DNA of 59,051 bases from an uncultured Elusimicrobia bacterium (GTDB taxonomy: Bacteria > Elusimicrobiota > Elusimicrobia > F11). The position numbers and the translations under genes were made by a program. The notes beneath the pieces are model-generated. The model did no database searches and was not told the origin of the DNA. It was given only the letters and a program-made list of their open reading frames with translations. Every line of letters begins with the position of its first letter. Within the stretch, counting starts at the first letter, position 1. This document shows, piece by piece, positions 1 through 59,051 of this stretch. The stretch is taken from NCBI GenBank assembly GCA_964405835.1, contig CAYOPN010000007.1, positions 1 through 59,051 of the forward strand, given 5' to 3'.

Positions 1-95
1 CCTCACCCGGTCGCCTTCGGCGACCGACCTCTCCCTGAAGGGAGAGGTAAAAACGTGGGCTCCCTCTCCCTTCAGGGAGAGGGCCGGGGTGAGGG
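1..95. repeat. REPIN/RPE-like palindromic element, copy 1, in frame inside queG
   Basis: (C)CCTCACCC...GGGGTGAGGG termini with internal hairpins GGTCGCC-TTC-GGCGACC, CCTCTCCC-TGAA-GGGAGAGG and CCCTCTCCC-TTCA-GGGAGAGGG; near-identical to 1196-1291. Confidence 0.9.
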
Positions 96-588
96 AACGT
101 CAGTTGGGTGCGGCTCCTGCACAAAGTGCCTCACCTCCTGCCCCACCGACGCCTTCGACGGCCCCTACAAACTCAAAGCGAACAAATGTATTTCGTATCT
201 CACCATCGAGAACAAAGGCCCCATCCCACTCGAAATGCGCGATCAAATGGGCGACTGGCTTTTTGGTTGCGACGTGTGCCAGGAAGTTTGTCCGTTCAAC
301 GCTCGCTCGTTTGAAACACGCTGGCCGGAACTCAAGCAAGAGAATGGCGTCGGCCCGTGGATATCGCTCAAAGAAATGTTGGCGGTGGCCGATGACGCGT
401 CGTTCAAGGCGCGTTTCGGGAAAACACCTTTGAGCCGGCCGAAGCGCCGCGGCCTTCTGCGCAACGCCTGTGTGGCCGCCGGAAATTCCGGCGAGCGGAG
501 CCTCGTTCCATCGTTGGAAAAATTGCTGGGTGACTCCGAACCGTTGATTGTTGAGCACGCGCGCTGGGCGCTGGAGAAACTGTCGTGA
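1..588 (+). CDS. queG: tRNA epoxyqueuosine reductase QueG, 5'-truncated by window edge
   Basis: Frame +1 is open from base 1. Two Fe-S motifs CGSCTKCLTSCPT and FGCDVCQEVCP, CISYLTIE, and C-terminal HEAT-like RNACVAAGN...HARWAL are typical of QueG. Confidence 0.85.
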   Translation, partial: PHPVAFGDRPLPEGRGKNVGSLSLQGEGRGEGTSVGCGSCTKCLTSCPTDAFDGPYKLKANKCISYLTIENKGPIPLEMRDQMGDWLFGCDVCQEVCPFNARSFETRWPELKQENGVGPWISLKEMLAVADDASFKARFGKTPLSRPKRRGLLRNACVAAGNSGERSLVPSLEKLLGDSEPLIVEHARWALEKLS

Positions 589-1799
589 AACCCTCCAAAA
601 AAACGGTCACGTTGAACGGAGGAAACGAGTTGATTCGCCAAGAAATCGAGCGGCGCGGGCCGATGGATTTTGACCGGTTTGTTGATCTCGCGCTGTACCA
701 TCCGCTGTATGGTTACTACAACCAGGCCGCGCCCCGCCGCGGCAAGGCCGGCGACTATTTCACGTCGCTCCAGGTGGGGGACTTGTTCCCGCGTATTTTT
801 GCTGAAGCGATAATCCAATTGAAAGAAACGTTGGGGACCGAGCATTTCTCGTTAATCGAAGTCGGCTCCGGCGGAGGGGAATTTCTCGAGAAGGTGCTTA
901 CCGTTCTCGAGGAAAAAGCGCGCACCGAAAAGAAAAGCATCTGGGGTGTGCGCACCTATGCGGTTGAACGGAGCCGCACCGCACGCGACCTGCTGCACAA
1001 ACGGCTCTCGCGGTTTTCGCGCTGCGAGGTCGTGGCTTCGGTCAACGACATTGAATGGAATGGGACACTGGAAGGGTGCATTTTCTCGAATGAATTTTTT
1101 GACGCGCTCCCGTTTCACCGGTTGCGGTGGCGCGGAAAAAGTTGGAATGAAGTTGTGGTCAGTTTAAAGAACGGTGAGATTGTGGAAGAGGAAATCCCTC
1201 ACCCGGTCGCCTTCGGCGACCGACCTCTCCCTGAAGGGAGAGGTAAAAACGGGAACTCCCTCTCCCTTCAGGGAGAGGGTTGGGGTGAGGGAATTGGAGA
1301 GGGCCATGAGATCACGTGGCGTCCCGGCATATCTCAGATCTACGAAGAATGGAGCGCGCGGCTCGCGCGCGGGTATGTGTTGACGGTGGACTACGGCCAT
1401 CCGCGCGAAGCATTTTTTAGCCCCACGCGCGCGAACGGGTCGTGGCTCTGCTACCACCAACATCAAGCCAACAAAAATCCATTCGAAAATATCGGCGAAC
1501 AGGACATTACGGCCCATGTTGATTTCACGCAGCTCGTAGAAGCGGGCAAGGCGCAGAGTTTTGATCCCGCGTTGTTTTGTTCGCAGGGGATTTTTCTCTC
1601 GCATGTCGGGCAAAAACAATTGGAACAGTGGTTGGCGACCGCGCCCGACGCCGAAAAACGCCATCGCACGGGCGCCGTTCAGCAGTTGATCCACCCGGAC
1701 GCGATGGGCGAAGCGTTCTGGGTCCTTCTGCAAAACAAAGGCGTGGAAATGCCGCCCGCTTTTGCCGCCTTGCCGAACCGCTTGCGTCGTTTGATATGA
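585..1799 (+). CDS. SAM-dependent methyltransferase, MidA/NDUFAF7 family
   Basis: ALYHPLYGYY, GDYFTS, LIEVGSGGG, FSNEFFDALP, VDYG and QDITAHVDF motifs. Confidence 0.9.
   Translation: MKPSKKTVTLNGGNELIRQEIERRGPMDFDRFVDLALYHPLYGYYNQAAPRRGKAGDYFTSLQVGDLFPRIFAEAIIQLKETLGTEHFSLIEVGSGGGEFLEKVLTVLEEKARTEKKSIWGVRTYAVERSRTARDLLHKRLSRFSRCEVVASVNDIEWNGTLEGCIFSNEFFDALPFHRLRWRGKSWNEVVVSLKNGEIVEEEIPHPVAFGDRPLPEGRGKNGNSLSLQGEGWGEGIGEGHEITWRPGISQIYEEWSARLARGYVLTVDYGHPREAFFSPTRANGSWLCYHQHQANKNPFENIGEQDITAHVDFTQLVEAGKAQSFDPALFCSQGIFLSHVGQKQLEQWLATAPDAEKRHRTGAVQQLIHPDAMGEAFWVLLQNKGVEMPPAFAALPNRLRRLI
1196..1291. repeat. REPIN/RPE-like palindromic element, copy 2, in frame (96 nt = 32 codons)
   Basis: Same multi-hairpin architecture as 1-95; translates PHPVAFGDRPLPEGRGKNGNSLSLQGEGWGEG. 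Confidence 0.9.
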
Positions 1800-1896
1800 T
1801 CGGCACCCCTCCACAATAAGACTGTTCTCGACGTAAAAATCCCTCTCCCACCCTCTTGGTTTTTCGTTGCCCCTCCGGTCGCAAGGAGAAGCAATT

Positions 1897-2097
1897 ATGA
1901 TTCGTTTCACGTTCAACCCCTGTCGCAAAGGCAATGCTGTTGTTGAATACGTTCTAATAACGGCGCTCACCGCGCTGGCCACGGTCGCCATTTTCAAGAC
2001 GTTTCGCGCCGACGTCACGACCGCCTACAAGAAAGCCGGAGAGGCGCTGGTCCGTGGTGTTGATGAAGGGACGTCCGACGGCCCCACCGCGCCATGA
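1897..2097 (+). CDS. Flp/type IVb pilin-like protein
   Basis: AAGGAG RBS at 1883-1888; prepilin-like KG|NAVVEY followed by a hydrophobic helix; 66 aa. Confidence 0.7.
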   Translation: MIRFTFNPCRKGNAVVEYVLITALTALATVAIFKTFRADVTTAYKKAGEALVRGVDEGTSDGPTAP

Positions 2098-2837
2098 CGC
2101 CCATTCGTGTGTTGGGATTGGCAAGTTTGGCTTGGGCGTTCGCGGTCACTGTGGTGACCGCGGCGCCCGCCAAAAAAATCCCCATCGAAGTGCAAGTGGA
2201 AGTCAACGAAGTAGACAACGCGTTGGCCGAAAGTCTGGGCATTGATTGGCTCAACACGGTCACGTTGCAGGAGACCGTTCCGGCCGGCATCGTTTCATTG
2301 GGTTCCATTCAACGTCTGACGCCGCTGAAAGCCGACTTGCAATTCCTCGCGGAGGAGGGAGCGGCGCAACTTTTGGCGAATCCCAATCTCGTGACCGATT
2401 CCGGCACGGACGCCACGTTCCACGCGGGTGGGGAAATCCCCTATATCACGAGCTCGTCATTGGGCACCACGAACGTGGAGTTCAAAAGTTATGGGGTGAC
2501 GTTGAATGTGCGTCCCACTCTGCTGGCGGATGCGCGCGTCCATATGCGCGTGCGCGCTGGGGTCAGCGCGCCGGACCCGTCAACGGGGGTCACCCTTTCC
2601 GGCAATTCCGTTCCGGCGCTGCTTTCGCGGGACGTCACGTCCAACGTAACGGTGGAACAGGGGTCCGGGATGACGGTGGCGGGGTTGGTCCAGACCCAAA
2701 AGACCGAGACCATCCGGGGGGTGCCGGTCTTGCGCAAAATCCCGGTGCTCGGGGGTTTTTTTCGATGGCGCAGGACAAATTTCCGCCGAACAACTATAAT
2801 CATTTTCGTCACGCCCCGCGTGATCCCCCCACAGTAG
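2094..2837 (+). CDS. Short secretin (CpaC/RcpA-like core only)
   Basis: Signal peptide, then VQVEVNEV..LGIDW, LLANPNLVT, FHAGGEIP, VEFKSYGVTLNV, GVPVLRKIPVLGGFF and IFVTPRVI secretin motifs. Confidence 0.8.
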   Translation: MTPIRVLGLASLAWAFAVTVVTAAPAKKIPIEVQVEVNEVDNALAESLGIDWLNTVTLQETVPAGIVSLGSIQRLTPLKADLQFLAEEGAAQLLANPNLVTDSGTDATFHAGGEIPYITSSSLGTTNVEFKSYGVTLNVRPTLLADARVHMRVRAGVSAPDPSTGVTLSGNSVPALLSRDVTSNVTVEQGSGMTVAGLVQTQKTETIRGVPVLRKIPVLGGFFRWRRTNFRRTTIIIFVTPRVIPPQ

Positions 2838-2873
2838 TGGCCCCGGGAGCAAATCAGAAAGGAGCAGAGCACC

Positions 2874-3668
2874 ATGCCGCAAGACAGCGCATCACCCCGG
2901 CGTCCCCTCATCGCCGCCAATTGGAAGATGTACAAGACGGTCCCCGAAACAGAAACTTTCCTGAAAGATTTCCTGCCCAGGGTTTCCAACAACAATTCCG
3001 TCGACATCGTGGTTTGCCCGCCCTTCACCGCGCTCTCGACAGCGGCGTCCCTCTTAAAAGGTTCCCCGGTCAAGCTGGGCGCGCAGACCGTCAACGAAAA
3101 TGCCGAAGGCGCATTCACCGGCGAAATTTCTCCGATCATGATCACATCGTTGGGATGCACACACGTGATCCTTGGCCATTCCGAGCGGCGCCAGTACTAC
3201 GGCGTGACCGACGCGATCGTGAACAGGAAAATCATCACGGCCTTAAAAAACAATCTGGTCCCGATTGTTTGCGTCGGCGAATCGCTGGCCGAACGAGAGG
3301 CCAATTCCACGTTGGCCGTCGTCAGCCGCCAAGTCAAGGCGGCATTGACGGACATTCCGTCGGCAGATATGAAAAAAATTGTTTTTGCGTACGAGCCCAT
3401 TTGGGCCATAGGGACTGGCCGCACCGCGACGCCGGCCCAGGCCCAGGAAGTCCATTTGGCGATCCGCGATATTCTCAAGGACCAATACGGTTCCCTGACG
3501 TCCTTGTCCATCCGCATCATTTACGGCGGTTCCGTGAAACCGGAGAATATGTCCGAGCTCATGGCGTGCGAAGACATCGACGGTGGTTTGGTGGGGGGCG
3601 CCAGCCTCAAGCCGGATTCGTTCGCGGGCATCGTCAATTACAAATCTCAGAAAGCAGCGCAGCGTTAA
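2874..3668 (+). CDS. tpiA: Triosephosphate isomerase
   Basis: AANWKM, GAFTGEIS, GHSERR, AYEPIWAIGTG, YGGSV and GGASL motifs. Confidence 0.98.
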   Translation: MPQDSASPRRPLIAANWKMYKTVPETETFLKDFLPRVSNNNSVDIVVCPPFTALSTAASLLKGSPVKLGAQTVNENAEGAFTGEISPIMITSLGCTHVILGHSERRQYYGVTDAIVNRKIITALKNNLVPIVCVGESLAEREANSTLAVVSRQVKAALTDIPSADMKKIVFAYEPIWAIGTGRTATPAQAQEVHLAIRDILKDQYGSLTSLSIRIIYGGSVKPENMSELMACEDIDGGLVGGASLKPDSFAGIVNYKSQKAAQR

Positions 3669-3686
3669 TTTAACGGAGTTACTCCC

Positions 3687-4139
3687 ATGAAAATGAAAAT
3701 TGCACTTGGCGCCGACCACGCCGGATTCGCGGTCAAAAAAGAACTCTTCGCGAGCCTCGCGGAAGAGGGGTACAAGGTCATCGACCTCGGTACTTATTCG
3801 GAAGATGCCAGCGATTACCCGGACTATGCGGCGCGCGTGGCGAAGGCTGTGGCCAGCGGGCGTTGCGACCGGGGTATTTTGGCTTGCGGTTCGGGCGCCG
3901 GCATGTGCATCGCGGCCAACAAAGTAAAAGGCATCCGCGCCGCCACGCCTTGGTCGATCAAGACCGCCAAATTGGCCGCCCAACACAACTGGGTCAACGT
4001 GCTCTGTGTCCCGAGTCGGTTCCTGGCGGTTCCCAACGTTAAAAAGATTGTCCGGGCCTGGCTTTTGACTCCTTTTGACAAGGGGGGGCGCCATGAGCGC
4101 CGCGTAGGAAAGATCGGAAAAATAGAGGCGAAACCGTAA
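3687..4139 (+). CDS. rpiB: Ribose 5-phosphate isomerase B
   Basis: GADHAG, DYPD, CGSGAG, ANKVKGIR, HNWVN and GGRHERR motifs. Confidence 0.95.
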   Translation: MKMKIALGADHAGFAVKKELFASLAEEGYKVIDLGTYSEDASDYPDYAARVAKAVASGRCDRGILACGSGAGMCIAANKVKGIRAATPWSIKTAKLAAQHNWVNVLCVPSRFLAVPNVKKIVRAWLLTPFDKGGRHERRVGKIGKIEAKP

Positions 4140-4173
4140 TTTAGTCTTTTTTTCGCGCTCCCCCAGCCCACCG

Positions 4174-4212
4174 AAACCGAGCGACAATACATCGCGATTC
4201 TCGGTTTTTTTT
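4174..4212 (+). terminator. Probable intrinsic terminator after rpiB
   Basis: AAACCGAG/CTCGGTTT stem followed by a T-run. Confidence 0.6.
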
Positions 4213-4225
4213 CTCGAGATAATCC

Positions 4226-4254
4226 TTGAAACAGCCGTCCCCTCCGCGCATATT
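4226..4254 (+). promoter_or_regulatory. Putative sigma70 promoter of the Pro-rich/DnaA-like/kinase operon
   Basis: TTGAAA-N17-CATATT, just after the terminator and upstream of ATG 4283. Confidence 0.45.
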
Positions 4255-4282
4255 GTGAGAAGGAAAAACGGCTTGAAAAAAC

Positions 4283-5422
4283 ATGGAAAATCAAGAACAA
4301 AAACCGACGCCCGAACCGCATAAAAATGTATCGATGGACGGGGTGCTGAATGAGTTGCGTAGCGTGCTCTCCGGCCTCGGAGATACATCCGCACCTCCGC
4401 CACCAATGGATGAACCGCCGACAGCTCCACCGCCACCACCTCCACCGCACGAACCACCGATGCCCAAACGATTTGGCGAACCCATGCCAACGAACGGTTC
4501 TTCCTCCGACGCTGACTTTTGGAATGGCAATGTTTTGGGTTGGCCATCCTCCGTGCCCGAAACGCATTCGCCTCCTCCACCGCCACCCCCGCCACCTCCG
4601 CCGCCCATGCCGCAGAAATCCGAGTCCGTTTCCTATGAAAAACCGGCGTTGGAAGGAGAGCCATTTTCTCTCGATACACCGTTCTTAAAATCACACGAGC
4701 CCGCAGAACCGCCAATCGAACCAAACCCATGGGGAGTACCACCCAGCCCGATTCCTGAACCTCCTCATTCTCCCGCGGTTAACCATTCCTTGGAATTGCC
4801 GGCAGCCGAAGAAGAGCCGTTCATTGATCCATTTGCCGTGCTTCCTCCAGATCACCCGGTACCACCGGCCGTACCGCCGCCTCCTGCTCAGGCCGCGATG
4901 CCGGCCATGGAATTCGAACCGGCGTTGCCCGTTGTCGAGAGCGAAAAGCCACGTGAACCGGAGTTTCCAATTCCAGGGACATTAACGAGCCCGGTGCAAT
5001 CCACGCCGCCGAAAGACAATACCGACGATCCGTTGAACTTGAAAGGGACGGAGCTCAAGCCCCAGGGATTGGTCCAAATTGCCTGTCTCATACCGGAAGG
5101 CCAGGAGAGACAAGGACAACAATTTGTCAGCAAGTTGAAAGAGCTCGGGGAGAAATCCAAAGCCCGCCTGAAAATTGAACCGGTTTTCGTAAGCAGTTGG
5201 AGCGAGGGGCAGGTTGATATGACCGCCTGGGGCAAATCGGCCACGTTGTCAGGGGCGGACATCATGTTCATTTTGTCGTTCAAAAAAGACATCGGACAGT
5301 TTAAGGCGCAGCCACCGGTAGCGATGGGGAAAAACGTGAAAACGCGCGTGGTGGCGGTCGAACAACTGGGGCTGAGGACGCTCTATGCGGACATCATGAT
5401 CGAACTTGAGAGAGGCAAATAA
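4283..5422 (+). CDS. Proline-rich protein with C-terminal alpha/beta domain
   Basis: Long ORF with poly-Pro tracts and a ~115-aa globular C-terminus; TAATG overlap with next gene. Confidence 0.8.
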   Translation: MENQEQKPTPEPHKNVSMDGVLNELRSVLSGLGDTSAPPPPMDEPPTAPPPPPPPHEPPMPKRFGEPMPTNGSSSDADFWNGNVLGWPSSVPETHSPPPPPPPPPPPPMPQKSESVSYEKPALEGEPFSLDTPFLKSHEPAEPPIEPNPWGVPPSPIPEPPHSPAVNHSLELPAAEEEPFIDPFAVLPPDHPVPPAVPPPPAQAAMPAMEFEPALPVVESEKPREPEFPIPGTLTSPVQSTPPKDNTDDPLNLKGTELKPQGLVQIACLIPEGQERQGQQFVSKLKELGEKSKARLKIEPVFVSSWSEGQVDMTAWGKSATLSGADIMFILSFKKDIGQFKAQPPVAMGKNVKTRVVAVEQLGLRTLYADIMIELERGK

Positions 5423-6981
5423 TGGCGAAAATTGAGTCGGCGACGGGGTTAAAGCCGCTTTACTCATTCGACCAGCTGGTGATTGGTCCGCACAACCAGG
5501 TGGCGGTGGGGGCCTGCATGGAAGTCGTCAAGTCGCCGGGCGAAATATACAACCCATTGTTTGTCTACGGTCCTCCGGGCGTGGGCAAGACCCACATAAT
5601 GCAGGCGGTGGCGCATCAACTGCTGGATGCGGACCCAAGTTTTAAGGCTCGTTACATCTCCGCCGAGCGGTTTATGAACGAGATCCTGACCGCCATTTCC
5701 GAAGACCGCATGCTGGACATTCGGCGGCAATACAGCACGCTCGACATGTTAATTATCGACGACGTCCAATACATGACCGAATCCAAGATTTCGCAGGAAG
5801 AGCTATTCCATATTTTCAACAATCTGCACCACGGGAACCGCCAGGTGATCCTGGCCGCCGACCGGCCGCCAAATCAACTTACCACGCTTAATAAAAATAT
5901 TCGCAGCCGCTTGGAATGGGGCCTCTCCACCGACATCCGGATCCCCGAAGAGCCGACCCGCATTGAAATCCTAAAGAAAAAACAGTCCCTGTCTCCGGGT
6001 CTCGTCCTGACGGACGAGATGTTTGTGTACGTGGCGCGCAACTTGAAGTCCAATGTGCGCGAACTGGAAGGATTTTTAAAACGTATCCATGCGTACGTGA
6101 CGTTGTCGCATCAAGCATTGAATATAGAGTTGGTCCGCGCTGTCGTCAAAGAAATTTTGCCGGAAGGAACTCCGGAGGTAACATCCGGCGAGGCGCCGAC
6201 CGAAGCGCCGGCAACGGCCAAGAACGCCCATGCGAACGGTCATACGGCCGCTGTCGCTAAACATGTTCCGATGGAAGAAGCCCCGGAACCACCGCCTCCG
6301 CCGCCACCTCCCCCTCCACCGGCGCCAAAGAAAAAGGCACCGCCCAAAGAAGAGACTTACGATATCGGACTGGAGGGGATCGAGGAGATAGATGTGGCTC
6401 CGGAAAAACCCAAAAGCAAGGCCGCTGCGGTGCCACCGCCTCCTCCACCACCGCCTCCTCCACCGCCACCGGCACCTGTGAAGGCCAAGACTCCGCCACC
6501 GCCTCCGCCGCCTCCACCACCACCCGAGCCGGTTCCGGTGTTGGTTGAAGAACCCGAACCGGAAGCCGAATCGGAAGACGGCGAGAATCCCTCCACTTTA
6601 AAAGAGGTAGGGGCCGTGTTTTTCTTTCCGGAAAGCCACAACACGGAACTCGAAATGGTTTCAAAAAAATTCCAGGAAGTGATCCGAAAACACAAACTCA
6701 AATTCCGTTTAAAAGGCGTCCATAACCAGCCCTACGGTTACAAAGGAAAAATTAATTTTTCTTCGTTCGTCGATGTTTGCAAGAACAACCGTGTGCCGGT
6801 CGCCATCGTGATTGGCCCACCGCCCGACAATATGATGCCGCAGCAGGATTTTTACGATTTGTTAACGGTAACGTTGGACGTGCAGGGCGTGAGCCTGCAG
6901 CTGATCAACTGGAGCGAGATCAGCAAGGACTACCGTTATTTGAATCTTGCGCTCGATATCGCGCTGGTGAGGACCAAGTGA
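5422..6981 (+). CDS. DnaA-like AAA+ ATPase without DNA-binding domain IV; Pro linker and novel C-terminal domain
   Basis: YSFDQLVIG, YNPLFVYGPPGVGKTH (Walker A), LIIDDVQ (Walker B), RSRLEWGL and SNVRELEG are DnaA domain III motifs. No domain I/II or IV is recognisable. Confidence 0.85.
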   Translation: MAKIESATGLKPLYSFDQLVIGPHNQVAVGACMEVVKSPGEIYNPLFVYGPPGVGKTHIMQAVAHQLLDADPSFKARYISAERFMNEILTAISEDRMLDIRRQYSTLDMLIIDDVQYMTESKISQEELFHIFNNLHHGNRQVILAADRPPNQLTTLNKNIRSRLEWGLSTDIRIPEEPTRIEILKKKQSLSPGLVLTDEMFVYVARNLKSNVRELEGFLKRIHAYVTLSHQALNIELVRAVVKEILPEGTPEVTSGEAPTEAPATAKNAHANGHTAAVAKHVPMEEAPEPPPPPPPPPPPAPKKKAPPKEETYDIGLEGIEEIDVAPEKPKSKAAAVPPPPPPPPPPPPPAPVKAKTPPPPPPPPPPPEPVPVLVEEPEPEAESEDGENPSTLKEVGAVFFFPESHNTELEMVSKKFQEVIRKHKLKFRLKGVHNQPYGYKGKINFSSFVDVCKNNRVPVAIVIGPPPDNMMPQQDFYDLLTVTLDVQGVSLQLINWSEISKDYRYLNLALDIALVRTK

Positions 6982-6986
6982 GCAAC

Positions 6987-8348
6987 ATGATCGGCATGTT
7001 GGGGAAAAAATGGCGCGGCAACGCGGTCGTGGACGTGTTGGTCGCGTTTGTTCAGTCGTGGGAAATGCACGGCCCCGACGAGGTGTCAATTTGTTCCGGA
7101 ACGCTGGATGTGGTGCGGGCTTATTTGGGCGACCGTCCTTGCTGCATTTGGAAAAAACAAGCCGATAGGCTCGGTAAAATCTGTGAGCGCGGAATGATGG
7201 AGCTTTTCTACTCGGAAAAAGAGCCCGAACACCAAAACGCATTGGCGCGGGCCATTGTGACCGGCACCTCCGAATTTGATCCGTGTCGCCTAAGTCCGCT
7301 CGCCTCGGACCTGAAGCTCGGTTTTGACGGCCTCTTGCACATTCCAATCAAGAGCAAGGGCGATGTGATAGGGCTTCTGTCGATGGCCGTCACGAAAAAG
7401 GAATCGCGCGACCGCGACTTTGTGATGCCGCTCGAATCCCTGGGCCGGCTCGTCGCCATTGCACTCACTTACGGGCATGATCAAGAGCAAAACGTGAACC
7501 GTGAGCGGCGGCTTAAGGCCGAAGTCGAGGCCACCACGCGCGAACTGGAAGACACCAACAACCGGCTCATCGAGCGCGTGCGGGAGCTCAAGACCCTTTA
7601 TAAAGAATTGCAGAAACGCGTGGAAGAACTTACCGACGCGAACCGCGCCAAAGACGAATTTTTGTCGATCGTAAGCCATGAGCTGCGCACGCCGTTGACG
7701 TCGTTGACCGGTTTCTTGAGTGTGCTGCTCGACGAAGAAGCCGGTGCGATCACCGATCAGCAACGGAAATTCTTAGGGATCGCAAAAGCTTCGGCGACGC
7801 GGCTCAACTTGATCATCTCGGACTTGCTCGATGTGTCCCGCATCGAGTCGGGCCGGCTCAATCTGGAAATGGGCGAATGTTCTCTCCACGAAATTCTCCA
7901 GACCTGTTATGAAGGGTTGAAAGCGTCGGCGGCCAACAAGGCGTTGCAACTGAGGCTCCATTCGCTGCCGACCTTGCCCACGATCTGGGGGGACCCAAGC
8001 CGTTTGCAGCAGGTGATCGACAACATTGTTTCGAACGCGATCAAGTTCACCGAAAAAGGCGGCGAGATCGACATTTCTGGAGAAGAGAAGGGCGATTTTC
8101 TCTTGGTGTCGGTCCGCGACACCGGCCCCGGACTTTCGCAGGAAGAACAAGAGAAAGTGTTCGACATGTTTTATCAGGCCGATGCGTCCACGCGGCGTTC
8201 CGCCGGCGGCGCGGGCCTGGGCCTGGCGATCGCCCGCGGCATCGTGAACATGCATGGAGGCACCATTTCCGTCCAGTCCGAAAAGGGCAAGGGCGCGACC
8301 TTCACCTTTCTCATTCCCCGCAAGCGCGAACAGAAGAAAGCAGCGTAA
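6987..8348 (+). CDS. Sensor histidine kinase (GAF-like, coiled coil, HisKA, HATPase); alternative GTG start at 6978
   Basis: VSHELRTPLT H-box; NAIKFT, DTGPG and GAGLGLAI boxes; no TM segment evident. Confidence 0.92.
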   Translation: MIGMLGKKWRGNAVVDVLVAFVQSWEMHGPDEVSICSGTLDVVRAYLGDRPCCIWKKQADRLGKICERGMMELFYSEKEPEHQNALARAIVTGTSEFDPCRLSPLASDLKLGFDGLLHIPIKSKGDVIGLLSMAVTKKESRDRDFVMPLESLGRLVAIALTYGHDQEQNVNRERRLKAEVEATTRELEDTNNRLIERVRELKTLYKELQKRVEELTDANRAKDEFLSIVSHELRTPLTSLTGFLSVLLDEEAGAITDQQRKFLGIAKASATRLNLIISDLLDVSRIESGRLNLEMGECSLHEILQTCYEGLKASAANKALQLRLHSLPTLPTIWGDPSRLQQVIDNIVSNAIKFTEKGGEIDISGEEKGDFLLVSVRDTGPGLSQEEQEKVFDMFYQADASTRRSAGGAGLGLAIARGIVNMHGGTISVQSEKGKGATFTFLIPRKREQKKAA

Positions 8349-8385
8349 ATTGTAAGATCCCCTCCATTAAATTTTGGAGGGAACC

Positions 8386-9261
8386 ATGGCAGCAAAGAAG
8401 CAAAACGCTCCCGTTCGTGTGGCGGTCATTGGCGGAAGCGGCGTCTACGAAATTGAAGGAATGAAGGTCTTGCGCACGTTTTATCCCGCCACTCCGTTCG
8501 GCAAACCCTCCGATCCCATTACGATCGGTTCTTATCAAGGCGTTGAATGCGCGTTCCTGCCGCGCCACGGCAAAGGCCACCGGTTTCTCCCTGCTGAAAT
8601 CCCACAACGGGCCAATTTTTTTGCGTTGAAAATGCTGGGCGTCGAACACGTGATTGCGCTTTCCGCCTGCGGCTCGCTGAAAGAGGAACTGGCGCCCCGC
8701 CATTTCGTGATCCCCGACCAAATCATTGATCGCACCAAAGGGCGCCCCAACACTTTCTTTGGAAACGGCATCGTCGCCCACGTCTCGTTTGCGAAACCGT
8801 TCTCCGCGCCGCTTTCCGCTGCGTTGGCCGAATCCGTGAAAGCGCTCGGCCTTACCCTTCACACCAAAGGCACGTACCTCTGCATGGAAGGCCCGGCCTT
8901 CTCGACCCAGGCGGAATCGTTTCTTCATAGAGAAATGAACGCTGACGTGATCGGCATGACCGCCATCCCCGAAGCCAAGCTCGCGCGCGAAGCAGAGATG
9001 AGTTACGCGCTCTTGGCCATGGTCACCGACTACGATTGCTGGAAGGAAGAAGAGCACGTCTCGGTCGAGCTCGTGATCGGCCACTTGATGGCCAACGCGG
9101 ACAACGCCAAGAAAATCGTGGCCCACCTTTTGCCCCGCCTGAAAAATGTCCCCAACGATGCGGCGAGCGCGCTCAAAAGCGCGATCTTCACAAACCCCGC
9201 CGCCATCACGCCCGCGATCAAGAAAAAATTGGCCCCGATTATCGGCAAATACGTCCGGTGA
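8386..9261 (+). CDS. mtnP: S-methyl-5'-thioadenosine phosphorylase
   Basis: IGGSG, TPFGKPSD, FLPRHG, EGPAFST, GMTAIPEAKLAREAE and VTDYD motifs. Confidence 0.93.
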   Translation: MAAKKQNAPVRVAVIGGSGVYEIEGMKVLRTFYPATPFGKPSDPITIGSYQGVECAFLPRHGKGHRFLPAEIPQRANFFALKMLGVEHVIALSACGSLKEELAPRHFVIPDQIIDRTKGRPNTFFGNGIVAHVSFAKPFSAPLSAALAESVKALGLTLHTKGTYLCMEGPAFSTQAESFLHREMNADVIGMTAIPEAKLAREAEMSYALLAMVTDYDCWKEEEHVSVELVIGHLMANADNAKKIVAHLLPRLKNVPNDAASALKSAIFTNPAAITPAIKKKLAPIIGKYVR

Positions 9262-9944
9262 TCAAGGCCGTCGTCTTCGACCTCGACAACACGTTGGTCA
9301 ACTTCATGCGCGTCAAACGCGCCGCGGTGGACGGCGCGGTCGAGGCCATGATCGACGCGGGCCTTAAGTCCGCAAAAGACGCCGCGGTCAAACGCGTGTT
9401 CAATATGTACGACCGCGAAGGGATCGAGGACCAAAAAGTTTTCGACAAAATGCTTGTCGAGGAATATGGCGAGATCGACTACCGCATTCTCGCGGCCGGC
9501 GTGGTCGGCTACCGCCGCGCGAAAGAGGGGAACATGGTGCTTTACCCGCACGTGCGGCAGACCATTATCGAGCTCGTGCGCATGGGGCTTAAGCTGGCCG
9601 TTGTTTCCGATGCGCCGCGCATGTCGGCATGGACGCGCTTGGTTTCTCTCGGCCTCGCTCCCTTTTTCGACACGGTCGTGGCCAATGAAGACACCGGCAA
9701 ACGCAAACCCGACCCGGCCCCGTTCAAGCTCGCGCTGGGACGGCTTGATGCGAAGCCCGAGCAAGCGATCATGATCGGTGATTGGGCCGAGCGCGACATG
9801 GTCGGCGCCAAAGCGCTCGGCATGAAGACCGCATTCGCGCGTTACGGCGATGATTTTGACACGAAAGACGCCGGCGCCGATTACGAGTTGACGGACATTT
9901 ATCAACTTGTTGATATCGTGAAGAAGCTGAACGCCAAAAACTGA
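9258..9944 (+). CDS. HAD-superfamily hydrolase
   Basis: GTG start overlapping mtnP stop; FDLDNTL, VSDA, RKPDP and IGD motifs. Confidence 0.9.
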   Translation: MIKAVVFDLDNTLVNFMRVKRAAVDGAVEAMIDAGLKSAKDAAVKRVFNMYDREGIEDQKVFDKMLVEEYGEIDYRILAAGVVGYRRAKEGNMVLYPHVRQTIIELVRMGLKLAVVSDAPRMSAWTRLVSLGLAPFFDTVVANEDTGKRKPDPAPFKLALGRLDAKPEQAIMIGDWAERDMVGAKALGMKTAFARYGDDFDTKDAGADYELTDIYQLVDIVKKLNAKN

Positions 9945-9950
9945 GGAAAC

Positions 9951-10763
9951 ATGTCCGAGTTTTTCCAAATCTTTTTCAACATTGCGGTGCCGGTCCTGGC
10001 CGGCCTGGTTTATTTCATGTTGGCCCGTTACGTTCGGCACATCGGTCCCATGCGGACGCTGGTGACCGGGAAGCTGACCTACGATGGCGCCTACTGGGGC
10101 TTTCTGATCCTCGGCGCCTATCTCGCGACCCGTCCTTTCCAAATCTTGCTTGGCCCCCATCCCGCGCCGTTGATTGTGAACAGTATCCGCGAATTCATCA
10201 TGATGGGCTTCTTTGGGCCCGCGGTCACGGTGGCGATGTTGAGCCTCGTGCTCGGCAGCGCGAACGTCCCGAAGATGCTCGTGCGTTCGCTGTTTGGGCT
10301 GGGCCTTGTTCTCGCGACCTTGTTTGTGATTGTGAACCGCAAGGCCATTGGCGGCAGCGAAGTCATTTTCATGGTGGGAAACTGGACCGCGTACGACGGC
10401 GTCTGGTTCCACGGAGGCCCGGAAGGACCGTCCAATCTCATGCCGATATTGTTTTTGATCCGGCTCATTGATCCCGTGCTGTTTGTGTTCGGCGCCGGCG
10501 TGCTTGTGCTCTGGCACGGGTACAACTACCCAATCGAGAAAAAAATGCTCTACGACAACATGCCGCGCAAGCTCTATTACATGGGCGCGGCCTGCATCGC
10601 GTTCTCCTTATCCATGTTGTCGGTGGGGCTGCTCTATTTGTTCGCGCACATTCCGAACCAGTGGTGGATCTATTACATCGGCGCACTGGCAGCGGGTCTC
10701 TTGGAAACCAAATCGTTGTCTCTGCCGCTGCGCCGCGCGGTGCAGATCACCGAACATGCTTAA
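9951..10763 (+). CDS. Stand-alone ~7-TM membrane protein
   Basis: Seven hydrophobic segments by eye; GAGG RBS; overlaps hemB start. Confidence 0.8.
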   Translation: MSEFFQIFFNIAVPVLAGLVYFMLARYVRHIGPMRTLVTGKLTYDGAYWGFLILGAYLATRPFQILLGPHPAPLIVNSIREFIMMGFFGPAVTVAMLSLVLGSANVPKMLVRSLFGLGLVLATLFVIVNRKAIGGSEVIFMVGNWTAYDGVWFHGGPEGPSNLMPILFLIRLIDPVLFVFGAGVLVLWHGYNYPIEKKMLYDNMPRKLYYMGAACIAFSLSMLSVGLLYLFAHIPNQWWIYYIGALAAGLLETKSLSLPLRRAVQITEHA

Positions 10764-11745
10764 GAACCGCCCGCGCCGCCTGCGCCAATCCACGGCCATC
10801 CGCCGCCTCGTGCGCGAGACCACGCTATCGCCAGCCAATTTGATCGCTCCGTATTTTGTGGCGCACGGCCGCGGCGTTCGCCGCGCAATCGGGTCGATGC
10901 CGGGCCAGTTCCAGCTTTCGATTGATGAGTTGCTGAAAGACGTCGCCAAGTTAAAACCGCTCGGCATATTGTCGGTGCTGTTGTTCGGACTGCCGAAAAA
11001 GAAAGACGCGTCCGGCTCCGAAGCGTGGGAGCCGAACGGCATCATCCAGCAGGCGATCAAAGCGCTCAAAACCAAATTTCCCGACCTCGTGGTGATGGCC
11101 GATCTTTGTTTCTGCGAATACACCACGCACGGCCATTGCGGTGTTATGGAGAAGCAGGGCGGCGAAACCCGGCTGGATAACGATGCGACGCTGAAAAACA
11201 TCGCGCGCACGGCGGTCGCCCAGGCCAAAGCGGGCGTGGATTTTGTGGCGCCGTCCGGCATGATCGACGGTTCCGTGGGCGCGATCCGGCAGGCGCTCGA
11301 CAAAAACGGTTTTAAAGATACGGGCATCCTCGCCTATTCGGCCAAATACGCGAGTGTTTTTTACGGCCCGTTCCGCGACGCGGCCGGTTCCACGCCGCAA
11401 TACGGCGACCGGCGCGCCTATCAAATGGACCCGGCCAACAGCCGCGAAGCCATCCGCGAGATCCGCGCCGACGTGGCCGAAGGCGCGGACATGGTGATGG
11501 TCAAACCCGCGCTTTCGTATCTGGACGTGATCCACGCCATCCGGCCCGAACTCAAGATACCGCTCGTCGCCTACAACGTTTCCGGCGAATACGCGATGGT
11601 GAAGGCCGCCGAAAAAAACGGCTGGCTTTCCGGTGCCGCTGAAAGCCGGGCCGCGATCGAGATCCTCACCGCAATCAAACGCGCCGGGGCCGACCTGATC
11701 ATCACTTACCATGCCACTGAAGTGGCGAAACGACTAAGTACGTAG
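10756..11745 (+). CDS. hemB: Porphobilinogen synthase
   Basis: RPRRLR, DLCFCEYTTHGHCG, APSGMIDG, YQMDPAN, MVKPA and YNVSGEY motifs. Confidence 0.97.
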   Translation: MLKNRPRRLRQSTAIRRLVRETTLSPANLIAPYFVAHGRGVRRAIGSMPGQFQLSIDELLKDVAKLKPLGILSVLLFGLPKKKDASGSEAWEPNGIIQQAIKALKTKFPDLVVMADLCFCEYTTHGHCGVMEKQGGETRLDNDATLKNIARTAVAQAKAGVDFVAPSGMIDGSVGAIRQALDKNGFKDTGILAYSAKYASVFYGPFRDAAGSTPQYGDRRAYQMDPANSREAIREIRADVAEGADMVMVKPALSYLDVIHAIRPELKIPLVAYNVSGEYAMVKAAEKNGWLSGAAESRAAIEILTAIKRAGADLIITYHATEVAKRLST

Positions 11746-11757
11746 ACAATAAGATCC

Positions 11758-11851
11758 AAGGACCAAGAACCAAGCTTCAAATTCCAGTTAATTTATGAGA
11801 GTTTTTTTAAAAATAAATCCATTGGTATTTGAAGCTTGGTTCTTGGTCCTT
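11758..11851. repeat. 25-bp perfect inverted repeat (MITE-like) with 44-nt AT-rich spacer
   Basis: AAGGACCAAGAACCAAGCTTCAAAT (11758-11782) is the exact reverse complement of 11827-11851. Confidence 0.9.
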
Positions 11852-12577
11852 ATTCTTAGCGGGTGCGCTGTGAAAAAATTGTCCCCCGAGACCGGCAATC
11901 CCAAATGGGGGCTCGATGTGAAATGGCACGGCCACTCCTGTTTCACGCTGGTCGACAGCGTGGACCGCACCATCGTGATTGATCCGTTTGATGAGACCGT
12001 CGGTTACGGCCGCATCCACCTATTGGCGGACGCGTTGTTCGTGACGCACGAACATTTCGACCACAACAACCGCAACGCGGTCAAAGCACGCCACGACAGT
12101 TTGGACATGGTCCAAAGCACCGGGACCTTCACGGTGGCCATGAGCATGCAAGTGACCGGCGTCCTCTCCGCTCATGATAAAGACGATGGACAGATCAACG
12201 GACCCAACCTCATCTATCTTTTTGTAATGGGGGGTCTGCGGTGTGTGTTTTTGGGCGATCTTGGGACGTCCGACATCAATGAGTACCAGTTGAATATGAT
12301 CGGAAAAGTCGACGTGATTTTCATTCCGGTCGGTGGGACCGTCACGCTCGGCCCGGCCGAGGCCAAAAAGGTAATTGATAAGCTCAAGCCGTCCGTGGTT
12401 TTTCCAATGCATTACGGCAACGTTCGCTTCTATCCGTTGGAGAGCATTGAGAAATTCACGTCCCTATTCCGTAGAGATCAAGTAAAGCTGATGGATGGAT
12501 CGTCGGTCCGGCTGCGCGAAGCGGACTTAACGGACACTCCCGTTGTTTATATCCTCCAGCCCACACCCAAAAATTAA
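11795..12577 (+). CDS. Metallo-beta-lactamase-fold hydrolase, probable lipoprotein
   Basis: WHGHSCF, IDPF, THEHFDH, GDLG and PMHY motifs; lipobox LSGC. Confidence 0.88.
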   Translation: MRVFLKINPLVFEAWFLVLILSGCAVKKLSPETGNPKWGLDVKWHGHSCFTLVDSVDRTIVIDPFDETVGYGRIHLLADALFVTHEHFDHNNRNAVKARHDSLDMVQSTGTFTVAMSMQVTGVLSAHDKDDGQINGPNLIYLFVMGGLRCVFLGDLGTSDINEYQLNMIGKVDVIFIPVGGTVTLGPAEAKKVIDKLKPSVVFPMHYGNVRFYPLESIEKFTSLFRRDQVKLMDGSSVRLREADLTDTPVVYILQPTPKN

Positions 12578-12593
12578 ACCTAGGAGCATCCAC

Positions 12594-14549
12594 TTGAAAA
12601 GTTTCCTGATTTTGGCCGTTCTTTTATTGCCCACGGCCTTGAACGCGCGCCCGCGAAGCCGCGCAGAAGCGGTGCCGAGCGACGATAAATTGATTTTGGC
12701 GAAACCCGGCATGAAAGGCCCCATCCCGTACGAAAATTTCGGAACGTTTGAAGGCCTCGGCACTTCGAATTACAAATATGTTTTGACCGACAAAAAAGGT
12801 TTGAGCGATGCGGCCGGCCAAGGCATTTTTCCCTATGAAGGCGCGCTTAAAGACCCCGCCTATAAGAAACTTGTCGACTCCAAAGCGCTCATGGGAAACC
12901 AGTGGAAGTTTGTCGACAGCAACGGGGCCGCGAAAAACTATTACAAGTGGGTCTCAACCAACGACGACCCGGGCGTAAAACAATTTTTTGTGGCGACCGC
13001 GCTGGAACGGGCGGGATTGATGGAACATGCCGTCAAAGCCTATTACGCGCTGGCCGTCCATTTCCCAAAGACCATTTCCTGGACCTATTACGACACGCCG
13101 TGGTACGTCGCTCCCGCCTCGTTGGACCGCATCGAACAAATCCTCCGCAAATATCCCGAATTAAAAATGAAACTCGAAGGCGCCCGGGTCGCGATCCAAG
13201 GCCGCTTTGACGCCAACCCAAAAAACGACGTCTACACCGTTAATCCCGGCAAGTTGGTGGCAGTCAAAAAGGGCGAGAAGCCGGAGGCCGTTGACCTGTC
13301 CAAGCTGAAAGTCATCAAAACCGTCGGCGGGCCCAAGGTCGAGCTCAAACAATACGAAAACAAGCATTGGCAATTGACCGTGGACGGCCAGCCGTTTCCG
13401 GTCCGCGCGATCACCTATTCGGTGACGCCGGTCGGCAAAAGCCCGGACCGCGGCACCTGGAACGTGTCAAAAGATTGGCAATGGGTCGACACCGATAAGG
13501 ACGGACGCCACGATGGGTTTGTGGAAAGTTACATCGACCGCAATAACAACAACAAGCGCGATCCGTGGGAGCCGATGGTGGGCGATGGAAAGATTTTAAA
13601 GGACATGGGCGTGAACACGCTGCGGGCCTACCACAATATTTATGACAAGGAATTCTTCCGCAAACTCCACAAGGACTACGGGTTTTACGTGCTGGCCGGA
13701 AACTTGCTCGGCGGTTACGCGGTGGACAGCGGCGCGACCTGGACCGACGGCACCGATTACGCCGACCCAAAGCAGCAGCAAACCATGCTCGACAATTTGC
13801 GCAAGATGGTCGAAGACCTGAAAGACGAGCCGTACATCCTGATGTGGGTGCTCGGCAATGAAAACGTGTACGGCGTGGCCAGCAGCGCGGGCCGCGACCC
13901 GGAAAGTTTTTTCAAACTTGTGAACCGCGCGGCTGAATTGATCCACAAGCTGGACCCGACACGCCCGGTTGCCATTTCTAACGGCGACTTGCTTCATTTG
14001 GACCTGATACAGAAATACGCGCCCGCACTCGATGTGATGGGTGCGAACGCCTACCGCGGCGACCAGGGGTTTGGCCGGCACATGTACCAGGACGTGCAAG
14101 ATTATTTGGACAAGCCGCTTATAATCACCGAATTCGGCGTATCCGCTTACGGCGAAGGCTACACGAAGAAACAGGCCGAAGCGTTCCAGTCGATGTACCT
14201 GGCCAACAACTGGGAAGACATGGAATCGCACATGGCCGGCCACGGTGTCGGCAACGCGCTGGGCGGAGTGTTGTTTGAATACATGGACGAATGGTGGAAG
14301 GCCAACTCGGACTTGCCGCTCAAGGTCCAAAAGGCCCGCGCCGAATGGTACGCGCCGAAGTCCGCCATCTATAAAAACCTGCAGCCCGATGTGCAGGAGA
14401 ACGTGCCACAGTTCGGTTTCCCGTTTATTGATGGTTGGAGCTACGAAGAATGGTATGGCGTCGCGGGTCAAGGCGACGGCAAAGACAGCCCGTTCTGCCG
14501 CCAGCTCCGTCCGGCCTATTTCACAATGCAGGAAATGTGGAAGAAATAA
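12594..14549 (+). CDS. Secreted glycoside hydrolase with GH2/clan-A TIM barrel
   Basis: AGGAG then TTG start, signal peptide, MGVNTLRAY, WVLGNE (acid/base) and ITEFG (nucleophile). Confidence 0.75.
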   Translation: MKSFLILAVLLLPTALNARPRSRAEAVPSDDKLILAKPGMKGPIPYENFGTFEGLGTSNYKYVLTDKKGLSDAAGQGIFPYEGALKDPAYKKLVDSKALMGNQWKFVDSNGAAKNYYKWVSTNDDPGVKQFFVATALERAGLMEHAVKAYYALAVHFPKTISWTYYDTPWYVAPASLDRIEQILRKYPELKMKLEGARVAIQGRFDANPKNDVYTVNPGKLVAVKKGEKPEAVDLSKLKVIKTVGGPKVELKQYENKHWQLTVDGQPFPVRAITYSVTPVGKSPDRGTWNVSKDWQWVDTDKDGRHDGFVESYIDRNNNNKRDPWEPMVGDGKILKDMGVNTLRAYHNIYDKEFFRKLHKDYGFYVLAGNLLGGYAVDSGATWTDGTDYADPKQQQTMLDNLRKMVEDLKDEPYILMWVLGNENVYGVASSAGRDPESFFKLVNRAAELIHKLDPTRPVAISNGDLLHLDLIQKYAPALDVMGANAYRGDQGFGRHMYQDVQDYLDKPLIITEFGVSAYGEGYTKKQAEAFQSMYLANNWEDMESHMAGHGVGNALGGVLFEYMDEWWKANSDLPLKVQKARAEWYAPKSAIYKNLQPDVQENVPQFGFPFIDGWSYEEWYGVAGQGDGKDSPFCRQLRPAYFTMQEMWKK

Positions 14550-14553
14550 ATAG

Positions 14554-15057
14554 GTGAGGCTGCTATTCCTGATTTTTTTGGGAGCGGTCGGCGCCTTTTT
14601 TGTTCGGACATATTGCTTTGAAGGAATTTACGTGGCGTCGGAATCCATGGAGCCCGCGTTTCCAAAAGACACGCACATCATGGTCAACAAGCTGTCCATG
14701 TTTTATAAGAAGCCAAAGCGCGGTGATGTGATCATGTTTGATTCTCCGGAGAACCCGAAAAAAGGAATGATCAAGCGGGTGATCGGACTGGCCGGTGATA
14801 ACATTGAGATCCGCGAGAAAAAAGTCTATTTAAACGGCGGATTGTTGTACGAACCCTACGCACAGTTTTTGCAGCCCGGAGTTATTTTCAACGGAGACAA
14901 CATCCCGCCTTTGACGGTGCCGAAGGGGCATTTGTTTGTGATGGGAGACAACCGGGACGTTTCGGGCGATTCGCGGGACTGGAAATCGCCCGAAGGAGAA
15001 TGGCGGCCGTTTTTGCCGTTGTCGAAAGTGAATGGGATCGTTAAAACCAAAGATTAG
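14554..15057 (+). CDS. lepB: Signal peptidase I
   Basis: SESMEP (Ser), RGDVIMF, IKRVIG (Lys) and MGDNRDVSGDSR motifs. Confidence 0.92.
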   Translation: MRLLFLIFLGAVGAFFVRTYCFEGIYVASESMEPAFPKDTHIMVNKLSMFYKKPKRGDVIMFDSPENPKKGMIKRVIGLAGDNIEIREKKVYLNGGLLYEPYAQFLQPGVIFNGDNIPPLTVPKGHLFVMGDNRDVSGDSRDWKSPEGEWRPFLPLSKVNGIVKTKD

Positions 15058-15066
15058 GGGGAGCGA

Positions 15067-15621
15067 ATGGGTGTAGCGGACAAAATATTGATGAAAACCG
15101 GGACCCCGGCGCCCGATTTTAAAAATCTGCCCGGCGTGGATGGAAAAAAACACAGTTTGTCGGATTATGCGGCGAACAAGGCGCTGGTGGTGGTGTTCAG
15201 TTGCAACCATTGTCCGTACGTGCAAGCGTACGAAGACCGGATCATGGCCCTGCAAAAAGAATTTGGAAGCAAAGGCGCCCATTTCGTTGCGATCAACGCC
15301 AACGACGCCGTGGGTTATCCCGGTGACAGCTTTGAGAACATGGTGAAACGCGCGAAGGAGCGAAATTTTAATTTTGATTATTTGCGCGATGAAGACCAAA
15401 GCGTGGCCAAGGCCTATGGCGCCACGCACACGCCGCATCTGTTCGTTTTCGATGCCGATCGAAAACTCGCCTACACCGGAAAAATCGACGACAACTGGCA
15501 GGAGCCCGCCAAAGCGACCGCGCATTATTTGCGCGACGCGCTGGCCGCGCTTGTGGACGGCAAGAAACCCCCGCTCAATGAAACATTCGCAATCGGCTGC
15601 ACCATTAAGTGGAAAAACTAA
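15067..15621 (+). CDS. Thioredoxin-like protein (AhpC/TSA family)
   Basis: APDFKNLPGVDG, FSCNHCPY and YGATHTP motifs. Confidence 0.9.
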   Translation: MGVADKILMKTGTPAPDFKNLPGVDGKKHSLSDYAANKALVVVFSCNHCPYVQAYEDRIMALQKEFGSKGAHFVAINANDAVGYPGDSFENMVKRAKERNFNFDYLRDEDQSVAKAYGATHTPHLFVFDADRKLAYTGKIDDNWQEPAKATAHYLRDALAALVDGKKPPLNETFAIGCTIKWKN

Positions 15622-15623
15622 TC

Positions 15624-15752
15624 CGTCACCCCGGCGAAAGCCGGGGCCCAGTCCTTTTCCTGATGTTTCATACCTGGATCCCGGCTTTCGTACCGGAACG
15701 GCCAGTACGTCCCGACATAATTCGTTCAATCGAACGGGACGCCGGGATGACG
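15624..15752. repeat. REP-type inverted pair with nested insertion in the right arm
   Basis: Left arm CGTCACCCCGGCGAAAGCCGGGGCCCAG; right arm CTGGATCCCGGCTTTCG + CCGGGATGACG is split by 51 nt. Confidence 0.8.
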
Positions 15753-15760
15753 AGTGTCAT

Positions 15761-17071
15761 ATGACCAACACGATCAAAGTTAATTCCTCTCAATCTGAGA
15801 AACTTTTCGAGGACGCCCAGAAACATCTCGTCGGCGGCGTTAACTCGCCGGTCCGCGCGTTTTTGGCGGTCGGCGGCGCGCCGCGTTTCATCCGCAAAGC
15901 CAAAGGCGCTTTCATCGAAGACGTCGACGGGAATTCCTATATCGATTTTGTGGGTTCGTGGGGTCCGATGATTCTCGGACACAACGCCGAACCGGTGATG
16001 AAAGCGGTCAAAGCGCAACTTGAAAACGGCACGTCCTACGGCGCTCCGTGCGAACCGGAGGTGGAACTCGCCGCGCTAATCAAAGAAGCGCTCCCGTCCA
16101 TTGATTTGCTGCGCTTCACCAGTTCCGGCACCGAAGCGACGATGTCGGCGCTTAGATTGGCGCGCGCGCATACCAAACGCGCCCGCATCGCCAAATTTGA
16201 AGGGGGATACCACGGGCATTCGGACGGCCTGCTGGTGGCGGCCGGGTCCGGCGCTACCACCTTTGGAACGCCCTCGAGCGCCGGCGTTCCCGACTTGCTC
16301 GCCAAAAACACCTGGGTGCTTCCTTTTAATGACCCCCAGGCGCTCGAAGAATTGTTTGTGAAACAGGGGATCAATATCGCGGCGGTCATCATCGAGCCCG
16401 TGTGCGGGAACATGGGTGTCGTGGCGCCGAACAAAGGGTTTCTTGAATTGTTGTCGACGCTCGCAAAAAAACACGGCGCGTTGGTCATTTACGACGAAGT
16501 TATGACGGGTTTCCGTTTGGGATGGAGCGGTGCGCAAGGATTGTACGGCATGAAGCCCGATTTGACCTGTCTCGGAAAAATTATCGGCGGCGGTTTCCCG
16601 GTGGGCGCGTTTGGCGGCCGGAAAGAATTGATGGAGAAAGTGGCGCCGCTTGGACCCGTTTATCAAGCGGGCACGTTGTCGGGAAATCCGGTCGCGATGG
16701 CGGCGGGCCTCGCGGCGCTGCGCACGTTAAAATCCGAGTCTCCCTATGAAAATTTGAACAAAACCACGGCCGACCTCGCGGCGTTTATTCGCGCCGAAGC
16801 GCAAAAGAAAAAGATCCCCGTGCAGGTCAATCAAATGGGGTCCATGTTCACGGTGTTCTTTGCTACCGCGGCGGTGGATTCGTATTTCTCGGCCATGGCT
16901 TCCGACACGCGGCAGTTCAGCGTTTTCTTCAACGCACTCCTCGAGCGCGGAGTGGCGCTGCCACCGTCCCAATTTGAAGCGGCTTTCGTATCAACCGAAC
17001 ACACGCCGGCAGTGCTGGAGAAAGCAAAAAAAGCCATATCGGAGGCGTTCGCGGAGGTGGCCAAGTCATGA
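15761..17071 (+). CDS. hemL: Glutamate-1-semialdehyde 2,1-aminomutase
   Basis: GGVNSPVRAF, SGTEATMSA, GGYHGH, YDEVMTGFR, LGKIIGGG and YQAGTLSGNP motifs. Confidence 0.97.
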   Translation: MTNTIKVNSSQSEKLFEDAQKHLVGGVNSPVRAFLAVGGAPRFIRKAKGAFIEDVDGNSYIDFVGSWGPMILGHNAEPVMKAVKAQLENGTSYGAPCEPEVELAALIKEALPSIDLLRFTSSGTEATMSALRLARAHTKRARIAKFEGGYHGHSDGLLVAAGSGATTFGTPSSAGVPDLLAKNTWVLPFNDPQALEELFVKQGINIAAVIIEPVCGNMGVVAPNKGFLELLSTLAKKHGALVIYDEVMTGFRLGWSGAQGLYGMKPDLTCLGKIIGGGFPVGAFGGRKELMEKVAPLGPVYQAGTLSGNPVAMAAGLAALRTLKSESPYENLNKTTADLAAFIRAEAQKKKIPVQVNQMGSMFTVFFATAAVDSYFSAMASDTRQFSVFFNALLERGVALPPSQFEAAFVSTEHTPAVLEKAKKAISEAFAEVAKS

Positions 17072-18066
17072 TCAAGATCGGTTCAGAAGTGTTGTGGCTT
17101 TCCGAAGATGATGTTCGTTCCATGCTTACCATGGAAGAGGCGTTGAACGCGGTGGAAAACGCGTTCCGCTTGCATGGCGAAGGCCAGACGCAGATGCCCA
17201 CCAAAATTTATTTGGAATTTGACCCGTACGGCGGCGATTTGCGGGCGATGCCCGCTTATTTGAAAGGCAACGTGTCTGCGGCCGGCGTGAAGATTGTTAA
17301 CTCAAACGCTTCCAATCCGGAGAAGGGGCTGCCCGCGGTCGCCGGCATTATGACCTACATCGATCCGAAGACCGGGCTTCCGCTCGGAATTTTTGGCGCC
17401 GGCACCTTGACCGCGATCCGCACGGGCGCGGCCGGCGGTATAGCGGCAAAACATCTGGCGCGAAAAAATTCTTCGTCGGCGGGTTTGATCGGCTGCGGCC
17501 GCCAGGCGGTTACGCAAGTGGAGGCGCTGAAACATTTTTTCAGACTCGACCGCGTTCTGGTGTGGGGAAAAACCAAGCAGGAGTCGGACACGTTTTGCGC
17601 GCAGAACAAGGCCCTGCATCCCAATATGCTCGCCGTGGCGAGCGTTCAAGAAGCGGCGCAGGCGGACATTTTGGTAACAACCACGCCGGTGCGTGAGCCC
17701 GTGGTCAAAGCGGCCTATGTGCGGCCCGGCACCCACATCAATGCGATTGGCGCGGACGCGGCCGGCAAACAGGAGTTGGAGCTGGCGCTGGTCAAATCAG
17801 CGCGCGTGGTGGTCGACGAGTGGCACCAGGCCTCCCACGCGGGGGAAATCAACGTGCCGGTCTCAAGCGGAAAATTTACCGAACATGATCTCGCGGCGCA
17901 GCTTGGTGAAATCGTGATGGGGAAAAAGAAAGGCCGCTTGTCCGAAGCCGATGTGACCATTTTTGATTCAACGGGCCTTGCGATCCAGGACGTCGCCGTC
18001 GCCAAAATAATTTTTGAGAAAGCCGTAAAAAATAACAAAGGTCAGGTACTCAAGCTCCATGGTTGA
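17068..18066 (+). CDS. Ornithine cyclodeaminase family / archaeal-type alanine dehydrogenase
   Basis: DLRAMPA, GVKIVN, RTGAAG, IGCGRQA, INAIGAD and FDSTGLAIQD motifs. Confidence 0.88.
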   Translation: MIKIGSEVLWLSEDDVRSMLTMEEALNAVENAFRLHGEGQTQMPTKIYLEFDPYGGDLRAMPAYLKGNVSAAGVKIVNSNASNPEKGLPAVAGIMTYIDPKTGLPLGIFGAGTLTAIRTGAAGGIAAKHLARKNSSSAGLIGCGRQAVTQVEALKHFFRLDRVLVWGKTKQESDTFCAQNKALHPNMLAVASVQEAAQADILVTTTPVREPVVKAAYVRPGTHINAIGADAAGKQELELALVKSARVVVDEWHQASHAGEINVPVSSGKFTEHDLAAQLGEIVMGKKKGRLSEADVTIFDSTGLAIQDVAVAKIIFEKAVKNNKGQVLKLHG

Positions 18067-19363
18067 TATAGCCCCATTCCGCGCGTTGCGCCCGAAGTCA
18101 AGCAATAACGGCGCCGACATCTCCGCGTTCATTTGCCCGCCGTACGATGTGATCTCTCCGCATCAACGCGAAGCGATCGAACAGAAATATCCGAACAATG
18201 TCGTCCAGATCGAATTGCCGAAAGGCGTCGACTTTGAAAAATTTTCCAATGCGGCCCGCTTGTTAAATACGTGGAAAGCAGACGGCGTGGTCCAAGAGGA
18301 CCGTGCGCCCTCCTTTTATCTTTTGGAAACCACGTTCCGGATCAAAGACGCGTTCGCGCCGAACAAACCGCTCAAGCGCTACGGCGTGCTTTCGGCCCTG
18401 CAACTGGAAACACCCGGAAAAGGCGCGGTCCATCCGCACGAGAAAACATTGCCGAAGGCCAAAGAGGAACGGCTCAACCTCATCACCGCGCTTCAAACCG
18501 ACGTGAGCCCTATATTTGGCCTGTTCTTCGACAAGAAAAAACAGTGGCGCAAATGGGTGGCCAAAGTCATCAAACAGAAGCCGCTTGTGAAAGGCCAGGA
18601 GGGAAAAGATTTGTCGCACCGGCTTTGGAAAGTGGAGGCCGGCGCGCTGCACAAAGAACTGCGAAGCATGTTGCGTGCAAAAGACCTCTATATCGCCGAC
18701 GGCCACCACCGCTACGAAGTGGCCTGGGCCTACTGCCAGCAACGTCTCAAAAATGCCGCGGGTCTGCCCGCCGAAGCTTTAGCGGAGGCGGGCTTTCATC
18801 GCGTGATGGCGTACATCTGTCCGATGGAAGAGCCAGGCCTCTTGATGCTGCCCACGCACCGGTTGATCAAATCCCCGTTGACCGTTAATTCCTGGAAGTC
18901 CCATTTGTCCGCATTGTTCAGCATCAACCCGGTGAAGGACATGAAAACCATCATCAAAGAACTCGTCGCCGGCAACGGCCGGAAAATTGGCTGGGTGTAT
19001 GCGGGCGGAATGGCGATCTTGACGCCGAAGCCCGGCATGTCCGTGGATCGTCTTCTGGAAGAACGCCCCAAGGCGCTCCGCGAACTGGACGTTATTTTGT
19101 TGCACGACGTGGCGCTTGGCGAAACCATCAAGCCCGAGATGACCAAAGAACGCGAAGTTATTTTCACGCGCGACTTGGACGGAATGGAAGTGATGGTGGA
19201 GAAAGACCCATCCTGGGTCGGTTTTGTTCTCGCTTCGCCCGGTGTGGCATCTCTGGCCCGCGTAGCCGGCGCGAACGAAGTCATGCCGCCGAAGACCACT
19301 TATTTTTACCCCAAGGTTCCGACGGGATTCACCATGATGAGCAAGGAGCAGAGCATCCAATGA
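18059..19363 (+). CDS. DUF1015 family protein
   Basis: PFRALR, PPYDVIS, PHEKT, YIADGHHRY, PTHR and MPPKTTYFYPK motifs. Confidence 0.9.
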   Translation: MVDIAPFRALRPKSSNNGADISAFICPPYDVISPHQREAIEQKYPNNVVQIELPKGVDFEKFSNAARLLNTWKADGVVQEDRAPSFYLLETTFRIKDAFAPNKPLKRYGVLSALQLETPGKGAVHPHEKTLPKAKEERLNLITALQTDVSPIFGLFFDKKKQWRKWVAKVIKQKPLVKGQEGKDLSHRLWKVEAGALHKELRSMLRAKDLYIADGHHRYEVAWAYCQQRLKNAAGLPAEALAEAGFHRVMAYICPMEEPGLLMLPTHRLIKSPLTVNSWKSHLSALFSINPVKDMKTIIKELVAGNGRKIGWVYAGGMAILTPKPGMSVDRLLEERPKALRELDVILLHDVALGETIKPEMTKEREVIFTRDLDGMEVMVEKDPSWVGFVLASPGVASLARVAGANEVMPPKTTYFYPKVPTGFTMMSKEQSIQ

Positions 19364-19917
19364 CCTGGGTCGACGTTTCGCTCATTGTCGTCTTGCTCTG
19401 CTTCGTTGCGCTTGGCGCGCGGATGGGGAGCCTATGGACGGGCGCGTGTTTGATCGGCGGGTTCTTCGGGGCCTTCCTGGTCGAATATTACACGCTGCCG
19501 GTGAGCGAAATGATCGGCGGTTTCACGGGCGCGCGCTTGGTGTCGGGGGCGCTTTTATTTGCCGGCGGTGTGGTCGTGGCGCTTGTGCCCGGGTGGGTGC
19601 TTAGCCGTCTCATGTCGGCTTTTTTCCTTGGGATATTCGACAGCATTGTGGGGCTCCTCGCGGGTGCGCTCACGGGCCTGGTCGCCGTGACGCTCTTTTT
19701 CATGTTTGTGTTGCCGCACGCGCCGTCCATTGAGAAGAGCAAGGCGTGGCGGAAATCCAAAATCGTCAAACCGATGCATCACATGATCGAAGACTTTTTC
19801 AACGATCGCCGTTTCCGCAAGGGCTCGACTGTAGATCAACTGAAGAAAGATTTTGCGCACGAGGTCGAGCCGGTGATCGAAGAGACCGGGAGCAAAGTCA
19901 AAAAAATCTTGAAGTGA
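19360..19917 (+). CDS. CvpA family membrane protein
   Basis: MTWVD start, four TM helices, LGIFDSIVGLLAG, SKIVKPM. Confidence 0.7.
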   Translation: MTWVDVSLIVVLLCFVALGARMGSLWTGACLIGGFFGAFLVEYYTLPVSEMIGGFTGARLVSGALLFAGGVVVALVPGWVLSRLMSAFFLGIFDSIVGLLAGALTGLVAVTLFFMFVLPHAPSIEKSKAWRKSKIVKPMHHMIEDFFNDRRFRKGSTVDQLKKDFAHEVEPVIEETGSKVKKILK

Positions 19918-21146
19918 ATGCGGTAGCCATTCCCAACCTGCCGGCCGACCCGTTGTCGTTTTGGAAGGCCCTCCACCCCAATCCCATGAACGGCTTCTTC
20001 CTGGGCCCTGTCTCCGGAAAAAATTCCGATATCTACATGTCCGCCGGTGAACCGCGTCACGTTTGGACCGCCGGTTCCAACGACGTAAATGCGCTACTCG
20101 ACAAAATCAAACCTTTGTTCCGGCCGGGAAAAACATTGCCCCGTTTTGTTGGATTTCTTGGATTCAACGCGGGCCGTGCTTTTGATCCGGGCTTGCGCCG
20201 TTTGCCATTGCGTTCCAATCCGTTGAAAACACCCGCCGCGCTGTTTGCGGATTATCCGCACGTGATAAAGCTCGACTACAAAAAGAACGAGACCGTCGTG
20301 ATCGCGCTTCCGTCGCCGAAAACAAAAACGCGTCTCAAGACCTTGGGCCCCATTCCGTTCTCCCGCATGGTCTGCCGTGCCAAGGACGCCATCTCCGCCG
20401 GCGACATTTATCAGGCAAACGTGAGTTTGCGATTTTCCGGAAACTTTGACGGTGACCCGGTGGAATTGTACCGCCGACTTTCGGAACGCAATCCGTCGCC
20501 TTATGCTTGTTTGATCAAGTTCCGTGATTCGTGGTTGGTAAGCGCCTCGCCGGAATTGTTGTTGAAGACCGAAGGGCGACGTGTCGTAACACGGCCCATC
20601 GCCGGCACGCGCCCGCGCGGCAAGAACGCCACGATCGACCGGAAACGACAAGGACAACTTTTGTTATCGCCCAAAGAACGGGCCGAGCACATCATGCTGG
20701 TGGATCTCGAGAGGAACGATTTGGGTCGTGTGTGCGAGCCCGGCAGCGTGCGCGTTTCAGACCGTTTCGCGGTCGAACGGTATTCGCACGTGATGCATAT
20801 CGTGTCACAGGTGGAGGGCCGGCTTTCGCCGCGAAAGAATTCCATCGACGCGTTGAAGGCGGTGTTTCCGGGCGGCACCATCACGGGTTGTCCAAAAATA
20901 AAATCGATCGAGATCATAGAGGAAATCGAAAAAGTGGCGCGCGGGCCCTTTTACGGAAGCGCCGGTTTTTTCCGCGGCAACGGCGACGCCGTGTTCAATA
21001 TTTTGATCCGCACCGCGCTCATTCAAGACAAAAAGATCACGGTCCAAGCCGGCGCCGGCATCGTGGCCGATTCGCGCCCCGCGCGCGAATACCGCGAGAT
21101 AAAAGCCAAAGCGGGCGCACTGTTGGAAGCGGTCGCGTCCTTATGA
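19914..21146 (+). CDS. pabB: Chorismate-binding enzyme (aminodeoxychorismate/anthranilate synthase component I)
   Basis: GDIYQANVS, NPSPY, SASPE, RPIAGT, KERAEHIMLVDLERNDLG, FPGGTITGCPK, NILIRT and AGAGIVADS motifs; adjacent to a class IV aminotransferase. Confidence 0.8.
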   Translation: MNAVAIPNLPADPLSFWKALHPNPMNGFFLGPVSGKNSDIYMSAGEPRHVWTAGSNDVNALLDKIKPLFRPGKTLPRFVGFLGFNAGRAFDPGLRRLPLRSNPLKTPAALFADYPHVIKLDYKKNETVVIALPSPKTKTRLKTLGPIPFSRMVCRAKDAISAGDIYQANVSLRFSGNFDGDPVELYRRLSERNPSPYACLIKFRDSWLVSASPELLLKTEGRRVVTRPIAGTRPRGKNATIDRKRQGQLLLSPKERAEHIMLVDLERNDLGRVCEPGSVRVSDRFAVERYSHVMHIVSQVEGRLSPRKNSIDALKAVFPGGTITGCPKIKSIEIIEEIEKVARGPFYGSAGFFRGNGDAVFNILIRTALIQDKKITVQAGAGIVADSRPAREYREIKAKAGALLEAVASL

Positions 21147-22045
21147 TTGTTTGCCTGAACGGGAAATTATTGCCGGAAAACAAAGCGCATATTTCGATCG
21201 ATGACCGCGGCTTCTTGCTCGGCGACGGGTTGTACGAAACGCTGCGCGTGTACGGCGGCCGGCCGTTCTTGTTGGATGAACATCTGCGCCGTTTGAAAAG
21301 CGGGCTCACGTTTGTCGGAATCAATGTGTCCGTGCCGAAAATCCGCGCCGGAATTTTGAACGTGGTCCGCGCCAACAAATGCAAAAACGCGGCGGTCCGC
21401 GTTACGGTTTCCCGCGGCGTCGGCGCGCCGGGCCTCGATCCAAGCAATGCAAAACAACCGACCATTCTCATCACGGCGCGCCCGTTCACCGGATATCCCA
21501 AAGCGTCGCGCGAGCGGGGAGTAACGGCCGCGGTCGTGTCGGTGCGCCGCAACGATCCGGAAGCAGTGCCGCCGTCGCTTAAATCCATCAGCCTCCTTAA
21601 TAATGTGCTCGCCAAGCGAGAGGCCAACAAGTTAAAAGCCGACGAGGCGATCTTCCTCACGGCCGAAGGCCATGTGGCGGAGGGGGCCACATCCAACGTG
21701 TTTGCGATCAAGGAAGGCCGTTTATTTACGCCGGCCCTGGACGGCCATCAGTTGGCCGGGGTAACGCGCGCGTTCGTTTGCCGGTTGGGCCGTCGGGAGG
21801 GCTTGTCCGTCATTGAGACCAAAATGACGGTTAATGATTTATTTTCGTCGGACGAATTGTTTTTGACCAACGCATTGATGGAAGTCCTGCCGGTAACGAA
21901 ACTGGTGCAGCGGGGCCGGTCCAATCGGACGTGGAAGAAGGTTGGCCCGGTCACCGCCAAGTTGATGATTTGCTACACTCCGGGTCGCCAAAAAAGCTCG
22001 GCGACTAAACCCGCCTTCGCTAATCCATCCAAGAGAGAGTTATGA
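21143..22045 (+). CDS. pabC: Class IV aminotransferase / aminodeoxychorismate lyase
   Basis: [31 protein letters not shown] and LAGVTR motifs. Confidence 0.7.
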
Positions 22046-22938
22046 AACCCCAAGAAGAGAAACAGAAGCGCGTATTAAAACTTGGCATGCCCAAAGGCAG
22101 CCTGCAGGAATCCACCGCCGAGTTGTTCAAGAAGGCCGGCATCCGCATCAGCACCGGCGATCGTTCTTACTTCCCTTATTGCGACGACGATGAAATCGAA
22201 ATCATGCTCGTCCGTTCCCAGGAAATGGGCAAATACGTGCAAGACGGCCTGTTCGACGCAGGTCTCACCGGTCACGACTGGATCCTCGAGACCGACGCGA
22301 AAGTGCAAGAAGTCTGCGAGCTCATTTACGGAAAATCTGGTTTCCGCCCCGTCCGCTGGGTGTTGGCCGTGCCGAACGACTCGCCGATCAAGACCGTGAA
22401 AGATTTGGAAGGAAAAACGATCGCCACCGAGCTTGTGAATTACACGACCAAGTATCTGGCCGACCGCAAAGTAAAGGCGACCATCGAGTTCTCATGGGGC
22501 GCCACCGAAGCCAAGGCCGGCATGCTCGTCGACGCGATCGTTGAGCTCACCGAAACCGGCCGTTCGCTGAAAGCGAACAAGCTGCGCATCGTCGAAGATT
22601 TCCTCGCTTCCACCACGCGCTTTATCGCGAACGAGAAAGCCTGGAACGACCCGTGGAAACGCCAGAAGATCGAAAACATCGCGATCCTCCTCAAGGGTGC
22701 GTTGGCAGCGGAGGGCATGGTCGGTCTCAAAATGAATTTGAAAGAAGCGGACCTGGACAAAATCATGAAGGTACTGCCATCTCTGAAACGTCCGACCGTC
22801 AGCAAGCTGACATTACCGGAGTGGATCGCCATCGAAGTGGTGGTCGAAGAAAGCGTTGTGAAGCGCATCCTGCCTGAGCTCAAACGGGCGGGTGCCGAAG
22901 GAATTATTGAGTATCCGCTCAATAAGTTGATAGCCTAA
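22042..22938 (+). CDS. hisG: ATP phosphoribosyltransferase, long form
   Basis: [37 protein letters not shown] and LKRAGAEGI motifs. Confidence 0.96.
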
Positions 22939-22942
22939 GCCC

Positions 22943-23176
22943 ATGGACATTTGCAAAGAGACCAAATGGCTCTGCGAAAACGCCAAATCGCTTGAGAAGT
23001 TTGCGGGCCAGTGGGTGGTGTTCTCCTCCACCCGCGGTCTCGTCGGAAAAGCCGGCACGCTGAACAACGCGCTCCGCTCCTTCCGCCAAGCCAAATCGAA
23101 GTCCGCGCCTTTCCTGTTTCACGTTCCTTCCAAAGAAGAACTCGTCTCTCCTCTCTCCGTTGCCTCGAAGAAATAA
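22943..23176 (+). CDS. Small protein, DUF5678-like
   Basis: W..n...L..faGqWV pattern; typical pairing with a downstream aspartyl protease. Confidence 0.65.
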   Translation: MDICKETKWLCENAKSLEKFAGQWVVFSSTRGLVGKAGTLNNALRSFRQAKSKSAPFLFHVPSKEELVSPLSVASKK

Positions 23177-23591
23177 TCCGTCCGCGCCGCACCATTACAA
23201 GTTTCCCTACGTAAAATTTCACGGGAAATATTATCCGCTTATTCCGCTGACATTGCGTCGCGGCACGCATCGCGTAAGCACCTTCGCGCTGATTGATTCG
23301 GGGGCCAGCATATCCGTGTTCCGGCCCGAGATCGCGCGCGCGCTGCGCCTGCCGCACGCGTCCCGCGAAAAACAATCGCTCTCCACCGCCGATGGGAAAG
23401 TCGGCATTGGTGTCGCGAAAGTGGCCGTGCAGGTCGAGCAAACCAATTTCAACGCGAACATCGGCTTCACGGATAAATACGCGGCCAGTTTCAATATTCT
23501 GGGACGCGAAGGTTTCTTCGGCCGGTTCAGCATTTGTTTTAATGAAATCATGAAAACCGTCATTCTTGTTCCGTTGGGGAGGAAACGCTGA
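23160..23591 (+). CDS. Retropepsin-like aspartyl protease
   Basis: ALIDSGAS catalytic motif and ILGR.FF; start uncertain (TTG). Confidence 0.75.
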   Translation: MPRRNNPSAPHHYKFPYVKFHGKYYPLIPLTLRRGTHRVSTFALIDSGASISVFRPEIARALRLPHASREKQSLSTADGKVGIGVAKVAVQVEQTNFNANIGFTDKYAASFNILGREGFFGRFSICFNEIMKTVILVPLGRKR

Positions 23592-25081
23592 TGTCCATCC
23601 GTGTCCGTTTTGCGCCATCGCCCACCGGCTTTTTGCACGTGGGTGGCGCGCGCACCGCGCTTTACAACTGGCTCTACGCGCGCCACGCCAAGGGCACGTT
23701 CATTCTCCGCATCGAAGACACCGACGAGGCCCGCTCCACCGACGAATCCATGAACGCGATCATCAACGGCCTGCATTGGTTGGGGCTGAACTGGGATGAA
23801 GGGCCCGGCGTGAAGGACGCGAAGAGTTCGGTGGGAAGTTACGGCCCGTATTTCCAGATGGAACGGCTCGGCACCTATCGCAAATTGCTCGATGAACTGG
23901 TTGCGAAGGGAAAAGCTTATGCTTGTTTCTGCACGAAGGAAGACCTTGAGCAGATGCGCACGCGCGCCATGCTCGCAAAACGTCCGCCCAAATACGACGA
24001 GCGTTGCCGCGCGCTACCGCGCGAACAGACCCAGTCCCGCCTCGCCAAAGGGGACCCGCACGTGTTCCGTTTCGCCCGCCCACACGGCGGCAACGTTGAG
24101 TTCGATGATGTGGTCAAAGGCCATTTGAAATTTGAAAGCGAGCTCTTGGATGATTTTGTGCTGCTCAAATCGTCGGGCGTGCCGACGTTCATGTTTGCGG
24201 GCGCCGTCGACGACCATTTGATGGAGATCACGCATGTTGTGCGTGGGGATGACCACTTGTCCAACACGCCGCGCCAAATCCAGATCTTCGAAGCGTTCGG
24301 ATGGAGCAAGATGCCGGTCTTTGCGCACATCTCAATGATCCATGGGCCTGATGGGTCCCGTCTCTCCAAGCGCCACGGCGCCACCGCGGTTGAAGAATTC
24401 CAGCGCACCGGTTATCTGCCGGAAGTCATGTTGAACTATCTGGCGTTGCTCGGATGGTCGACCTCGGATTCGCAGCAACTATTCAATCCCGCCAATCAGT
24501 TTGAAGAACTCGTGCAAAAGTTTGAACTCGAGCGCTGCCAGAAAAGCCCCGCCGTGTTCGACATGGAAAAATTGAAATGGATGAACGGCGTGTACATCCG
24601 GAATTTGACGAAGGACCAATTGCTTGAGCGCACGTGGCCGTTCCTGGTAAGCGCGGGGCTCGTGTCCGCCGAGGCGGACGAGAAACTAAAAACCTATGTT
24701 CACAACGCGCTGATGCTCGAGCAAGAAAAATTGGTGGTGTTGTCGGATGCGCCGGGCCTCATCGACTTCTTTTTGCATAAGGACGTCCAGTTTGATGCCG
24801 AATCGGTGGAGAAGGTCCTAAAAAAAGAAGGCGCAAAAAAAGTTTTGGAAGGCGTCATGGCGCGGTTCGCGGCGCTGTCCACACTGACTGCCGAGAACAC
24901 CGAGAAGGCCTGCCGCGATCACGCCGCTGAAAACACGCTTAAAAATGGGCAGGTTTTTCATCCGGTGCGCGTGGCGGTCTCCGGCCGGACCAAAGGTCCG
25001 AGCCTGTTTCACATGCTGGAAGTAATGGGAAAAGAGATGGTTTTATCGCGCATGAAGGGCGCGCTTCCAATAGCCTTATAG
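23591..25081 (+). CDS. gltX: Glutamate-tRNA ligase
   Basis: RFAPSPTGFLHVGG, LRIEDTD, RGDDHLSN and LSKR motifs; anticodon domain RVAVSG..GP. Confidence 0.97.
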   Translation: MSIRVRFAPSPTGFLHVGGARTALYNWLYARHAKGTFILRIEDTDEARSTDESMNAIINGLHWLGLNWDEGPGVKDAKSSVGSYGPYFQMERLGTYRKLLDELVAKGKAYACFCTKEDLEQMRTRAMLAKRPPKYDERCRALPREQTQSRLAKGDPHVFRFARPHGGNVEFDDVVKGHLKFESELLDDFVLLKSSGVPTFMFAGAVDDHLMEITHVVRGDDHLSNTPRQIQIFEAFGWSKMPVFAHISMIHGPDGSRLSKRHGATAVEEFQRTGYLPEVMLNYLALLGWSTSDSQQLFNPANQFEELVQKFELERCQKSPAVFDMEKLKWMNGVYIRNLTKDQLLERTWPFLVSAGLVSAEADEKLKTYVHNALMLEQEKLVVLSDAPGLIDFFLHKDVQFDAESVEKVLKKEGAKKVLEGVMARFAALSTLTAENTEKACRDHAAENTLKNGQVFHPVRVAVSGRTKGPSLFHMLEVMGKEMVLSRMKGALPIAL

Positions 25082-25108
25082 TGCATTTACTATACTGCGC
25101 CCCGACGG

Positions 25109-25819
25109 ATGGACAAGAAAGAGTTCTTCAAAGAAATTGACTTCAACAAAACGTGGGACGAGGCGGACTGGGAAAAATTTTTCCAGGCGCAAGACGATTA
25201 CCGCGTTTCCTGCCAGAACAAAGAAGTCCGCAAAAAACCCATGGCCAAACTGAAATTCGTGGGTCCCGATGAAGTGGCAGCCTTCGAACCCATTATCCAC
25301 GAATACGGCGTGAACACCGGTCCTTCCATTGTTGCCCAGTTGAACGGCGAGCCATTTTACGGTGACAAAAATCCGGAGGCCGATTACCATCCCGCGACCG
25401 ATGAAGACCCGCATTATTGGGGCGAAGGCGCTCCGCTTTCCACCGTTTTGATTTACCGCGACTGCTGCCGGTTCGCGATCTGCACGTCCCAAGAGATCGA
25501 CCGGTACTTGAAGATCAAGGACATGGATTACCGCAAACAGCACTTGGCGGAGTTTGAGTCGTTGCGTTTCCACGCGAATTGGATCGCCATCAATATCGCG
25601 CAGGGCCACACGATCGGTTATTCGGAAGAGCGTATCCGGGGCAACATCGCCAAATGCCGCCGCGCCCTCAAACACGCGGACGTTTGCATGGGTCTTCTTA
25701 GCCGGGTTTCACTCCGCACCAAGTCGGTGCGGTTGAGGGAGGATTTGTTTTCCTTCGCGGTCCAACTGCGCAACGGCCTCTTCCACTGGCTCGACGAACT
25801 CCGCGCCCGTATCCCTTAA
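25109..25819 (+). CDS. Hypothetical protein with possible four-helix-bundle C-terminus
   Basis: Clean ORF; IAINIAQG resembles the S/A-NIAEG motif of four-helix-bundle (23S IVS/Avd-like) proteins. Confidence 0.6.
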   Translation: MDKKEFFKEIDFNKTWDEADWEKFFQAQDDYRVSCQNKEVRKKPMAKLKFVGPDEVAAFEPIIHEYGVNTGPSIVAQLNGEPFYGDKNPEADYHPATDEDPHYWGEGAPLSTVLIYRDCCRFAICTSQEIDRYLKIKDMDYRKQHLAEFESLRFHANWIAINIAQGHTIGYSEERIRGNIAKCRRALKHADVCMGLLSRVSLRTKSVRLREDLFSFAVQLRNGLFHWLDELRARIP

Positions 25820-26026
25820 TCCTTCCGGACGTTCTTGATTAGACCATGAGGCTTTGGTCGCTCCGCCCAAAGTTTTTGGACACGAAGGGGATTGTTGCGC
25901 TTTGGCGGGAAGGCCTGCTCGCACAGAAAGTGCTCCTTGGCCGGACGAAGGGATATAAAACCATCCGCAGCTAGATCGGTTTCGTTGGGAGCGAGCATAG
26001 ATTCTTTAAACCTCGGTTGACCGGAC

Positions 26027-26076
26027 TTGACGGTATCGTATCGGATAGTTATATTTATTATGTATCCGATACGATA
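26027..26076 (+). promoter_or_regulatory. sigma70 promoter with overlapping 14-bp palindromic operator
   Basis: TTGACG (26027-32)-N17-TATATT (26050-55); TATCGTATCGGATA (26034-47) and TATCCGATACGATA (26063-76) are exact inverted arms. Confidence 0.75.
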
Positions 26077-26082
26077 AACCCT

Positions 26083-27015
26083 ATGAATCCCAGCCTATTA
26101 GACTCCATCACATCAAAAAAATCTCAACTGGACAGGTTGCGTCCATTTCCCAAGGCGGTCCTCGGACGGCTTCATCAGCAAATTGTGGTGGAATGGACAT
26201 TTAACTCCAACGCCATTGAAGGAAACACGTTAACCCTGAAAGAAACGGCACTCATTTTGCAAGAAGGACTGACTATTTCAGGGAAACCTCTCCGAGAGCA
26301 TTTCGAAACCATTAATCATAAAGATGCCATCCAATTTCTTGAAAACGTAATTCAAGAAAGACAGCCTCTTGATGAAAACTTTGTTTTTGCATTACACAAA
26401 CTGATCCTAAAGGGGATCGCGGATTCGGAGTCGGGGGTTTACCGTCGTCATGCGGTCCGGATTCTGGGGGCTGTTCACATCCCGCCAAACCCGTTAAAAG
26501 TGCCGGCTCTTATGGGTGAATTTTTCCGGGAGTATCGGCGGGAGCGTAAAAAGATGCATCCGGTTAAGCTGGCGGCATGGCTTCACCATAGGTTTGTTGC
26601 CATTCATCCTTTTATTGATGGCAATGGGCGAACAGCGCGTTTGTTGATGAATTTTGTCCTCATGCAGAGCGGATATCCTCCGGCCGTCATTTTGAAAGTG
26701 GACCGGAGAAAATATTACCGCGTCCTTAAAGAAGCAGATGCAGGAAAGCAAGAAGCCTATGTTGATTTCATTGGCCGGTCTGTGGAGAGATCGCTGGTTA
26801 TTTATATACAGGCGCTGACGCCCAGTTCAAGAAATCAGGAAAAACAGGGATATATTTCCTTGGCGGAAGCGGCAGAACATTCGCCTTATTCCCAGGAATA
26901 TTTAAGTCTGCTGGCGCGACGAGGAATTTTGCCGGCGGTTAAATTCGGGAGAAATTGGATGACAACGCTGGATGCTGTCAAAGAGTACGTGGAAGCCCAG
27001 AATAAAGGTGGCTAG
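26083..27015 (+). CDS. Fic (Fido) family protein with C-terminal HTH
   Basis: SNAIEGN inhibitory motif, HPFIDGNGRTAR catalytic motif, and C-terminal ISLAEAAE..YSQEYLSLLARRG excisionase-like HTH. Confidence 0.93.
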   Translation: MNPSLLDSITSKKSQLDRLRPFPKAVLGRLHQQIVVEWTFNSNAIEGNTLTLKETALILQEGLTISGKPLREHFETINHKDAIQFLENVIQERQPLDENFVFALHKLILKGIADSESGVYRRHAVRILGAVHIPPNPLKVPALMGEFFREYRRERKKMHPVKLAAWLHHRFVAIHPFIDGNGRTARLLMNFVLMQSGYPPAVILKVDRRKYYRVLKEADAGKQEAYVDFIGRSVERSLVIYIQALTPSSRNQEKQGYISLAEAAEHSPYSQEYLSLLARRGILPAVKFGRNWMTTLDAVKEYVEAQNKGG

Positions 27016-28082
27016 AAGGTTTCTGTTTTTGATTTTTTGAGGCGGGAGAGCGGTACGCGGACCAGCGAGACCGGATTTTCTGTCACAATCCACATCTTCC
27101 TTCCAACGATCGTGAAGCCCGTCGGTGTTGCTCCGTTCAAGAACGGGTCCAGATCAAACGAGCCCAATTCCAAAAGCGGCTTTTGCAACCGGTAGACGTT
27201 TACAAGACGGGCCTTTCCGTCCAGGACCCATAGCCGGTTGTTAAAGAACCCAAAGGCCGTGGCCATGATCTCCGGCAACGGGAACGTGTCCCGGATTTCC
27301 TCGATGTCGTTTCCGCGGTGCCGGTAAAGCCGTCTCGCATCCTGGTCCGCCGACCACAAATCCAATCCATCGTAAAAAAGCCCCGCTGGTTTCTGTCCTT
27401 GCGTGTCGACCGATTCCGTCACTTGATGATCGGCTGTGGTGGCGTGAAGATTTATTTTTAGATCGAGACCGTCCAGGGTCCAGATGGTTTTGTCCGATAT
27501 CGCAATGCCGGTCGCCAGACTGCCGGGCAAGGGTTCGACCGAAACAATGGGAAGCCCTTTGGCGTTGCGGTGCACAAACAGCGTTTTGCGGAACCAGTCG
27601 GCGATGTAAATATTTTCTTTCCATACCACCGGGCCCAACGTGTGCGTGTAGGGAAGCGTGTCCACTTGAATTGCGAGCGCGTTGTAAAAGAATCCAAGGC
27701 CGGACAACACAACCACGGCCGCTGCCCACGGCACCCATTTTTTCCATGGGAAATTTCTGGCCTTGTTCCACGCCAACGGGGTCCGCTCCGGCTCAAAATT
27801 GAAACGCGGAAAAAGTTCTTCGTGCGAGCGGGGTTTCTGCGGAATGTCTTTGATGGTGGAGGAACGGGCGTTCATGAACTCTTCCATGATGCGGTTGATT
27901 TTGTCTTCGTAGTGGACTTTGGCGGACTTCCACTCGCTCTCAAGTTTCTTCTGGTAGTTGTCGATGTCGCCGACCAGTTCCGCGGCCGCGGGGGGGAGAT
28001 TGTCAGGAAAAATAGCGTCCAGTTTCGGCGCATCTTTGCCCAAATTGGGTCTATTTTCCGGCTCTTTTTCAGGCTGGGCCAT
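27012..28082 (-). CDS. Single-pass membrane protein with C-terminal beta-propeller-like repeats
   Basis: N-terminal coiled coil, TM WAAAVVVLSGLGFFY, then repeats such as GPVVWKENIYIAD, GIAISDKTIWTLD and GLFYDGLDLWSAD. Confidence 0.75.
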   Translation of the reverse strand: MAQPEKEPENRPNLGKDAPKLDAIFPDNLPPAAAELVGDIDNYQKKLESEWKSAKVHYEDKINRIMEEFMNARSSTIKDIPQKPRSHEELFPRFNFEPERTPLAWNKARNFPWKKWVPWAAAVVVLSGLGFFYNALAIQVDTLPYTHTLGPVVWKENIYIADWFRKTLFVHRNAKGLPIVSVEPLPGSLATGIAISDKTIWTLDGLDLKINLHATTADHQVTESVDTQGQKPAGLFYDGLDLWSADQDARRLYRHRGNDIEEIRDTFPLPEIMATAFGFFNNRLWVLDGKARLVNVYRLQKPLLELGSFDLDPFLNGATPTGFTIVGRKMWIVTENPVSLVRVPLSRLKKSKTETF

Positions 28083-28154
28083 AGGTTCTCCAAGTGTAAT
28101 GCGAGGCCCCCATCTTTGCCACCTCCTTATTATATAGGGGGATTAAACAGGTCA

Positions 28155-30362
28155 TTAGCGCTCCAGCCGGCGGCGGATACGGCTGAGTTCCTTGTTGATC
28201 CTGTCGGCCCCTTGTTCGCCGTAGCGGCGCAGCATGTCTTTCAAGAGCTCGAGTTTCTCATGGTCCGAAATATCGCGTGCCGACACGCTCTCGTAGTAAA
28301 TCCAAGCGCGTTGCAGGTCCGCATTCGCGGGGATCCGGAACCCGCTGGCGGTTGGGGCCGATTCCACCACCGGTTTAGTAACAGGCTTGGTTTCAACAAC
28401 AGCCGGCTTGTCCGCCGGTTGGTTGGCGGGCTTCGGTGCGACGGGGGCCGGTTTCACCACTGGCTCGATCGCCGGTTTCGTGGGCTGCTTGTTGATGAGA
28501 TCAAGCAGTTCGCGGTCGATAAGCGACATGTCGATGCCACTTGCACCGTAAACCGCTTTCATCTGGTTCAATAGACCTATTAATTCATCCACCGGAGCGG
28601 CCGCCGATTTGCGCACCATGTAATAACCGAGCGCGGTGCCAAATGCGCGCAGCGTTTCATCCGATTTCTGCATCGTGGCTTGTTCGGGCGTTACAGCCGG
28701 TGTTTCCTGTTGCAGTTTCGGCGCGACCAACGTTTGCGGCGCTTCTTGTGTTTCTTCGGGAGCGCGCAACGGGTCGGTTTCGGGCTTGCTGAAGCTTTCC
28801 GATATCTTCGCGCGGCGCGCGAGCAGCGTGCGGTACGCGCGCAACACCACTTCGTCCGCGGGCATGATTTCGACGAGGCGCCGCATCGCGTCGAGGCAGA
28901 TATCAAGCTCATCACTGCGGTAAGATTTCGCGGCGATTTCGGTCAACGCGATCGCCATCAGGGAACTGACACGGTCGCTTTTCTGGACCGAGATCGGCAA
29001 CAGAGACAGGCGAACGAGCGCAGATTTTGCGTCGTTTCTCACCAGCGCTTCGATCGCTTCGATTGCGCCGGTTTTGTCCTCTTCAGGAATACCGCGCAAG
29101 AGCGCGAAACGCAACTGCGGCCACTGCAACCCATCGGTCGAATATTTCTGTAACAAGTCGCGCAGGTCGCTGCTCACGTCTTGCAAGCCCGCGTCATCGA
29201 GCGGGTATTTGCGGATCAAGAGCAGCATCAGTTGGTTTTTGTAATCGGGCGTATAGTTCCGGCCCACGCTCAACCGCGTCAAAACCATGTGCGTCGCCAG
29301 ACTGCTGTACTTAAAGGCGGCCAGCAAGTCGGCGTTCGAATAATCCTTGGTCAGTTGCAGGTTGCCGGAGCCCATCTTGAACGAGAAGCCCATGCGGTGC
29401 GAGCCGGTGGTATCGGCGAAGTTTCCGACCGGGAAGTTGAACGCGTAATCCAAACGGAAACGTGAATAGAGATAGGACAAGCCCATCGTCAGCGCTTTGT
29501 AGCCGCGCGATCCGCTCGCGTAACCGCCGCGCGCAATAAGCGCGCCCAAGGAGCCAAACGGAATGTTGCGTTCCGCACCCAACGCGAGATCGTTGTCTTT
29601 TTGACCGACCAGGCGTTCGGTCTGCCGCATTTCCGCTGTCAACGTGCCCCAACGCGGACGATAACCAAGTCCGGCCTTCATGGACATGGGCGCTTTGTCG
29701 CCGTCACCGGCGAGCGACACATCCGGTTCGTTGAGATTGATCAGCGCCAAGCCGGCCGTGTATTGATATTTCGCGCCAAACTGCACGAGTCCGCCCAAGT
29801 CAATCGCGTACGTGTCTTTGGCGTTCCCCGAATTGAACAGTTGATCGCGCTGGTTGGAGCCAACGCCCGCATCATTCAACGCGTTCTCGGTGAACCGGTC
29901 CGGCTCATATTGGCGGTGCAGTTGTTTCAAGTTCGCGCCAAAGGACGAGATTCCGCGCAGGCCGTACGGTTCGAGATCGAGGCGCTGGCCGTAGCTCAAC
30001 GTCAATGTGCGCTCGTTGAACAAATTATCGGCCTTGAAGTTGTGATAGGCGAACCCGAGGGTGCGATAACCCGGCACCAGCGGATGCGCGTAGCCGAGAT
30101 ACGTCGTACCAAGGCTCGATCCATCATCGAGCCCTTTCACCAATTGTCCGTATTGGCTCGTGATCTGGCCTTCTTGCAATTGGATCAAACCGGCCGGGTT
30201 GTACACGATCGAATCCGCGTCGTCGGCCACCGCCGTGAACGCGTCCGCCATGCCCGGAGCGCGCGCTCCGGCGTCCTGGCTTTCGAACGACGCGAACGCC
30301 ACTGGCGCCGGCAACTGCACCAGCAGCAACAGAGATAATAGGAGCGCGAGTAGCTTCTTCAT
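28155..30362 (-). CDS. Outer-membrane beta-barrel (PorV/PorP-SprF-like) fused to a helical C-terminal region
   Basis: Signal peptide, GARAPGMADAFTAVADD..IVYNPAGL, alternating beta strands ending RLDYAF..GSHRMGFSF, then ~400 aa helical/Pro-rich tail. Confidence 0.8.
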   Translation of the reverse strand: MKKLLALLLSLLLLVQLPAPVAFASFESQDAGARAPGMADAFTAVADDADSIVYNPAGLIQLQEGQITSQYGQLVKGLDDGSSLGTTYLGYAHPLVPGYRTLGFAYHNFKADNLFNERTLTLSYGQRLDLEPYGLRGISSFGANLKQLHRQYEPDRFTENALNDAGVGSNQRDQLFNSGNAKDTYAIDLGGLVQFGAKYQYTAGLALINLNEPDVSLAGDGDKAPMSMKAGLGYRPRWGTLTAEMRQTERLVGQKDNDLALGAERNIPFGSLGALIARGGYASGSRGYKALTMGLSYLYSRFRLDYAFNFPVGNFADTTGSHRMGFSFKMGSGNLQLTKDYSNADLLAAFKYSSLATHMVLTRLSVGRNYTPDYKNQLMLLLIRKYPLDDAGLQDVSSDLRDLLQKYSTDGLQWPQLRFALLRGIPEEDKTGAIEAIEALVRNDAKSALVRLSLLPISVQKSDRVSSLMAIALTEIAAKSYRSDELDICLDAMRRLVEIMPADEVVLRAYRTLLARRAKISESFSKPETDPLRAPEETQEAPQTLVAPKLQQETPAVTPEQATMQKSDETLRAFGTALGYYMVRKSAAAPVDELIGLLNQMKAVYGASGIDMSLIDRELLDLINKQPTKPAIEPVVKPAPVAPKPANQPADKPAVVETKPVTKPVVESAPTASGFRIPANADLQRAWIYYESVSARDISDHEKLELLKDMLRRYGEQGADRINKELSRIRRRLER

Positions 30363-32482
30363 CTCGCCACCCCCACGGTCCCCGTGAAGGAACGACCTTC
30401 GCCCGAAAGTTTGTAGATGTAGGCCCCGCCGGGGACCACATTCCCGCGGTCGTCTTTACCGTCCCAAATGAGTGTTGTGCCGATGCCGGCGTTTGCTTCC
30501 GGCGGTGGCAGTGTCCGGACATGGCGTCCATCGCGGTCGAAGATCTCGCCCGTGACCGCCACGTTGTTCGGGTTTTCCAGAACAAAGTACACGCGATCGT
30601 TGAGTCCATCGCCGTTCGGCGAGAAAAGCCGTGGATACACGTTGCCGGCACTGAGGCTTAATGTCGACGGATTGGCCGACGCGCGCAGTTGATAATTGCC
30701 GAGGAACGAGGAACGTGTGCGCACATTTGTTCCGACGCGGTCGAGCGTTCCGCCGATGCGGACCCAGGTGACGCCGTTAAACCAATACATGGACAGTTGG
30801 TCCGGCGTGATGTTGTTGAGCGGCGGAGCGCCGGCGATGCCAGGGGCACCGGCGAGCACCTGTCCGTTGTTCTCGTTGTATCCGATCGCCACCGTTGCCT
30901 GCGGTTTCGCGAACGCGAGATCGTTCAGTACCTCGCCGTTGTCGACGCGGACGAGTTTAAGGCGGACGTTGCGGATAATGCCACCGTCGCCGCTGTACGG
31001 TTCTTCGCTGAGCCGGATCGTGAGCGGAACGCCGTATTTGTTGTAGGCCGAACGCAACAAATCGTTGACCGTCTGCGGCATCTGCACATGCGAGACACCG
31101 TCCGTGCTCAGATAAATGACGTTGGCTTCGGGGCTCGAATCGGCGATCAGCGAATGTTCGGACTGGTTCCCGCCGGTATCGATGGCGCGGATCGTGTAGA
31201 AATAGGTGACGCCGCTGACATTGTCGGCGAACGCGGTTGTGGTCAGCGGGACCGGTGTAACGAGGACGCCCGTGCCCGTCAATGTGTCGCGACGGTAGAT
31301 GTAGTAACCGCCGAGGTCGGTGATGGTGGAACCGTCGACGTTGTAACGGACCGGTTCCCACGTGAGGGTGAACGCGTTACCGGTCGGGTCGAGGAAGCCT
31401 TTGAGGCCTGCGGGCGCCGCCGGCATTTGGACATCGCCCAGGTTTGACGTGAACGCCGTGACGGTGGAGCTTGGCGTCGTGAAGACGCCGTCGCCGTTGA
31501 TCGCGCGGACGCGGTAATAATAGGTGGTGAGTTGCGCCAGGCCCGTGTCGTTGTAAACGGTCACGGTCATGGTTGCTACCGGCACATAGACGATGCCGTT
31601 GTTCGAACGTTCGAGCCGGTATTGTGTCCCCGCCGGGTTTCCGTTGGAAGTCCACGACAGGTCGACCGTGGTCAGGCCGACATCCGTGACCGCCAGATTC
31701 GCCGGCACTTGGGCCAGTGTGTAGACGGTGACCGGCGCCGTCGGTAGCGATGTTCCGGACAGGTTCGATGCTCTTAAGCGCCGCGTGATCGCTTCGTTCG
31801 GCGTGAACACGCCATCGATAAGCGAGAAGCCGTTCGTATTGCCGACCGGTACGTCGGCAGGGAACGAGTACAGGATGTAGTTGGTGGCGCCGGCCGTGAT
31901 GTCCCACGACCATTGGATGCTGAATGTCGACAGCGCCATTCCTTGGAAGTTGGTCGGTGCTGAGCCAAGAGACGACGTAACGAATGCATGGGCTTGTTGT
32001 CCGATTGCGCTCGTGTTCGTGTCGATCGGGGAAACAAAACCCCTATCGTCTACGCTCATGATGGCGGCGTAATACGTGACGCCGCCCGGTAAACCGTTCA
32101 ACAACAGGAACTCGTTTACTCCCGGTGTTCCGGGGACCGGTTCGTTGGGAACGTCCTGCGCAGAATTCCACCACGTGGTCGTGCTTCCCACGCTGTCCGC
32201 GGAATACGTCGCAATGCGGACCACGTAAGAGGTGGCCGGGTTTTTGTCCGCGAAGAGATTGTTGTTCTCATCGGGCGCGCTCCATTCGAGGAGCATTTGG
32301 TTGGCGCCGCCGGGGATGGCCTGCAAGTTGGTAATGGCCGCCGGTGGCGTGGTATCGAGTGGACGAATAACGATCGTCAACGAATCGGAAACGGCCGCGA
32401 GGGCGTGCGGAGGCGTCGCCAGGGCAAAGAGGCTCCCGGCGATGACCAAACCTGTTTTGGCCATCTTGCGCGCGAGTTTCAT
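30359..32482 (-). CDS. Secreted FN3-repeat protein with gliding-motility/T9SS type-B-like CTD; putative fibre anchor
   Basis: Signal peptide to ALA|AVSDSLTIVIRP, about four FN3-like domains, VYPRLFSPNGDGLND...WDGKD..G..Y.Y C-terminus. Start at 32482 preferred (32464 or 32554 possible). Confidence 0.85.
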   Translation of the reverse strand: MKLARKMAKTGLVIAGSLFALATPPHALAAVSDSLTIVIRPLDTTPPAAITNLQAIPGGANQMLLEWSAPDENNNLFADKNPATSYVVRIATYSADSVGSTTTWWNSAQDVPNEPVPGTPGVNEFLLLNGLPGGVTYYAAIMSVDDRGFVSPIDTNTSAIGQQAHAFVTSSLGSAPTNFQGMALSTFSIQWSWDITAGATNYILYSFPADVPVGNTNGFSLIDGVFTPNEAITRRLRASNLSGTSLPTAPVTVYTLAQVPANLAVTDVGLTTVDLSWTSNGNPAGTQYRLERSNNGIVYVPVATMTVTVYNDTGLAQLTTYYYRVRAINGDGVFTTPSSTVTAFTSNLGDVQMPAAPAGLKGFLDPTGNAFTLTWEPVRYNVDGSTITDLGGYYIYRRDTLTGTGVLVTPVPLTTTAFADNVSGVTYFYTIRAIDTGGNQSEHSLIADSSPEANVIYLSTDGVSHVQMPQTVNDLLRSAYNKYGVPLTIRLSEEPYSGDGGIIRNVRLKLVRVDNGEVLNDLAFAKPQATVAIGYNENNGQVLAGAPGIAGAPPLNNITPDQLSMYWFNGVTWVRIGGTLDRVGTNVRTRSSFLGNYQLRASANPSTLSLSAGNVYPRLFSPNGDGLNDRVYFVLENPNNVAVTGEIFDRDGRHVRTLPPPEANAGIGTTLIWDGKDDRGNVVPGGAYIYKLSGEGRSFTGTVGVAR

Positions 32483-32603
32483 CCGGTCTGAAATCGACCG
32501 AACGAACTCAGTGATGTCCGCCACTATGTGTTTCATGTTGCAGTGACAGAGCACTCCTGTCGTTTCGACATTCGTCTCCTCTGACGCGATGCGCTACGCC
32601 CAT

Positions 32604-32628
32604 GTGTCCAGGCGCACGTCACCCCGAC
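32604..32628 (-). promoter_or_regulatory. Conserved RNA hairpin, copy A, downstream of subunit gene
   Basis: 20/25 identical to 33500-33524, with all differences compatible with the stem. Confidence 0.5.
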
Positions 32629-32717
32629 GTCAGTTCGACCTGATGTTCACGTCTTCAGGCCCCGTTCATACGTCCTCCCATGTGTTCACACGGTTCTCTC
32701 GTTTCTCCTTTTCCTCG

Positions 32718-33362
32718 TTAGTTCGGCTGTACTGCCGTGAGCAGGATGTGGACGTTCTGCGCGTTGGTCGTTGTGGTCACCGACGGCAGACGGAAACGCA
32801 GCCACAGAAGCGAGGTCGCGGCCGCAGCAGGGCTTGGCGCGAGAGCGTCCATGTCTTTGAATCCGTGTTCACCGGAAGCGGCCTCGAAGTGACCGGTCAC
32901 GCCACCCTGGGTACCGACGTAGCGATTGGTTGTTGAAATGACATCGCTGTCGTTTTGTCCGGGTTGAGTGCCGCTGAAGTAACCGCCAGATTGCGCTGGG
33001 GCCGTGGTGTGCGCGATGGTGGTGAACACACCCCAGGCTTGCAGCGCGTCGCCTTCGTTCGACGATGTGTCGGCGTCAAACGTCCATGGCGTTCCGGCCG
33101 AGGAGATAAACCCCTGTAGACGGAGGTCCGTCGTCGCGTAGGTGGAGTCGATGGTGACCGTCGACGGTTGCACGGTTTGCGTGGAGGCCGCCAGATCCAC
33201 CGTTCCGAGATCCAACACGACGTTTGCTGTGTCGATGTCGACCGAATAGAACGCGTTCGGTGTGATCGTGACCGTCAATGAGTCGGTGACGGCCGCCTGT
33301 GCGACATGTGAGAGCCCGAACCCGAAGGCCAAGGCCAGTGCGACTTTTATTGCACGTTTCAT
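32718..33362 (-). CDS. Secreted 214-aa putative fibre subunit, paralog 1
   Basis: GGGGAG RBS; signal AQA|AVTDSLTVTITP; beta-rich; C-terminal LWLRFRLP..NAQN..LTAVQPN. Confidence 0.85.
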   Translation of the reverse strand: MKRAIKVALALAFGFGLSHVAQAAVTDSLTVTITPNAFYSVDIDTANVVLDLGTVDLAASTQTVQPSTVTIDSTYATTDLRLQGFISSAGTPWTFDADTSSNEGDALQAWGVFTTIAHTTAPAQSGGYFSGTQPGQNDSDVISTTNRYVGTQGGVTGHFEAASGEHGFKDMDALAPSPAAAATSLLWLRFRLPSVTTTTNAQNVHILLTAVQPN

Positions 33363-33374
33363 TTGAGTCTCCCC

Positions 33375-33436
33375 GCCTGCCGATTCGCCAATTCCCGATG
33401 AGCTGGGCCGTTGGCGGGCAGGCTTTTGTTTTTTTT
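33375..33436 (+). terminator. Terminator-like hairpin on the antisense strand, abutting the paralog 1 RBS
   Basis: GCCTGCC/GGCAGGC stem with inner CGCCA/TGGCG, followed by TTTTGTTTTTTTT. Confidence 0.5.
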
Positions 33437-33499
33437 GAACTTCCAAATCTGTAAAGGCGCAGCACCCCGGAAAAAACCGAAATGCCACAGATCCGACTC

Positions 33500-33524
33500 G
33501 TGTCACGGCGCACCTCGCCCGGAC
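33500..33524 (-). promoter_or_regulatory. Conserved RNA hairpin, copy B
   Basis: Apex of a longer stem closed by AGATCCG/CGGATCT (33489-33534); homologous to 32604-32628. Confidence 0.5.
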
Positions 33525-33616
33525 AAGCGGATCTCTCGCGATTTGTGTTCGCTATGCCTCTCGCTAAATCAGCTCATATGAATGGCTCCGTTCTTCGTTT
33601 GATTGATTTCGTCTCC

Positions 33617-34261
33617 TTAACTCGGTGCTACCGCCGTCAGAACGATCATGATGTTCTGCGGATTTGTTGTGGTCGTGTTGCTCGGCAGACGGAAACGCAG
33701 CCAGAGAAGCGAAGTCGCGAGCGGGTCTGGGCTCGGGGCCAACGCGTCCATGTCTTTGAATCCGTGCTCACCGGAAGCCGCTTCGAACTGATTGGTCACG
33801 CCGCCTTGGGTGCCGACATAGCGGTTCGTGTTGCTGATCACGTCGCTGTTGTTGACGCCGGGTTGTGTGCCGCTGAAGTAGCCGCCGGATTGTGCCGGGG
33901 CTGTGGTGTGGGCGATGGTGGTGAACACGCCCCAGGCCTGCAGCGAGTCCAGTTCGTTCGACGTTGTGTCGGCATCAAACGTCCAGTCGGTGCCGGCGGA
34001 GTCGATGAACCCTTGCAGTTGCAGGTCTGTGGTCGCGAACGACGACAGTACGGTGACCGTCGAGGGCTGCACGGTGGCAGTTGATGCCGCGAGGTCCACC
34101 ACGCCCAAGTCGAGCGCTACGTTGGCCGTGTCAATGTCGACCGAGTAGTAGCCGTTCGGCGTGATCGTGACCGTCAATGAGTCTGTGACGGCCGCCTGTG
34201 CGACATGTGCGAGCCCGAGCGTAAACGCCAGGGCCATTGAGGCTCTGATTAACTTCTTCAT
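33617..34261 (-). CDS. Secreted 214-aa putative fibre subunit, paralog 2
   Basis: AAGGAG RBS; same length and motifs as paralog 1. Confidence 0.88.
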   Translation of the reverse strand: MKKLIRASMALAFTLGLAHVAQAAVTDSLTVTITPNGYYSVDIDTANVALDLGVVDLAASTATVQPSTVTVLSSFATTDLQLQGFIDSAGTDWTFDADTTSNELDSLQAWGVFTTIAHTTAPAQSGGYFSGTQPGVNNSDVISNTNRYVGTQGGVTNQFEAASGEHGFKDMDALAPSPDPLATSLLWLRFRLPSNTTTTNPQNIMIVLTAVAPS

Positions 34262-35579
34262 TTTGTTTCTCCTTTTTTCGTTAGTGACTCCTACTCATGA
34301 TTTCGCTGTGCTCCTTAGCTCGGTTGAACCGCCGTCAGAATGATGCTGATGTTCTGCGGGTTGGTTGTGGTCGTGTTGCTCGGCAGACGGAAACGCAGCC
34401 ACAGAAGCGAGGTCGCGGCCGCAGCGGGACTCGGCGCGAGAGCGTCCATGTCTTTGAATCCGTGCTCACCGGAAGCGGCTTCGAACTGATTGGTCACGCC
34501 GCCTTGGGTGCCGACGTAGCGATTGGTCGTGGAGATGAGATCGCTGTCGTTGACGCCGGGTTGCGTGCCGCTGAAGTAGCCGCCGGATTGTGCGGGGGCC
34601 GTGGTGTGCGCGATGGTGGTGAACACGCCCCAGGCCTGCAACGCGTCCAGTTCGTTCGACGAGGTGTCGGCGTCAAACGTCCAGTCGGTGCCCGCTGAGT
34701 CGATGGTGCCCTGCAGACGCAGGTCGGTCGTTGCGTAGGACGACAGGATGGTGACCGTCGACGGCTGCACGGTTTGCGTGGAGGCCGCGAGGTCGACCAC
34801 ACCCAAGTCGAGCGCAACGTTGGTGGTGTCGATGTCAACCGAATAGAACGCATTCGGCGTGATCGTGACCGTCAATGAGTCTGTGACGGCCGCCTGTGCG
34901 ACATGTGCGAGCCCGAGCGTAAACGCCAGGGCCATTGAGGCTCTGATTAACTTCTTCATTTTGTTTCTCCTTTTTTCGTTAGTGACTCCTACTCATGATT
35001 TCGCTGTGCTCCTTAGCTCGGTTGAACCGCCGTCAGAATGATGCTGATGTTCTGCGGGTTGGTTGTGGTCGTGTTGCTCGGCAGACGGAAACGCAGCCAC
35101 AGAAGCGAGGTCGCGGCCGCAGCGGGACTCGGCGCGAGAGCGTCCATGTCTTTGAATCCGTGCTCACCGGAAGCGGCTTCGAACTGATTGGTCACGCCGC
35201 CTTGGGTGCCGACGTAGCGATTGGTCGTGGAGATGAGATCGCTGTCGTTGACGCCGGGTTGCGTGCCGCTGAAGTAGCCGCCGGATTGTGCGGGGGCCGT
35301 GGTGTGCGCGATGGTGGTGAACACGCCCCAGGCCTGCAACGCGTCCAGTTCGTTCGACGAGGTGTCGGCGTCAAACGTCCAGTCGGTGCCCGCTGAGTCG
35401 ATGGTGCCCTGCAGACGCAGGTCGGTCGTTGCGTAGGACGACAGGATGGTGACCGTCGACGGCTGCACGGTTTGCGTGGAGGCCGCGAGGTCGACCACAC
35501 CCAAGTCGAGCGCAACGTTGGTGGTGTCGATGTCAACCGAATAGAACGCATTCGGCGTGATCGTGACCGTCAATGAGTC
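34155..35579. repeat. Tandem duplication with 698-bp period
   Basis: 34155-34881 matches 34853-35579 with no difference seen by eye; the ORF-track translations of the two copies are identical. Confidence 0.9.
34315..34959 (-). CDS. Secreted 214-aa putative fibre subunit, paralog 3 (chimera of 2 and 4)
   Basis: Signal peptide and upstream region identical to paralog 2; mature part identical to paralog 4. Confidence 0.88.
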   Translation of the reverse strand: MKKLIRASMALAFTLGLAHVAQAAVTDSLTVTITPNAFYSVDIDTTNVALDLGVVDLAASTQTVQPSTVTILSSYATTDLRLQGTIDSAGTDWTFDADTSSNELDALQAWGVFTTIAHTTAPAQSGGYFSGTQPGVNDSDLISTTNRYVGTQGGVTNQFEAASGEHGFKDMDALAPSPAAAATSLLWLRFRLPSNTTTTNPQNISIILTAVQPS

Positions 35580-35657
35580 GGTGACGGCCGCTTGTGCGAC
35601 ATGTGCGAGCCCGAGCCCGAAGGCCAAGGCCAGTGCTACTTTGAGGATGCGTTTCAT
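35013..35657 (-). CDS. Secreted 214-aa putative fibre subunit, paralog 4
   Basis: AAGGAG RBS before ATG 35657 (an upstream in-frame ATG at 35738 also has an SD). Confidence 0.88.
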   Translation of the reverse strand: MKRILKVALALAFGLGLAHVAQAAVTDSLTVTITPNAFYSVDIDTTNVALDLGVVDLAASTQTVQPSTVTILSSYATTDLRLQGTIDSAGTDWTFDADTSSNELDALQAWGVFTTIAHTTAPAQSGGYFSGTQPGVNDSDLISTTNRYVGTQGGVTNQFEAASGEHGFKDMDALAPSPAAAATSLLWLRFRLPSNTTTTNPQNISIILTAVQPS

Positions 35658-35742
35658 GTTAGGTCTCCTTTTTTGGTCAGTATTTTTTTCGCCAGTTAAA
35701 CCGGTTGAATAAACTCCGCCTGCTAATAAGTTCTTCATTTGC

Positions 35743-36663
35743 TCACTCCTTTACTTCGATATAGATGCGCACGGGGGCATCCAGCCAAAACCCGGTTTGA
35801 AGCCCGGACTTGACCAACCCCGCGAATTTTTTTCCTGCGTATTTCGGGTCATTTGGTATCTCAATGACCATCGGAATCATTTTGATTTCCTCTCCCGCCA
35901 CGTTCGCTTCGGGTTTTGGAAATTTGATCCATGCCGGATCGGGAATGGGTTCGTAGCCGGGCGGAAGAAAAAGTTTCGAATCCCAGGCCACGCTCTCCAA
36001 TTTGATCGCCAGCTCGTCGCTTGAAAAATTCGCGACGCGAATGGATTTGGATTGCTCTTTTTTCACGTCAAACTTTTTCCCAAGCGGGACTTGGATGACG
36101 TAAAGGGCCTGTGGCGAGATATCGAAGTCGAGCTTCGACATCGCCTTTTGGCGTTTTTCTTCCTTGAGGCTTTCCGGTCCCGGCCCGATGGAAAACCGCA
36201 ATTTGTTTTCCACCGCCACACCAAGAAGTCCCGTGCCGGTCGTGCGGGCTTTGATGATGGCCATGAAATGCCGGCCGTTCAGCGACGGGTCGTTTGGAAT
36301 GGTGAGCAACAGGTCAAAGAAACCTTGGGAAGCCGGCCCGATCTTGATGGTGTTGGGGAACGATTTCACCCAGCTCGGATCGGGGATCGCCTCGTACGGT
36401 TCTTTGAGAAGCGTTTTCTCCGGCTGCGCGATGTCCACAACCACTTCGACGTCCGTGGTGCCGCGGTTTTCTACTCCGAACGGAATGCGCAGCGTTTCGC
36501 GCAAGTTGTACGTGCGGCCGATCTGCGCGTTTTCAACGATCACGTCGCCGAACCGGGCGGCAAGCCCGATTTTGGCCCAGCTCACTTGCGGGCACAGATG
36601 AATCAGCGCCAGCAGCAGGCCGAAGCCTTTTTTAACCCTCTCACACCATGTTCTGTTTTTCAC
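35743..36663 (-). CDS. Secreted two-domain protein, putative periplasmic pilus chaperone
   Basis: AGGAGG RBS, signal peptide, and an internal duplication (YE[AP]IPDP[SA]W[VI]K...IPNDP...G..F). Confidence 0.75.
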   Translation of the reverse strand: MKNRTWCERVKKGFGLLLALIHLCPQVSWAKIGLAARFGDVIVENAQIGRTYNLRETLRIPFGVENRGTTDVEVVVDIAQPEKTLLKEPYEAIPDPSWVKSFPNTIKIGPASQGFFDLLLTIPNDPSLNGRHFMAIIKARTTGTGLLGVAVENKLRFSIGPGPESLKEEKRQKAMSKLDFDISPQALYVIQVPLGKKFDVKKEQSKSIRVANFSSDELAIKLESVAWDSKLFLPPGYEPIPDPAWIKFPKPEANVAGEEIKMIPMVIEIPNDPKYAGKKFAGLVKSGLQTGFWLDAPVRIYIEVKE

Positions 36664-36679
36664 AACGTCCTCCTGTTCA

Positions 36680-37321
36680 TCAATCCGGCGCCACCGCCGT
36701 GATTGTTATTGAGATGTTTTGCGCCGCCGAAGATGTCGTGGCGTTCGGCAGGCGGAAATAGAGCCACAGATGGGATTTCGCCGCTGCGTTTGGTTCCGGC
36801 GCCATCCCGTCCATGTTTTTCGAATCGAATCCACTGTTGTTTTCGAAAAGGTTTGAAGTGCTGAAGCTCGCGCTATCACCGACGTAGCGGTTGGTGGTGG
36901 AGACCATGTCGCTGCCGGCCGCGCCGGGCACGGTGCCGCTGAAGTAGTCGGCGGTTTGTGTGGGGGCGCTTGAGCGCTCAATCGATGTGAAGGTGGCCCA
37001 CACGGCGAGTCCGTCGGTCTCGATGGTGGTGGAGTCGGTGTCAAACGACCACGGTGTTCCGCCCGAGGAAATAGCTCCCTGCACTCGGAGATCGGTGGTG
37101 GCGAATGTGCTTTGGATGCTGACGGTGGACGGGTGCACGGTTTGCGTGCTCGCGCCAAGGTCCACCGTGCCGAGATTGAGAGTCACGTTGGCGGTGTCGA
37201 TATCGACCGCGTAATACGCGTTCGGAAGAATGGAGATCGTGAGAGAGTCCGTGCTCGCGCCCCACGCGGTCCATGGCGCGATCAACAAAAACCCCAAGAT
37301 GAATTTCTTTAGCGCGCGCAT
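36680..37321 (-). CDS. Divergent subunit paralog, putative minor/adaptor pilin
   Basis: WG|ASTDSLTISILP, YAVDIDTANV.LNLGTVDL, LWLYFRLP..AAQNISITITAVAPD; TAATG coupling to the giant gene. Confidence 0.88.
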   Translation of the reverse strand: MRALKKFILGFLLIAPWTAWGASTDSLTISILPNAYYAVDIDTANVTLNLGTVDLGASTQTVHPSTVSIQSTFATTDLRVQGAISSGGTPWSFDTDSTTIETDGLAVWATFTSIERSSAPTQTADYFSGTVPGAAGSDMVSTTNRYVGDSASFSTSNLFENNSGFDSKNMDGMAPEPNAAAKSHLWLYFRLPNATTSSAAQNISITITAVAPD

Positions 37322-40300
37322 TAGTCGGGCACCGTCGCTTTTCCGGTGATCCGGATTTCTTGCGCGTTGCCGGTCGTCGTGAGACCGGGCATTCCCAATT
37401 TGAACCAGATTGTGCGCGTGGCGCCGACCGGCAGGTCAACGCAGTTGCTGCCGGAATTGCTGATGACGGTGGACGTGCAGCGGGTGAACGCGTCGGAGAG
37501 TTTGTCTTCGACGCCGAAATCGGTGGCGTTCGGTTCGGTGGCATTGATGATCGACCACAACACAAAACGGTCGGTGGCCGTGGTTGCGGCGATCTGCCAT
37601 GGGCTTCCAGGTGTCGCGGTCGTGGCCGCGAATTCAAAGGTGGCCGGTACGTTCCCGTTGTTGGTGACGGTGATGCCGGTAGAAATGACGAGTGTTGTGT
37701 TGAGATTGATTGGCGTCGGCAGCGACAACGTATTGGTCGAGAGCGTGATACTGAGGTTTGTCGGCTGAGCGTAAGTGGTGGCGCCGTTCGAAATGCTGGA
37801 TGTGTTGTTGTTGATGTCCGTTGTCCACAAACGGAAGTAATAGGTGCCGCCGCTGATCAGGCCGGTAATGGTCCGGCCTTGTCCTGACCCTGCCGTAATG
37901 TTTGTCGTGGCAATATTCAGGCGATAGACATGCGCGGGTTGCGCGGCGGTTGGGCTCCAAGAATTTCCTTCCGCGAAAATGGTGTCGGTCGTGTATTGGA
38001 TTGTGAAGGTGGAATTGATGAGCGTCCCGAACGACCCGTCTTCACCGGGGGACGTCCAGGTCAAATCAATCGCGGCGCCAAACGTGCTGCGGAACGCGCT
38101 GAAGTTGTTGACCGCCGATGGCGAGCCGAAGTCCCAACGCGTGTTGTTCCCAAGGTCGACGCTGAGCGGTTGGGTTTGCATGAGCGCGCCAGCAGACGCG
38201 TTTGAATCTCTGACAGATACGTTGATTAGCGTTTGGCTGGAACCCGCGTAACGGAAATGCCATGGGTCGTCATCGGAGATTGAGCGAAGCGTGTTGTCGC
38301 GAAATTCGACTGCGTGAGTGACGTGCTGGGTCGTGCCGGGCGTGAAATAAATTGTCGTGTTCGAAGTGATTGCGCGCAATGCGTAGAAAGTTGTCGAACC
38401 CGCCAGCGTCTGGGTTTCAGCGCCGTTAAAGGTGACGGTGCCGGAGTTGGCGTTAAACAATCCGCTGTTGCTCCAGTTTCCGCCAACAGAAATGAGCTGG
38501 TTGGAGCTGGCGTTGAGCGTGGCGTTCGCCCCGATGGTCAGATCCCCAAGGACATTGAACGTGGCCGCCGGCAAATTGTGTGTGGCGGAAGCGGCCGGGA
38601 CCAAATCAAGATGGCCGAATGTTTGGCCGGCAATGTTCTGCGTGTTTGTTTGCAGATAGCGAACACGGCTGAGCGGGTCGAACGTGAAAGTCCCGAACAC
38701 GGTCGGGAAGGCCGAGGTGCCCGACATCTCGAACGTGGCGTCGTCCATAACGTGGAACGACTTCCCGGCGTTGCCCGCGATCGCGAAGCCGCCGTTTTTA
38801 AATGTGCCCGAGGCCACCACCACGTTGCCGGTGACATTTGTTCCGGTAATCGCGGCGGACAGCGTAGCACCCGATCCGGATATGTTGCTTATGTGAAGAT
38901 TTTCATAACTGCCGGCCGGGAAAAATTGGACAGTCTGTCCCGACGAACTATCGGCGTAGTTAAACACACTTCCCGCGGTGCCGGTGAGCAGCCTGGCATT
39001 TGAAATGCTCAGCGCGCCTTTCAAATTAATCCGTCCGGCGCCGCCGGACATGTTGATGATTTTTGTGTCGTTGGCCGAGGCGGCGAACGTCATGCCGCCG
39101 TAAGCGTTCAAAGTTCCGTTGTCGATGACGATGCGTGAAACACGCGAGGTGGTCGCGCTCGCGCCAGCAAAATTAATAAGTCCATTAACGGTGGCCGAGG
39201 CGTCGCCGATATTCCACGAATTGTTGCGGCTGGGCGTGGTCGGTTGGTTGAACACGACATTTCCATTCACAATCAATACATTGGTGCTGGAATGCGTGAG
39301 CGCGCTGCTGATCGCGCCCGGTGCCGCGAAAATAATTCCGCCGACCGTGGCATCCACGTTCACGGTGACGGTGATGGTGGAGTTGATGGTGATGATGTCG
39401 GTCGCGGAGGGGAACCCACCAAGGCCCGTGCAATTGGTCCAAATGCTGGCGTTGCTCCAGTTGCCGGTCGTGGTCGCGTTACACGTGGTGGGAGTGCGCG
39501 TGTTGGTGCTTCCCAACAGGAACCAGGCCGAGTCGATGTCCGAATGGTTGATCGCTTTGACTTGGCCGTAATAAACGGTGGCGGTCTCGAGCGACTCGAC
39601 CACGGCGTTTAAACCAAAAGTCGAAATGAAGATATCGTCAAAACCGTCAAATCCCGTGCTTGTTGAAATTTGGAGCATGTAACGGGTGACGCTGGCCGGG
39701 TTTCCGTTCTGTGCCCAGTTCACCGTGAACGACGTGAGGTTGACCGCGGTCCAGGTGGAAGCGACCGTGACCGGACGGTTGGCGAGCGTCGCGGTCGCAA
39801 TTCCGGTCGTCCACGCGCTGGTCGCGATCCCCACGATGGCGTTGGCGCGGCCGTAATACGTGGTGTTGACCGAAAGCGTGGCGGGCAAGGTCGCAAACAA
39901 GTTGGCCGTGATCGAACTCACGAGGCTCCCACTGAAATCCGAAGCGGTGCTGACTTGCATCGTGTACGACGTTCCTGCCGGGACGGGTTGGCTCCAGGAA
40001 GCGGAGAGCGTGTTCGTTGCGGCCGAAGTAAAGAAGAAATTGTTCGGCATGTTCGGCGCGAGCGTCGTGGTGCTGCCATTGGTGAGCCACGATGTCGGGA
40101 TATTGCTGTGGCTAATGGCGCGCACGCGCGCAAAGTAAGCGCGGAACGGAAGCAGCGATTCGAATAGCACGGCCGTGTCCGTTGTGTCGGAACTGTGAAC
40201 GGTGCCGGACAAGAAATTGCTCACCGTGGAAAGTTGGACCGTGTACAGCGTGCTCGACGGATTTGAATTGCTCAACCAGTTCACTGTTAGCGACGTGACA

Positions 40301-43300
40301 TTGACGGCCGTCCAGGTGGAGGCGGCCGTAAGTGGAATGTTTGCCAGTGTCGGTGTGGTGACGTAGGCCGAATACGGATAAGGAATTCCGCCAACAGTGG
40401 CGCTGACCTGGCCGTAATACGTGGTGTTCGGAATAAGCGGGACCATGGTCGTGGCGAACAAGTTGCCGGTGGTGGAACTGACAATGGTGCCGCCGAAATC
40501 GGAATCCGTGCTGACGCGCAATGTGTAGGTGTCTCCCGGAGGCGCGGAAGCCTGCCACGTTGCGGAGAGGGCGGTGGTCGCCGCCGATGAGAACGCGAGA
40601 TTTTTTGGAATGGCCGAAACAATTGTGTGTGTGCTGCCGAGAGTCTGCCAATCGCTGGGAATTCCCGAATGGTTGATGGCCCGCACGCGCGCGTAGTAGA
40701 CGGTCCCGCTCTCGAGCTGATCAAAAATATTGTCGAGGCTGTTCGTCTCCGCGTTAAGCAGAGTTCCGGAGAGGAAATCGCTGACCGTGGTGAGCTGCAC
40801 CGCGTATTGCGTGACCGCGGCCGGGTTGCCGTTGCCGAGCCAGTTGACCGTGAGCGAAGTGATATTGACCGCCGTCCATGTGGAAGCGGCGCTGGCCGGT
40901 TGGTTGGCAAGTGTCGCGGTCGTGACCGACGCCGACCACGGGCTTGAACTGCCATTGATGATCGCGTTAACCCGCCCGTAATATGTTGTGTTGACCGACA
41001 ACGACGCGCTTGTGGTCGCTATCAATAGCGTCGTATTGGAACTCGTGATTGTTCCAGAGAAATTCGACGCCGTGGAAACTTGGAACGTGTAGCTGTCCCC
41101 GGTTGGCGCGGAAGCGGTCCATCCGCCGGTGAGCCGGTTGGTGGCGGCGCTTGAAATAAAGAGTCCGGTGGGAGCGTTGACCGGCAGAGTGGCGGTGCTG
41201 CCCAAATTGACAAACGCGGTTGGAACGCCCGAATGGTTTACCGCGGCGACACGTCCAAAATAAATTGAATCAGGAATAAGCGAAGAGAATGTCGAATTCA
41301 GGTTGTTGGTGGTGGAACTCAAAGTCGTCCCTGAAAGGAAATCCGGCACCGTGGAAAGTTGCACGCGGAACCACGTGGCTGGGAATGGATTGTTGTTGCC
41401 AAGCCATGTCACCGTGATCGATGTGGTGTTGACCGCGGTCCAGGTCGATGCAGCGGACAATGGAATTTCCGCCAGCGTTGCGGTAGACACCGTCGTGGGG
41501 GCGCTATCGAGGCCCTCGATGGTGGCTATGACCCGCGCGTAATACGTTGTGTTGATCTTTAATCCAGCCGTTGTGTCGCTGGTCAGCGCGTTAAGAGCGG
41601 ACGTGAGCGGCGCCGAGAATCCGGAGTTCGTGCTGACAAAGAGCGTGTATGTGTCGGGCAGCGGCGTGGCCGCCGACCACGAATAGCCTATGGAATCCAA
41701 TGCCACGTTTATCGCTTGGAGCGTCGGCGGCGGGTTGGACCCGAACACCCAGTTAACGTTGTTGCCGCTGTCCACTCCTCCGGGGTAATTAACGATGCGC
41801 CGTCCGCCGGAAGCGTTCGAGTCCCGGACGTCGGCATACGACACGTTGTAAGAGGTGGTGTTATTGAGGAACCACGCGTTGCCGGTGACGATGGAACGCA
41901 ATACCACGGGAGCGCCCGACGTCCCTGTGATGGTGAACGTGGAAACCGTGAAGGTCGATCCTGCCGCGAAATAGACCGTGGCTGCGGGGCTGAGTCCGTT
42001 TGTGTTCACCAACAACCGCGCCGCCGAAAAACTCGAGGAGAAAACCAATCCGCCCGCGCTGGTATTGGAGGAGAGCACGTTCGCAAATGGTTTTCCGTAA
42101 TTGTTTACGTATTGCGCCGATATTCCTTGGAATGAAATGGTGCTGTTGTTGTGCGTGAACACACCGTTGTTTCTCCAATCGCCTCTCACCACCAATGGGT
42201 TGGAAGCGTGCGCCGTGAATGTCGCATTGGGGTTGATCGTGACCGCGCTGCTCACCGTGAGGACCGTGTTATTGGTATTGGCGGTAACTGTGGTCGCGTT
42301 GGTGCCATCTCCGATTGTTAGATCACCCTGGATAGTATTGGCGCCCGCAAGAAACGTCCGCGTGGCCGTGGCCGACGGCATGAGATCAAGATGTCCATAG
42401 GATTGGACCGTTATGTTGAGCGCCGCGCTCGATTGCAAATAGCGGGTTCGGCTGGTCGGACCGAACGTGAATGTGCCGAACGTGGTGGGGAACGCAGAAG
42501 TCCCCGACATTTCAAAGGTCGCGCCGTCTGCGACTTGGAACGTGTCGCCGGCGCCGCCGACGATGGCAAGCCCGCCGTTCTTTAATGTTCCCGATTGCAC
42601 GCGCAAGTTGCCGGCCACATTGGTGGCAGATATCGCAGCACCCAGCGTTGCTCCGGAAACCGACGTGTTGTTCACGTGCAGGTTGTTGTATCCGCCGGCC
42701 GGGAAGGTGCTGATCGTCTGGGCGGCCGAATCGTCGTTGTAATTGAAAATACTACCGACCCCTGCTGTTAACGTGGCGGAGGGGTTCGGGACCGTGAGAG
42801 CGCCTTTCAAATTCAATTGCGCGGTGGAGCCCGACAACACAATAATTTTGTTGGTGTTGATGGTGTTGGCGGCAAAAGTAATTCCTCCCAGCGCGTTCAA
42901 TTGTCCGCTGGTGACCGTAATGCTGGAGATGCGCGTGCCTACGGGTGCGCCCGGGAAGGAAATGAGTCCCGTCACGGTGGCGGTTCCGTTATTGATGTTC
43001 CAGCCGCTGGTCCGGTTGGCCGTAGTCGCTGCACTTAAAGTCACGTTTCCATTCACCGTCAATGTAACGGTGCTCAAATGCGTCAGCGAGTTATTTGTTC
43101 CGGGAGAAGCCAAGATAATTCCCCCGACCGTGGCATCCACGTTTGCGATCACGTTGACACCAGAGTTGATGGTAATGATATCGGTCGCCGAGGGCACTCC
43201 GCCGGGCCCCGTGCAATTCAGCCAGTTTGCGCCGACTGTCCAACTCCATGTCCCAACCGTGTTGGCATTACAGGTTACGGGTGTTTGGGTGTTCGTACTA

Positions 43301-46300
43301 CCCAGCAAAAACCACTCTGTGGAAATCTCGGAATGGTTGACTGCTTTTACTCTGGCGTGGTACGTGGTGGCAGTGTTCAGATTTAGGAAATTGGTGGTGA
43401 CCGTCTGTGTAGTTATTTCAATATCGTCTTCTCCGTCAAAGGTCGAGGCAGTGGACATTTGGACTGTGTACCAAGTGATCGTCGGGTTTGAGTTGCTTAA
43501 CCAGGAAACCGTAATGGAAGTCAGATTAACCGCGGTCCATGTGGACGCCGCGGAAGCGGGAATGTTCGCGAGCGTGACGGTTGATGCATTGGACGACCAA
43601 GAGCTTGATACGCCATTGATGACGGATTTAACGCGCGCGAAATAGGTCGTGTTGGGGATGAGCGTCCCAAACGGGACCGCATATAAATTGACGGTATCAG
43701 AACTGGTCAACGTGCCAGTGAAATCGGAAGCGGTACTGGTTTCGAGTGTGTAGGTATCGGCGGCCGGTGAAGGCGGCGACCACGCGGCCGTGAAGGAGGA
43801 AATATTTACTACGTTGAAATCGAGACCTGTCGGCACATTTACTTCAAAGACCCAGTTCACGTTATTCCCGAGATCCACGCTTCCAGGAAGCGCGAGGATG
43901 CGGCGGCCGGCAAACGCGTGGGAATCTTTCACCTGCGCGTACACGACCGCGTGTGTGCTCGTGTTGTTGATGTGCCACGGCGTGCCGTCGACATTCGATT
44001 TCAACACGGCCGGGTAGAGCGCCGATCCGGTAATCGAGAACGAAGAAACGGTAACGGTCGAACCCGCATTGAAATACATGGTCGCCGCGGAGCCGAGGCC
44101 AACCGTGTTCACAAACAACCGCGCGGCGGAGAAACTGGAATTGAAGATGAGTCCGCCGGCGCTGGCGTTGGAGGAAGTGACATGACCGAAACCTTGGCCG
44201 GCGTGTTGGACCGACTGCGCGCTCGCGCCAGCGAAGACGACCGTGCTGTTGTTATGAACAAACGAACCGAGGTTCGTCCAATTTCCACGGACGGTCAACA
44301 CGCCTGTCGCGTTGGCCCCAACCGTGGTGACGTTGGTCCCATCTCCAATGGACAGATCACCCTCGATTGTAATCTCTCCCGCCGGGAAGTTTTGCGTGGC
44401 GGTGCCGGCTGGCATCAGGTCGAGATGTCCGTAGGTTTGCGTCGTTAGCGTGAGCGGCGTGCTGGTTTGCAAATAACGCACGCGGCTGGTCGGGCCAAAC
44501 GTGAAAGTGTCGAACGTGGTGGGGAACGTGGAGGTGCCCGACATTTCAAACGTCGCTCCGTTGGAGACCTCGAATGTCCGGCCGGCGTTGCCGACAATTC
44601 CAAATCCGCCGTTCTTGAATGTTCCTGACTGTACGCGCAGATGGCCGGTCACATTGGCCGCGGTCACCGCCGCGCCGAGCGTCGCGCCGGAAGCGGATGT
44701 GTTATTCAAATACAGATTGTGATAAGCCCCTTCCGTAAAGAAGCGAACGGTTTGAGCCGAAGTATCATCGGCATAATTGAAAATGCTGCCCGAACCACCG
44801 GCGTTTAACGTACTGGAGTTGGCTGGCAGCGTCATATTGCCTTTCATGTTTAATTGGCCCGCGCCGCCAGACATGTTGATCACTTTTGCCGGCGCGGTGG
44901 AAGACGCGAAAGTAAATCCGTTGAACGCGTTCAATTCTCCTGATGTGATGTTGATCTGGGACACCCGCGTGGTTGTGTCGTTGGTCCCGGCAAACATGAT
45001 CAACCCGCCCACCGTGGCGGTGCTGGCGTTCAAGTTCCATGCCGTGGTGCGATTATCAAGCAGGGGTTGATGCATGGTGACAGGACCGTTCACAGTTAAT
45101 GTGACCGTGCTTAACTGTGTGAGCGAGTTGTTGGCGTTTGAGGCTGCGAACACAATTCCGGCCACCGTGGCGTCTACGTTAACGATCACGCTGATGCCGG
45201 AGTTGATGGTGATGAGGTCCGTTGTCGCTGGGAACCCTCCCGGTCCCGTGCAATTCACCCATGTCCCGGCCGTGTCCCAATTTCCGGAGACCGCGGCGTT
45301 GCAGGTCGTGGGGGAAGTTGTTTTGGTGCTGCCGACCGTCAAATAGGAGGAGTTCAATTCGCCGTGGTTGACCGCTTTGATACGCGCGAAATAGGTGGAG
45401 CCGAGGAAGAGGTCCTCAAAGGTTGCGCTTAGGTTGTACGTGGAGGAGCTATAAAACTCTTCGGTTAAGAAGTCGCTGGCGGTGGCGAGGTCGACGACGT
45501 ACCGGGTGATGCCGGTTGGGTTGCCGTTCGCGAGCCAGTTGACGGTGAAGGACGTGTAATTGACGAAGGTCCATGTGGAAGCTGCGGATGCCGGAATATT
45601 TGCCAGCGTGGCGGTGGCGAGTTCCGTTGACCAAGCACTGGCGATGCCCGCATTAATCGAATTCACACGACCGTAGTAAGTGGTGTTCGCTGTCAACGGC
45701 GCGGTCGAAGTGGCGAACAAATTCAGTGTGGACGAACTGATGACGGTGCCGTTGAATAGAGAGTCGGTACTGACTTGGAACGTGTAGCTGTTTCCGGGCG
45801 GGACCGGAGCGTCCCATGCGGTCGTTAGCGTATGAGTGGAAGAAGCGGTGAACCGGAAATTGGACGGCGTGGACGGCGCTTGTGTCACGGTGCTTCCCAA
45901 CAAGAACCATGCGGTGTCGATATTCGAATGGTTAACCGCTTTAACGCGGGCGTAATAGGTTTCACCGTGACTCATGGATTGGATCGTGGCCTGCAGATTG
46001 TAGGTGGACGAACTGAAAGTTACACCCGCATTGAACGCGGACACGGTCGAGAGTTCAAGCACGTACCTTGTCTGCGGCGATGGGTTTCCGTTGCCCAGCC
46101 ACGCGACCGTTACCGATGTGAAATTCACCGCGGTCCAGGTGGAAGCGGCGGTGACCGGAGCTCTGGCGAGCGTTGCCGTTGAGAGTGTTGAAGACCAATC
46201 GCTGAGAAGGCCGGAAACAATGGAATTGATGCGCGCGTGATAGGTGGTGTTCACCAACAAGAATGACGTGGTCGCGCTCGTGAGTCCCGTCGACGTGGTG

Positions 46301-49300
46301 GACGTCGGCGCGACGAAATTCGAATTGGTGCTGAACGTCAATGTGTAACTGTCTGGCGCAGGAACGTTGGCCGACCATCCCAAACTTAGTGTATTGGTCG
46401 ATGCCGATGTGAAAACAAAATCGGATGGTGTGTCGGCGCCAAAAGCCCAGTTGGAATTGTGGTCTATGCTAACGCCGCCGGGGTAATCGAAGATGCGCAG
46501 TCCGGAATTGGCGTTGGAATCTTCCACGGACACATAACGGACGGTGTGTGTGCTGGTGTTATTGAGATGCCAATAGGTGCCGGTGTGTGTGGAACGCAGG
46601 ACCACCGGATAGGGCGCGGCGCCGGTGACAACGAAAGTGGCGACCGTGAACGTTGATCTTCCGGCGAAGTACATCGTGGCTGACGAGTTCAGATCGGACG
46701 TGTTCAGCATCATTTTGGAAGCGGAGAAACTGGACGTGAACATCACGCCGCCGGCGCTGATGTTGGAAGAAATAATTGTGGCGAAGGTTTGTCCGGCGTT
46801 GGCGATCCGTTGCGTTGTGTTGCCGGACAGCGTAATGGAACTGGTGTTTGCCGTGAACACGCCGGCGTTGGACCAGTCGCCACGCACGCGCATGTTGATG
46901 TTGCCCGCTTGGAATACGCCAAGCGGATTGATCGACATATTGCCGTTCACGTCAATCAGCCGGCCATTGGTGTTGTTGTTCAACGTGGTTGAGTTCGTAT
47001 CGGACGCGCCGCCGATAGTTAAGTCACCGTTCACGATAATCCTTCCTGTGCCAAGAGGGGACGTGGTGATGGTCCGGTTGGCCGCGGAGGAATTGCTGAA
47101 CGTTAAATTGTTGAAGGTCCAGTTGTTGGTGCCGGCAATGTGGCTGCCGAATTGTTGGTTGAGCGCGACCCGTTGCTCAAATGTGCCGCCGCTCAAATTG
47201 ATTGTCCCGTTGGTCCCATTGCCCATGACGCTGCCGTTCACGGTAACGTCCACAGCTCCGAGCAACGTGCCTGCTGTTACCGTCAACGTGGACCCTATCG
47301 ACACCGGGTCGTTCAACGTCCATTGGCCGCCCGTTCCACTAAAAGTCAACGAGTTGAAATCGGACGCTCCGAGCATATTGCCGGACAAGCCAAGGCCCGC
47401 GGTGGTGCCGTTGAAAGTGACAGTCCCGTTCCGCGAGGTGAACGCGCCGTCATTTTGATAGTTGCCGCCGATGGCCAAGGAAAGATTGGTGGCGGACACG
47501 TCCAGCGTGTTATTGGCTTCGATCGTGACCTTCGCCGTCGCGGTCGTAGCGGCAAGCAATGTTTTGGTGGGTGTTCCGCTCGGAGCGCTCAACGTAAGGT
47601 TCCCGTACACCGGTGTGCCCGAGATATTTTGGTTAATGCCGGCGTTGTAAGTCACCGTGGAGAGCGCATTAAGCGCGATGCGACTGGCGGTGTAGTTCGT
47701 GGGCCACGTGGTTGCGGTCCCCGCTGTTCCCAAAATGAAATTGGTATTGGCCGCCATTGTCAGCAGATTCGTCGCATTGCCGGCGATTTGGAATCCGCCG
47801 TCTGCCAACATTCCATTCTCAATTTTTAAATTTCCATTGATGGTGGGAGCGGCCCCGAACGTTTGTGTTTGATTGGGCGTATCGATGATCAAATGCATGA
47901 GTGTCAGCGTGCCGGAGTTGATCACGGTGCTGGCCGCGCTCGTGATGGTCAATGTGGACGTCATGGCCGAGTAGGTCCCGACGCGGGTGATCAGCGGGCC
48001 CGTCAATCCGTTGACGATGACGGAAGATCCGTTGGCATAGAAGAATCCGTTGGTGGCGACATTGAGGGTCCCGGTTTGGAAAGGCCGGTTGCTTGTGGTG
48101 GTGGTCATGCTGGAACTCGCCGTCCCGGTGCGCGTCAGCAACGTGTCGGCGTCCACGTCCAAAAGACCTCCCAGGTTTACGGTCAATACGTTATTACCGG
48201 CCGGGGTCACCGTGAAATCGTTCAAGACTGTCACCGTGCCCGCTCCGAACGTGTAAGCGCGCGCGGCATTGACCGTTGGGCTCAAGACCAGGTCGTAGAA
48301 CGACGGTGTTCCGGAATGCAGTGTCACCGATGCGTTGGGGGTCATGGTTACGATAGAGTTGCCCGATTCAAACACGCCGGCGTGGGCGAACAACGTGCCG
48401 GATGTGGCGCTAAGCGTGATGGTGGCGGATTGCGCGCGCAGCGTCGCTTGCGCTCGCAGGTCCAACCGGCCCGCGTTGAGCGAATAGTTCGAGCCGACCA
48501 CTGTATCAAGGATGGAATAGGCGTTTCCGCTTCCATCCAGAATCGCATTGTGCGTGGCCGCCACGTTGATAGCACCGCCCATGTTGACCGTCAATGTCGC
48601 CACTCCGACGGAGACTTTATCAGGATCGATGGTGAATGTACCGTTCATGGTCAGGTCGCCTGACCCCATTTCGTAAGTGCGGTTCGCGGTCAGCGTGGGC
48701 GAAATGGTCACGAAGTTAAATGTGATGGTTCCGTTCGTAAGAGTGACGTCGGCGTCAGAGGTAAACGTCACCGTGGTGCCGGCGGTGGTGAACGTGCCGG
48801 CTTGGTTCCATAACGGGCTTGTTGTTCCGTTCAAAGTGATCAGCGAAGAGCGGCCGTTTAATGTCCCACCCGTCATGAGACTAAGACGCCCGGTCGTTAT
48901 TGGGTAATTGGTCGCGGTCGTGTCCAATGTGGTCGTGGCGTTGTTCGTGCGCGTGATTGTGATTGTTTTGTCCGGCGCTACGACTATTCCGCTCGCGCCA
49001 AGGTTGACGGTCAAAGCCGCGGCACCGACCGTGGTTTTGTCCGGGTTAATGATGAAATCGCCATTAATGGTGTGCGGTCCGGCGCCGACGGTGTAGGTGC
49101 GGGCGGCCGTGATCGTTGGCAAGAAGGACAGGTTGTAAAGATTTTGCGTGCCGCTAAAAACCGTCACGGCGGCGTTCGCCGACGCGATGACAAGCGAAAA
49201 CCCTTCGTTGAATGTGCCGGTCCTCGTCATCAAGGTGCCGGCGGTTCCGTTTAGCGTGATCGTTGAATTTTGCGCATTGTAAGTACCGTTTGCGGCGATA

Positions 49301-51606
49301 TTGATTAATCCGGTGTTGAGTGGATAATCCAAACCGGCTCCGCTGTCGAGAACGGAATAACCGTTGGTAGTGCCCGAGATAGTTGTAGTGAAACCGGCTC
49401 CGACCGCGATCGATGAACTCATGTTGACAGTAAGCGTGGTGTTGCCGGCGGTTGTTTTCACCGGGTTGATGGTGAAGTTTCCGTTAAGAGTCAAACTTCC
49501 TCCTCCAATGGTGTAGGCACGGTCGGAGGTCAATGTCGGCGTAAGGGAAAACGCGTTCAAAGTGAATGTCCCAGAGAAAATTTGGACGTCGGCATCCGAG
49601 CCGATTGATAATGTGGACGTCGCTGGTGTAAAGGTCCCGTTTACAGTGAATAGCGGTCCCGTTGTTCCGTTTAGCGTTATGGCGGACGCGCCGGCGCTAA
49701 GAGTCCCGGCGGTGTCCACCAACAACCGTCCCGCCACCAACGCGAATCCACCTGTGGCCAATGACGCTGTGGCCGACCCCGAACCTGAAATGGACAAGAG
49801 ATCGTCTGTTTCCATGGCCACTCCCATGGTGACGGCCAATGCGCCGGATCCGGAGGGATTAATAATCAAATCATTGAGCACCGTGATAGATGTTGTTCCC
49901 ACGCTCCAAGCCCGCCCGGCTGATAAGTTCGGTGTTAGGGACAGATCGTAGAGAGTCATTCCGGATGCCGTCATCGTAATGGCCGCGTCGGAATTCATGA
50001 TGACTTCGGACGTTCCGGGGATAAATGTTCCACCTTCGGTCAACAGTGTGCCGCTTGTACCGTTCAGTGTGATGACGGAATCGTTGGCGTTCAATGTTGC
50101 GCCCGCCGCGACGTTGATGGCGCCGGCCGTTAACGCGTAGTTATTTCCGGTGGTGTCAAACACCGTCAATGCATTGGTGGTGCGTGTGATGGTCAGTGTT
50201 CTGGTTGAAACCACGGTCAAAGCGTCTCCCATGTTAACTGTCAATGTTTGTGCGCTTCCCGCCGTGGGGTTGATGTTCATGGCGCCCCAAACGGTAATGG
50301 CTCCGGTGCCGAACGTGTAAGCCTGCGGCGCTGTGATGGTTGGTGTCAAATTGAGATTGTTGAAGTCAACGCTGCCTTGCGTGAGTTGCACCGTGGCATT
50401 GGGAGAAAATATCACGTTGGAATATCCACGATTAAATGTACCCGCATTGGTCCACAGCGTCCCGCTCGTCCCGATCACCGTTACGGTGGAGTTGCGTGCG
50501 GTGAAAACACCATTGGCTTCCAAGTTAACGCGGCCAACCGTAGGCGCCCAATTGCTAACGGTGTCAAAAATAGAATCAGCATTCCCTGTTCCTGTGATGG
50601 TCAGGTTGGTCGCCGCCGCGCCCGTGATGGCTGCTCCCATGTTGACACTCAACGAGGCATCTCCAACGGTGGAGTTATCGGGATTAATGGTGAAGTCTCC
50701 CGTCATCGTGAGAACGCTGGTGCCGAATGTATAGGTGCGGTTTGCAGACAAAGTGGGCCTTAGTTCCAAGTGGTTTAAGGTCAATGTAGCGTTGTTGTTG
50801 ATGGTGACCGAAGCGTCGGATGTCACGGTCACCGTTGATCCTCCCTGATTAAATGTTCCGACGCGCGTGAACAGGGTTCCGGCTGCGCCTGTCAGAGTAA
50901 TTTGGGAATTGTTGGCGAGGAACGTGCTGTTGGTCGCCAAGTTTAAGAGTCCGGTTGTCAGCGCGTAGCTGTTGGTTGTCGTTGTGAACGTAGAGCGCGC
51001 ATTTGTGGTTGCTTGGACCGTGGTGGTGCCGCCAACTCGGATTGGCGCTCCCATGTTGATTTGCATGACGATCACGCCGGCACTGGCCTTGGTGGGATTA
51101 ATGTTGAAATCGCCCAAGACCGTTACCGAACTGGACCCGAACGTGTAGGTGTTGGCCAGTACCGTGGTGGTCGTAAACGACAGGTTATTGAACGTAATTG
51201 AACCGACGTTCACGTTGACGCTTGACGTAGAGACGATGAGGACAGTTGAGTTGTTGGCCAGGAAGGCTGTTGAATTGTAAACGGTGAAGGCGGTCTGGTT
51301 GGTGTGCGGATTGATTCTCAGTGTTCTGCTATTTGCATCCGCCCACAACTGGCCGCCGTCGTTGATGGTCAGTGTTCGAACGCTTGAACTCACATTTAAC
51401 GTGATGGTGTGTCCTTGAAGGATCGTCACCGTGTCGGTTGAACGGGGAACGGTATTGACGCAGCCCGTTCCGGTCCACGACGTGGGCGTGCCCCAATTCC
51501 CGCTCGTCACGTTTGATTGGCATGTCGCGGCATAAATGAACTTACTCATGCTCGCCATGGCAAGCATGAATAGCCCAAATTTACGAAGCGTGCTCAAATA
51601 CTTCAT
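37321..51606 (-). CDS. Giant 4761-aa secreted adhesin (4 beta-helix-like modules, 15 FN3-like domains, C-terminal subunit-like domain)
   Basis: Uninterrupted 14.3-kb ORF, signal peptide, T/S/N/G-rich; repeated modules counted by eye. Confidence 0.92.
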   Translation of the reverse strand: MKYLSTLRKFGLFMLAMASMSKFIYAATCQSNVTSGNWGTPTSWTGTGCVNTVPRSTDTVTILQGHTITLNVSSSVRTLTINDGGQLWADANSRTLRINPHTNQTAFTVYNSTAFLANNSTVLIVSTSSVNVNVGSITFNNLSFTTTTVLANTYTFGSSSVTVLGDFNINPTKASAGVIVMQINMGAPIRVGGTTTVQATTNARSTFTTTTNSYALTTGLLNLATNSTFLANNSQITLTGAAGTLFTRVGTFNQGGSTVTVTSDASVTINNNATLTLNHLELRPTLSANRTYTFGTSVLTMTGDFTINPDNSTVGDASLSVNMGAAITGAAATNLTITGTGNADSIFDTVSNWAPTVGRVNLEANGVFTARNSTVTVIGTSGTLWTNAGTFNRGYSNVIFSPNATVQLTQGSVDFNNLNLTPTITAPQAYTFGTGAITVWGAMNINPTAGSAQTLTVNMGDALTVVSTRTLTITRTTNALTVFDTTGNNYALTAGAINVAAGATLNANDSVITLNGTSGTLLTEGGTFIPGTSEVIMNSDAAITMTASGMTLYDLSLTPNLSAGRAWSVGTTSITVLNDLIINPSGSGALAVTMGVAMETDDLLSISGSGSATASLATGGFALVAGRLLVDTAGTLSAGASAITLNGTTGPLFTVNGTFTPATSTLSIGSDADVQIFSGTFTLNAFSLTPTLTSDRAYTIGGGSLTLNGNFTINPVKTTAGNTTLTVNMSSSIAVGAGFTTTISGTTNGYSVLDSGAGLDYPLNTGLINIAANGTYNAQNSTITLNGTAGTLMTRTGTFNEGFSLVIASANAAVTVFSGTQNLYNLSFLPTITAARTYTVGAGPHTINGDFIINPDKTTVGAAALTVNLGASGIVVAPDKTITITRTNNATTTLDTTATNYPITTGRLSLMTGGTLNGRSSLITLNGTTSPLWNQAGTFTTAGTTVTFTSDADVTLTNGTITFNFVTISPTLTANRTYEMGSGDLTMNGTFTIDPDKVSVGVATLTVNMGGAINVAATHNAILDGSGNAYSILDTVVGSNYSLNAGRLDLRAQATLRAQSATITLSATSGTLFAHAGVFESGNSIVTMTPNASVTLHSGTPSFYDLVLSPTVNAARAYTFGAGTVTVLNDFTVTPAGNNVLTVNLGGLLDVDADTLLTRTGTASSSMTTTTSNRPFQTGTLNVATNGFFYANGSSVIVNGLTGPLITRVGTYSAMTSTLTITSAASTVINSGTLTLMHLIIDTPNQTQTFGAAPTINGNLKIENGMLADGGFQIAGNATNLLTMAANTNFILGTAGTATTWPTNYTASRIALNALSTVTYNAGINQNISGTPVYGNLTLSAPSGTPTKTLLAATTATAKVTIEANNTLDVSATNLSLAIGGNYQNDGAFTSRNGTVTFNGTTAGLGLSGNMLGASDFNSLTFSGTGGQWTLNDPVSIGSTLTVTAGTLLGAVDVTVNGSVMGNGTNGTINLSGGTFEQRVALNQQFGSHIAGTNNWTFNNLTFSNSSAANRTITTSPLGTGRIIVNGDLTIGGASDTNSTTLNNNTNGRLIDVNGNMSINPLGVFQAGNINMRVRGDWSNAGVFTANTSSITLSGNTTQRIANAGQTFATIISSNISAGGVMFTSSFSASKMMLNTSDLNSSATMYFAGRSTFTVATFVVTGAAPYPVVLRSTHTGTYWHLNNTSTHTVRYVSVEDSNANSGLRIFDYPGGVSIDHNSNWAFGADTPSDFVFTSASTNTLSLGWSANVPAPDSYTLTFSTNSNFVAPTSTTSTGLTSATTSFLLVNTTYHARINSIVSGLLSDWSSTLSTATLARAPVTAASTWTAVNFTSVTVAWLGNGNPSPQTRYVLELSTVSAFNAGVTFSSSTYNLQATIQSMSHGETYYARVKAVNHSNIDTAWFLLGSTVTQAPSTPSNFRFTASSTHTLTTAWDAPVPPGNSYTFQVSTDSLFNGTVISSSTLNLFATSTAPLTANTTYYGRVNSINAGIASAWSTELATATLANIPASAASTWTFVNYTSFTVNWLANGNPTGITRYVVDLATASDFLTEEFYSSSTYNLSATFEDLFLGSTYFARIKAVNHGELNSSYLTVGSTKTTSPTTCNAAVSGNWDTAGTWVNCTGPGGFPATTDLITINSGISVIVNVDATVAGIVFAASNANNSLTQLSTVTLTVNGPVTMHQPLLDNRTTAWNLNASTATVGGLIMFAGTNDTTTRVSQINITSGELNAFNGFTFASSTAPAKVINMSGGAGQLNMKGNMTLPANSSTLNAGGSGSIFNYADDTSAQTVRFFTEGAYHNLYLNNTSASGATLGAAVTAANVTGHLRVQSGTFKNGGFGIVGNAGRTFEVSNGATFEMSGTSTFPTTFDTFTFGPTSRVRYLQTSTPLTLTTQTYGHLDLMPAGTATQNFPAGEITIEGDLSIGDGTNVTTVGANATGVLTVRGNWTNLGSFVHNNSTVVFAGASAQSVQHAGQGFGHVTSSNASAGGLIFNSSFSAARLFVNTVGLGSAATMYFNAGSTVTVSSFSITGSALYPAVLKSNVDGTPWHINNTSTHAVVYAQVKDSHAFAGRRILALPGSVDLGNNVNWVFEVNVPTGLDFNVVNISSFTAAWSPPSPAADTYTLETSTASDFTGTLTSSDTVNLYAVPFGTLIPNTTYFARVKSVINGVSSSWSSNASTVTLANIPASAASTWTAVNLTSITVSWLSNSNPTITWYTVQMSTASTFDGEDDIEITTQTVTTNFLNLNTATTYHARVKAVNHSEISTEWFLLGSTNTQTPVTCNANTVGTWSWTVGANWLNCTGPGGVPSATDIITINSGVNVIANVDATVGGIILASPGTNNSLTHLSTVTLTVNGNVTLSAATTANRTSGWNINNGTATVTGLISFPGAPVGTRISSITVTSGQLNALGGITFAANTINTNKIIVLSGSTAQLNLKGALTVPNPSATLTAGVGSIFNYNDDSAAQTISTFPAGGYNNLHVNNTSVSGATLGAAISATNVAGNLRVQSGTLKNGGLAIVGGAGDTFQVADGATFEMSGTSAFPTTFGTFTFGPTSRTRYLQSSAALNITVQSYGHLDLMPSATATRTFLAGANTIQGDLTIGDGTNATTVTANTNNTVLTVSSAVTINPNATFTAHASNPLVVRGDWRNNGVFTHNNSTISFQGISAQYVNNYGKPFANVLSSNTSAGGLVFSSSFSAARLLVNTNGLSPAATVYFAAGSTFTVSTFTITGTSGAPVVLRSIVTGNAWFLNNTTSYNVSYADVRDSNASGGRRIVNYPGGVDSGNNVNWVFGSNPPPTLQAINVALDSIGYSWSAATPLPDTYTLFVSTNSGFSAPLTSALNALTSDTTAGLKINTTYYARVIATIEGLDSAPTTVSTATLAEIPLSAASTWTAVNTTSITVTWLGNNNPFPATWFRVQLSTVPDFLSGTTLSSTTNNLNSTFSSLIPDSIYFGRVAAVNHSGVPTAFVNLGSTATLPVNAPTGLFISSAATNRLTGGWTASAPTGDSYTFQVSTASNFSGTITSSNTTLLIATTSASLSVNTTYYGRVNAIINGSSSPWSASVTTATLANQPASAASTWTAVNITSLTVNWLGNGNPAAVTQYAVQLTTVSDFLSGTLLNAETNSLDNIFDQLESGTVYYARVRAINHSGIPSDWQTLGSTHTIVSAIPKNLAFSSAATTALSATWQASAPPGDTYTLRVSTDSDFGGTIVSSTTGNLFATTMVPLIPNTTYYGQVSATVGGIPYPYSAYVTTPTLANIPLTAASTWTAVNVTSLTVNWLSNSNPSSTLYTVQLSTVSNFLSGTVHSSDTTDTAVLFESLLPFRAYFARVRAISHSNIPTSWLTNGSTTTLAPNMPNNFFFTSAATNTLSASWSQPVPAGTSYTMQVSTASDFSGSLVSSITANLFATLPATLSVNTTYYGRANAIVGIATSAWTTGIATATLANRPVTVASTWTAVNLTSFTVNWAQNGNPASVTRYMLQISTSTGFDGFDDIFISTFGLNAVVESLETATVYYGQVKAINHSDIDSAWFLLGSTNTRTPTTCNATTTGNWSNASIWTNCTGLGGFPSATDIITINSTITVTVNVDATVGGIIFAAPGAISSALTHSSTNVLIVNGNVVFNQPTTPSRNNSWNIGDASATVNGLINFAGASATTSRVSRIVIDNGTLNAYGGMTFAASANDTKIINMSGGAGRINLKGALSISNARLLTGTAGSVFNYADSSSGQTVQFFPAGSYENLHISNISGSGATLSAAITGTNVTGNVVVASGTFKNGGFAIAGNAGKSFHVMDDATFEMSGTSAFPTVFGTFTFDPLSRVRYLQTNTQNIAGQTFGHLDLVPAASATHNLPAATFNVLGDLTIGANATLNASSNQLISVGGNWSNSGLFNANSGTVTFNGAETQTLAGSTTFYALRAITSNTTIYFTPGTTQHVTHAVEFRDNTLRSISDDDPWHFRYAGSSQTLINVSVRDSNASAGALMQTQPLSVDLGNNTRWDFGSPSAVNNFSAFRSTFGAAIDLTWTSPGEDGSFGTLINSTFTIQYTTDTIFAEGNSWSPTAAQPAHVYRLNIATTNITAGSGQGRTITGLISGGTYYFRLWTTDINNNTSSISNGATTYAQPTNLSITLSTNTLSLPTPINLNTTLVISTGITVTNNGNVPATFEFAATTATPGSPWQIAATTATDRFVLWSIINATEPNATDFGVEDKLSDAFTRCTSTVISNSGSNCVDLPVGATRTIWFKLGMPGLTTTGNAQEIRITGKATVPD

Positions 51607-51636
51607 CGGATGTTTTCCGATGGCCCGGTTTTTTTC

Positions 51637-51990
51637 TCAGCGCCCTCTGGACAATTCCGCCAGCGTGAAACTGCACAGCGCCATGTTCACGCGTTTCTCC
51701 AACTGGATCCCAATGTCCGGATTGCTGGCGGTCGGGTCGACATCGATGGTGAGCGCTTCCATGACTTCCAGTGCCGTGATATTGGAGAGCGGTTTGGCGA
51801 GCCGGTAACCGACTCCTTTCAGCGCGATCACCAACCCCGCGTGGGCCAATGACTGCAGGACTTTTTGGGCATAGGCCGGTGGGATGTTTTGTTTCTTGGC
51901 GATCTGCTCTGCGTCTTGAAACTCAACGGGCGTTTTCGATAACTCGAACAAACACGCGACGCCGTACTTCACTTTTTGATTGATGCGCAT
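51637..51990 (-). CDS. Rrf2 family transcriptional regulator
   Basis: KYGVACLFEL, IAKKQNIPPAYAQKVLQSLAHAGLV..KG.GYRLAKP..ITALEVMEA; GGGAGG RBS. Confidence 0.9.
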   Translation of the reverse strand: MRINQKVKYGVACLFELSKTPVEFQDAEQIAKKQNIPPAYAQKVLQSLAHAGLVIALKGVGYRLAKPLSNITALEVMEALTIDVDPTASNPDIGIQLEKRVNMALCSFTLAELSRGR

Positions 51991-52070
51991 ACGATGACCT
52001 CCCTAATGATTCAATTATTGTTGCTGCATGACGGGACCACTAACGGACTGTCGCAGTCCGTTGGTTGGGC

Positions 52071-52111
52071 AAAAAAAATCCCGCGACCGTTTTTTAAACG
52101 GACCGGGATTT
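52071..52111 (-). terminator. Intrinsic terminator 80 nt upstream of the rrf2 start
   Basis: Minus strand AAATCCCG..CCGTTT/AAACGG..CGGGAT stem followed by U8. Confidence 0.65.
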
Positions 52112-52252
52112 CCTCTCTGAGCCGTGATCAATTTTTTGGTTTTCATGGTTAGAGAAACTTCCGACCAACCCAAAAAGGGTAACCGTGAAAAGGTTGATTC
52201 TCAATGGAAATGAGGAATAGAACTTAGGGGAGGGTTTTAAAAACGAGCTGAA

Positions 52253-52777
52253 TTATCGGTTCGAATTTGAAGGGGCGTAAAGAAATGCGATCAGCAGACC
52301 CAAGGCAACAGATATCGCGTTGAGTTGGACGTCATGAATGTCGTAGTGGCGGTGGGGAAGCAAACCTTGCAGCAGTTCATCGATCCATCCCGCCACACAT
52401 CCCAACACCCACGCCGAAATGTAGCGAACGGAAATTTTTGGAACATGATGGGAAAGAGCGCGCAGAAAAAACACGCCAACGAGACCATATTCAAAAAAAT
52501 GGACCTGTTCTTCCGGTGTTTTTACGGTGCGCGCCGCAAAATAATACGCGGCCCCGATCGCTACCAAGGGCAAAATTCTTTTGGGAGAAAATCCATGCCG
52601 CCGGATGAAAAGGACGATAATTCCGACGGAGGAGAGCGAAAAAAGGACCCCCAGCGAAATCCGGAGCCATCCGTGGGAGCGTAAAAAGGAAAGCGGTAGG
52701 CGCGCAACTTCGAGCGTGGCGTAAATTAATGCAACGTATCCAATTGCAATCAACCAATCGCGCGATTTTCCGCTCAT
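52253..52777 (-). CDS. VanZ-like membrane protein
   Basis: EEQVHFFEYG, GWIDELLQ..PHRHYDIHDVQLN; ATG 52777 preferred over TTG 52792. Confidence 0.8.
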   Translation of the reverse strand: MSGKSRDWLIAIGYVALIYATLEVARLPLSFLRSHGWLRISLGVLFSLSSVGIIVLFIRRHGFSPKRILPLVAIGAAYYFAARTVKTPEEQVHFFEYGLVGVFFLRALSHHVPKISVRYISAWVLGCVAGWIDELLQGLLPHRHYDIHDVQLNAISVALGLLIAFLYAPSNSNR

Positions 52778-52887
52778 GCGCCAACTATACAAATTGAAAT
52801 TGATCGAACTTTGGAAAGAATTTTGGAGATCTCACGTTCGCGCGCCGCTTTTAATATACAATGCCCGACGATAAAGACGTACCAAAC

Positions 52888-52908
52888 TAATCCACAGGGT
52901 TATCCCCA
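52888..52908 (+). promoter_or_regulatory. Two tandem DnaA-box-like 9-mers
   Basis: TAATCCACA and TTATCCCCA, each one mismatch from TTATCCACA, 3 nt apart. Confidence 0.35.
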
Positions 52909-52910
52909 CA

Positions 52911-53756
52911 GTGCACACCGCAGGTCCCCTATCCTTTTTCTGGCCGCAAGCGTTTTTGGGCAGTCATTTTGCCCCGGCGTTTTTCTTTTTAAGCCGGGAG
53001 CGCCGGCAGGCCTTGAAGATCTTGTATGCCGCGTTTCGTCTACTGGACGATACGGTGGACAAGCCCGGTGGTGACCCCCTTCCGGTGTTGAATGCGTGGA
53101 GGAAATTTTTTGAGACCCGGGACTCCCGGGCACTTCAGGAAGTGGGTCATGAGAGGATCGGGGCTGCATTAGAATCAGTTTTTAAAACATATGATATTCA
53201 TAGTCTTTCACTTTTAGACTTCATATCGTATGGTGTGGAAGCAGACTTGCAGGTCGGCCGCTTTGAAACTCCGATGGACACGGAACGTTACTGCTACGGC
53301 GTGGCTGGAACAGTGGGTGTGGCGTGCCTTCCTATATTTGGAGTTCCCTGGCAGGAAGCCAAAGAATTCGCGATCCGTTTGGGCATTGCGGTCCAGTGGA
53401 TCAATACCATCCGGGACGTCGGTGTCGATGCGGACATGGGACGAATCTATTTACCCCAAGAACATTTGGAAAATTTTGGAGTATTGGAGGGGGACCTATT
53501 GGCCCGTCGCCCGTCCGCTGGTTTTTTGGAGTTGATGCGTTATGAGGGGGACGTGGCGCGCGGTCATTACCGGCGCGCGCTGGAGTTGATGCCGAAAAAG
53601 TGGGAGCGCGAATTGCTTCCGGCCCGCATCATGGGATCTATTTATATGAAGCTGCTTGCGAAAATAGAAAAGCACAACTATCCTGTGCTAAGCAAAAAGA
53701 TCACGTTAAATATTGTTGAAAAAGGAACCGCGACATGGAACGCGGTATGGAGTTAG
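52911..53756 (+). CDS. Squalene/phytoene synthase family (HpnD/CrtB-like)
   Basis: GSHF, YAAFRLLDDTVD, YCYGVAGTVG, NTIRDVGVD and GRIYLP motifs. Confidence 0.88.
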   Translation: MHTAGPLSFFWPQAFLGSHFAPAFFFLSRERRQALKILYAAFRLLDDTVDKPGGDPLPVLNAWRKFFETRDSRALQEVGHERIGAALESVFKTYDIHSLSLLDFISYGVEADLQVGRFETPMDTERYCYGVAGTVGVACLPIFGVPWQEAKEFAIRLGIAVQWINTIRDVGVDADMGRIYLPQEHLENFGVLEGDLLARRPSAGFLELMRYEGDVARGHYRRALELMPKKWERELLPARIMGSIYMKLLAKIEKHNYPVLSKKITLNIVEKGTATWNAVWS

Positions 53757-53826
53757 GATGAACAGTGCGTACTTGAAAAACCGGCCGGCAGGCGCCTATC
53801 CTTATAAAGTGAAGGAGGGAAACCTT

Positions 53827-54555
53827 GTGGCCCTAAGAGCGATCATATTTGACTGCGACGGTGTGTTGGTTGATTCCGAACCAATTCATTTCTCTGCTTT
53901 TAAAAAGACCTTGGCTTCGCAAGGCGCCCAACTCTCCGAAGAACTCTACAAAGAGCGTTATCTGGCCCTTGATGACAAAGGGCTGTTTACCCGTTTTTTT
54001 CAGGACCAAAAACGCGAGTTGTCCATTGAAGAATTAAAGCAGTTGATCGACGCGAAAGGCGCGGCCTTCCAAGAGCTCATCCAATCCGAGGGCATCATGG
54101 CGTTTCCGGCGGTGCCGGAATTCGTGATGGCGGCTTCCCAGCGTTATCCGCTTGCGATTGCTTCCGGCGCGCGCCGGCATGACTTGGAGCTGGTGCTTGA
54201 AGCGGCGGGCATCCGTCCTTATTTTGAAATCATCATCAGCGCCGATGATGTGGAAAACGGCAAACCCAACCCCGAGAGTTATTTGAAAGCGGTGGAAGGG
54301 CTCAATGCCTCAGGCAAACGAACCACTCCGATCAAGCCCGAGGAATGCGCCGTTATTGAGGATTCCCGCGAAGGCATTGTTTCCGCGCACTCCGCCGGAA
54401 TGAAATGCATCGCCGTGGCGACGTCTTATCCGATCTTCGAGCTTTCGCATGCCGACTTGGTGCTTCCGGCCTTGGCATCGTTGAAAATATCGCAGGTCGA
54501 GGACCTGTTTCAGCCTCCGCAGCTTTTGGCTGTTCCCGCCCCACAAAACAACTAA
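53827..54555 (+). CDS. HAD phosphatase (beta-phosphoglucomutase-like)
   Basis: AAGGAGG then GTG; FDCDGVLVDSE, IASG, KPNPESY and IEDS motifs. Confidence 0.9.
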   Translation: MALRAIIFDCDGVLVDSEPIHFSAFKKTLASQGAQLSEELYKERYLALDDKGLFTRFFQDQKRELSIEELKQLIDAKGAAFQELIQSEGIMAFPAVPEFVMAASQRYPLAIASGARRHDLELVLEAAGIRPYFEIIISADDVENGKPNPESYLKAVEGLNASGKRTTPIKPEECAVIEDSREGIVSAHSAGMKCIAVATSYPIFELSHADLVLPALASLKISQVEDLFQPPQLLAVPAPQNN

Positions 54556-54571
54556 AGAGGAACTGGTTTCC

Positions 54572-55915
54572 ATGACAAGTGTACGCAGTAGAATTCTGTT
54601 TTTCTTCACGCTATTCGCGGTCGCGTCGATGCTGGCGGTCTACGTCAGCAGCCGCAGCACGCGGTCGATCGGAAGCGTGGCCAACACGGTAATCAATCAG
54701 CACATGCCGATGGTGCTGGCGTTGAACGAAATGGAAATTTCGCTCCAGAAACAGGACAACAGCATCCACCGTTATCTGATCACCAGCGACAAGGTGCTTC
54801 TCGATGAATATGAGAAGCAGCGCTTGAACTACGAGCGCGCCGCCCAAGAAGCCCGCAAATATTCCACCGAAGACGTCGAGGAAGACAAGCTTATTGAAGT
54901 CGACGAGCTTTACGCGCAATACGACGGTCTTAACCGTCAGGTCCTTATGAGCCACCGGCGCGACCCCGCCCGTTCGGTCCGTTTGCTCGACAGTAAAGAT
55001 CAATTCTTGGTGCGCATTCAGGCGCTTGTGGACGAAATTGAGGCGATCCGCAGCGGCATGACCATCGTTCGCAAAGAACAAGTGCGCGAGACATTGCGCC
55101 GCCATGGCATTGTAGCTTACGGTTTTCTTGCGATCATCGCGGCCTGTTTTATTGTTTTGTGGGTCTATTTGTTCCGCTATTTGGTGCAGCCGCTCAGCCT
55201 GCTGTTGGAAGGTATCCGCAACTTCACGCGCGGCAACACCGAAGTGCAGATCCCCCGGATCGGGAAAGACGAACTCGGCGAACTCCAGGACGCGTTCAAC
55301 GAAATGTCCCGCGAGATCGCGGTCGAGCGCAAGAAACTTCGCAACGAGTCCCAGAGCGACGCGCTCACGGGCCTTTTCAATATGCGGTATTTCCGCATGC
55401 AACTGGCCGAAGAGTTTTCTCGCTCGCAGCGCTATGGCCGCCCATTGACGTTGCTCATGATCGACGTGGACCATTTCAAGGCGTACAACGATCGCAACGG
55501 TCACCCGGCCGGCGACATCGTTCTGAAAGAAGTTTCGCGCATCTTTATTCGCAACGTGCGCGGCACGGACATTGTTGCACGTTACGGTGGCGAAGAATTT
55601 GTGGTGCTTTTGCCCGAGACCCCCTTGGATTCCGGTGTCAGCGTGGCCGAGAAAATCCGCAAAGCCGTTGAGGAACATTATTTCCCGTTCGCCGGATCGC
55701 AGGGCGGACAGAAAATCACGGTGTCGATCGGTGTGGCGTCCTATCCGGACGTGCACGTGACGAGCGACCAGGACTTGATCGAGTCATCCGACAAAGCGCT
55801 TTATTCCGCCAAAAAAGACGGCCGCAACCGCGTCTATATTTCTTCCAAAACAGAAGGAAATATTTCGTTCGCCATTTATCAGTCGGCCGAAAAAACCACC
55901 GCCGGCAAGAATTAG
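54572..55915 (+). CDS. Membrane diguanylate cyclase (periplasmic sensor, HAMP, GGDEF)
   Basis: Two TMs, HAMP (KDELGELQDAFNEM), DALTGL, DVDHFK, GD, RYGGEEF with RGTD I-site. Confidence 0.94.
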   Translation: MTSVRSRILFFFTLFAVASMLAVYVSSRSTRSIGSVANTVINQHMPMVLALNEMEISLQKQDNSIHRYLITSDKVLLDEYEKQRLNYERAAQEARKYSTEDVEEDKLIEVDELYAQYDGLNRQVLMSHRRDPARSVRLLDSKDQFLVRIQALVDEIEAIRSGMTIVRKEQVRETLRRHGIVAYGFLAIIAACFIVLWVYLFRYLVQPLSLLLEGIRNFTRGNTEVQIPRIGKDELGELQDAFNEMSREIAVERKKLRNESQSDALTGLFNMRYFRMQLAEEFSRSQRYGRPLTLLMIDVDHFKAYNDRNGHPAGDIVLKEVSRIFIRNVRGTDIVARYGGEEFVVLLPETPLDSGVSVAEKIRKAVEEHYFPFAGSQGGQKITVSIGVASYPDVHVTSDQDLIESSDKALYSAKKDGRNRVYISSKTEGNISFAIYQSAEKTTAGKN

Positions 55916-56550
55916 TGTTTCGAAAGAATCAGGACGTTCCCGCCTTACTCAAAAACCTCAAGGCTGTTTACTCAAACCCGGAGTGTGCGTTAACCCACAG
56001 CTCGCCGCTGGAGCTTTTGGTCGCCACCATTCTCTCCGCTCAATGCACCGACGAACGCGTCAATAAAATCACGCCCGCGTTGTTCAAGCGTTACCGCCGC
56101 GCTGCCGATTACGCGTCCGCCGATCCGCTCGAGCTGGAAAAGCTGATCCATTCGGCCGGTTTCTATCGGAACAAAGCCAAGTCCATCATGGGCATGGCGA
56201 AGATCGTGTCGGAAAAATTTGGCGGTGATATTCCGAAAGAAATGGAAAAGCTTTTGGAGCTGCCCGGCGTGGCGCGCAAGACCGCCAACGTGCTTTTGGG
56301 CGTGGCGTTTAAAAAAGCGGTCGGTGTTGTTGTTGATACGCACGTGATGAGGCTGTCGAACCGGCTCGGTCTTAGTAAGCAAAAGTCACCCGAAAAAATT
56401 GAACAGGATTTAATGAAAGCGGTGCCCCAGAGTGATTGGATCTGGCTGTCGCACGCGTTGATCATGCACGGTCGCCGCGTGTGCAAGGCGCGCAACCCTG
56501 AATGCCAAAGCTGCCCCATCCGCAAGAATTGCGCCAATCCGGAAATATGA
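55915..56550 (+). CDS. nth: Endonuclease III
   Basis: ILSAQCTD, LPGVARKTA, VDTHV and C-x6-C-x2-C-x5-C motifs. Confidence 0.96.
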   Translation: MFRKNQDVPALLKNLKAVYSNPECALTHSSPLELLVATILSAQCTDERVNKITPALFKRYRRAADYASADPLELEKLIHSAGFYRNKAKSIMGMAKIVSEKFGGDIPKEMEKLLELPGVARKTANVLLGVAFKKAVGVVVDTHVMRLSNRLGLSKQKSPEKIEQDLMKAVPQSDWIWLSHALIMHGRRVCKARNPECQSCPIRKNCANPEI

Positions 56551-56954
56551 ACCGCGATCCGCGCTACTTAAAAGGCATTGAGCACTTCAATAAGCGCGAG
56601 TTCTTCGATGCGCACGAAACCTGGGAAGATCTTTGGAACGACGAACACGGCGAGGCGCACGCGTTCGTGCAAGGGTTGATACAATTTGCGACGTCGCTGC
56701 ATCACTTTGAGGCGCACAATTTGAAAGGGACAAAATTGCTTTACGAGGCTGGCGTTGAATTGTTGCGGCCCTATGGAAATGAGTATTGGGGGCTTCCGGT
56801 AAAAAAACTGATTGATGACATGACCGCTTGCGTAAAAGACGTGTTGCCGTACAAGCAATCGGATTTGCCGGGGCGGTATCATGCGGACAAAGAAAAATTT
56901 CCGGTGCAAATCCAAGACGCGTTGGTGCCCAGGATCAAATTGAAGGAGAATTAA
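56547..56954 (+). CDS. DUF309 family protein
   Basis: GIEHFNKREFFDAHETWEDLW, QGLIQ motifs. Confidence 0.88.
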   Translation: MNRDPRYLKGIEHFNKREFFDAHETWEDLWNDEHGEAHAFVQGLIQFATSLHHFEAHNLKGTKLLYEAGVELLRPYGNEYWGLPVKKLIDDMTACVKDVLPYKQSDLPGRYHADKEKFPVQIQDALVPRIKLKEN

Positions 56955-57490
56955 TGCCGCAGAAAAAACTTTGGTTCAGCATGGACTTGCGCGACCTGCT
57001 TTATTGTTTCGTTTGCGGAAACAAATTGCGCAAGGAACCCATTCCCGGTGACAAAAAGAAACGGCTTGTTTGTGTGTCATGCCGCCATATCAGTTACACC
57101 AATCCAAAGTCCGTGGCGGGCCTTATTCCACTGATGCCTGACGGCCGGGTTGCCTTGCTGCGCCGCAATCTTGAGCCGGGGTTCGGCAAATGGTCCTTTC
57201 CGGCCGGTTTTCAAGAACTGGGAGAGAGTTCGACAGACGCGGCCGCGCGGGAAACCATGGAAGAAATTTGCGCGCGCGCCAAAGCGACCAGATTGCTGGG
57301 AGTCTATTCATATCCGGAATCGAACGTGGTGACGGTTGTGTACGTGGGTAAAGTGCTCCGCGGCGAGCGACCGCATCCGGGCGTTGAATCAATCGAAGTG
57401 AAATATTTCCGGCCCGCCGAGATCCCCTGGAAGGATCTGGCTTTCCGTAGCACGCGCGAAGCATTAAAGGACTGGGTGAAATCACGATGA
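56954..57490 (+). CDS. NUDIX hydrolase with N-terminal Zn ribbon
   Basis: CFVCG...CVSC, NPK, and WSFPAGFQELGES..AAARETMEE Nudix box. Confidence 0.92.
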   Translation: MPQKKLWFSMDLRDLLYCFVCGNKLRKEPIPGDKKKRLVCVSCRHISYTNPKSVAGLIPLMPDGRVALLRRNLEPGFGKWSFPAGFQELGESSTDAAARETMEEICARAKATRLLGVYSYPESNVVTVVYVGKVLRGERPHPGVESIEVKYFRPAEIPWKDLAFRSTREALKDWVKSR

Positions 57491-58287
57491 CGCTGCCGTT
57501 CCCGATAAAACGCCCCATTATTTTTTTCGACCTCGAGACCACCGGCCTTGATCAGAAATACGACCGCATCATTGAGATCGGCGCGGTCAAGATCCATCCG
57601 GACGGGAAGCGCGAGACCTACACGCAACGCATCAATCCGCAGATGCGGATTGCGGCCGAGATCACGGCTCTGACCGGGATCTCCAATGAAGACGTCGCGG
57701 CCATGCCCACGTTTGCGCAAGCGGCCCCGCAGATAGACACCTTTTTCAAGGGATGCGACCTGGGCGGCTACAACATTGCGCGGTTTGACACGAAAGTCAT
57801 GATTGAGGAATTCAAGCGCGTTGGTATGAACTTCAAAATGGAAGAACGCGCTGTGATCGATTCGCAGGTCATTTTCCATCAAAAGGAAAAACGCGACCTT
57901 TCGGCCGCGTACAAGTTTTATTGCAACAAGGACCTGACCTCGGCCCATTCAGCGCAGGCCGACATCGATGCGACGCTGGATGTTTTTCTATCGCAGATGG
58001 AACGATATCCGGACCTGCCGCGCGACCTGCAGGCGCTGCACAACTTCTGCCGCGGCACGCAAGACCGGTTCGTGGATTCGGAAGGAAAGTTCTTCTGGCG
58101 GGACGGCGAGGCCGTGTTCAATTTCGGGAAGTACAAGTCACAAACGCTGAAGCAGGTGGCGAAATCCTATCCGGAATATCTGAACTGGGTGATCTCGCCC
58201 GAGCGGCAATTCGCCCAGGACGTGATCGACATCTGCTACAAGGCGATGAAGGGCGAATTCCCTAAGAAACCGGAAGCAATTTCTTAA
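57487..58287 (+). CDS. DEDDh 3'-5' exonuclease (DnaQ/PolC-like)
   Basis: [15 protein letters not shown] and AHSAQAD motifs; C-terminal FNFGKYK domain. Confidence 0.92.
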
Positions 58288-58879
58288 AGCTGATAATTTC
58301 GTCGACGAGGCCGTAGGCCTTCGCTTCTTCCGCCGACATGTAGTAGTTCCGTTCGCTGTCTTCCTGCACTTTCTTGACCGGTTGGTTGCAATGCAAAGCG
58401 ATGATGGAATTGAGCCGTTCCTTGGTCTCGGCCATTTCCTTGGCCTCAATCTCGATGTCGGTCACCTGCCCTGAAATCCCGTCCCCGTAAATCAACGGCT
58501 GATGGATCATGATCCGCGAATTCGGAAGGCAAAAGCGTTTTCCTTTGGTCCCCGCCGCCAGTAGCACCGCTCCGAAGGACATGGCCATTCCCATGCAGAT
58601 CGTCGTGATGGGGGACTTGATGTATTGCATCGTGTCGTAGATGGCGAGACCGGCCGTGACCATGCCGCCGGGGGAATTGATGTAGAGGTTGATTTCTTTA
58701 TCGGGGTCTTCCGATTCTAAATAAAGCAATTGGGCAATGATCATGTTCGCCGAGTCGGTGTCCACCTGCCCACCGAAACCGCCCACAAACAAAATCCGGT
58801 CCTTGAGAAGCCGCGAGTAAATATCGTAGGTGACGGCGGCGCCTTGGTTCCAACGTTCGAGAATTGTGGGGACGATCAT
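58262..58879 (-). CDS. clpP: ATP-dependent Clp protease proteolytic subunit
   Basis: [26 protein letters not shown] and IMIHQP motifs; 26-nt convergent overlap with the exonuclease gene. Confidence 0.96.
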
Positions 58880-59051
58880 GTGAGGGGCTCCTTGCTTGCC
58901 GGGCTGTTTGGCGAGCTTGTGTTTTGTGGGCTTTTATCATTTTTCCGGTACATCAAAACCCCAACCACGACCGCCGTGAAGAAAAGCGCGTCGCTAAACG
59001 AATACCCCCCGAGAAGAATGCTGTCAGACAACAGCGGTCCCGCCAGCATCA
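58876..59051 (-). CDS. 3' end of a membrane protein, truncated by window edge
   Basis: Open frame ..[38 protein letters not shown], with ATGA overlap to clpP. Confidence 0.5.

Follow-up and report, generated by a model that had tools for sequence, protein, structure and literature searches.

An operon of ten genes in an uncultured Elusimicrobia bacterium probably encodes a surface fibre that is put together through donor-strand exchange aided by a chaperone in a diderm cell, without an usher. It occupies positions 28155-51990, on the minus strand, of the window, by which we mean the whole 59,051-nucleotide stretch of contig CAYOPN010000007.1 that was analysed. A sequence-only reading of this DNA had proposed an undescribed hybrid fibre with tip, adaptor, shaft and anchor; fold, strand and synteny support that architecture, but the general principle was published in 2026 for the Elr/WxL pilus. 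We infer strand exchange between the subunits with the help of structural models, and no operon component matches any pilus family by sequence (WxL, DUF916, PapD, TasA, Usher).

Organisation and distribution of the operon

The sequence-only reading had placed a regulator, a giant adhesin, one minor and four major subunits, a two-domain protein, an FN3-CTD protein and a barrel in one co-oriented operon, and all ten genes were confirmed on the minus strand. The block opens with an Rrf2-family transcriptional regulator of 117 aa (51637..51990; Pfam Rrf2, E 3.3e-19). The stop of the adhesin gene and the start of the minor subunit gene have one base in common, and the barrel gene overlaps the FN3/CTD gene by 4 nt. 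All system components carry Sec signal peptides. Housekeeping genes flank the operon (GltX, Fic, squalene synthase, HAD, GGDEF), and a promoter and terminator scan over it gave no enrichment relative to shuffled sequences. Directly downstream of the barrel gene lies a possible accessory gene of 356 aa (27012..28082, minus strand), which would encode one transmembrane helix followed by a beta-rich domain. It matched no Pfam family and its position is kept only in the three closest loci (L011-L013); whether it is part of the system is uncertain.

Conservation of the gene set as a unit was a point on which the sequence-only reading had staked its proposal, and the genes were found together in all 31 other loci inspected, from many families of the phylum. 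The chaperone-like gene is present in every inspected locus and in 101 of 401 Elusimicrobiota genomes, and the three protein families of the system occur in 64 of the 123 sampled genera of the phylum.

Motif searches of the operon proteins found no LPXTG, prepilin or lipobox motif, and Pfam and NCBIfam searches found no Usher, sortase or ATPase family among them, in agreement with the earlier claim that the operon lacks an usher, a sortase motif, a prepilin site and an assembly ATPase. Several known pilus classes were rejected on such grounds: the type IV pilus for want of a prepilin motif (G|F/M-T-L-I-E) and an ATPase in the operon, the type V pilus (FimA/Mfa) because the operon proteins have neither a lipobox nor a Pfam match to these families, and the sortase pilus because they have no LPXTG. 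On sequence, in searches across 73-74 family members, the system was excluded from the WxL, TasA and chaperone-usher families.

Subunits, putative donor strand and candidate tip adhesin

The five subunits are secreted paralogues of roughly 190 aa, encoded by a minor subunit gene of 213 aa (36680..37321), the adaptor candidate, and by four major subunit genes of 214 aa each: paralogue 1 (32718..33362), paralogue 2 (33617..34261), paralogue 3 (34315..34959) and paralogue 4 (35013..35657), all on the minus strand. Minor and major subunits are 59% identical, and the mature sequences of paralogues 3 and 4 are the same. A search of all six-frame ORFs of the 2.35-Mb genome, 2.9 million residues in total, found the motif DSLT[VI].I.P exactly six times, each time within the operon: in the minor subunit (DSLTISILP, 37223-37249), in major paralogues 4 (DSLTVTITP, 35553-35579), 3 (34855-34881), 2 (34157-34183) and 1 (33258-33284), and in the FN3/CTD protein (DSLTIVIRP, 32360-32386). 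This genome-wide count bears out the claim of an N-terminal strand, DSLT[VI]xIxP, common to the five subunits and the FN3-CTD protein and lacking in the adhesin. In each of the six proteins the motif begins 3-5 residues past the predicted signal-peptide cleavage site. Its hydrophobic and polar residues alternate, and positions D4, L6, T9, I10 and P12 are invariant or near-invariant in the subunit family. The shared C-terminal motif that had also been described exists, but its spacing was slightly wrong: a relaxed pattern, W[LF].[FL].[LM]P..T.{3,6}Q.I.I.{2,5}A..P, hits the adhesin and four of the subunits; in the remaining subunit the stretch reads Q.V.I in place of Q.I.I. The motif always stops one residue short of the C-terminus.

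A complete monomer with its N-strand self-inserted had been named as the outcome that would speak against a fibre. In the AF2 monomer of paralogue 3 (pLDDT 92.0, pTM 0.86), the conserved strand lies within residues 1-17, which are predicted to be unpaired and are not assigned as strand, so self-insertion is not seen. Foldseek searches with the subunit model gave as top matches TLP-1a (9ikj), the TasA fibre (8aur), the Sulfolobus 0406 filament, CfaB, FimG, the Csu pilus and Pyrobaculum bundling pili, all of which we take to be strand-donation assemblies. TLP-1a and TasA were the two best (E ~7e-4, probability 1.0; for 8aur, E 7.7e-4 and TM 0.41); TM-scores were low, at 0.35-0.45, and E was below 1e-3 for two matches only. 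Of the comparisons suggested earlier (CfaB, CsuAB, TasA and WxL), the first three thus returned matches, with low TM-scores, and no WxL chain was among the 50 best. By sequence, the 74 subunit family members had no match to the WxL family (E<=1), no fimbrial Pfam family was matched among them, the FimA and Mfa families were absent from the operon proteins, and the subunit-family profile found noise only among PDB sequences.

The lead of TasA and TLP-1a in the fold search favours a TasA-like matrix fibre, whose released subunits would come together by themselves outside the cell, unaided by a true chaperone, with the two-domain protein as a nucleator or accessory protein like TapA and the FN3/CTD protein as an unrelated neighbour. 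We regard this as very improbable: none of the 74 family members matches Peptidase_M73/TasA by sequence, the FN3/CTD protein has the strand in common with the subunits and co-varies with them in it, and the FN3/CTD gene is syntenic with the barrel gene in nearly every locus, which points to a tethered fibre. TasA fibres, TLP-1 pond fibrils (PMC11494351) and archaeal bundling pili are the best fold matches of the subunit and resemble it in the N-terminal donor strand left unpaired in the AF2 monomer. Unlike the present system, with which they have no sequence match, they are without a PapD-like chaperone, an acceptor-only tip adhesin and a donor-only anchor.

The candidate giant tip adhesin (37321..51606, minus strand; 4761 aa in translation) comprises a signal peptide, beta-helix-like repeats, many FN3 domains (Pfam fn3, E 9e-52) and a subunit-like C-terminal domain (approximately residues 4606-4761; 37324..37791). 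In an hhalign comparison between the subunit profile and aligned adhesin C-termini (local probability 94.7%, E 5.6e-8), this domain paired with subunit residues 14-191, leaving out the donor strand. The claim that the adhesin has only the C-terminal motif is thereby upheld, its C-domain being homologous to the subunit body minus the strand, and such an adhesin could only accept a strand. Adhesin orthologues elsewhere are 750-2500 aa long and lie upstream of subunit genes, and those of distant loci retain the shared C-terminal motif at their end.

Across distant lineages, the strand of the anchor protein shifts in step with that of the local subunit. Examples of subunit/anchor pairs are DTFQITFTP/DSFSITFTP and DSIQLTVVV/DTIKMTCRP, and in VDGTITVTP/VDASLSVRP each strand is one residue shorter. 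Pairing within the own locus exceeded shuffled pairing (p ~1e-4, n=17 loci), and in a test over six lineages own-locus pairing corresponded to 3 of 720 permutations. Mean-field direct-coupling analysis of 220 subunit sequences for contacts between N-strand and groove yielded mostly local and gap artefacts and no usable signal.

Such co-variation would also be expected if subunit and anchor were both read by one sorting machine. The operon might then encode a cluster of surface proteins that form no polymer, with monomeric secreted beta-sandwich subunits, an N-peptide that is a sorting or export tag, and a two-domain protein that is a structural or binding partner; the lipoprotein export signal is a comparable known case. 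Directly behind the signal peptide is the usual site of sorting tags, and the evidence for a fibre is indirect. We nevertheless find this explanation distinctly improbable. The adhesin needs export too, yet it has no tag and does have a strand-less subunit body, a division that donor/acceptor logic predicts. In addition, nearly every top fold match of the subunit is a strand-donation fibre, the peptide is patterned as a beta-strand, and its length from D to P shifts jointly in subunit and anchor. In the donor-strand fibre that we favour, the 4761-aa adhesin would sit at the tip, as a strand acceptor only, and the minor subunit would be the adaptor, plugging its own strand into the adhesin. The four major subunits would form the shaft, each giving its amphipathic N-terminal strand, DSLTVTITP, to the preceding subunit.

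A PapD-like chaperone candidate and the search for an usher

The periplasmic chaperone candidate (35743..36663, minus strand; 306 aa), so called from its AF2 fold and Foldseek matches, has a signal peptide and two PapD-like/ASH beta-sandwich domains with a conserved connecting helix (AF2 pLDDT 91.9), and neither a membrane anchor nor a C-terminal transmembrane helix. Its best fold matches are eukaryotic ciliary ASH proteins rather than pilus chaperones; FimC, SfaE, CupB2, Caf1M, DraB, SafB and WxLIP follow (E ~1e-8, probability 1.0), with a likeness to WxLIP (9i25/9i1y, E 4e-8) at the level of the fold. PapD-like/ASH domains are a generic fold, a point that also favours the sorting-tag explanation. 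The protein belongs to no Pfam or NCBIfam family, PapD_N and PapD_C had no match in 73 chaperone family members (E<=1), DUF916 and DUF3324 had none among the family members, and the chaperone-family profile found noise only among PDB sequences. In a donor-strand fibre, this soluble protein would cap the open subunit groove in the periplasm, probably via one of its long terminal beta-hairpins, and keep the subunit polymerisable.

A cognate usher encoded elsewhere was another outcome that the sequence-only reading had held against itself. Usher PF00577 gave 0 matches in the organism's own genome (87% complete), in a search whose E. coli control matched, and two matches, both weak, in the 401 Elusimicrobiota genomes. 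A chaperone-usher system could nonetheless operate with an unrecognisable usher if the 735-aa barrel or a ~1900-aa SprA-like outer-membrane protein were platform and pore. The barrel gene closes the conserved core and is retained in every locus where the contig extends to it, its ~400-aa tail could dock chaperone-subunit complexes, and a 1924-aa ORF of the genome matches SprA weakly in three co-linear stretches (51, 38 and 33 bits; cut-off 200). We judge a hidden usher improbable all the same. The barrel covers the 326-position PorV_fam model from one end to the other and so would be of the small FadL/PorV type, and the SprA-like gene is near-universal (356/401 phylum genomes, including genomes without pilus genes) and thus not specific to the pilus system. 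Neither the barrel nor the SprA-like ORF has a PDB sequence match. GldM had no match in a search that lacked a positive control, so its absence is not established, and the same holds for SprA_N, which matched neither this genome nor the control genomes.

Chaperone-usher pili (type 1/P, CFA/I, archaic Csu) share with the present system a diderm host, a two-domain protein predicted to be periplasmic and PapD-like in fold, a subunit fold resembling CfaB, FimG and CsuA/B, and the proposed order of tip adhesin with pilin domain, adaptor, shaft and terminator (cf. FimH/PapG, PapH). The subunits also have their C-terminus immediately behind the last strand, an arrangement to be expected with a chaperone holding the C-terminal carboxylate. 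Unlike those pili, the system has no usher in operon or genome, with next to none across the phylum; it matches neither PapD_N/PapD_C nor a fimbrial Pfam family; and its candidate terminator has FN3 domains and a secretion-type C-terminal domain that is paired with a small barrel.

Putative anchor module, possible type IX link and related fibres

The candidate terminator and anchor, the FN3/CTD protein (30359..32482, minus strand; 707 aa), consists of a signal peptide, an N-terminus with donor strand and no subunit body, an FN3 stalk (fn3, E 1e-14) and a C-terminal CHU_C/FlgD_ig domain (approximately 30362-30634; CHU_C 30.7 bits, cut-off 27; FlgD_ig 27.6 bits); against TIGR04131 it scored 24.5 bits, under the cut-off of 35. 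That it carries only the N-terminal strand, as had been claimed, holds, and the strand is kept in 12/12 orthologues of the first locus set. With a strand and no subunit body, it would be able to end fibre growth. The adjacent outer-membrane barrel protein (28155..30362, minus strand; 735 aa) has a PorV/PorQ-like barrel at aa 30-329 (29376-30275) and, past aa 329, a helical, Pro-rich tail of roughly 400 aa. Its match to NCBIfam PorV_fam spans the whole model (E 1.8e-12, 47.5 bits, cut-off 90), and it had no match to PorP_SprF at E<=0.1. The barrel gene adjoins the FN3/CTD gene in the 13-locus set wherever the contig runs past the latter, and in 16/18 loci of the second set. The same genome holds at least six further pairs of CTD-protein and PorV-like barrel genes, and this tail/barrel module also serves other giant surface proteins and a multihaem cytochrome.

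In the type IX secretion system (T9SS), type-B CTD proteins pair with PorP/SprF-like partner barrels, as in SprB-SprF of Flavobacterium. A candidate for the T9SS-like CTD/barrel pair that the sequence-only reading had described is present; its barrel is PorV/PorQ-like and not PorP/SprF-like, with weak scores (47.5 bits against 90). As in type-B systems, a gene for a large surface protein with a probable CHU_C-type end is followed directly by one for a predicted barrel of the FadL/PorV superfamily, and the pairing recurs in the genome. In contrast to them, the host phylum lies outside Bacteroidota, the barrel scores as PorV/PorQ-like (below cut-off), the SprA match is weak and remote, and a number of distant loci encode the CTD-like domain as a small secreted protein of its own, an arrangement that agrees badly with a simple role as sorting signal. 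For PorU, only the CTD-like end was matched and no catalytic region was found. On these sequence comparisons, the T9SS link of the anchor module is weak.

In the proposed fibre, the FN3 stalk and CHU_C/FlgD_ig domain would fasten the fibre base to the PorV/PorQ-like barrel of the operon. The helical, Pro-rich tail of that barrel is expected in the periplasm, given an even number of barrel strands, and might lend support to the anchor. Two points count against a fibre: a PorV-like barrel (~14 strands) is too narrow for folded subunits, and no outer-membrane route was recognised for the adhesin and subunits, which have no CTD. It is conceivable, if unlikely, that Elusimicrobiota bring a donor-strand fibre across or onto the outer membrane in a way known for no other pilus. 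In one version, the fibre would be joined by the soluble chaperone in the periplasm and leave base first via a type IX-like translocon; the terminator, the sole component with a sorting domain, would pull the non-covalently linked shaft and 0.5-MDa adhesin and end docked on its own PorV-like barrel. In another, barrel and periplasmic tail would be a new assembly platform that replaces the usher.

We found no published account of an usher-less donor-strand fibre with a type IX-like tail domain and an outer-membrane barrel at its base. The closest parallel in logic is the Elr/WxL pilus (ElrA-E) of Enterococcus faecalis, whose tip, shaft, terminator and chaperone were shown experimentally and which is reported to be confined to Bacillota (Sleutel et al., bioRxiv 10.64898/2026.10.17.759780, Oct 2026). 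Both systems lack an usher. On the reading favoured here, they also share a two-domain chaperone of PapD-like fold, a large modular tip adhesin that ends in a pilin fold with no donor strand, a terminator made of a donor strand and an anchoring device, and a conserved chaperone-pilin core with an adhesin of variable size. Since that principle (chaperone, donor strand, no usher, acceptor-only tip, donor-only terminator) is already published, the operon represents no new one. It differs in that WxL, DUF916 and DUF3324 are all without match in the family members, the chaperone candidate is soluble whereas ElrE is membrane-anchored, the host has two membranes, and the anchor is an FN3 stalk with CHU_C/FlgD_ig and an outer-membrane barrel instead of LPxTG and sortase. 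A preprint on Pam pili of CPR bacteria likewise describes usher-less donor-strand exchange, with putative chaperones structurally similar to chaperone-usher components and pilins reported to be exclusive to CPR (Troman et al., bioRxiv 10.64898/2026.03.03.709456). By that description, Pam resembles the present system in donor-strand exchange without an usher and differs in a host with one membrane.

If the proposed fibre is real, the operon would be the first usher-less case in a two-membrane cell. To our knowledge, chaperone-assisted donor-strand pili were until 2026 tied to the usher pore of Proteobacteria-type cells; the two 2026 preprints on Elr/WxL and Pam carried the principle to single-membrane bacteria, where the pore is not needed. 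The operon would pose the question of how a fibre with a 4761-aa tip gets across, or is mounted on, the outer membrane. Three orphan protein families of a little-studied phylum would gain a function, and fibre anchoring would be linked to a type IX-like tail/barrel module.

Operon organisation and conservation

The host genome comprises 2.35 Mb in 85 contigs (87% complete), with the window as contig C7, and the named relatives of the window's proteins all belong to Elusimicrobiota metagenome-assembled genomes. Ten minus-strand genes, overlapping or separated by short gaps, occupy positions 28155-51990. Listed from an Rrf2 regulator, they encode a 4761-aa candidate adhesin, a 213-aa minor subunit whose start has one base in common with the adhesin stop, a 306-aa two-domain protein, four major subunits of 214 aa each, a 707-aa protein with an FN3 region and a C-terminal tail domain (FN3/CTD protein), and a 735-aa barrel protein whose gene overlaps that of the FN3/CTD protein by 4 nt. 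All four major subunit genes are 645 nt long and paralogues 3 and 4 (34315-35657, minus strand) have identical mature sequences, differing in their signal peptides alone, a sign of recent tandem duplication or of gene conversion. A promoter and terminator scan of the operon gave no enrichment relative to shuffled sequence.

Housekeeping genes flank the operon on either side. Directly downstream of the barrel gene, a minus-strand gene (27012-28082) encodes a 356-aa protein whose N-terminal part is cytoplasmic and is followed by a single transmembrane helix and a beta-rich domain; it holds this position only in the loci of the three closest relatives, and has one distant paralogue in the genome, on contig C3. 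A plus-strand gene (26017-27015) between GltX and the operon encodes a Fic/DOC-family protein that has a helix-turn-helix domain at its C-terminus.

The gene set is conserved together, as the sequence-only reading requires. The order adhesin, subunit(s), two-domain protein, subunit(s), FN3/CTD protein, barrel is kept in 13 loci located via the two-domain protein, and the two-domain, FN3/CTD and barrel genes are adjacent in 16 of 18 others sampled across the phylum. Of 401 Elusimicrobiota genomes, 101 encode the two-domain protein; they cover 64 of 123 genera, and full-length copies frequently number two or three per genome. Several distant loci additionally have half-size, single-domain relatives (145-230 aa) close to the full-length copy (L033:2860-3387, L036:15607-16287, L038:11594-12028, L043:7548-8057 and L044:12125-12688; L numbers denote homologous or related loci, mostly from other Elusimicrobiota genomes).

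LPXTG, prepilin and lipobox motifs are absent from every operon protein and family searches found no Usher, sortase or ATPase family among them. Elsewhere, the Pfam Usher family has no match in the 87% complete host genome and only two weak matches across the same 401 genomes. Neither the subunits nor the two-domain protein have a match in Pfam or NCBIfam, and scanning all 74 members of the subunit alignment and all 73 of the two-domain alignment yielded no WxL, DUF916/DUF3324, PapD, TasA or fimbrial match at E ≤ 1. Searches of both profiles against PDB sequences returned noise. The subunit family is small: of 1.84 billion cluster representatives, 239 belong to it at E ≤ 1e-3.

Subunit folds and the division of strand and body

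The AlphaFold2 model of the major subunit (pLDDT 92.0, pTM 0.86) has nine strands, with no strand assigned to residues 1-17, which hold the conserved N-terminal motif DSLT[VI].I.P, the candidate donor strand. The PDB entries that it resembles most are, with few exceptions, strand-donation fibres, headed by TLP-1a (9ikj, E 6.9e-4) and the TasA fibre (8aur, E 7.7e-4), followed by the Sulfolobus 0406 filament, CfaB, FimG/FimF, the Csu pilus, Pyrobaculum bundling pili, cannulae and a Natrinema pilus. CfaB, Csu and TasA, fibres of the kind invoked in the sequence-only reading, are thus among the best matches; the TM-scores are low (0.35-0.45), so that the predicted likeness is one of fold class and does not prove homology. 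TLP-1a is an unassigned pond fibril, whose AlphaFold2 monomer also leaves the N-terminal strand disordered (PMC11494351). The two-domain protein is modelled (pLDDT 91.9) as two beta-sandwich domains with a conserved helix between them. Its fold matches are ASH/PapD-like domains, the best being ciliary ASH proteins and CEP192, followed by the pilus chaperones FimC, SfaE, CupB2, Caf1M, DraB, SafB and the Enterococcus WxL-interacting protein (9i25, 9i1y), with E ~1e-8 and probability 1.0.

A six-frame translation of the genome (2.9 million residues) contains the strand motif six times, always inside the operon: in the five subunits and the FN3/CTD protein, where it starts 3-5 residues past the predicted signal-peptide cleavage site. 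The strand is all that the FN3/CTD protein has in common with the subunits, and it directly follows the signal peptide in each of the 12 FN3/CTD orthologues from the first set of loci. The adhesin has the complementary part. In this protein and in its orthologues, the C-terminal ~156 residues align to a subunit profile (local probability 94.7%, E 5.6e-8) over subunit residues 14-191, the body minus the strand. The C-terminal motif of the subunits and adhesin, always ending one residue ahead of the stop, was confirmed, its spacing as first described requiring slight correction. At 18 additional loci belonging to other families and classes, the large proteins encoded upstream (750-2500 aa) end in the C-terminal motif of the local subunits.

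The two strands diverge in parallel: a changed subunit strand is matched by a similarly changed strand in the FN3/CTD protein of that locus. The window pairs subunit DSLTVTITP with anchor DSLTIVIRP; the corresponding pairs are DTFQITFTP and DSFSITFTP in L035, DSIQLTVVV and DTIKMTCRP in L033, DTVVLTVTP and DSLVFTVSI in L045, and VDGTITVTP and VDASLSVRP in L044, where the distance from D to P is one residue shorter in both. Own-locus pairing outscores shuffled pairing (p ~1e-4 for 17 loci; 3 of 720 permutations for 6 lineages), which shows that both strands are under one shared constraint. A common receptor would fit this pattern too, and a common groove explains it best. A direct-coupling analysis of 220 subunit sequences was dominated by local and gap artefacts.

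A candidate usher-less strand-exchange fibre

The analysis shows that the genes occur and are conserved together, that their products have signal peptides and the fold classes described, and that an usher is lacking. It also shows the strand-less subunit domain of the adhesin and the strand-only N-terminus of the FN3/CTD protein, which co-varies with the subunit strands. We consider it probable that the operon builds a strand-exchange fibre. The two-domain protein would cap subunits in the periplasm, the minor subunit would use strand exchange to connect the adhesin with a shaft built of the major subunits, and the FN3/CTD protein would terminate the fibre, its tail domain tying it to the barrel. 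The chaperone role and the anchoring role, each taken alone, are less sure than the fibre itself.

The Enterococcus elr/WxL operon builds an usher-less pilus by chaperone-guided donor-strand exchange, as established by cryo-EM and biochemistry, with ElrE as membrane-anchored two-domain chaperone, ElrD as shaft, ElrA as predicted tip adhesin that ends in a WxL fold lacking the donor strand, and ElrB as predicted donor-strand-only terminator with LPxTG; its authors describe the system as confined to Bacillota (bioRxiv 10.64898/2026.10.17.759780, October 2026). The Elusimicrobiota operon, known from sequence and models, matches this logic part for part, but has no detectable sequence relation to it. 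It also differs in a host with two membranes, in a chaperone-like protein that is soluble, in contrast to ElrE, and in an anchor comprising a secretion-type tail domain and an outer-membrane barrel in place of the LPxTG of ElrB. Another preprint of 2026 reports the Pam pili of CPR bacteria as further donor-strand pili without an usher (bioRxiv 10.64898/2026.03.03.709456). Full-text literature searches on Elusimicrobia donor strands, and on donor-strand pili with type IX secretion, turned up no account of the present system.

The tail domain and barrel as a likely surface-display module

The C-terminal domain of the FN3/CTD protein scores above the Pfam thresholds for both CHU_C (30.7 bits) and FlgD_ig (27.6 bits) and falls under the NCBIfam cut-off for type-B sorting domains; the subunits and adhesin lack such a domain. 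The barrel protein aligns across the full PorV/PorQ model at 47.5 bits (cut-off 90), with ~400 helical, proline-rich residues after the barrel. Many distant loci encode a CHU_C/FlgD_ig-like domain, additionally or alternatively, as a small independent protein (120-160 aa, signal peptide included), beside the barrel gene or between the FN3 and barrel genes (L014:12851-13216, L015:13561-13962, L016:8182-8547, L023:12991-13386, L036:1085-1558, L041:2365-2778, L042:1724-2122 and L048:6740-7174). This arrangement fits poorly with a plain sorting signal and suggests that the domain by itself partners with the barrel.

A 1924-aa ORF of the same genome (C2:3548-9319, locus L031) gives three co-linear weak matches (51, 38 and 33 bits) to the type IX secretion (T9SS) translocon SprA. 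It lies near genes for a TraF_2/PorV-like barrel and a TPR protein. Homologues occur in 356 of 401 Elusimicrobiota genomes, making it a core outer-membrane protein of the phylum, which may, on this distribution, serve as a general translocon and is not specific to the fibre. The PorU model was matched solely via its C-terminal domain; no GldM match was found, in a search whose positive control gave no match either.

The genome has 21 PorV-family matches and at least six further gene pairs, some involving 1992-aa ORFs, in which a protein ending in CHU_C/FlgD_ig adjoins a PorV-family barrel (C3:12994-15643, C4:15523-22417, C5:1535-3978, C50:5320-7748, C27:5692-7623 and C27:2621-5791, the last being a nearby 1057-aa multihaem cytochrome that bears the tail domain). 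Two giant ORFs, of 9124 aa (C6:2651-30022) and ~14800 aa (C1, near 60324), also end in the tail domain. Given these additional pairs, the tail domain and barrel look like a general surface-display module of the organism, borrowed by the fibre operon.

Follow-up and report, generated by a model that had tools for sequence, protein, structure and literature searches.

Genes at the locus

The window, that is, the whole stretch of 59,051 nucleotides that was analysed, comes from an uncultured Elusimicrobia bacterium whose whole genome (2.35 Mb) is 87% complete. The putative fibre operon and the two genes at its downstream end comprise the following features:

28155–30362, minus strand: outer-membrane barrel resembling the PorV/PorQ family (residues about 30–330), with a tail of roughly 400 aa (NCBIfam)
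30359–32536, minus strand: FN3-CTD protein gene, predicted donor strand without a subunit body (ORF list, orthologues)
30362–30616, minus strand: CTD of the CHU_C/FlgD_ig type, T9SS type-B-like, with FSPNGDGLND (Pfam)
30617–31120, minus strand: beta-sandwich domain, residues 473–640 (AF2 secondary structure, pLDDT 73–90)
31127–32347, minus strand: four tandem FN3 domains, the stalk (Pfam fn3, AF2, Foldseek)
32360–32395, minus strand: predicted donor strand AVSDSLTIVIRP, the mature N-terminus of the FN3-CTD protein (sequence, HMM, motif, AF2)
32396–32482, minus strand: Sec signal peptide MKLARKMAKTGLVIAGSLFALATPPHALA with an A-L-A cleavage site (sequence)
32718–33362, minus strand: major subunit paralog 1, consisting of signal peptide, AVTDSLTVTITP and body (subunit HMM positions 1–201, E about 1e-73)
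33617–34261, minus strand: major subunit paralog 2 (ORF list and homologues)
34315–34959, minus strand: major subunit paralog 3 (ORF list and subunit HMM)
35013–35657, minus strand: major subunit paralog 4 (ORF list and subunit HMM)
35743–36663, minus strand: secreted 306-aa protein with two similar halves (co-occurrence)
36680–37321, minus strand: minor (adaptor) subunit with strand ASTDSLTISILP (subunit HMM positions 5–201, E 5e-61)
37336–37764, minus strand: C-terminal domain of a 4761-aa adhesin, predicted acceptor-only body (subunit HMM positions 36–200, E 4e-26)

The FN3-CTD protein has 725 residues when translated from the ATG at 32536 and 707 from the ATG at 32482, with its stop codon at 30359–30361; its orthologues (46–76% identity) measure 693–728 aa. 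An earlier note, made from the sequence alone, had placed the gene start at 32482. Since the N-terminal extension (MKHIVADITEFVRSISDR...) is conserved in close orthologues, the true start may instead be 32536, a minor correction. The same note had drawn the strand at 32360–32398, which takes in the Ala at position -1; AVSDSLTIVIRP itself spans 32360–32395. The architecture that it had described, a pilin-type N-terminal strand followed by FN3 domains and a FSPNGDGLND CTD with no subunit body, is confirmed.

AVSDSLTIVIRP constitutes the first twelve mature residues, directly after the A-L-A signal-peptidase site, and only four residues (LDTT) separate it from PPAAITNL, a sequence of the kind with which FN3 A strands typically begin. 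The stalk is supported by Pfam fn3 (1e-14), by AlphaFold2 (AF2; pLDDT about 90) and by Foldseek matches to tandem-FN3 structures with E-values down to 1e-21. The beta-sandwich domain that follows has no Pfam match and, in profile-profile comparison, no likeness to the subunit body. The CTD (residues 641–719) narrowly passes the Pfam cut-offs, both 27 bits, for CHU_C (30.7 bits) and FlgD_ig (27.6 bits), and with 24.5 bits remains under the cut-off of 35 for the NCBIfam type B sorting domain (TIGR04131). Apart from fn3 and the CTD families, Pfam detected nothing in this protein.

Among 95 homologues of the major subunit none has a Pfam, NCBIfam or PDB sequence match. The minor subunit gene begins before the giant adhesin gene has ended. 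The 306-aa protein, which is without a Pfam or PDB sequence relative and shows no sequence link to PapD, could be a periplasmic assembly chaperone, a role that is inferred only. Of the loci with a strand-bearing FN3-CTD gene, 15 extend at least 3 kb upstream of it, and all 15 have both subunit genes and the 300-aa gene there; where an FN3-CTD paralog begins with a different N-terminus, subunit genes are absent from the upstream region. The operon's proteins gave no Usher or PapD match in Pfam or NCBIfam, and no outer-membrane route is evident for the subunits and the adhesin, both of which are without a CTD in an operon without an usher.

The strand shared with the subunits

The corresponding strands of the subunits are AVTDSLTVTITP, after A-Q-A in the four major paralogs, and ASTDSLTISILP, after W-G in the minor subunit. 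When all 19,203 ORFs from the six frames of the 2.35-Mb genome are scanned, the motif [ST]DSL[TS][IVLF].[IVLF] turns up six times. Its six carriers are the five subunits and the FN3-CTD protein, and in each of them it stands directly after the signal peptide. The likeness is more than a chance one.

An iterated profile of the subunit family (the subunit HMM), in which the strand occupies positions 24–35, divides these proteins three ways. Free subunits match over positions 1–201 (strand and body), adhesin C-termini over 36–200 only (body without strand) and FN3-CTD proteins over 3–35 only (strand without body), the signal peptide of the latter aligning to positions 3–23 and the strand to 24–35. 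No match to positions 36–201 was found in the FN3-CTD protein, which has no pilin body of its own. The match to the adhesin begins just past the strand, as it does in the adhesins of loci L001, L003, L009, L011, L016 and L038. Comparison of the subunit and FN3-CTD family profiles by hhalign returned a single stretch of 20 columns (probability 82.5%, E-value 9.8e-6), which takes in the last part of the signal peptide together with the strand and ends exactly at the strand's Pro. This three-way split is a computational result.

Conservation and co-variation

The strand is present in about 40 FN3-CTD orthologues, down to 33% identity, and every full-length orthologue whose N-terminus is present has, after the signal peptide and before the first FN3 domain, a strand of beta type. 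Across 16 related loci it co-varies, lineage by lineage, with the strand of the cognate subunit (ADIPSDSFTLTVTP with ADVPSDSFTLLVRP, SDDVALSVTV with SDEVALSVRA, and VFVSSDSLTITITP with VYVSSDSLTVTMRP). The mean strand similarity score was 33.4 for cognate versus 22.9 for non-cognate pairs, a value reached in 0 of 100,000 shuffles. In the distant loci L003, L026, L030, L038 and L040 the cognate strand was not the top match. Because different synonymous codons are used at five of the eight residues shared between the FN3-CTD and subunit strands, and the signal peptides are unrelated, recent gene conversion is disfavoured; the shared strand probably reflects selection. Conservation and co-variation are, like the split, computed results.

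Structural modelling of the strand

AF2 modelled the full-length protein of the window with the signal peptide as a helix of low pLDDT and the strand (residues 48–59) as coil (pLDDT 41–54). The first FN3 strand begins at residue 72, 13 residues past the donor strand, with a pLDDT of about 89 or higher. Since the strand is left disordered in the full-length protein, it does not belong to the first FN3 domain.

A docking model was provided by a natural in-frame read-through of the orthologous locus L005, whose subunit is about 55% identical to that of the window. It consists of a strand-deleted subunit body, three stops and junk, the FN3-CTD signal peptide and the FN3-CTD strand, in that order. 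The subunit body was predicted with a pLDDT of 93–97, and the linker of roughly 100 residues plus signal peptide at less than 50. Beside the strand-deleted body SDALTVTIRPM formed an 11-residue beta-strand (pLDDT about 89), for which the alignment gave no information. The pair is that of the orthologue, not the window's own, and docking was judged by pLDDT and secondary structure only: no coordinates were available, the position and orientation in the groove were not seen, and there was no scrambled-strand control.

These results bear on what the earlier note had offered for its own testing. It would have been refuted by a strand integral to the first FN3 fold, which the AF2 prediction contradicts, or by a strand not conserved in orthologues, whereas the strand is conserved. 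Modelling of the strand with a strand-deleted subunit, which it had proposed as a check, was run on the orthologous locus, and the formation of a beta-strand there supports a donor role.

The CTD, the barrel and the secretion machinery

The FN3-CTD and barrel genes overlap by 4 nt (ATGA), the ATG of the second reaching into the stop codon of the first. L001, L002 and L003 have the same overlap, and in about 36 of 43 related loci the FN3-CTD gene is immediately followed by a barrel gene. The barrel matches NCBIfam PorV_fam (E-value 1.8e-12) with 47.5 bits, under the cut-off of 90; there is no PorP_SprF Pfam match, the likeness being to PorV/PorQ and not to PorP/SprF. The genome encodes at least 12 PorV-family barrels and 22 ORFs with a CTD of this type, the FN3-CTD protein among them, and nine of the 22 are followed directly by a PorV-family gene. 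Besides the adhesin, the genome encodes giant proteins of 14,811 and 9,124 aa, each with its own CTD; in the fibre operon only the FN3-CTD protein has one.

A type B CTD protein of Bacteroidota has the gene for its cognate PorP/SprF-like barrel immediately downstream of its own, and it is held on the surface by binding that barrel (PMC9143113, PMC12618676). The T9SS core components PorK/L/M/N and the PorU sortase were not found in the 87% complete genome, the search for PorU giving CTD-like matches only. GldM likewise had no match there, and the control genomes were equally silent. A weak SprA-like protein was the one component detected: the SprA model matched three weak stretches of a 1924-aa stop-to-stop frame (protein about 1830 aa) with 51 bits against a cut-off of 200, which Pfam does not confirm. 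It is found in 258 of 301 Elusimicrobiota genomes.

A probable donor-only base cap and anchor

The reading that we prefer, with a probability of roughly 0.7, is that the FN3-CTD protein, able only to donate a strand, caps and anchors the base of a donor-strand fibre that has no usher; all evidence for it is computational, from a bacterium not in culture. The literature searched yielded no published description. That the subunits form a fibre at all is inferred. Each subunit of roughly 190 aa would be a beta-sandwich whose N-terminal strand AVTDSLTVTITP fills the groove of a neighbouring subunit. The 4761-aa adhesin, with a C-terminal subunit body lacking its own strand, could only accept a strand and would therefore sit at the tip. 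The FN3-CTD protein would be its mirror image: after cleavage of the signal peptide it would present only the strand, with no groove, on a short linker before the stalk of four FN3 domains and the beta-sandwich. Once this strand occupied the free groove of the subunit nearest the cell, nothing could be added past that end. The CTD would then bind the PorV/PorQ-like barrel from the overlapping downstream gene, fastening the adhesin-shaft chain to the cell and supplying in trans the CTD that the adhesin lacks. The pairing of the CTD and barrel genes is a computed result; binding of one product to the other, and the outer-membrane route, are inferred.

Capping of the last shaft subunit, as the earlier note had claimed, is thus supported in silico only. 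Its claim that growth is terminated holds in part, in the topological sense that a protein without a groove cannot be extended; whether the protein acts at the end or the start of assembly is a matter of inference, and the order remains undetermined. Tethering is supported by the CTD and the translationally coupled barrel gene, although anchoring is inferred and the curated cut-offs are at best just reached by the CTD and missed by the barrel. The analogy with PapH also holds in part: PapH is a functional analogue only, since it keeps a pilin body, and TapA is closer.

Alternative explanations

The same architecture could serve with the opposite timing, the FN3-CTD protein starting the fibre instead of ending it, and this remains possible. 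As a nucleator the barrel-anchored protein would donate its strand to the first subunit and so free that subunit's strand for the next, with outward growth until the acceptor-only adhesin caps the free strand. TapA, which gives its N-terminus to TasA, has no free groove and is membrane-associated, initiates filaments in this manner (PMC10151520); moreover, the operon has no usher to impose growth from the base end, and the half-site logic is compatible with either order. The sequence does not settle that order. In a diderm cell, however, each subunit would need to pass the outer membrane on its own beforehand, for which it has no recognisable signal, and the adhesin gene stands first in the operon, translationally coupled to the minor subunit, as is typical of tip-first chaperone-usher assembly. 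It is unlikely, by comparison, that the protein is chiefly an export carrier. By that account strand complementation in the periplasm joins the adhesin-shaft chain, and the chain then reaches the PorV-like barrel via a SprA-like translocon, drawn along by the single CTD (piggyback secretion). In its favour, the operon's only CTD is on the FN3-CTD protein, the adhesin and subunits having Sec signals with neither CTD nor usher; the genome's other giants have a CTD of their own; and an outer-membrane protein of 1830 aa with weak SprA matches is present along with the PorV-family barrels. But the SprA-like match is far under its cut-off and unconfirmed, its occurrence in most Elusimicrobiota genomes means that it is not fibre-specific, GldM gave no match (with silent controls) and the PorU sortase was not found. 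To our knowledge there is no precedent for a T9SS exporting a preassembled multi-protein chain. A bolder version, also improbable, holds that this is a new usher-independent pilus pathway of diderms, in which the only outer-membrane targeting domain is provided in trans, by the bodyless donor-strand protein; if true, donor-strand assembly would be coupled to a type-IX-like secretion route outside Bacteroidota.

Much less credible is the suggestion that the shared N-terminal dodecamer is a recognition tag, binding a common partner (the 306-aa protein, a processing enzyme or a sorting step) and not acting as a fibre strand, the FN3-CTD protein being a separate surface protein handled by the same route. 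Co-variation would also be expected if both strands bound the same chaperone, and the gene for the 306-aa protein co-occurs in every locus with enough upstream sequence (15/15). This leaves unexplained, however, why adhesin bodies lack exactly this strand, why it docks on a strand-deleted body and why it is absent from FN3-CTD paralogs outside fibre operons. That the likeness is a recombination remnant, a coincidence or part of the protein's own fold is all but excluded by the codon differences and unrelated signal peptides, by retention of the strand in about 40 orthologues, by the genome-unique motif and by the low-pLDDT coil.

Comparison with known systems

TapA (YqxM) of Bacillus subtilis is a low-abundance, cell-envelope-associated protein, encoded beside the major subunit TasA, which donates an N-terminal strand and accepts none (PMC10151520). 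The FN3-CTD protein, as a predicted N-terminal strand donor without an acceptor groove, resembles it in function only: there is no sequence relation, and TapA has a complete V-set Ig domain, belongs to a monoderm without an outer membrane and is proposed to act at initiation only, whereas the FN3-CTD protein possesses an FN3 stalk, a T9SS-like CTD and a dedicated outer-membrane barrel.

PapH of P pili donates its N-terminal extension to the last major subunit, cannot itself be extended, and both ends and roots the fibre. The FN3-CTD protein is predicted to have such a donor extension (HMM positions 24–35, AF2 docking of the orthologue), and the tip adhesin with a strand-less pilin domain follows the same logic as in P pili. 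PapH is a full pilin with a groove closed to strand exchange and requires the PapD chaperone and PapC usher; the FN3-CTD protein, in contrast, has no pilin body, and its operon no usher or PapD-family match.

With the T9SS type B systems (SprB-SprF, PG1035-PorP) and with PorZ-PorQ and PorU-PorV the locus shares a CHU_C-type CTD, narrowly so by Pfam and under the TIGR04131 cut-off, and a putative small barrel encoded directly downstream. It differs from Bacteroidota T9SS in that the host belongs to the Elusimicrobiota, the barrel is PorV/PorQ-like under the cut-off with a 400-aa tail, and the cargo would be linked to a donor-strand fibre; no T9SS substrate is known to us to be so linked. Mfa2 and FimB of the type V pili of Bacteroidia are likewise dedicated basal subunits that stop polymerisation and hold the pilus on the outer membrane. 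Type V pili exchange a C-terminal strand after proteolytic maturation, and their anchor is a lipoprotein with a pilin fold.

The subunit fold itself has weak structural matches, the best being to TTHA1873 (E-value 3e-4), with E-values of 0.01–0.07 to the known donor-strand pilins EcpA, CupB6, TasA, PsaA and CsuA/B.

Organization of the operon

A single long operon lies on the minus strand of the window, with the adhesin gene first and the barrel gene last of the six kinds of gene listed below. No usher gene is present in this operon.

Genes of the operon, from the ORF list
37321-51606, minus: 4761-aa FN3-rich adhesin
36680-37321, minus: minor subunit
35743-36663, minus: 306-aa secreted protein
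35013-35657, 34315-34959, 33617-34261 and 32718-33362, minus: four paralogous major subunits
30359-32482/32536, minus: FN3-CTD protein (CTD, C-terminal domain)
28155-30362, minus: 735-aa outer-membrane barrel protein

Sequence searches of the 306-aa protein and the subunit against Pfam, NCBIfam and PDB yielded nothing usable. Of the 301 Elusimicrobiota genomes sampled, 28 contain the subunit family, as do 20 of the 97 genera. Another Elusimicrobiota genome (G092) possesses seven tandem subunit genes (C13:102280-107599); lineages thus differ widely in how many copies of the shaft subunit gene they have. On the downstream side of the barrel gene a 356-aa protein (27012-28082, minus), for which no family match was found, occupies the same position in 13 related loci.

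The N-terminus of the FN3-CTD protein

The signal peptide of the FN3-CTD protein ends in A-L-A and is followed by a 12-residue strand, AVSDSLTIVIRP (32360-32395). In the major subunits A-Q-A precedes the mature start AVTDSLTVTITP, while the minor subunit begins with ASTDSLTISILP. After the strand of the FN3-CTD protein come four residues and then PPAAITNL, with which the first FN3 domain starts. A scan of the 2.35-Mb genome (19,203 six-frame ORFs) gave only six matches to the motif [ST]DSL[TS][IVLF].[IVLF], the carriers being the five subunits and the FN3-CTD protein. The earlier note had observed a pilin-like N-terminal strand on this protein; the genome-wide count shows this to be real and not a matter of chance. 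Pfam analysis revealed fn3 domains together with CHU_C and FlgD_ig at residues 641-719, just over the cut-offs, and the NCBIfam type B sorting domain scored under its cut-off.

The start codon proposed in the earlier note (32482) is probably incorrect. The residues MKHIVADITEFVRSISDR, encoded upstream of it (32483-32536), are conserved in close orthologues and were modelled within a long helix, which favours a start at 32536 with an unusually long n-region ahead of the signal peptide.

Distribution of strand and body among the proteins

The subunits have 95 homologues, of which those with names come from Elusimicrobia; for none of the 95 did Pfam, NCBIfam or PDB give a sequence match. In an iterated HMM built for the family, the signal peptide takes up positions 1-23, the strand 24-35 and the body 36-201. 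Against free subunits the match spans positions 1-201, against the C-termini of the large adhesins only positions 36-200 (window adhesin, E-value=4e-26; likewise the adhesins of the related loci L001, L003, L009, L011, L016 and L038), and against FN3-CTD proteins only positions 3-35. Alignment of the subunit and FN3-CTD family profiles with hhalign gave a single 20-column stretch (E-value=9.8e-6), consisting of the signal-peptide end and the strand and stopping at the Pro of the latter. There are therefore three kinds of protein: socket only (the adhesin), plug and socket (the subunits) and plug only (the FN3-CTD protein). Donor-strand fibres show the same arrangement, a body without its strand depending on one supplied in trans.

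Conservation and co-variation of the strand

About 45 full-length FN3-CTD orthologues were found (33–76% identity). All of those whose N-terminus is included retain, after the signal peptide and before the first FN3 domain, a strand of beta type; its absence from orthologues, which would have refuted the proposal of a grafted strand, was thus not observed. At 16 loci possessing both FN3-CTD and subunit genes the FN3-CTD strand tracks lineage-specific changes in the cognate subunit strand, as in the pairs ADIPSDSFTLTVTP and ADVPSDSFTLLVRP, SDDVALSVTV and SDEVALSVRA, VFVSSDSLTITITP and VYVSSDSLTVTMRP, and SVSIDIKVSINAS and SSQVGVFVHIVNAP. The mean strand-pair score was 33.4 for cognate versus 22.9 for non-cognate pairs, and none of 100,000 shuffles attained the observed cognate value; at several distant loci the best-matching strand was not the cognate one. 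In 15 loci a strand-bearing FN3-CTD gene is preceded by 3 kb or more of sequence, and in every one of them both subunit genes and the 300-aa gene are present; upstream subunit genes are absent from FN3-CTD paralogs with a different N-terminus.

Five strand-less paralogs outside fibre operons (L019:9416-11830, L021:2568-4883, L024:8858-11197, L029:9284-11848 and L041:3965-6214) share an alternative, conserved N-terminal module of about 60 aa (KLTG...SGGG...SGLM...AQPG.ITA). The residue before the Pro of the strand, specified in the window by the Arg codon of AVSDSLTIVIRP at 32366-32368, is Thr in 70 of 78 subunits and Arg or Lys in 12 of the 18 FN3-CTD orthologues with a DSLT-type strand (P0096-P0145); the inward-facing L/V/I positions are retained despite this change. 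The basic residue may serve as a lock or a discriminating residue.

Alternative explanations of the strand

The strand might have been an integral part of the first FN3 fold, which would also have refuted the proposal. In an AF2 model of the full-length window protein (38-sequence alignment) the strand, residues 48-59, is coil with a pLDDT of 41-54. From residue 72, where the first FN3 strand starts, the pLDDT is about 89 or higher, and the remainder comprises four FN3 domains followed by a beta-sandwich (473-640) and then the CTD. The strand therefore lies outside the FN3 fold, and this explanation is rejected on the model. Recent gene conversion between subunit and FN3-CTD genes could likewise have produced the likeness of the strands. 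It is excluded by the signal peptides of the two, which are unrelated, and by the window strands, in which 5 of 8 shared residues have different synonymous codons; the likeness is thus kept at the protein level.

Structure predictions

Donation of the strand to a subunit was modelled as a single chain. Since the window subunit genes are out of frame with the FN3-CTD gene, the orthologous locus L005 was used, where the FN3-CTD gene is in frame with the subunit gene that comes last, and three stop codons were read through. The chain ran from the strand-deleted body of the subunit, through about 100 residues of junk plus signal peptide, to the FN3-CTD strand. The body was modelled with a pLDDT of 93-97 and the linker below 50, while SDALTVTIRPM formed an 11-residue beta-strand (pLDDT about 89) with no information from the alignment. 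As DSSP cannot assign a beta-strand to a peptide on its own, the strand is predicted to pair with the body. This prediction comes without coordinates or a scrambled-strand control, from a subunit only about 55% identical to that of the window; the modelling check suggested in the earlier note was run on an orthologue, and the window's own pair is not covered.

Foldseek analysis of the complemented subunit model gave no close solved relative: TTHA1873 was the best match (E-value=3e-4), and the TasA fibre and several donor-strand pilins came at E-values of 0.01-0.07. Because these weak beta-sandwich matches were the only ones, no fold family can be assigned to the subunit. With the full FN3-CTD model as query, tandem FN3 structures dominated the matches, and the search was uninformative on the 473-640 domain and the CTD.

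The barrel protein and proposed anchoring

The ATG of the barrel gene overlaps the stop codon of the FN3-CTD gene (ATGA), as it does in loci L001, L002 and L003. The barrel protein resembles the PorV/PorQ family (E-value=1.8e-12, under cut-off); the genome has at least 12 PorV-family genes over cut-off. Twenty-two ORFs of the genome end in a CHU_C/FlgD_ig-type CTD, and nine of these, including a 14,811-aa giant, are directly followed on the same strand by a PorV/PorQ-family barrel gene; the CTD-barrel pairing occurs in about 36 of the 43 related loci. In Bacteroidota, type B CTD genes lie directly upstream of cognate PorP/SprF-like barrel genes, and the CTD binds the barrel, giving surface anchorage (PMC9143113, PMC12618676). 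By analogy, the CTD would hold the FN3-CTD protein on its barrel and, via the strand, the fibre as well. Neither the adhesin nor the subunits of the operon have a CTD of their own, so the FN3-CTD protein supplies it in trans. The tethering of the fibre claimed in the earlier note is accordingly supported by the CTD and the overlapping barrel gene; anchoring itself is inferred.

Cargo-barrel pairing is here found genome-wide outside Bacteroidota; examples in this genome are C1:59076-104744, C3:12994-15643, C4:15523-22417, C5:1535-3978, C13:1821-7060, C50:5320-7748 and C6:37985-40716. In L001:12154-14390 a small ORF of its own has been called for the last 57 residues of the barrel protein tail, which may reflect either a frameshift or a genuine split.

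Comparison with known donor-strand systems

Donor-strand fibres occur in chaperone-usher pili, TasA and several archaeal filaments, and the piece at their end is either a full pilin, as with PapH, or an unrelated folded protein, as with TapA. The FN3-CTD protein is likely (probability about 0.7) to be the donor-only anchor of such a fibre, and would behave like a chain-end piece. The earlier note held that it caps the last shaft subunit and terminates growth in the manner of PapH. A chain-end role is supported; ending and starting assembly are indistinguishable from sequence. PapH is a functional analogue only, since it has retained a pilin body and depends on an usher. The closest analogue is TapA, which acts as a donor to TasA through its N-terminus and is itself unable to accept a strand (PMC10151520). 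The anchoring half resembles the pairing of type B CTDs with barrels in type IX secretion. Literature searches (Elusimicrobia and donor strand; donor strand and type IX secretion) revealed no description of such a system.

The principle appears here in its simplest form, a plug strand of 12 residues borne on a stalk, with a socket-only adhesin as its mirror image, so that fibre ends are set by which half-site a protein has. It would join donor-strand assembly to the CTD-and-barrel anchoring of type IX secretion, previously thought separate, in a poorly known phylum. If confirmed, this would explain how 0.5-MDa adhesins are mounted without an anchoring domain of their own, and provide a simple, testable plug-and-socket pair, possibly reusable in vitro.

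Export route

PorU was not found in the genome, and the search for GldM was uninformative, control genomes being silent as well. An outer-membrane protein of about 1830 aa (C2:3548-9319, minus; C-terminus ...TLTIQF) shows weak similarity to SprA through three weak model matches; a Pfam search gave no family and hence no confirmation. It is possibly a phylum-wide SprA-like translocon. Homologues exist in 258 of 301 Elusimicrobiota genomes, and its presence, being near-universal, therefore does not discriminate. Upstream of its gene lie those for a PorV/TraF_2-like barrel and a TPR lipoprotein.
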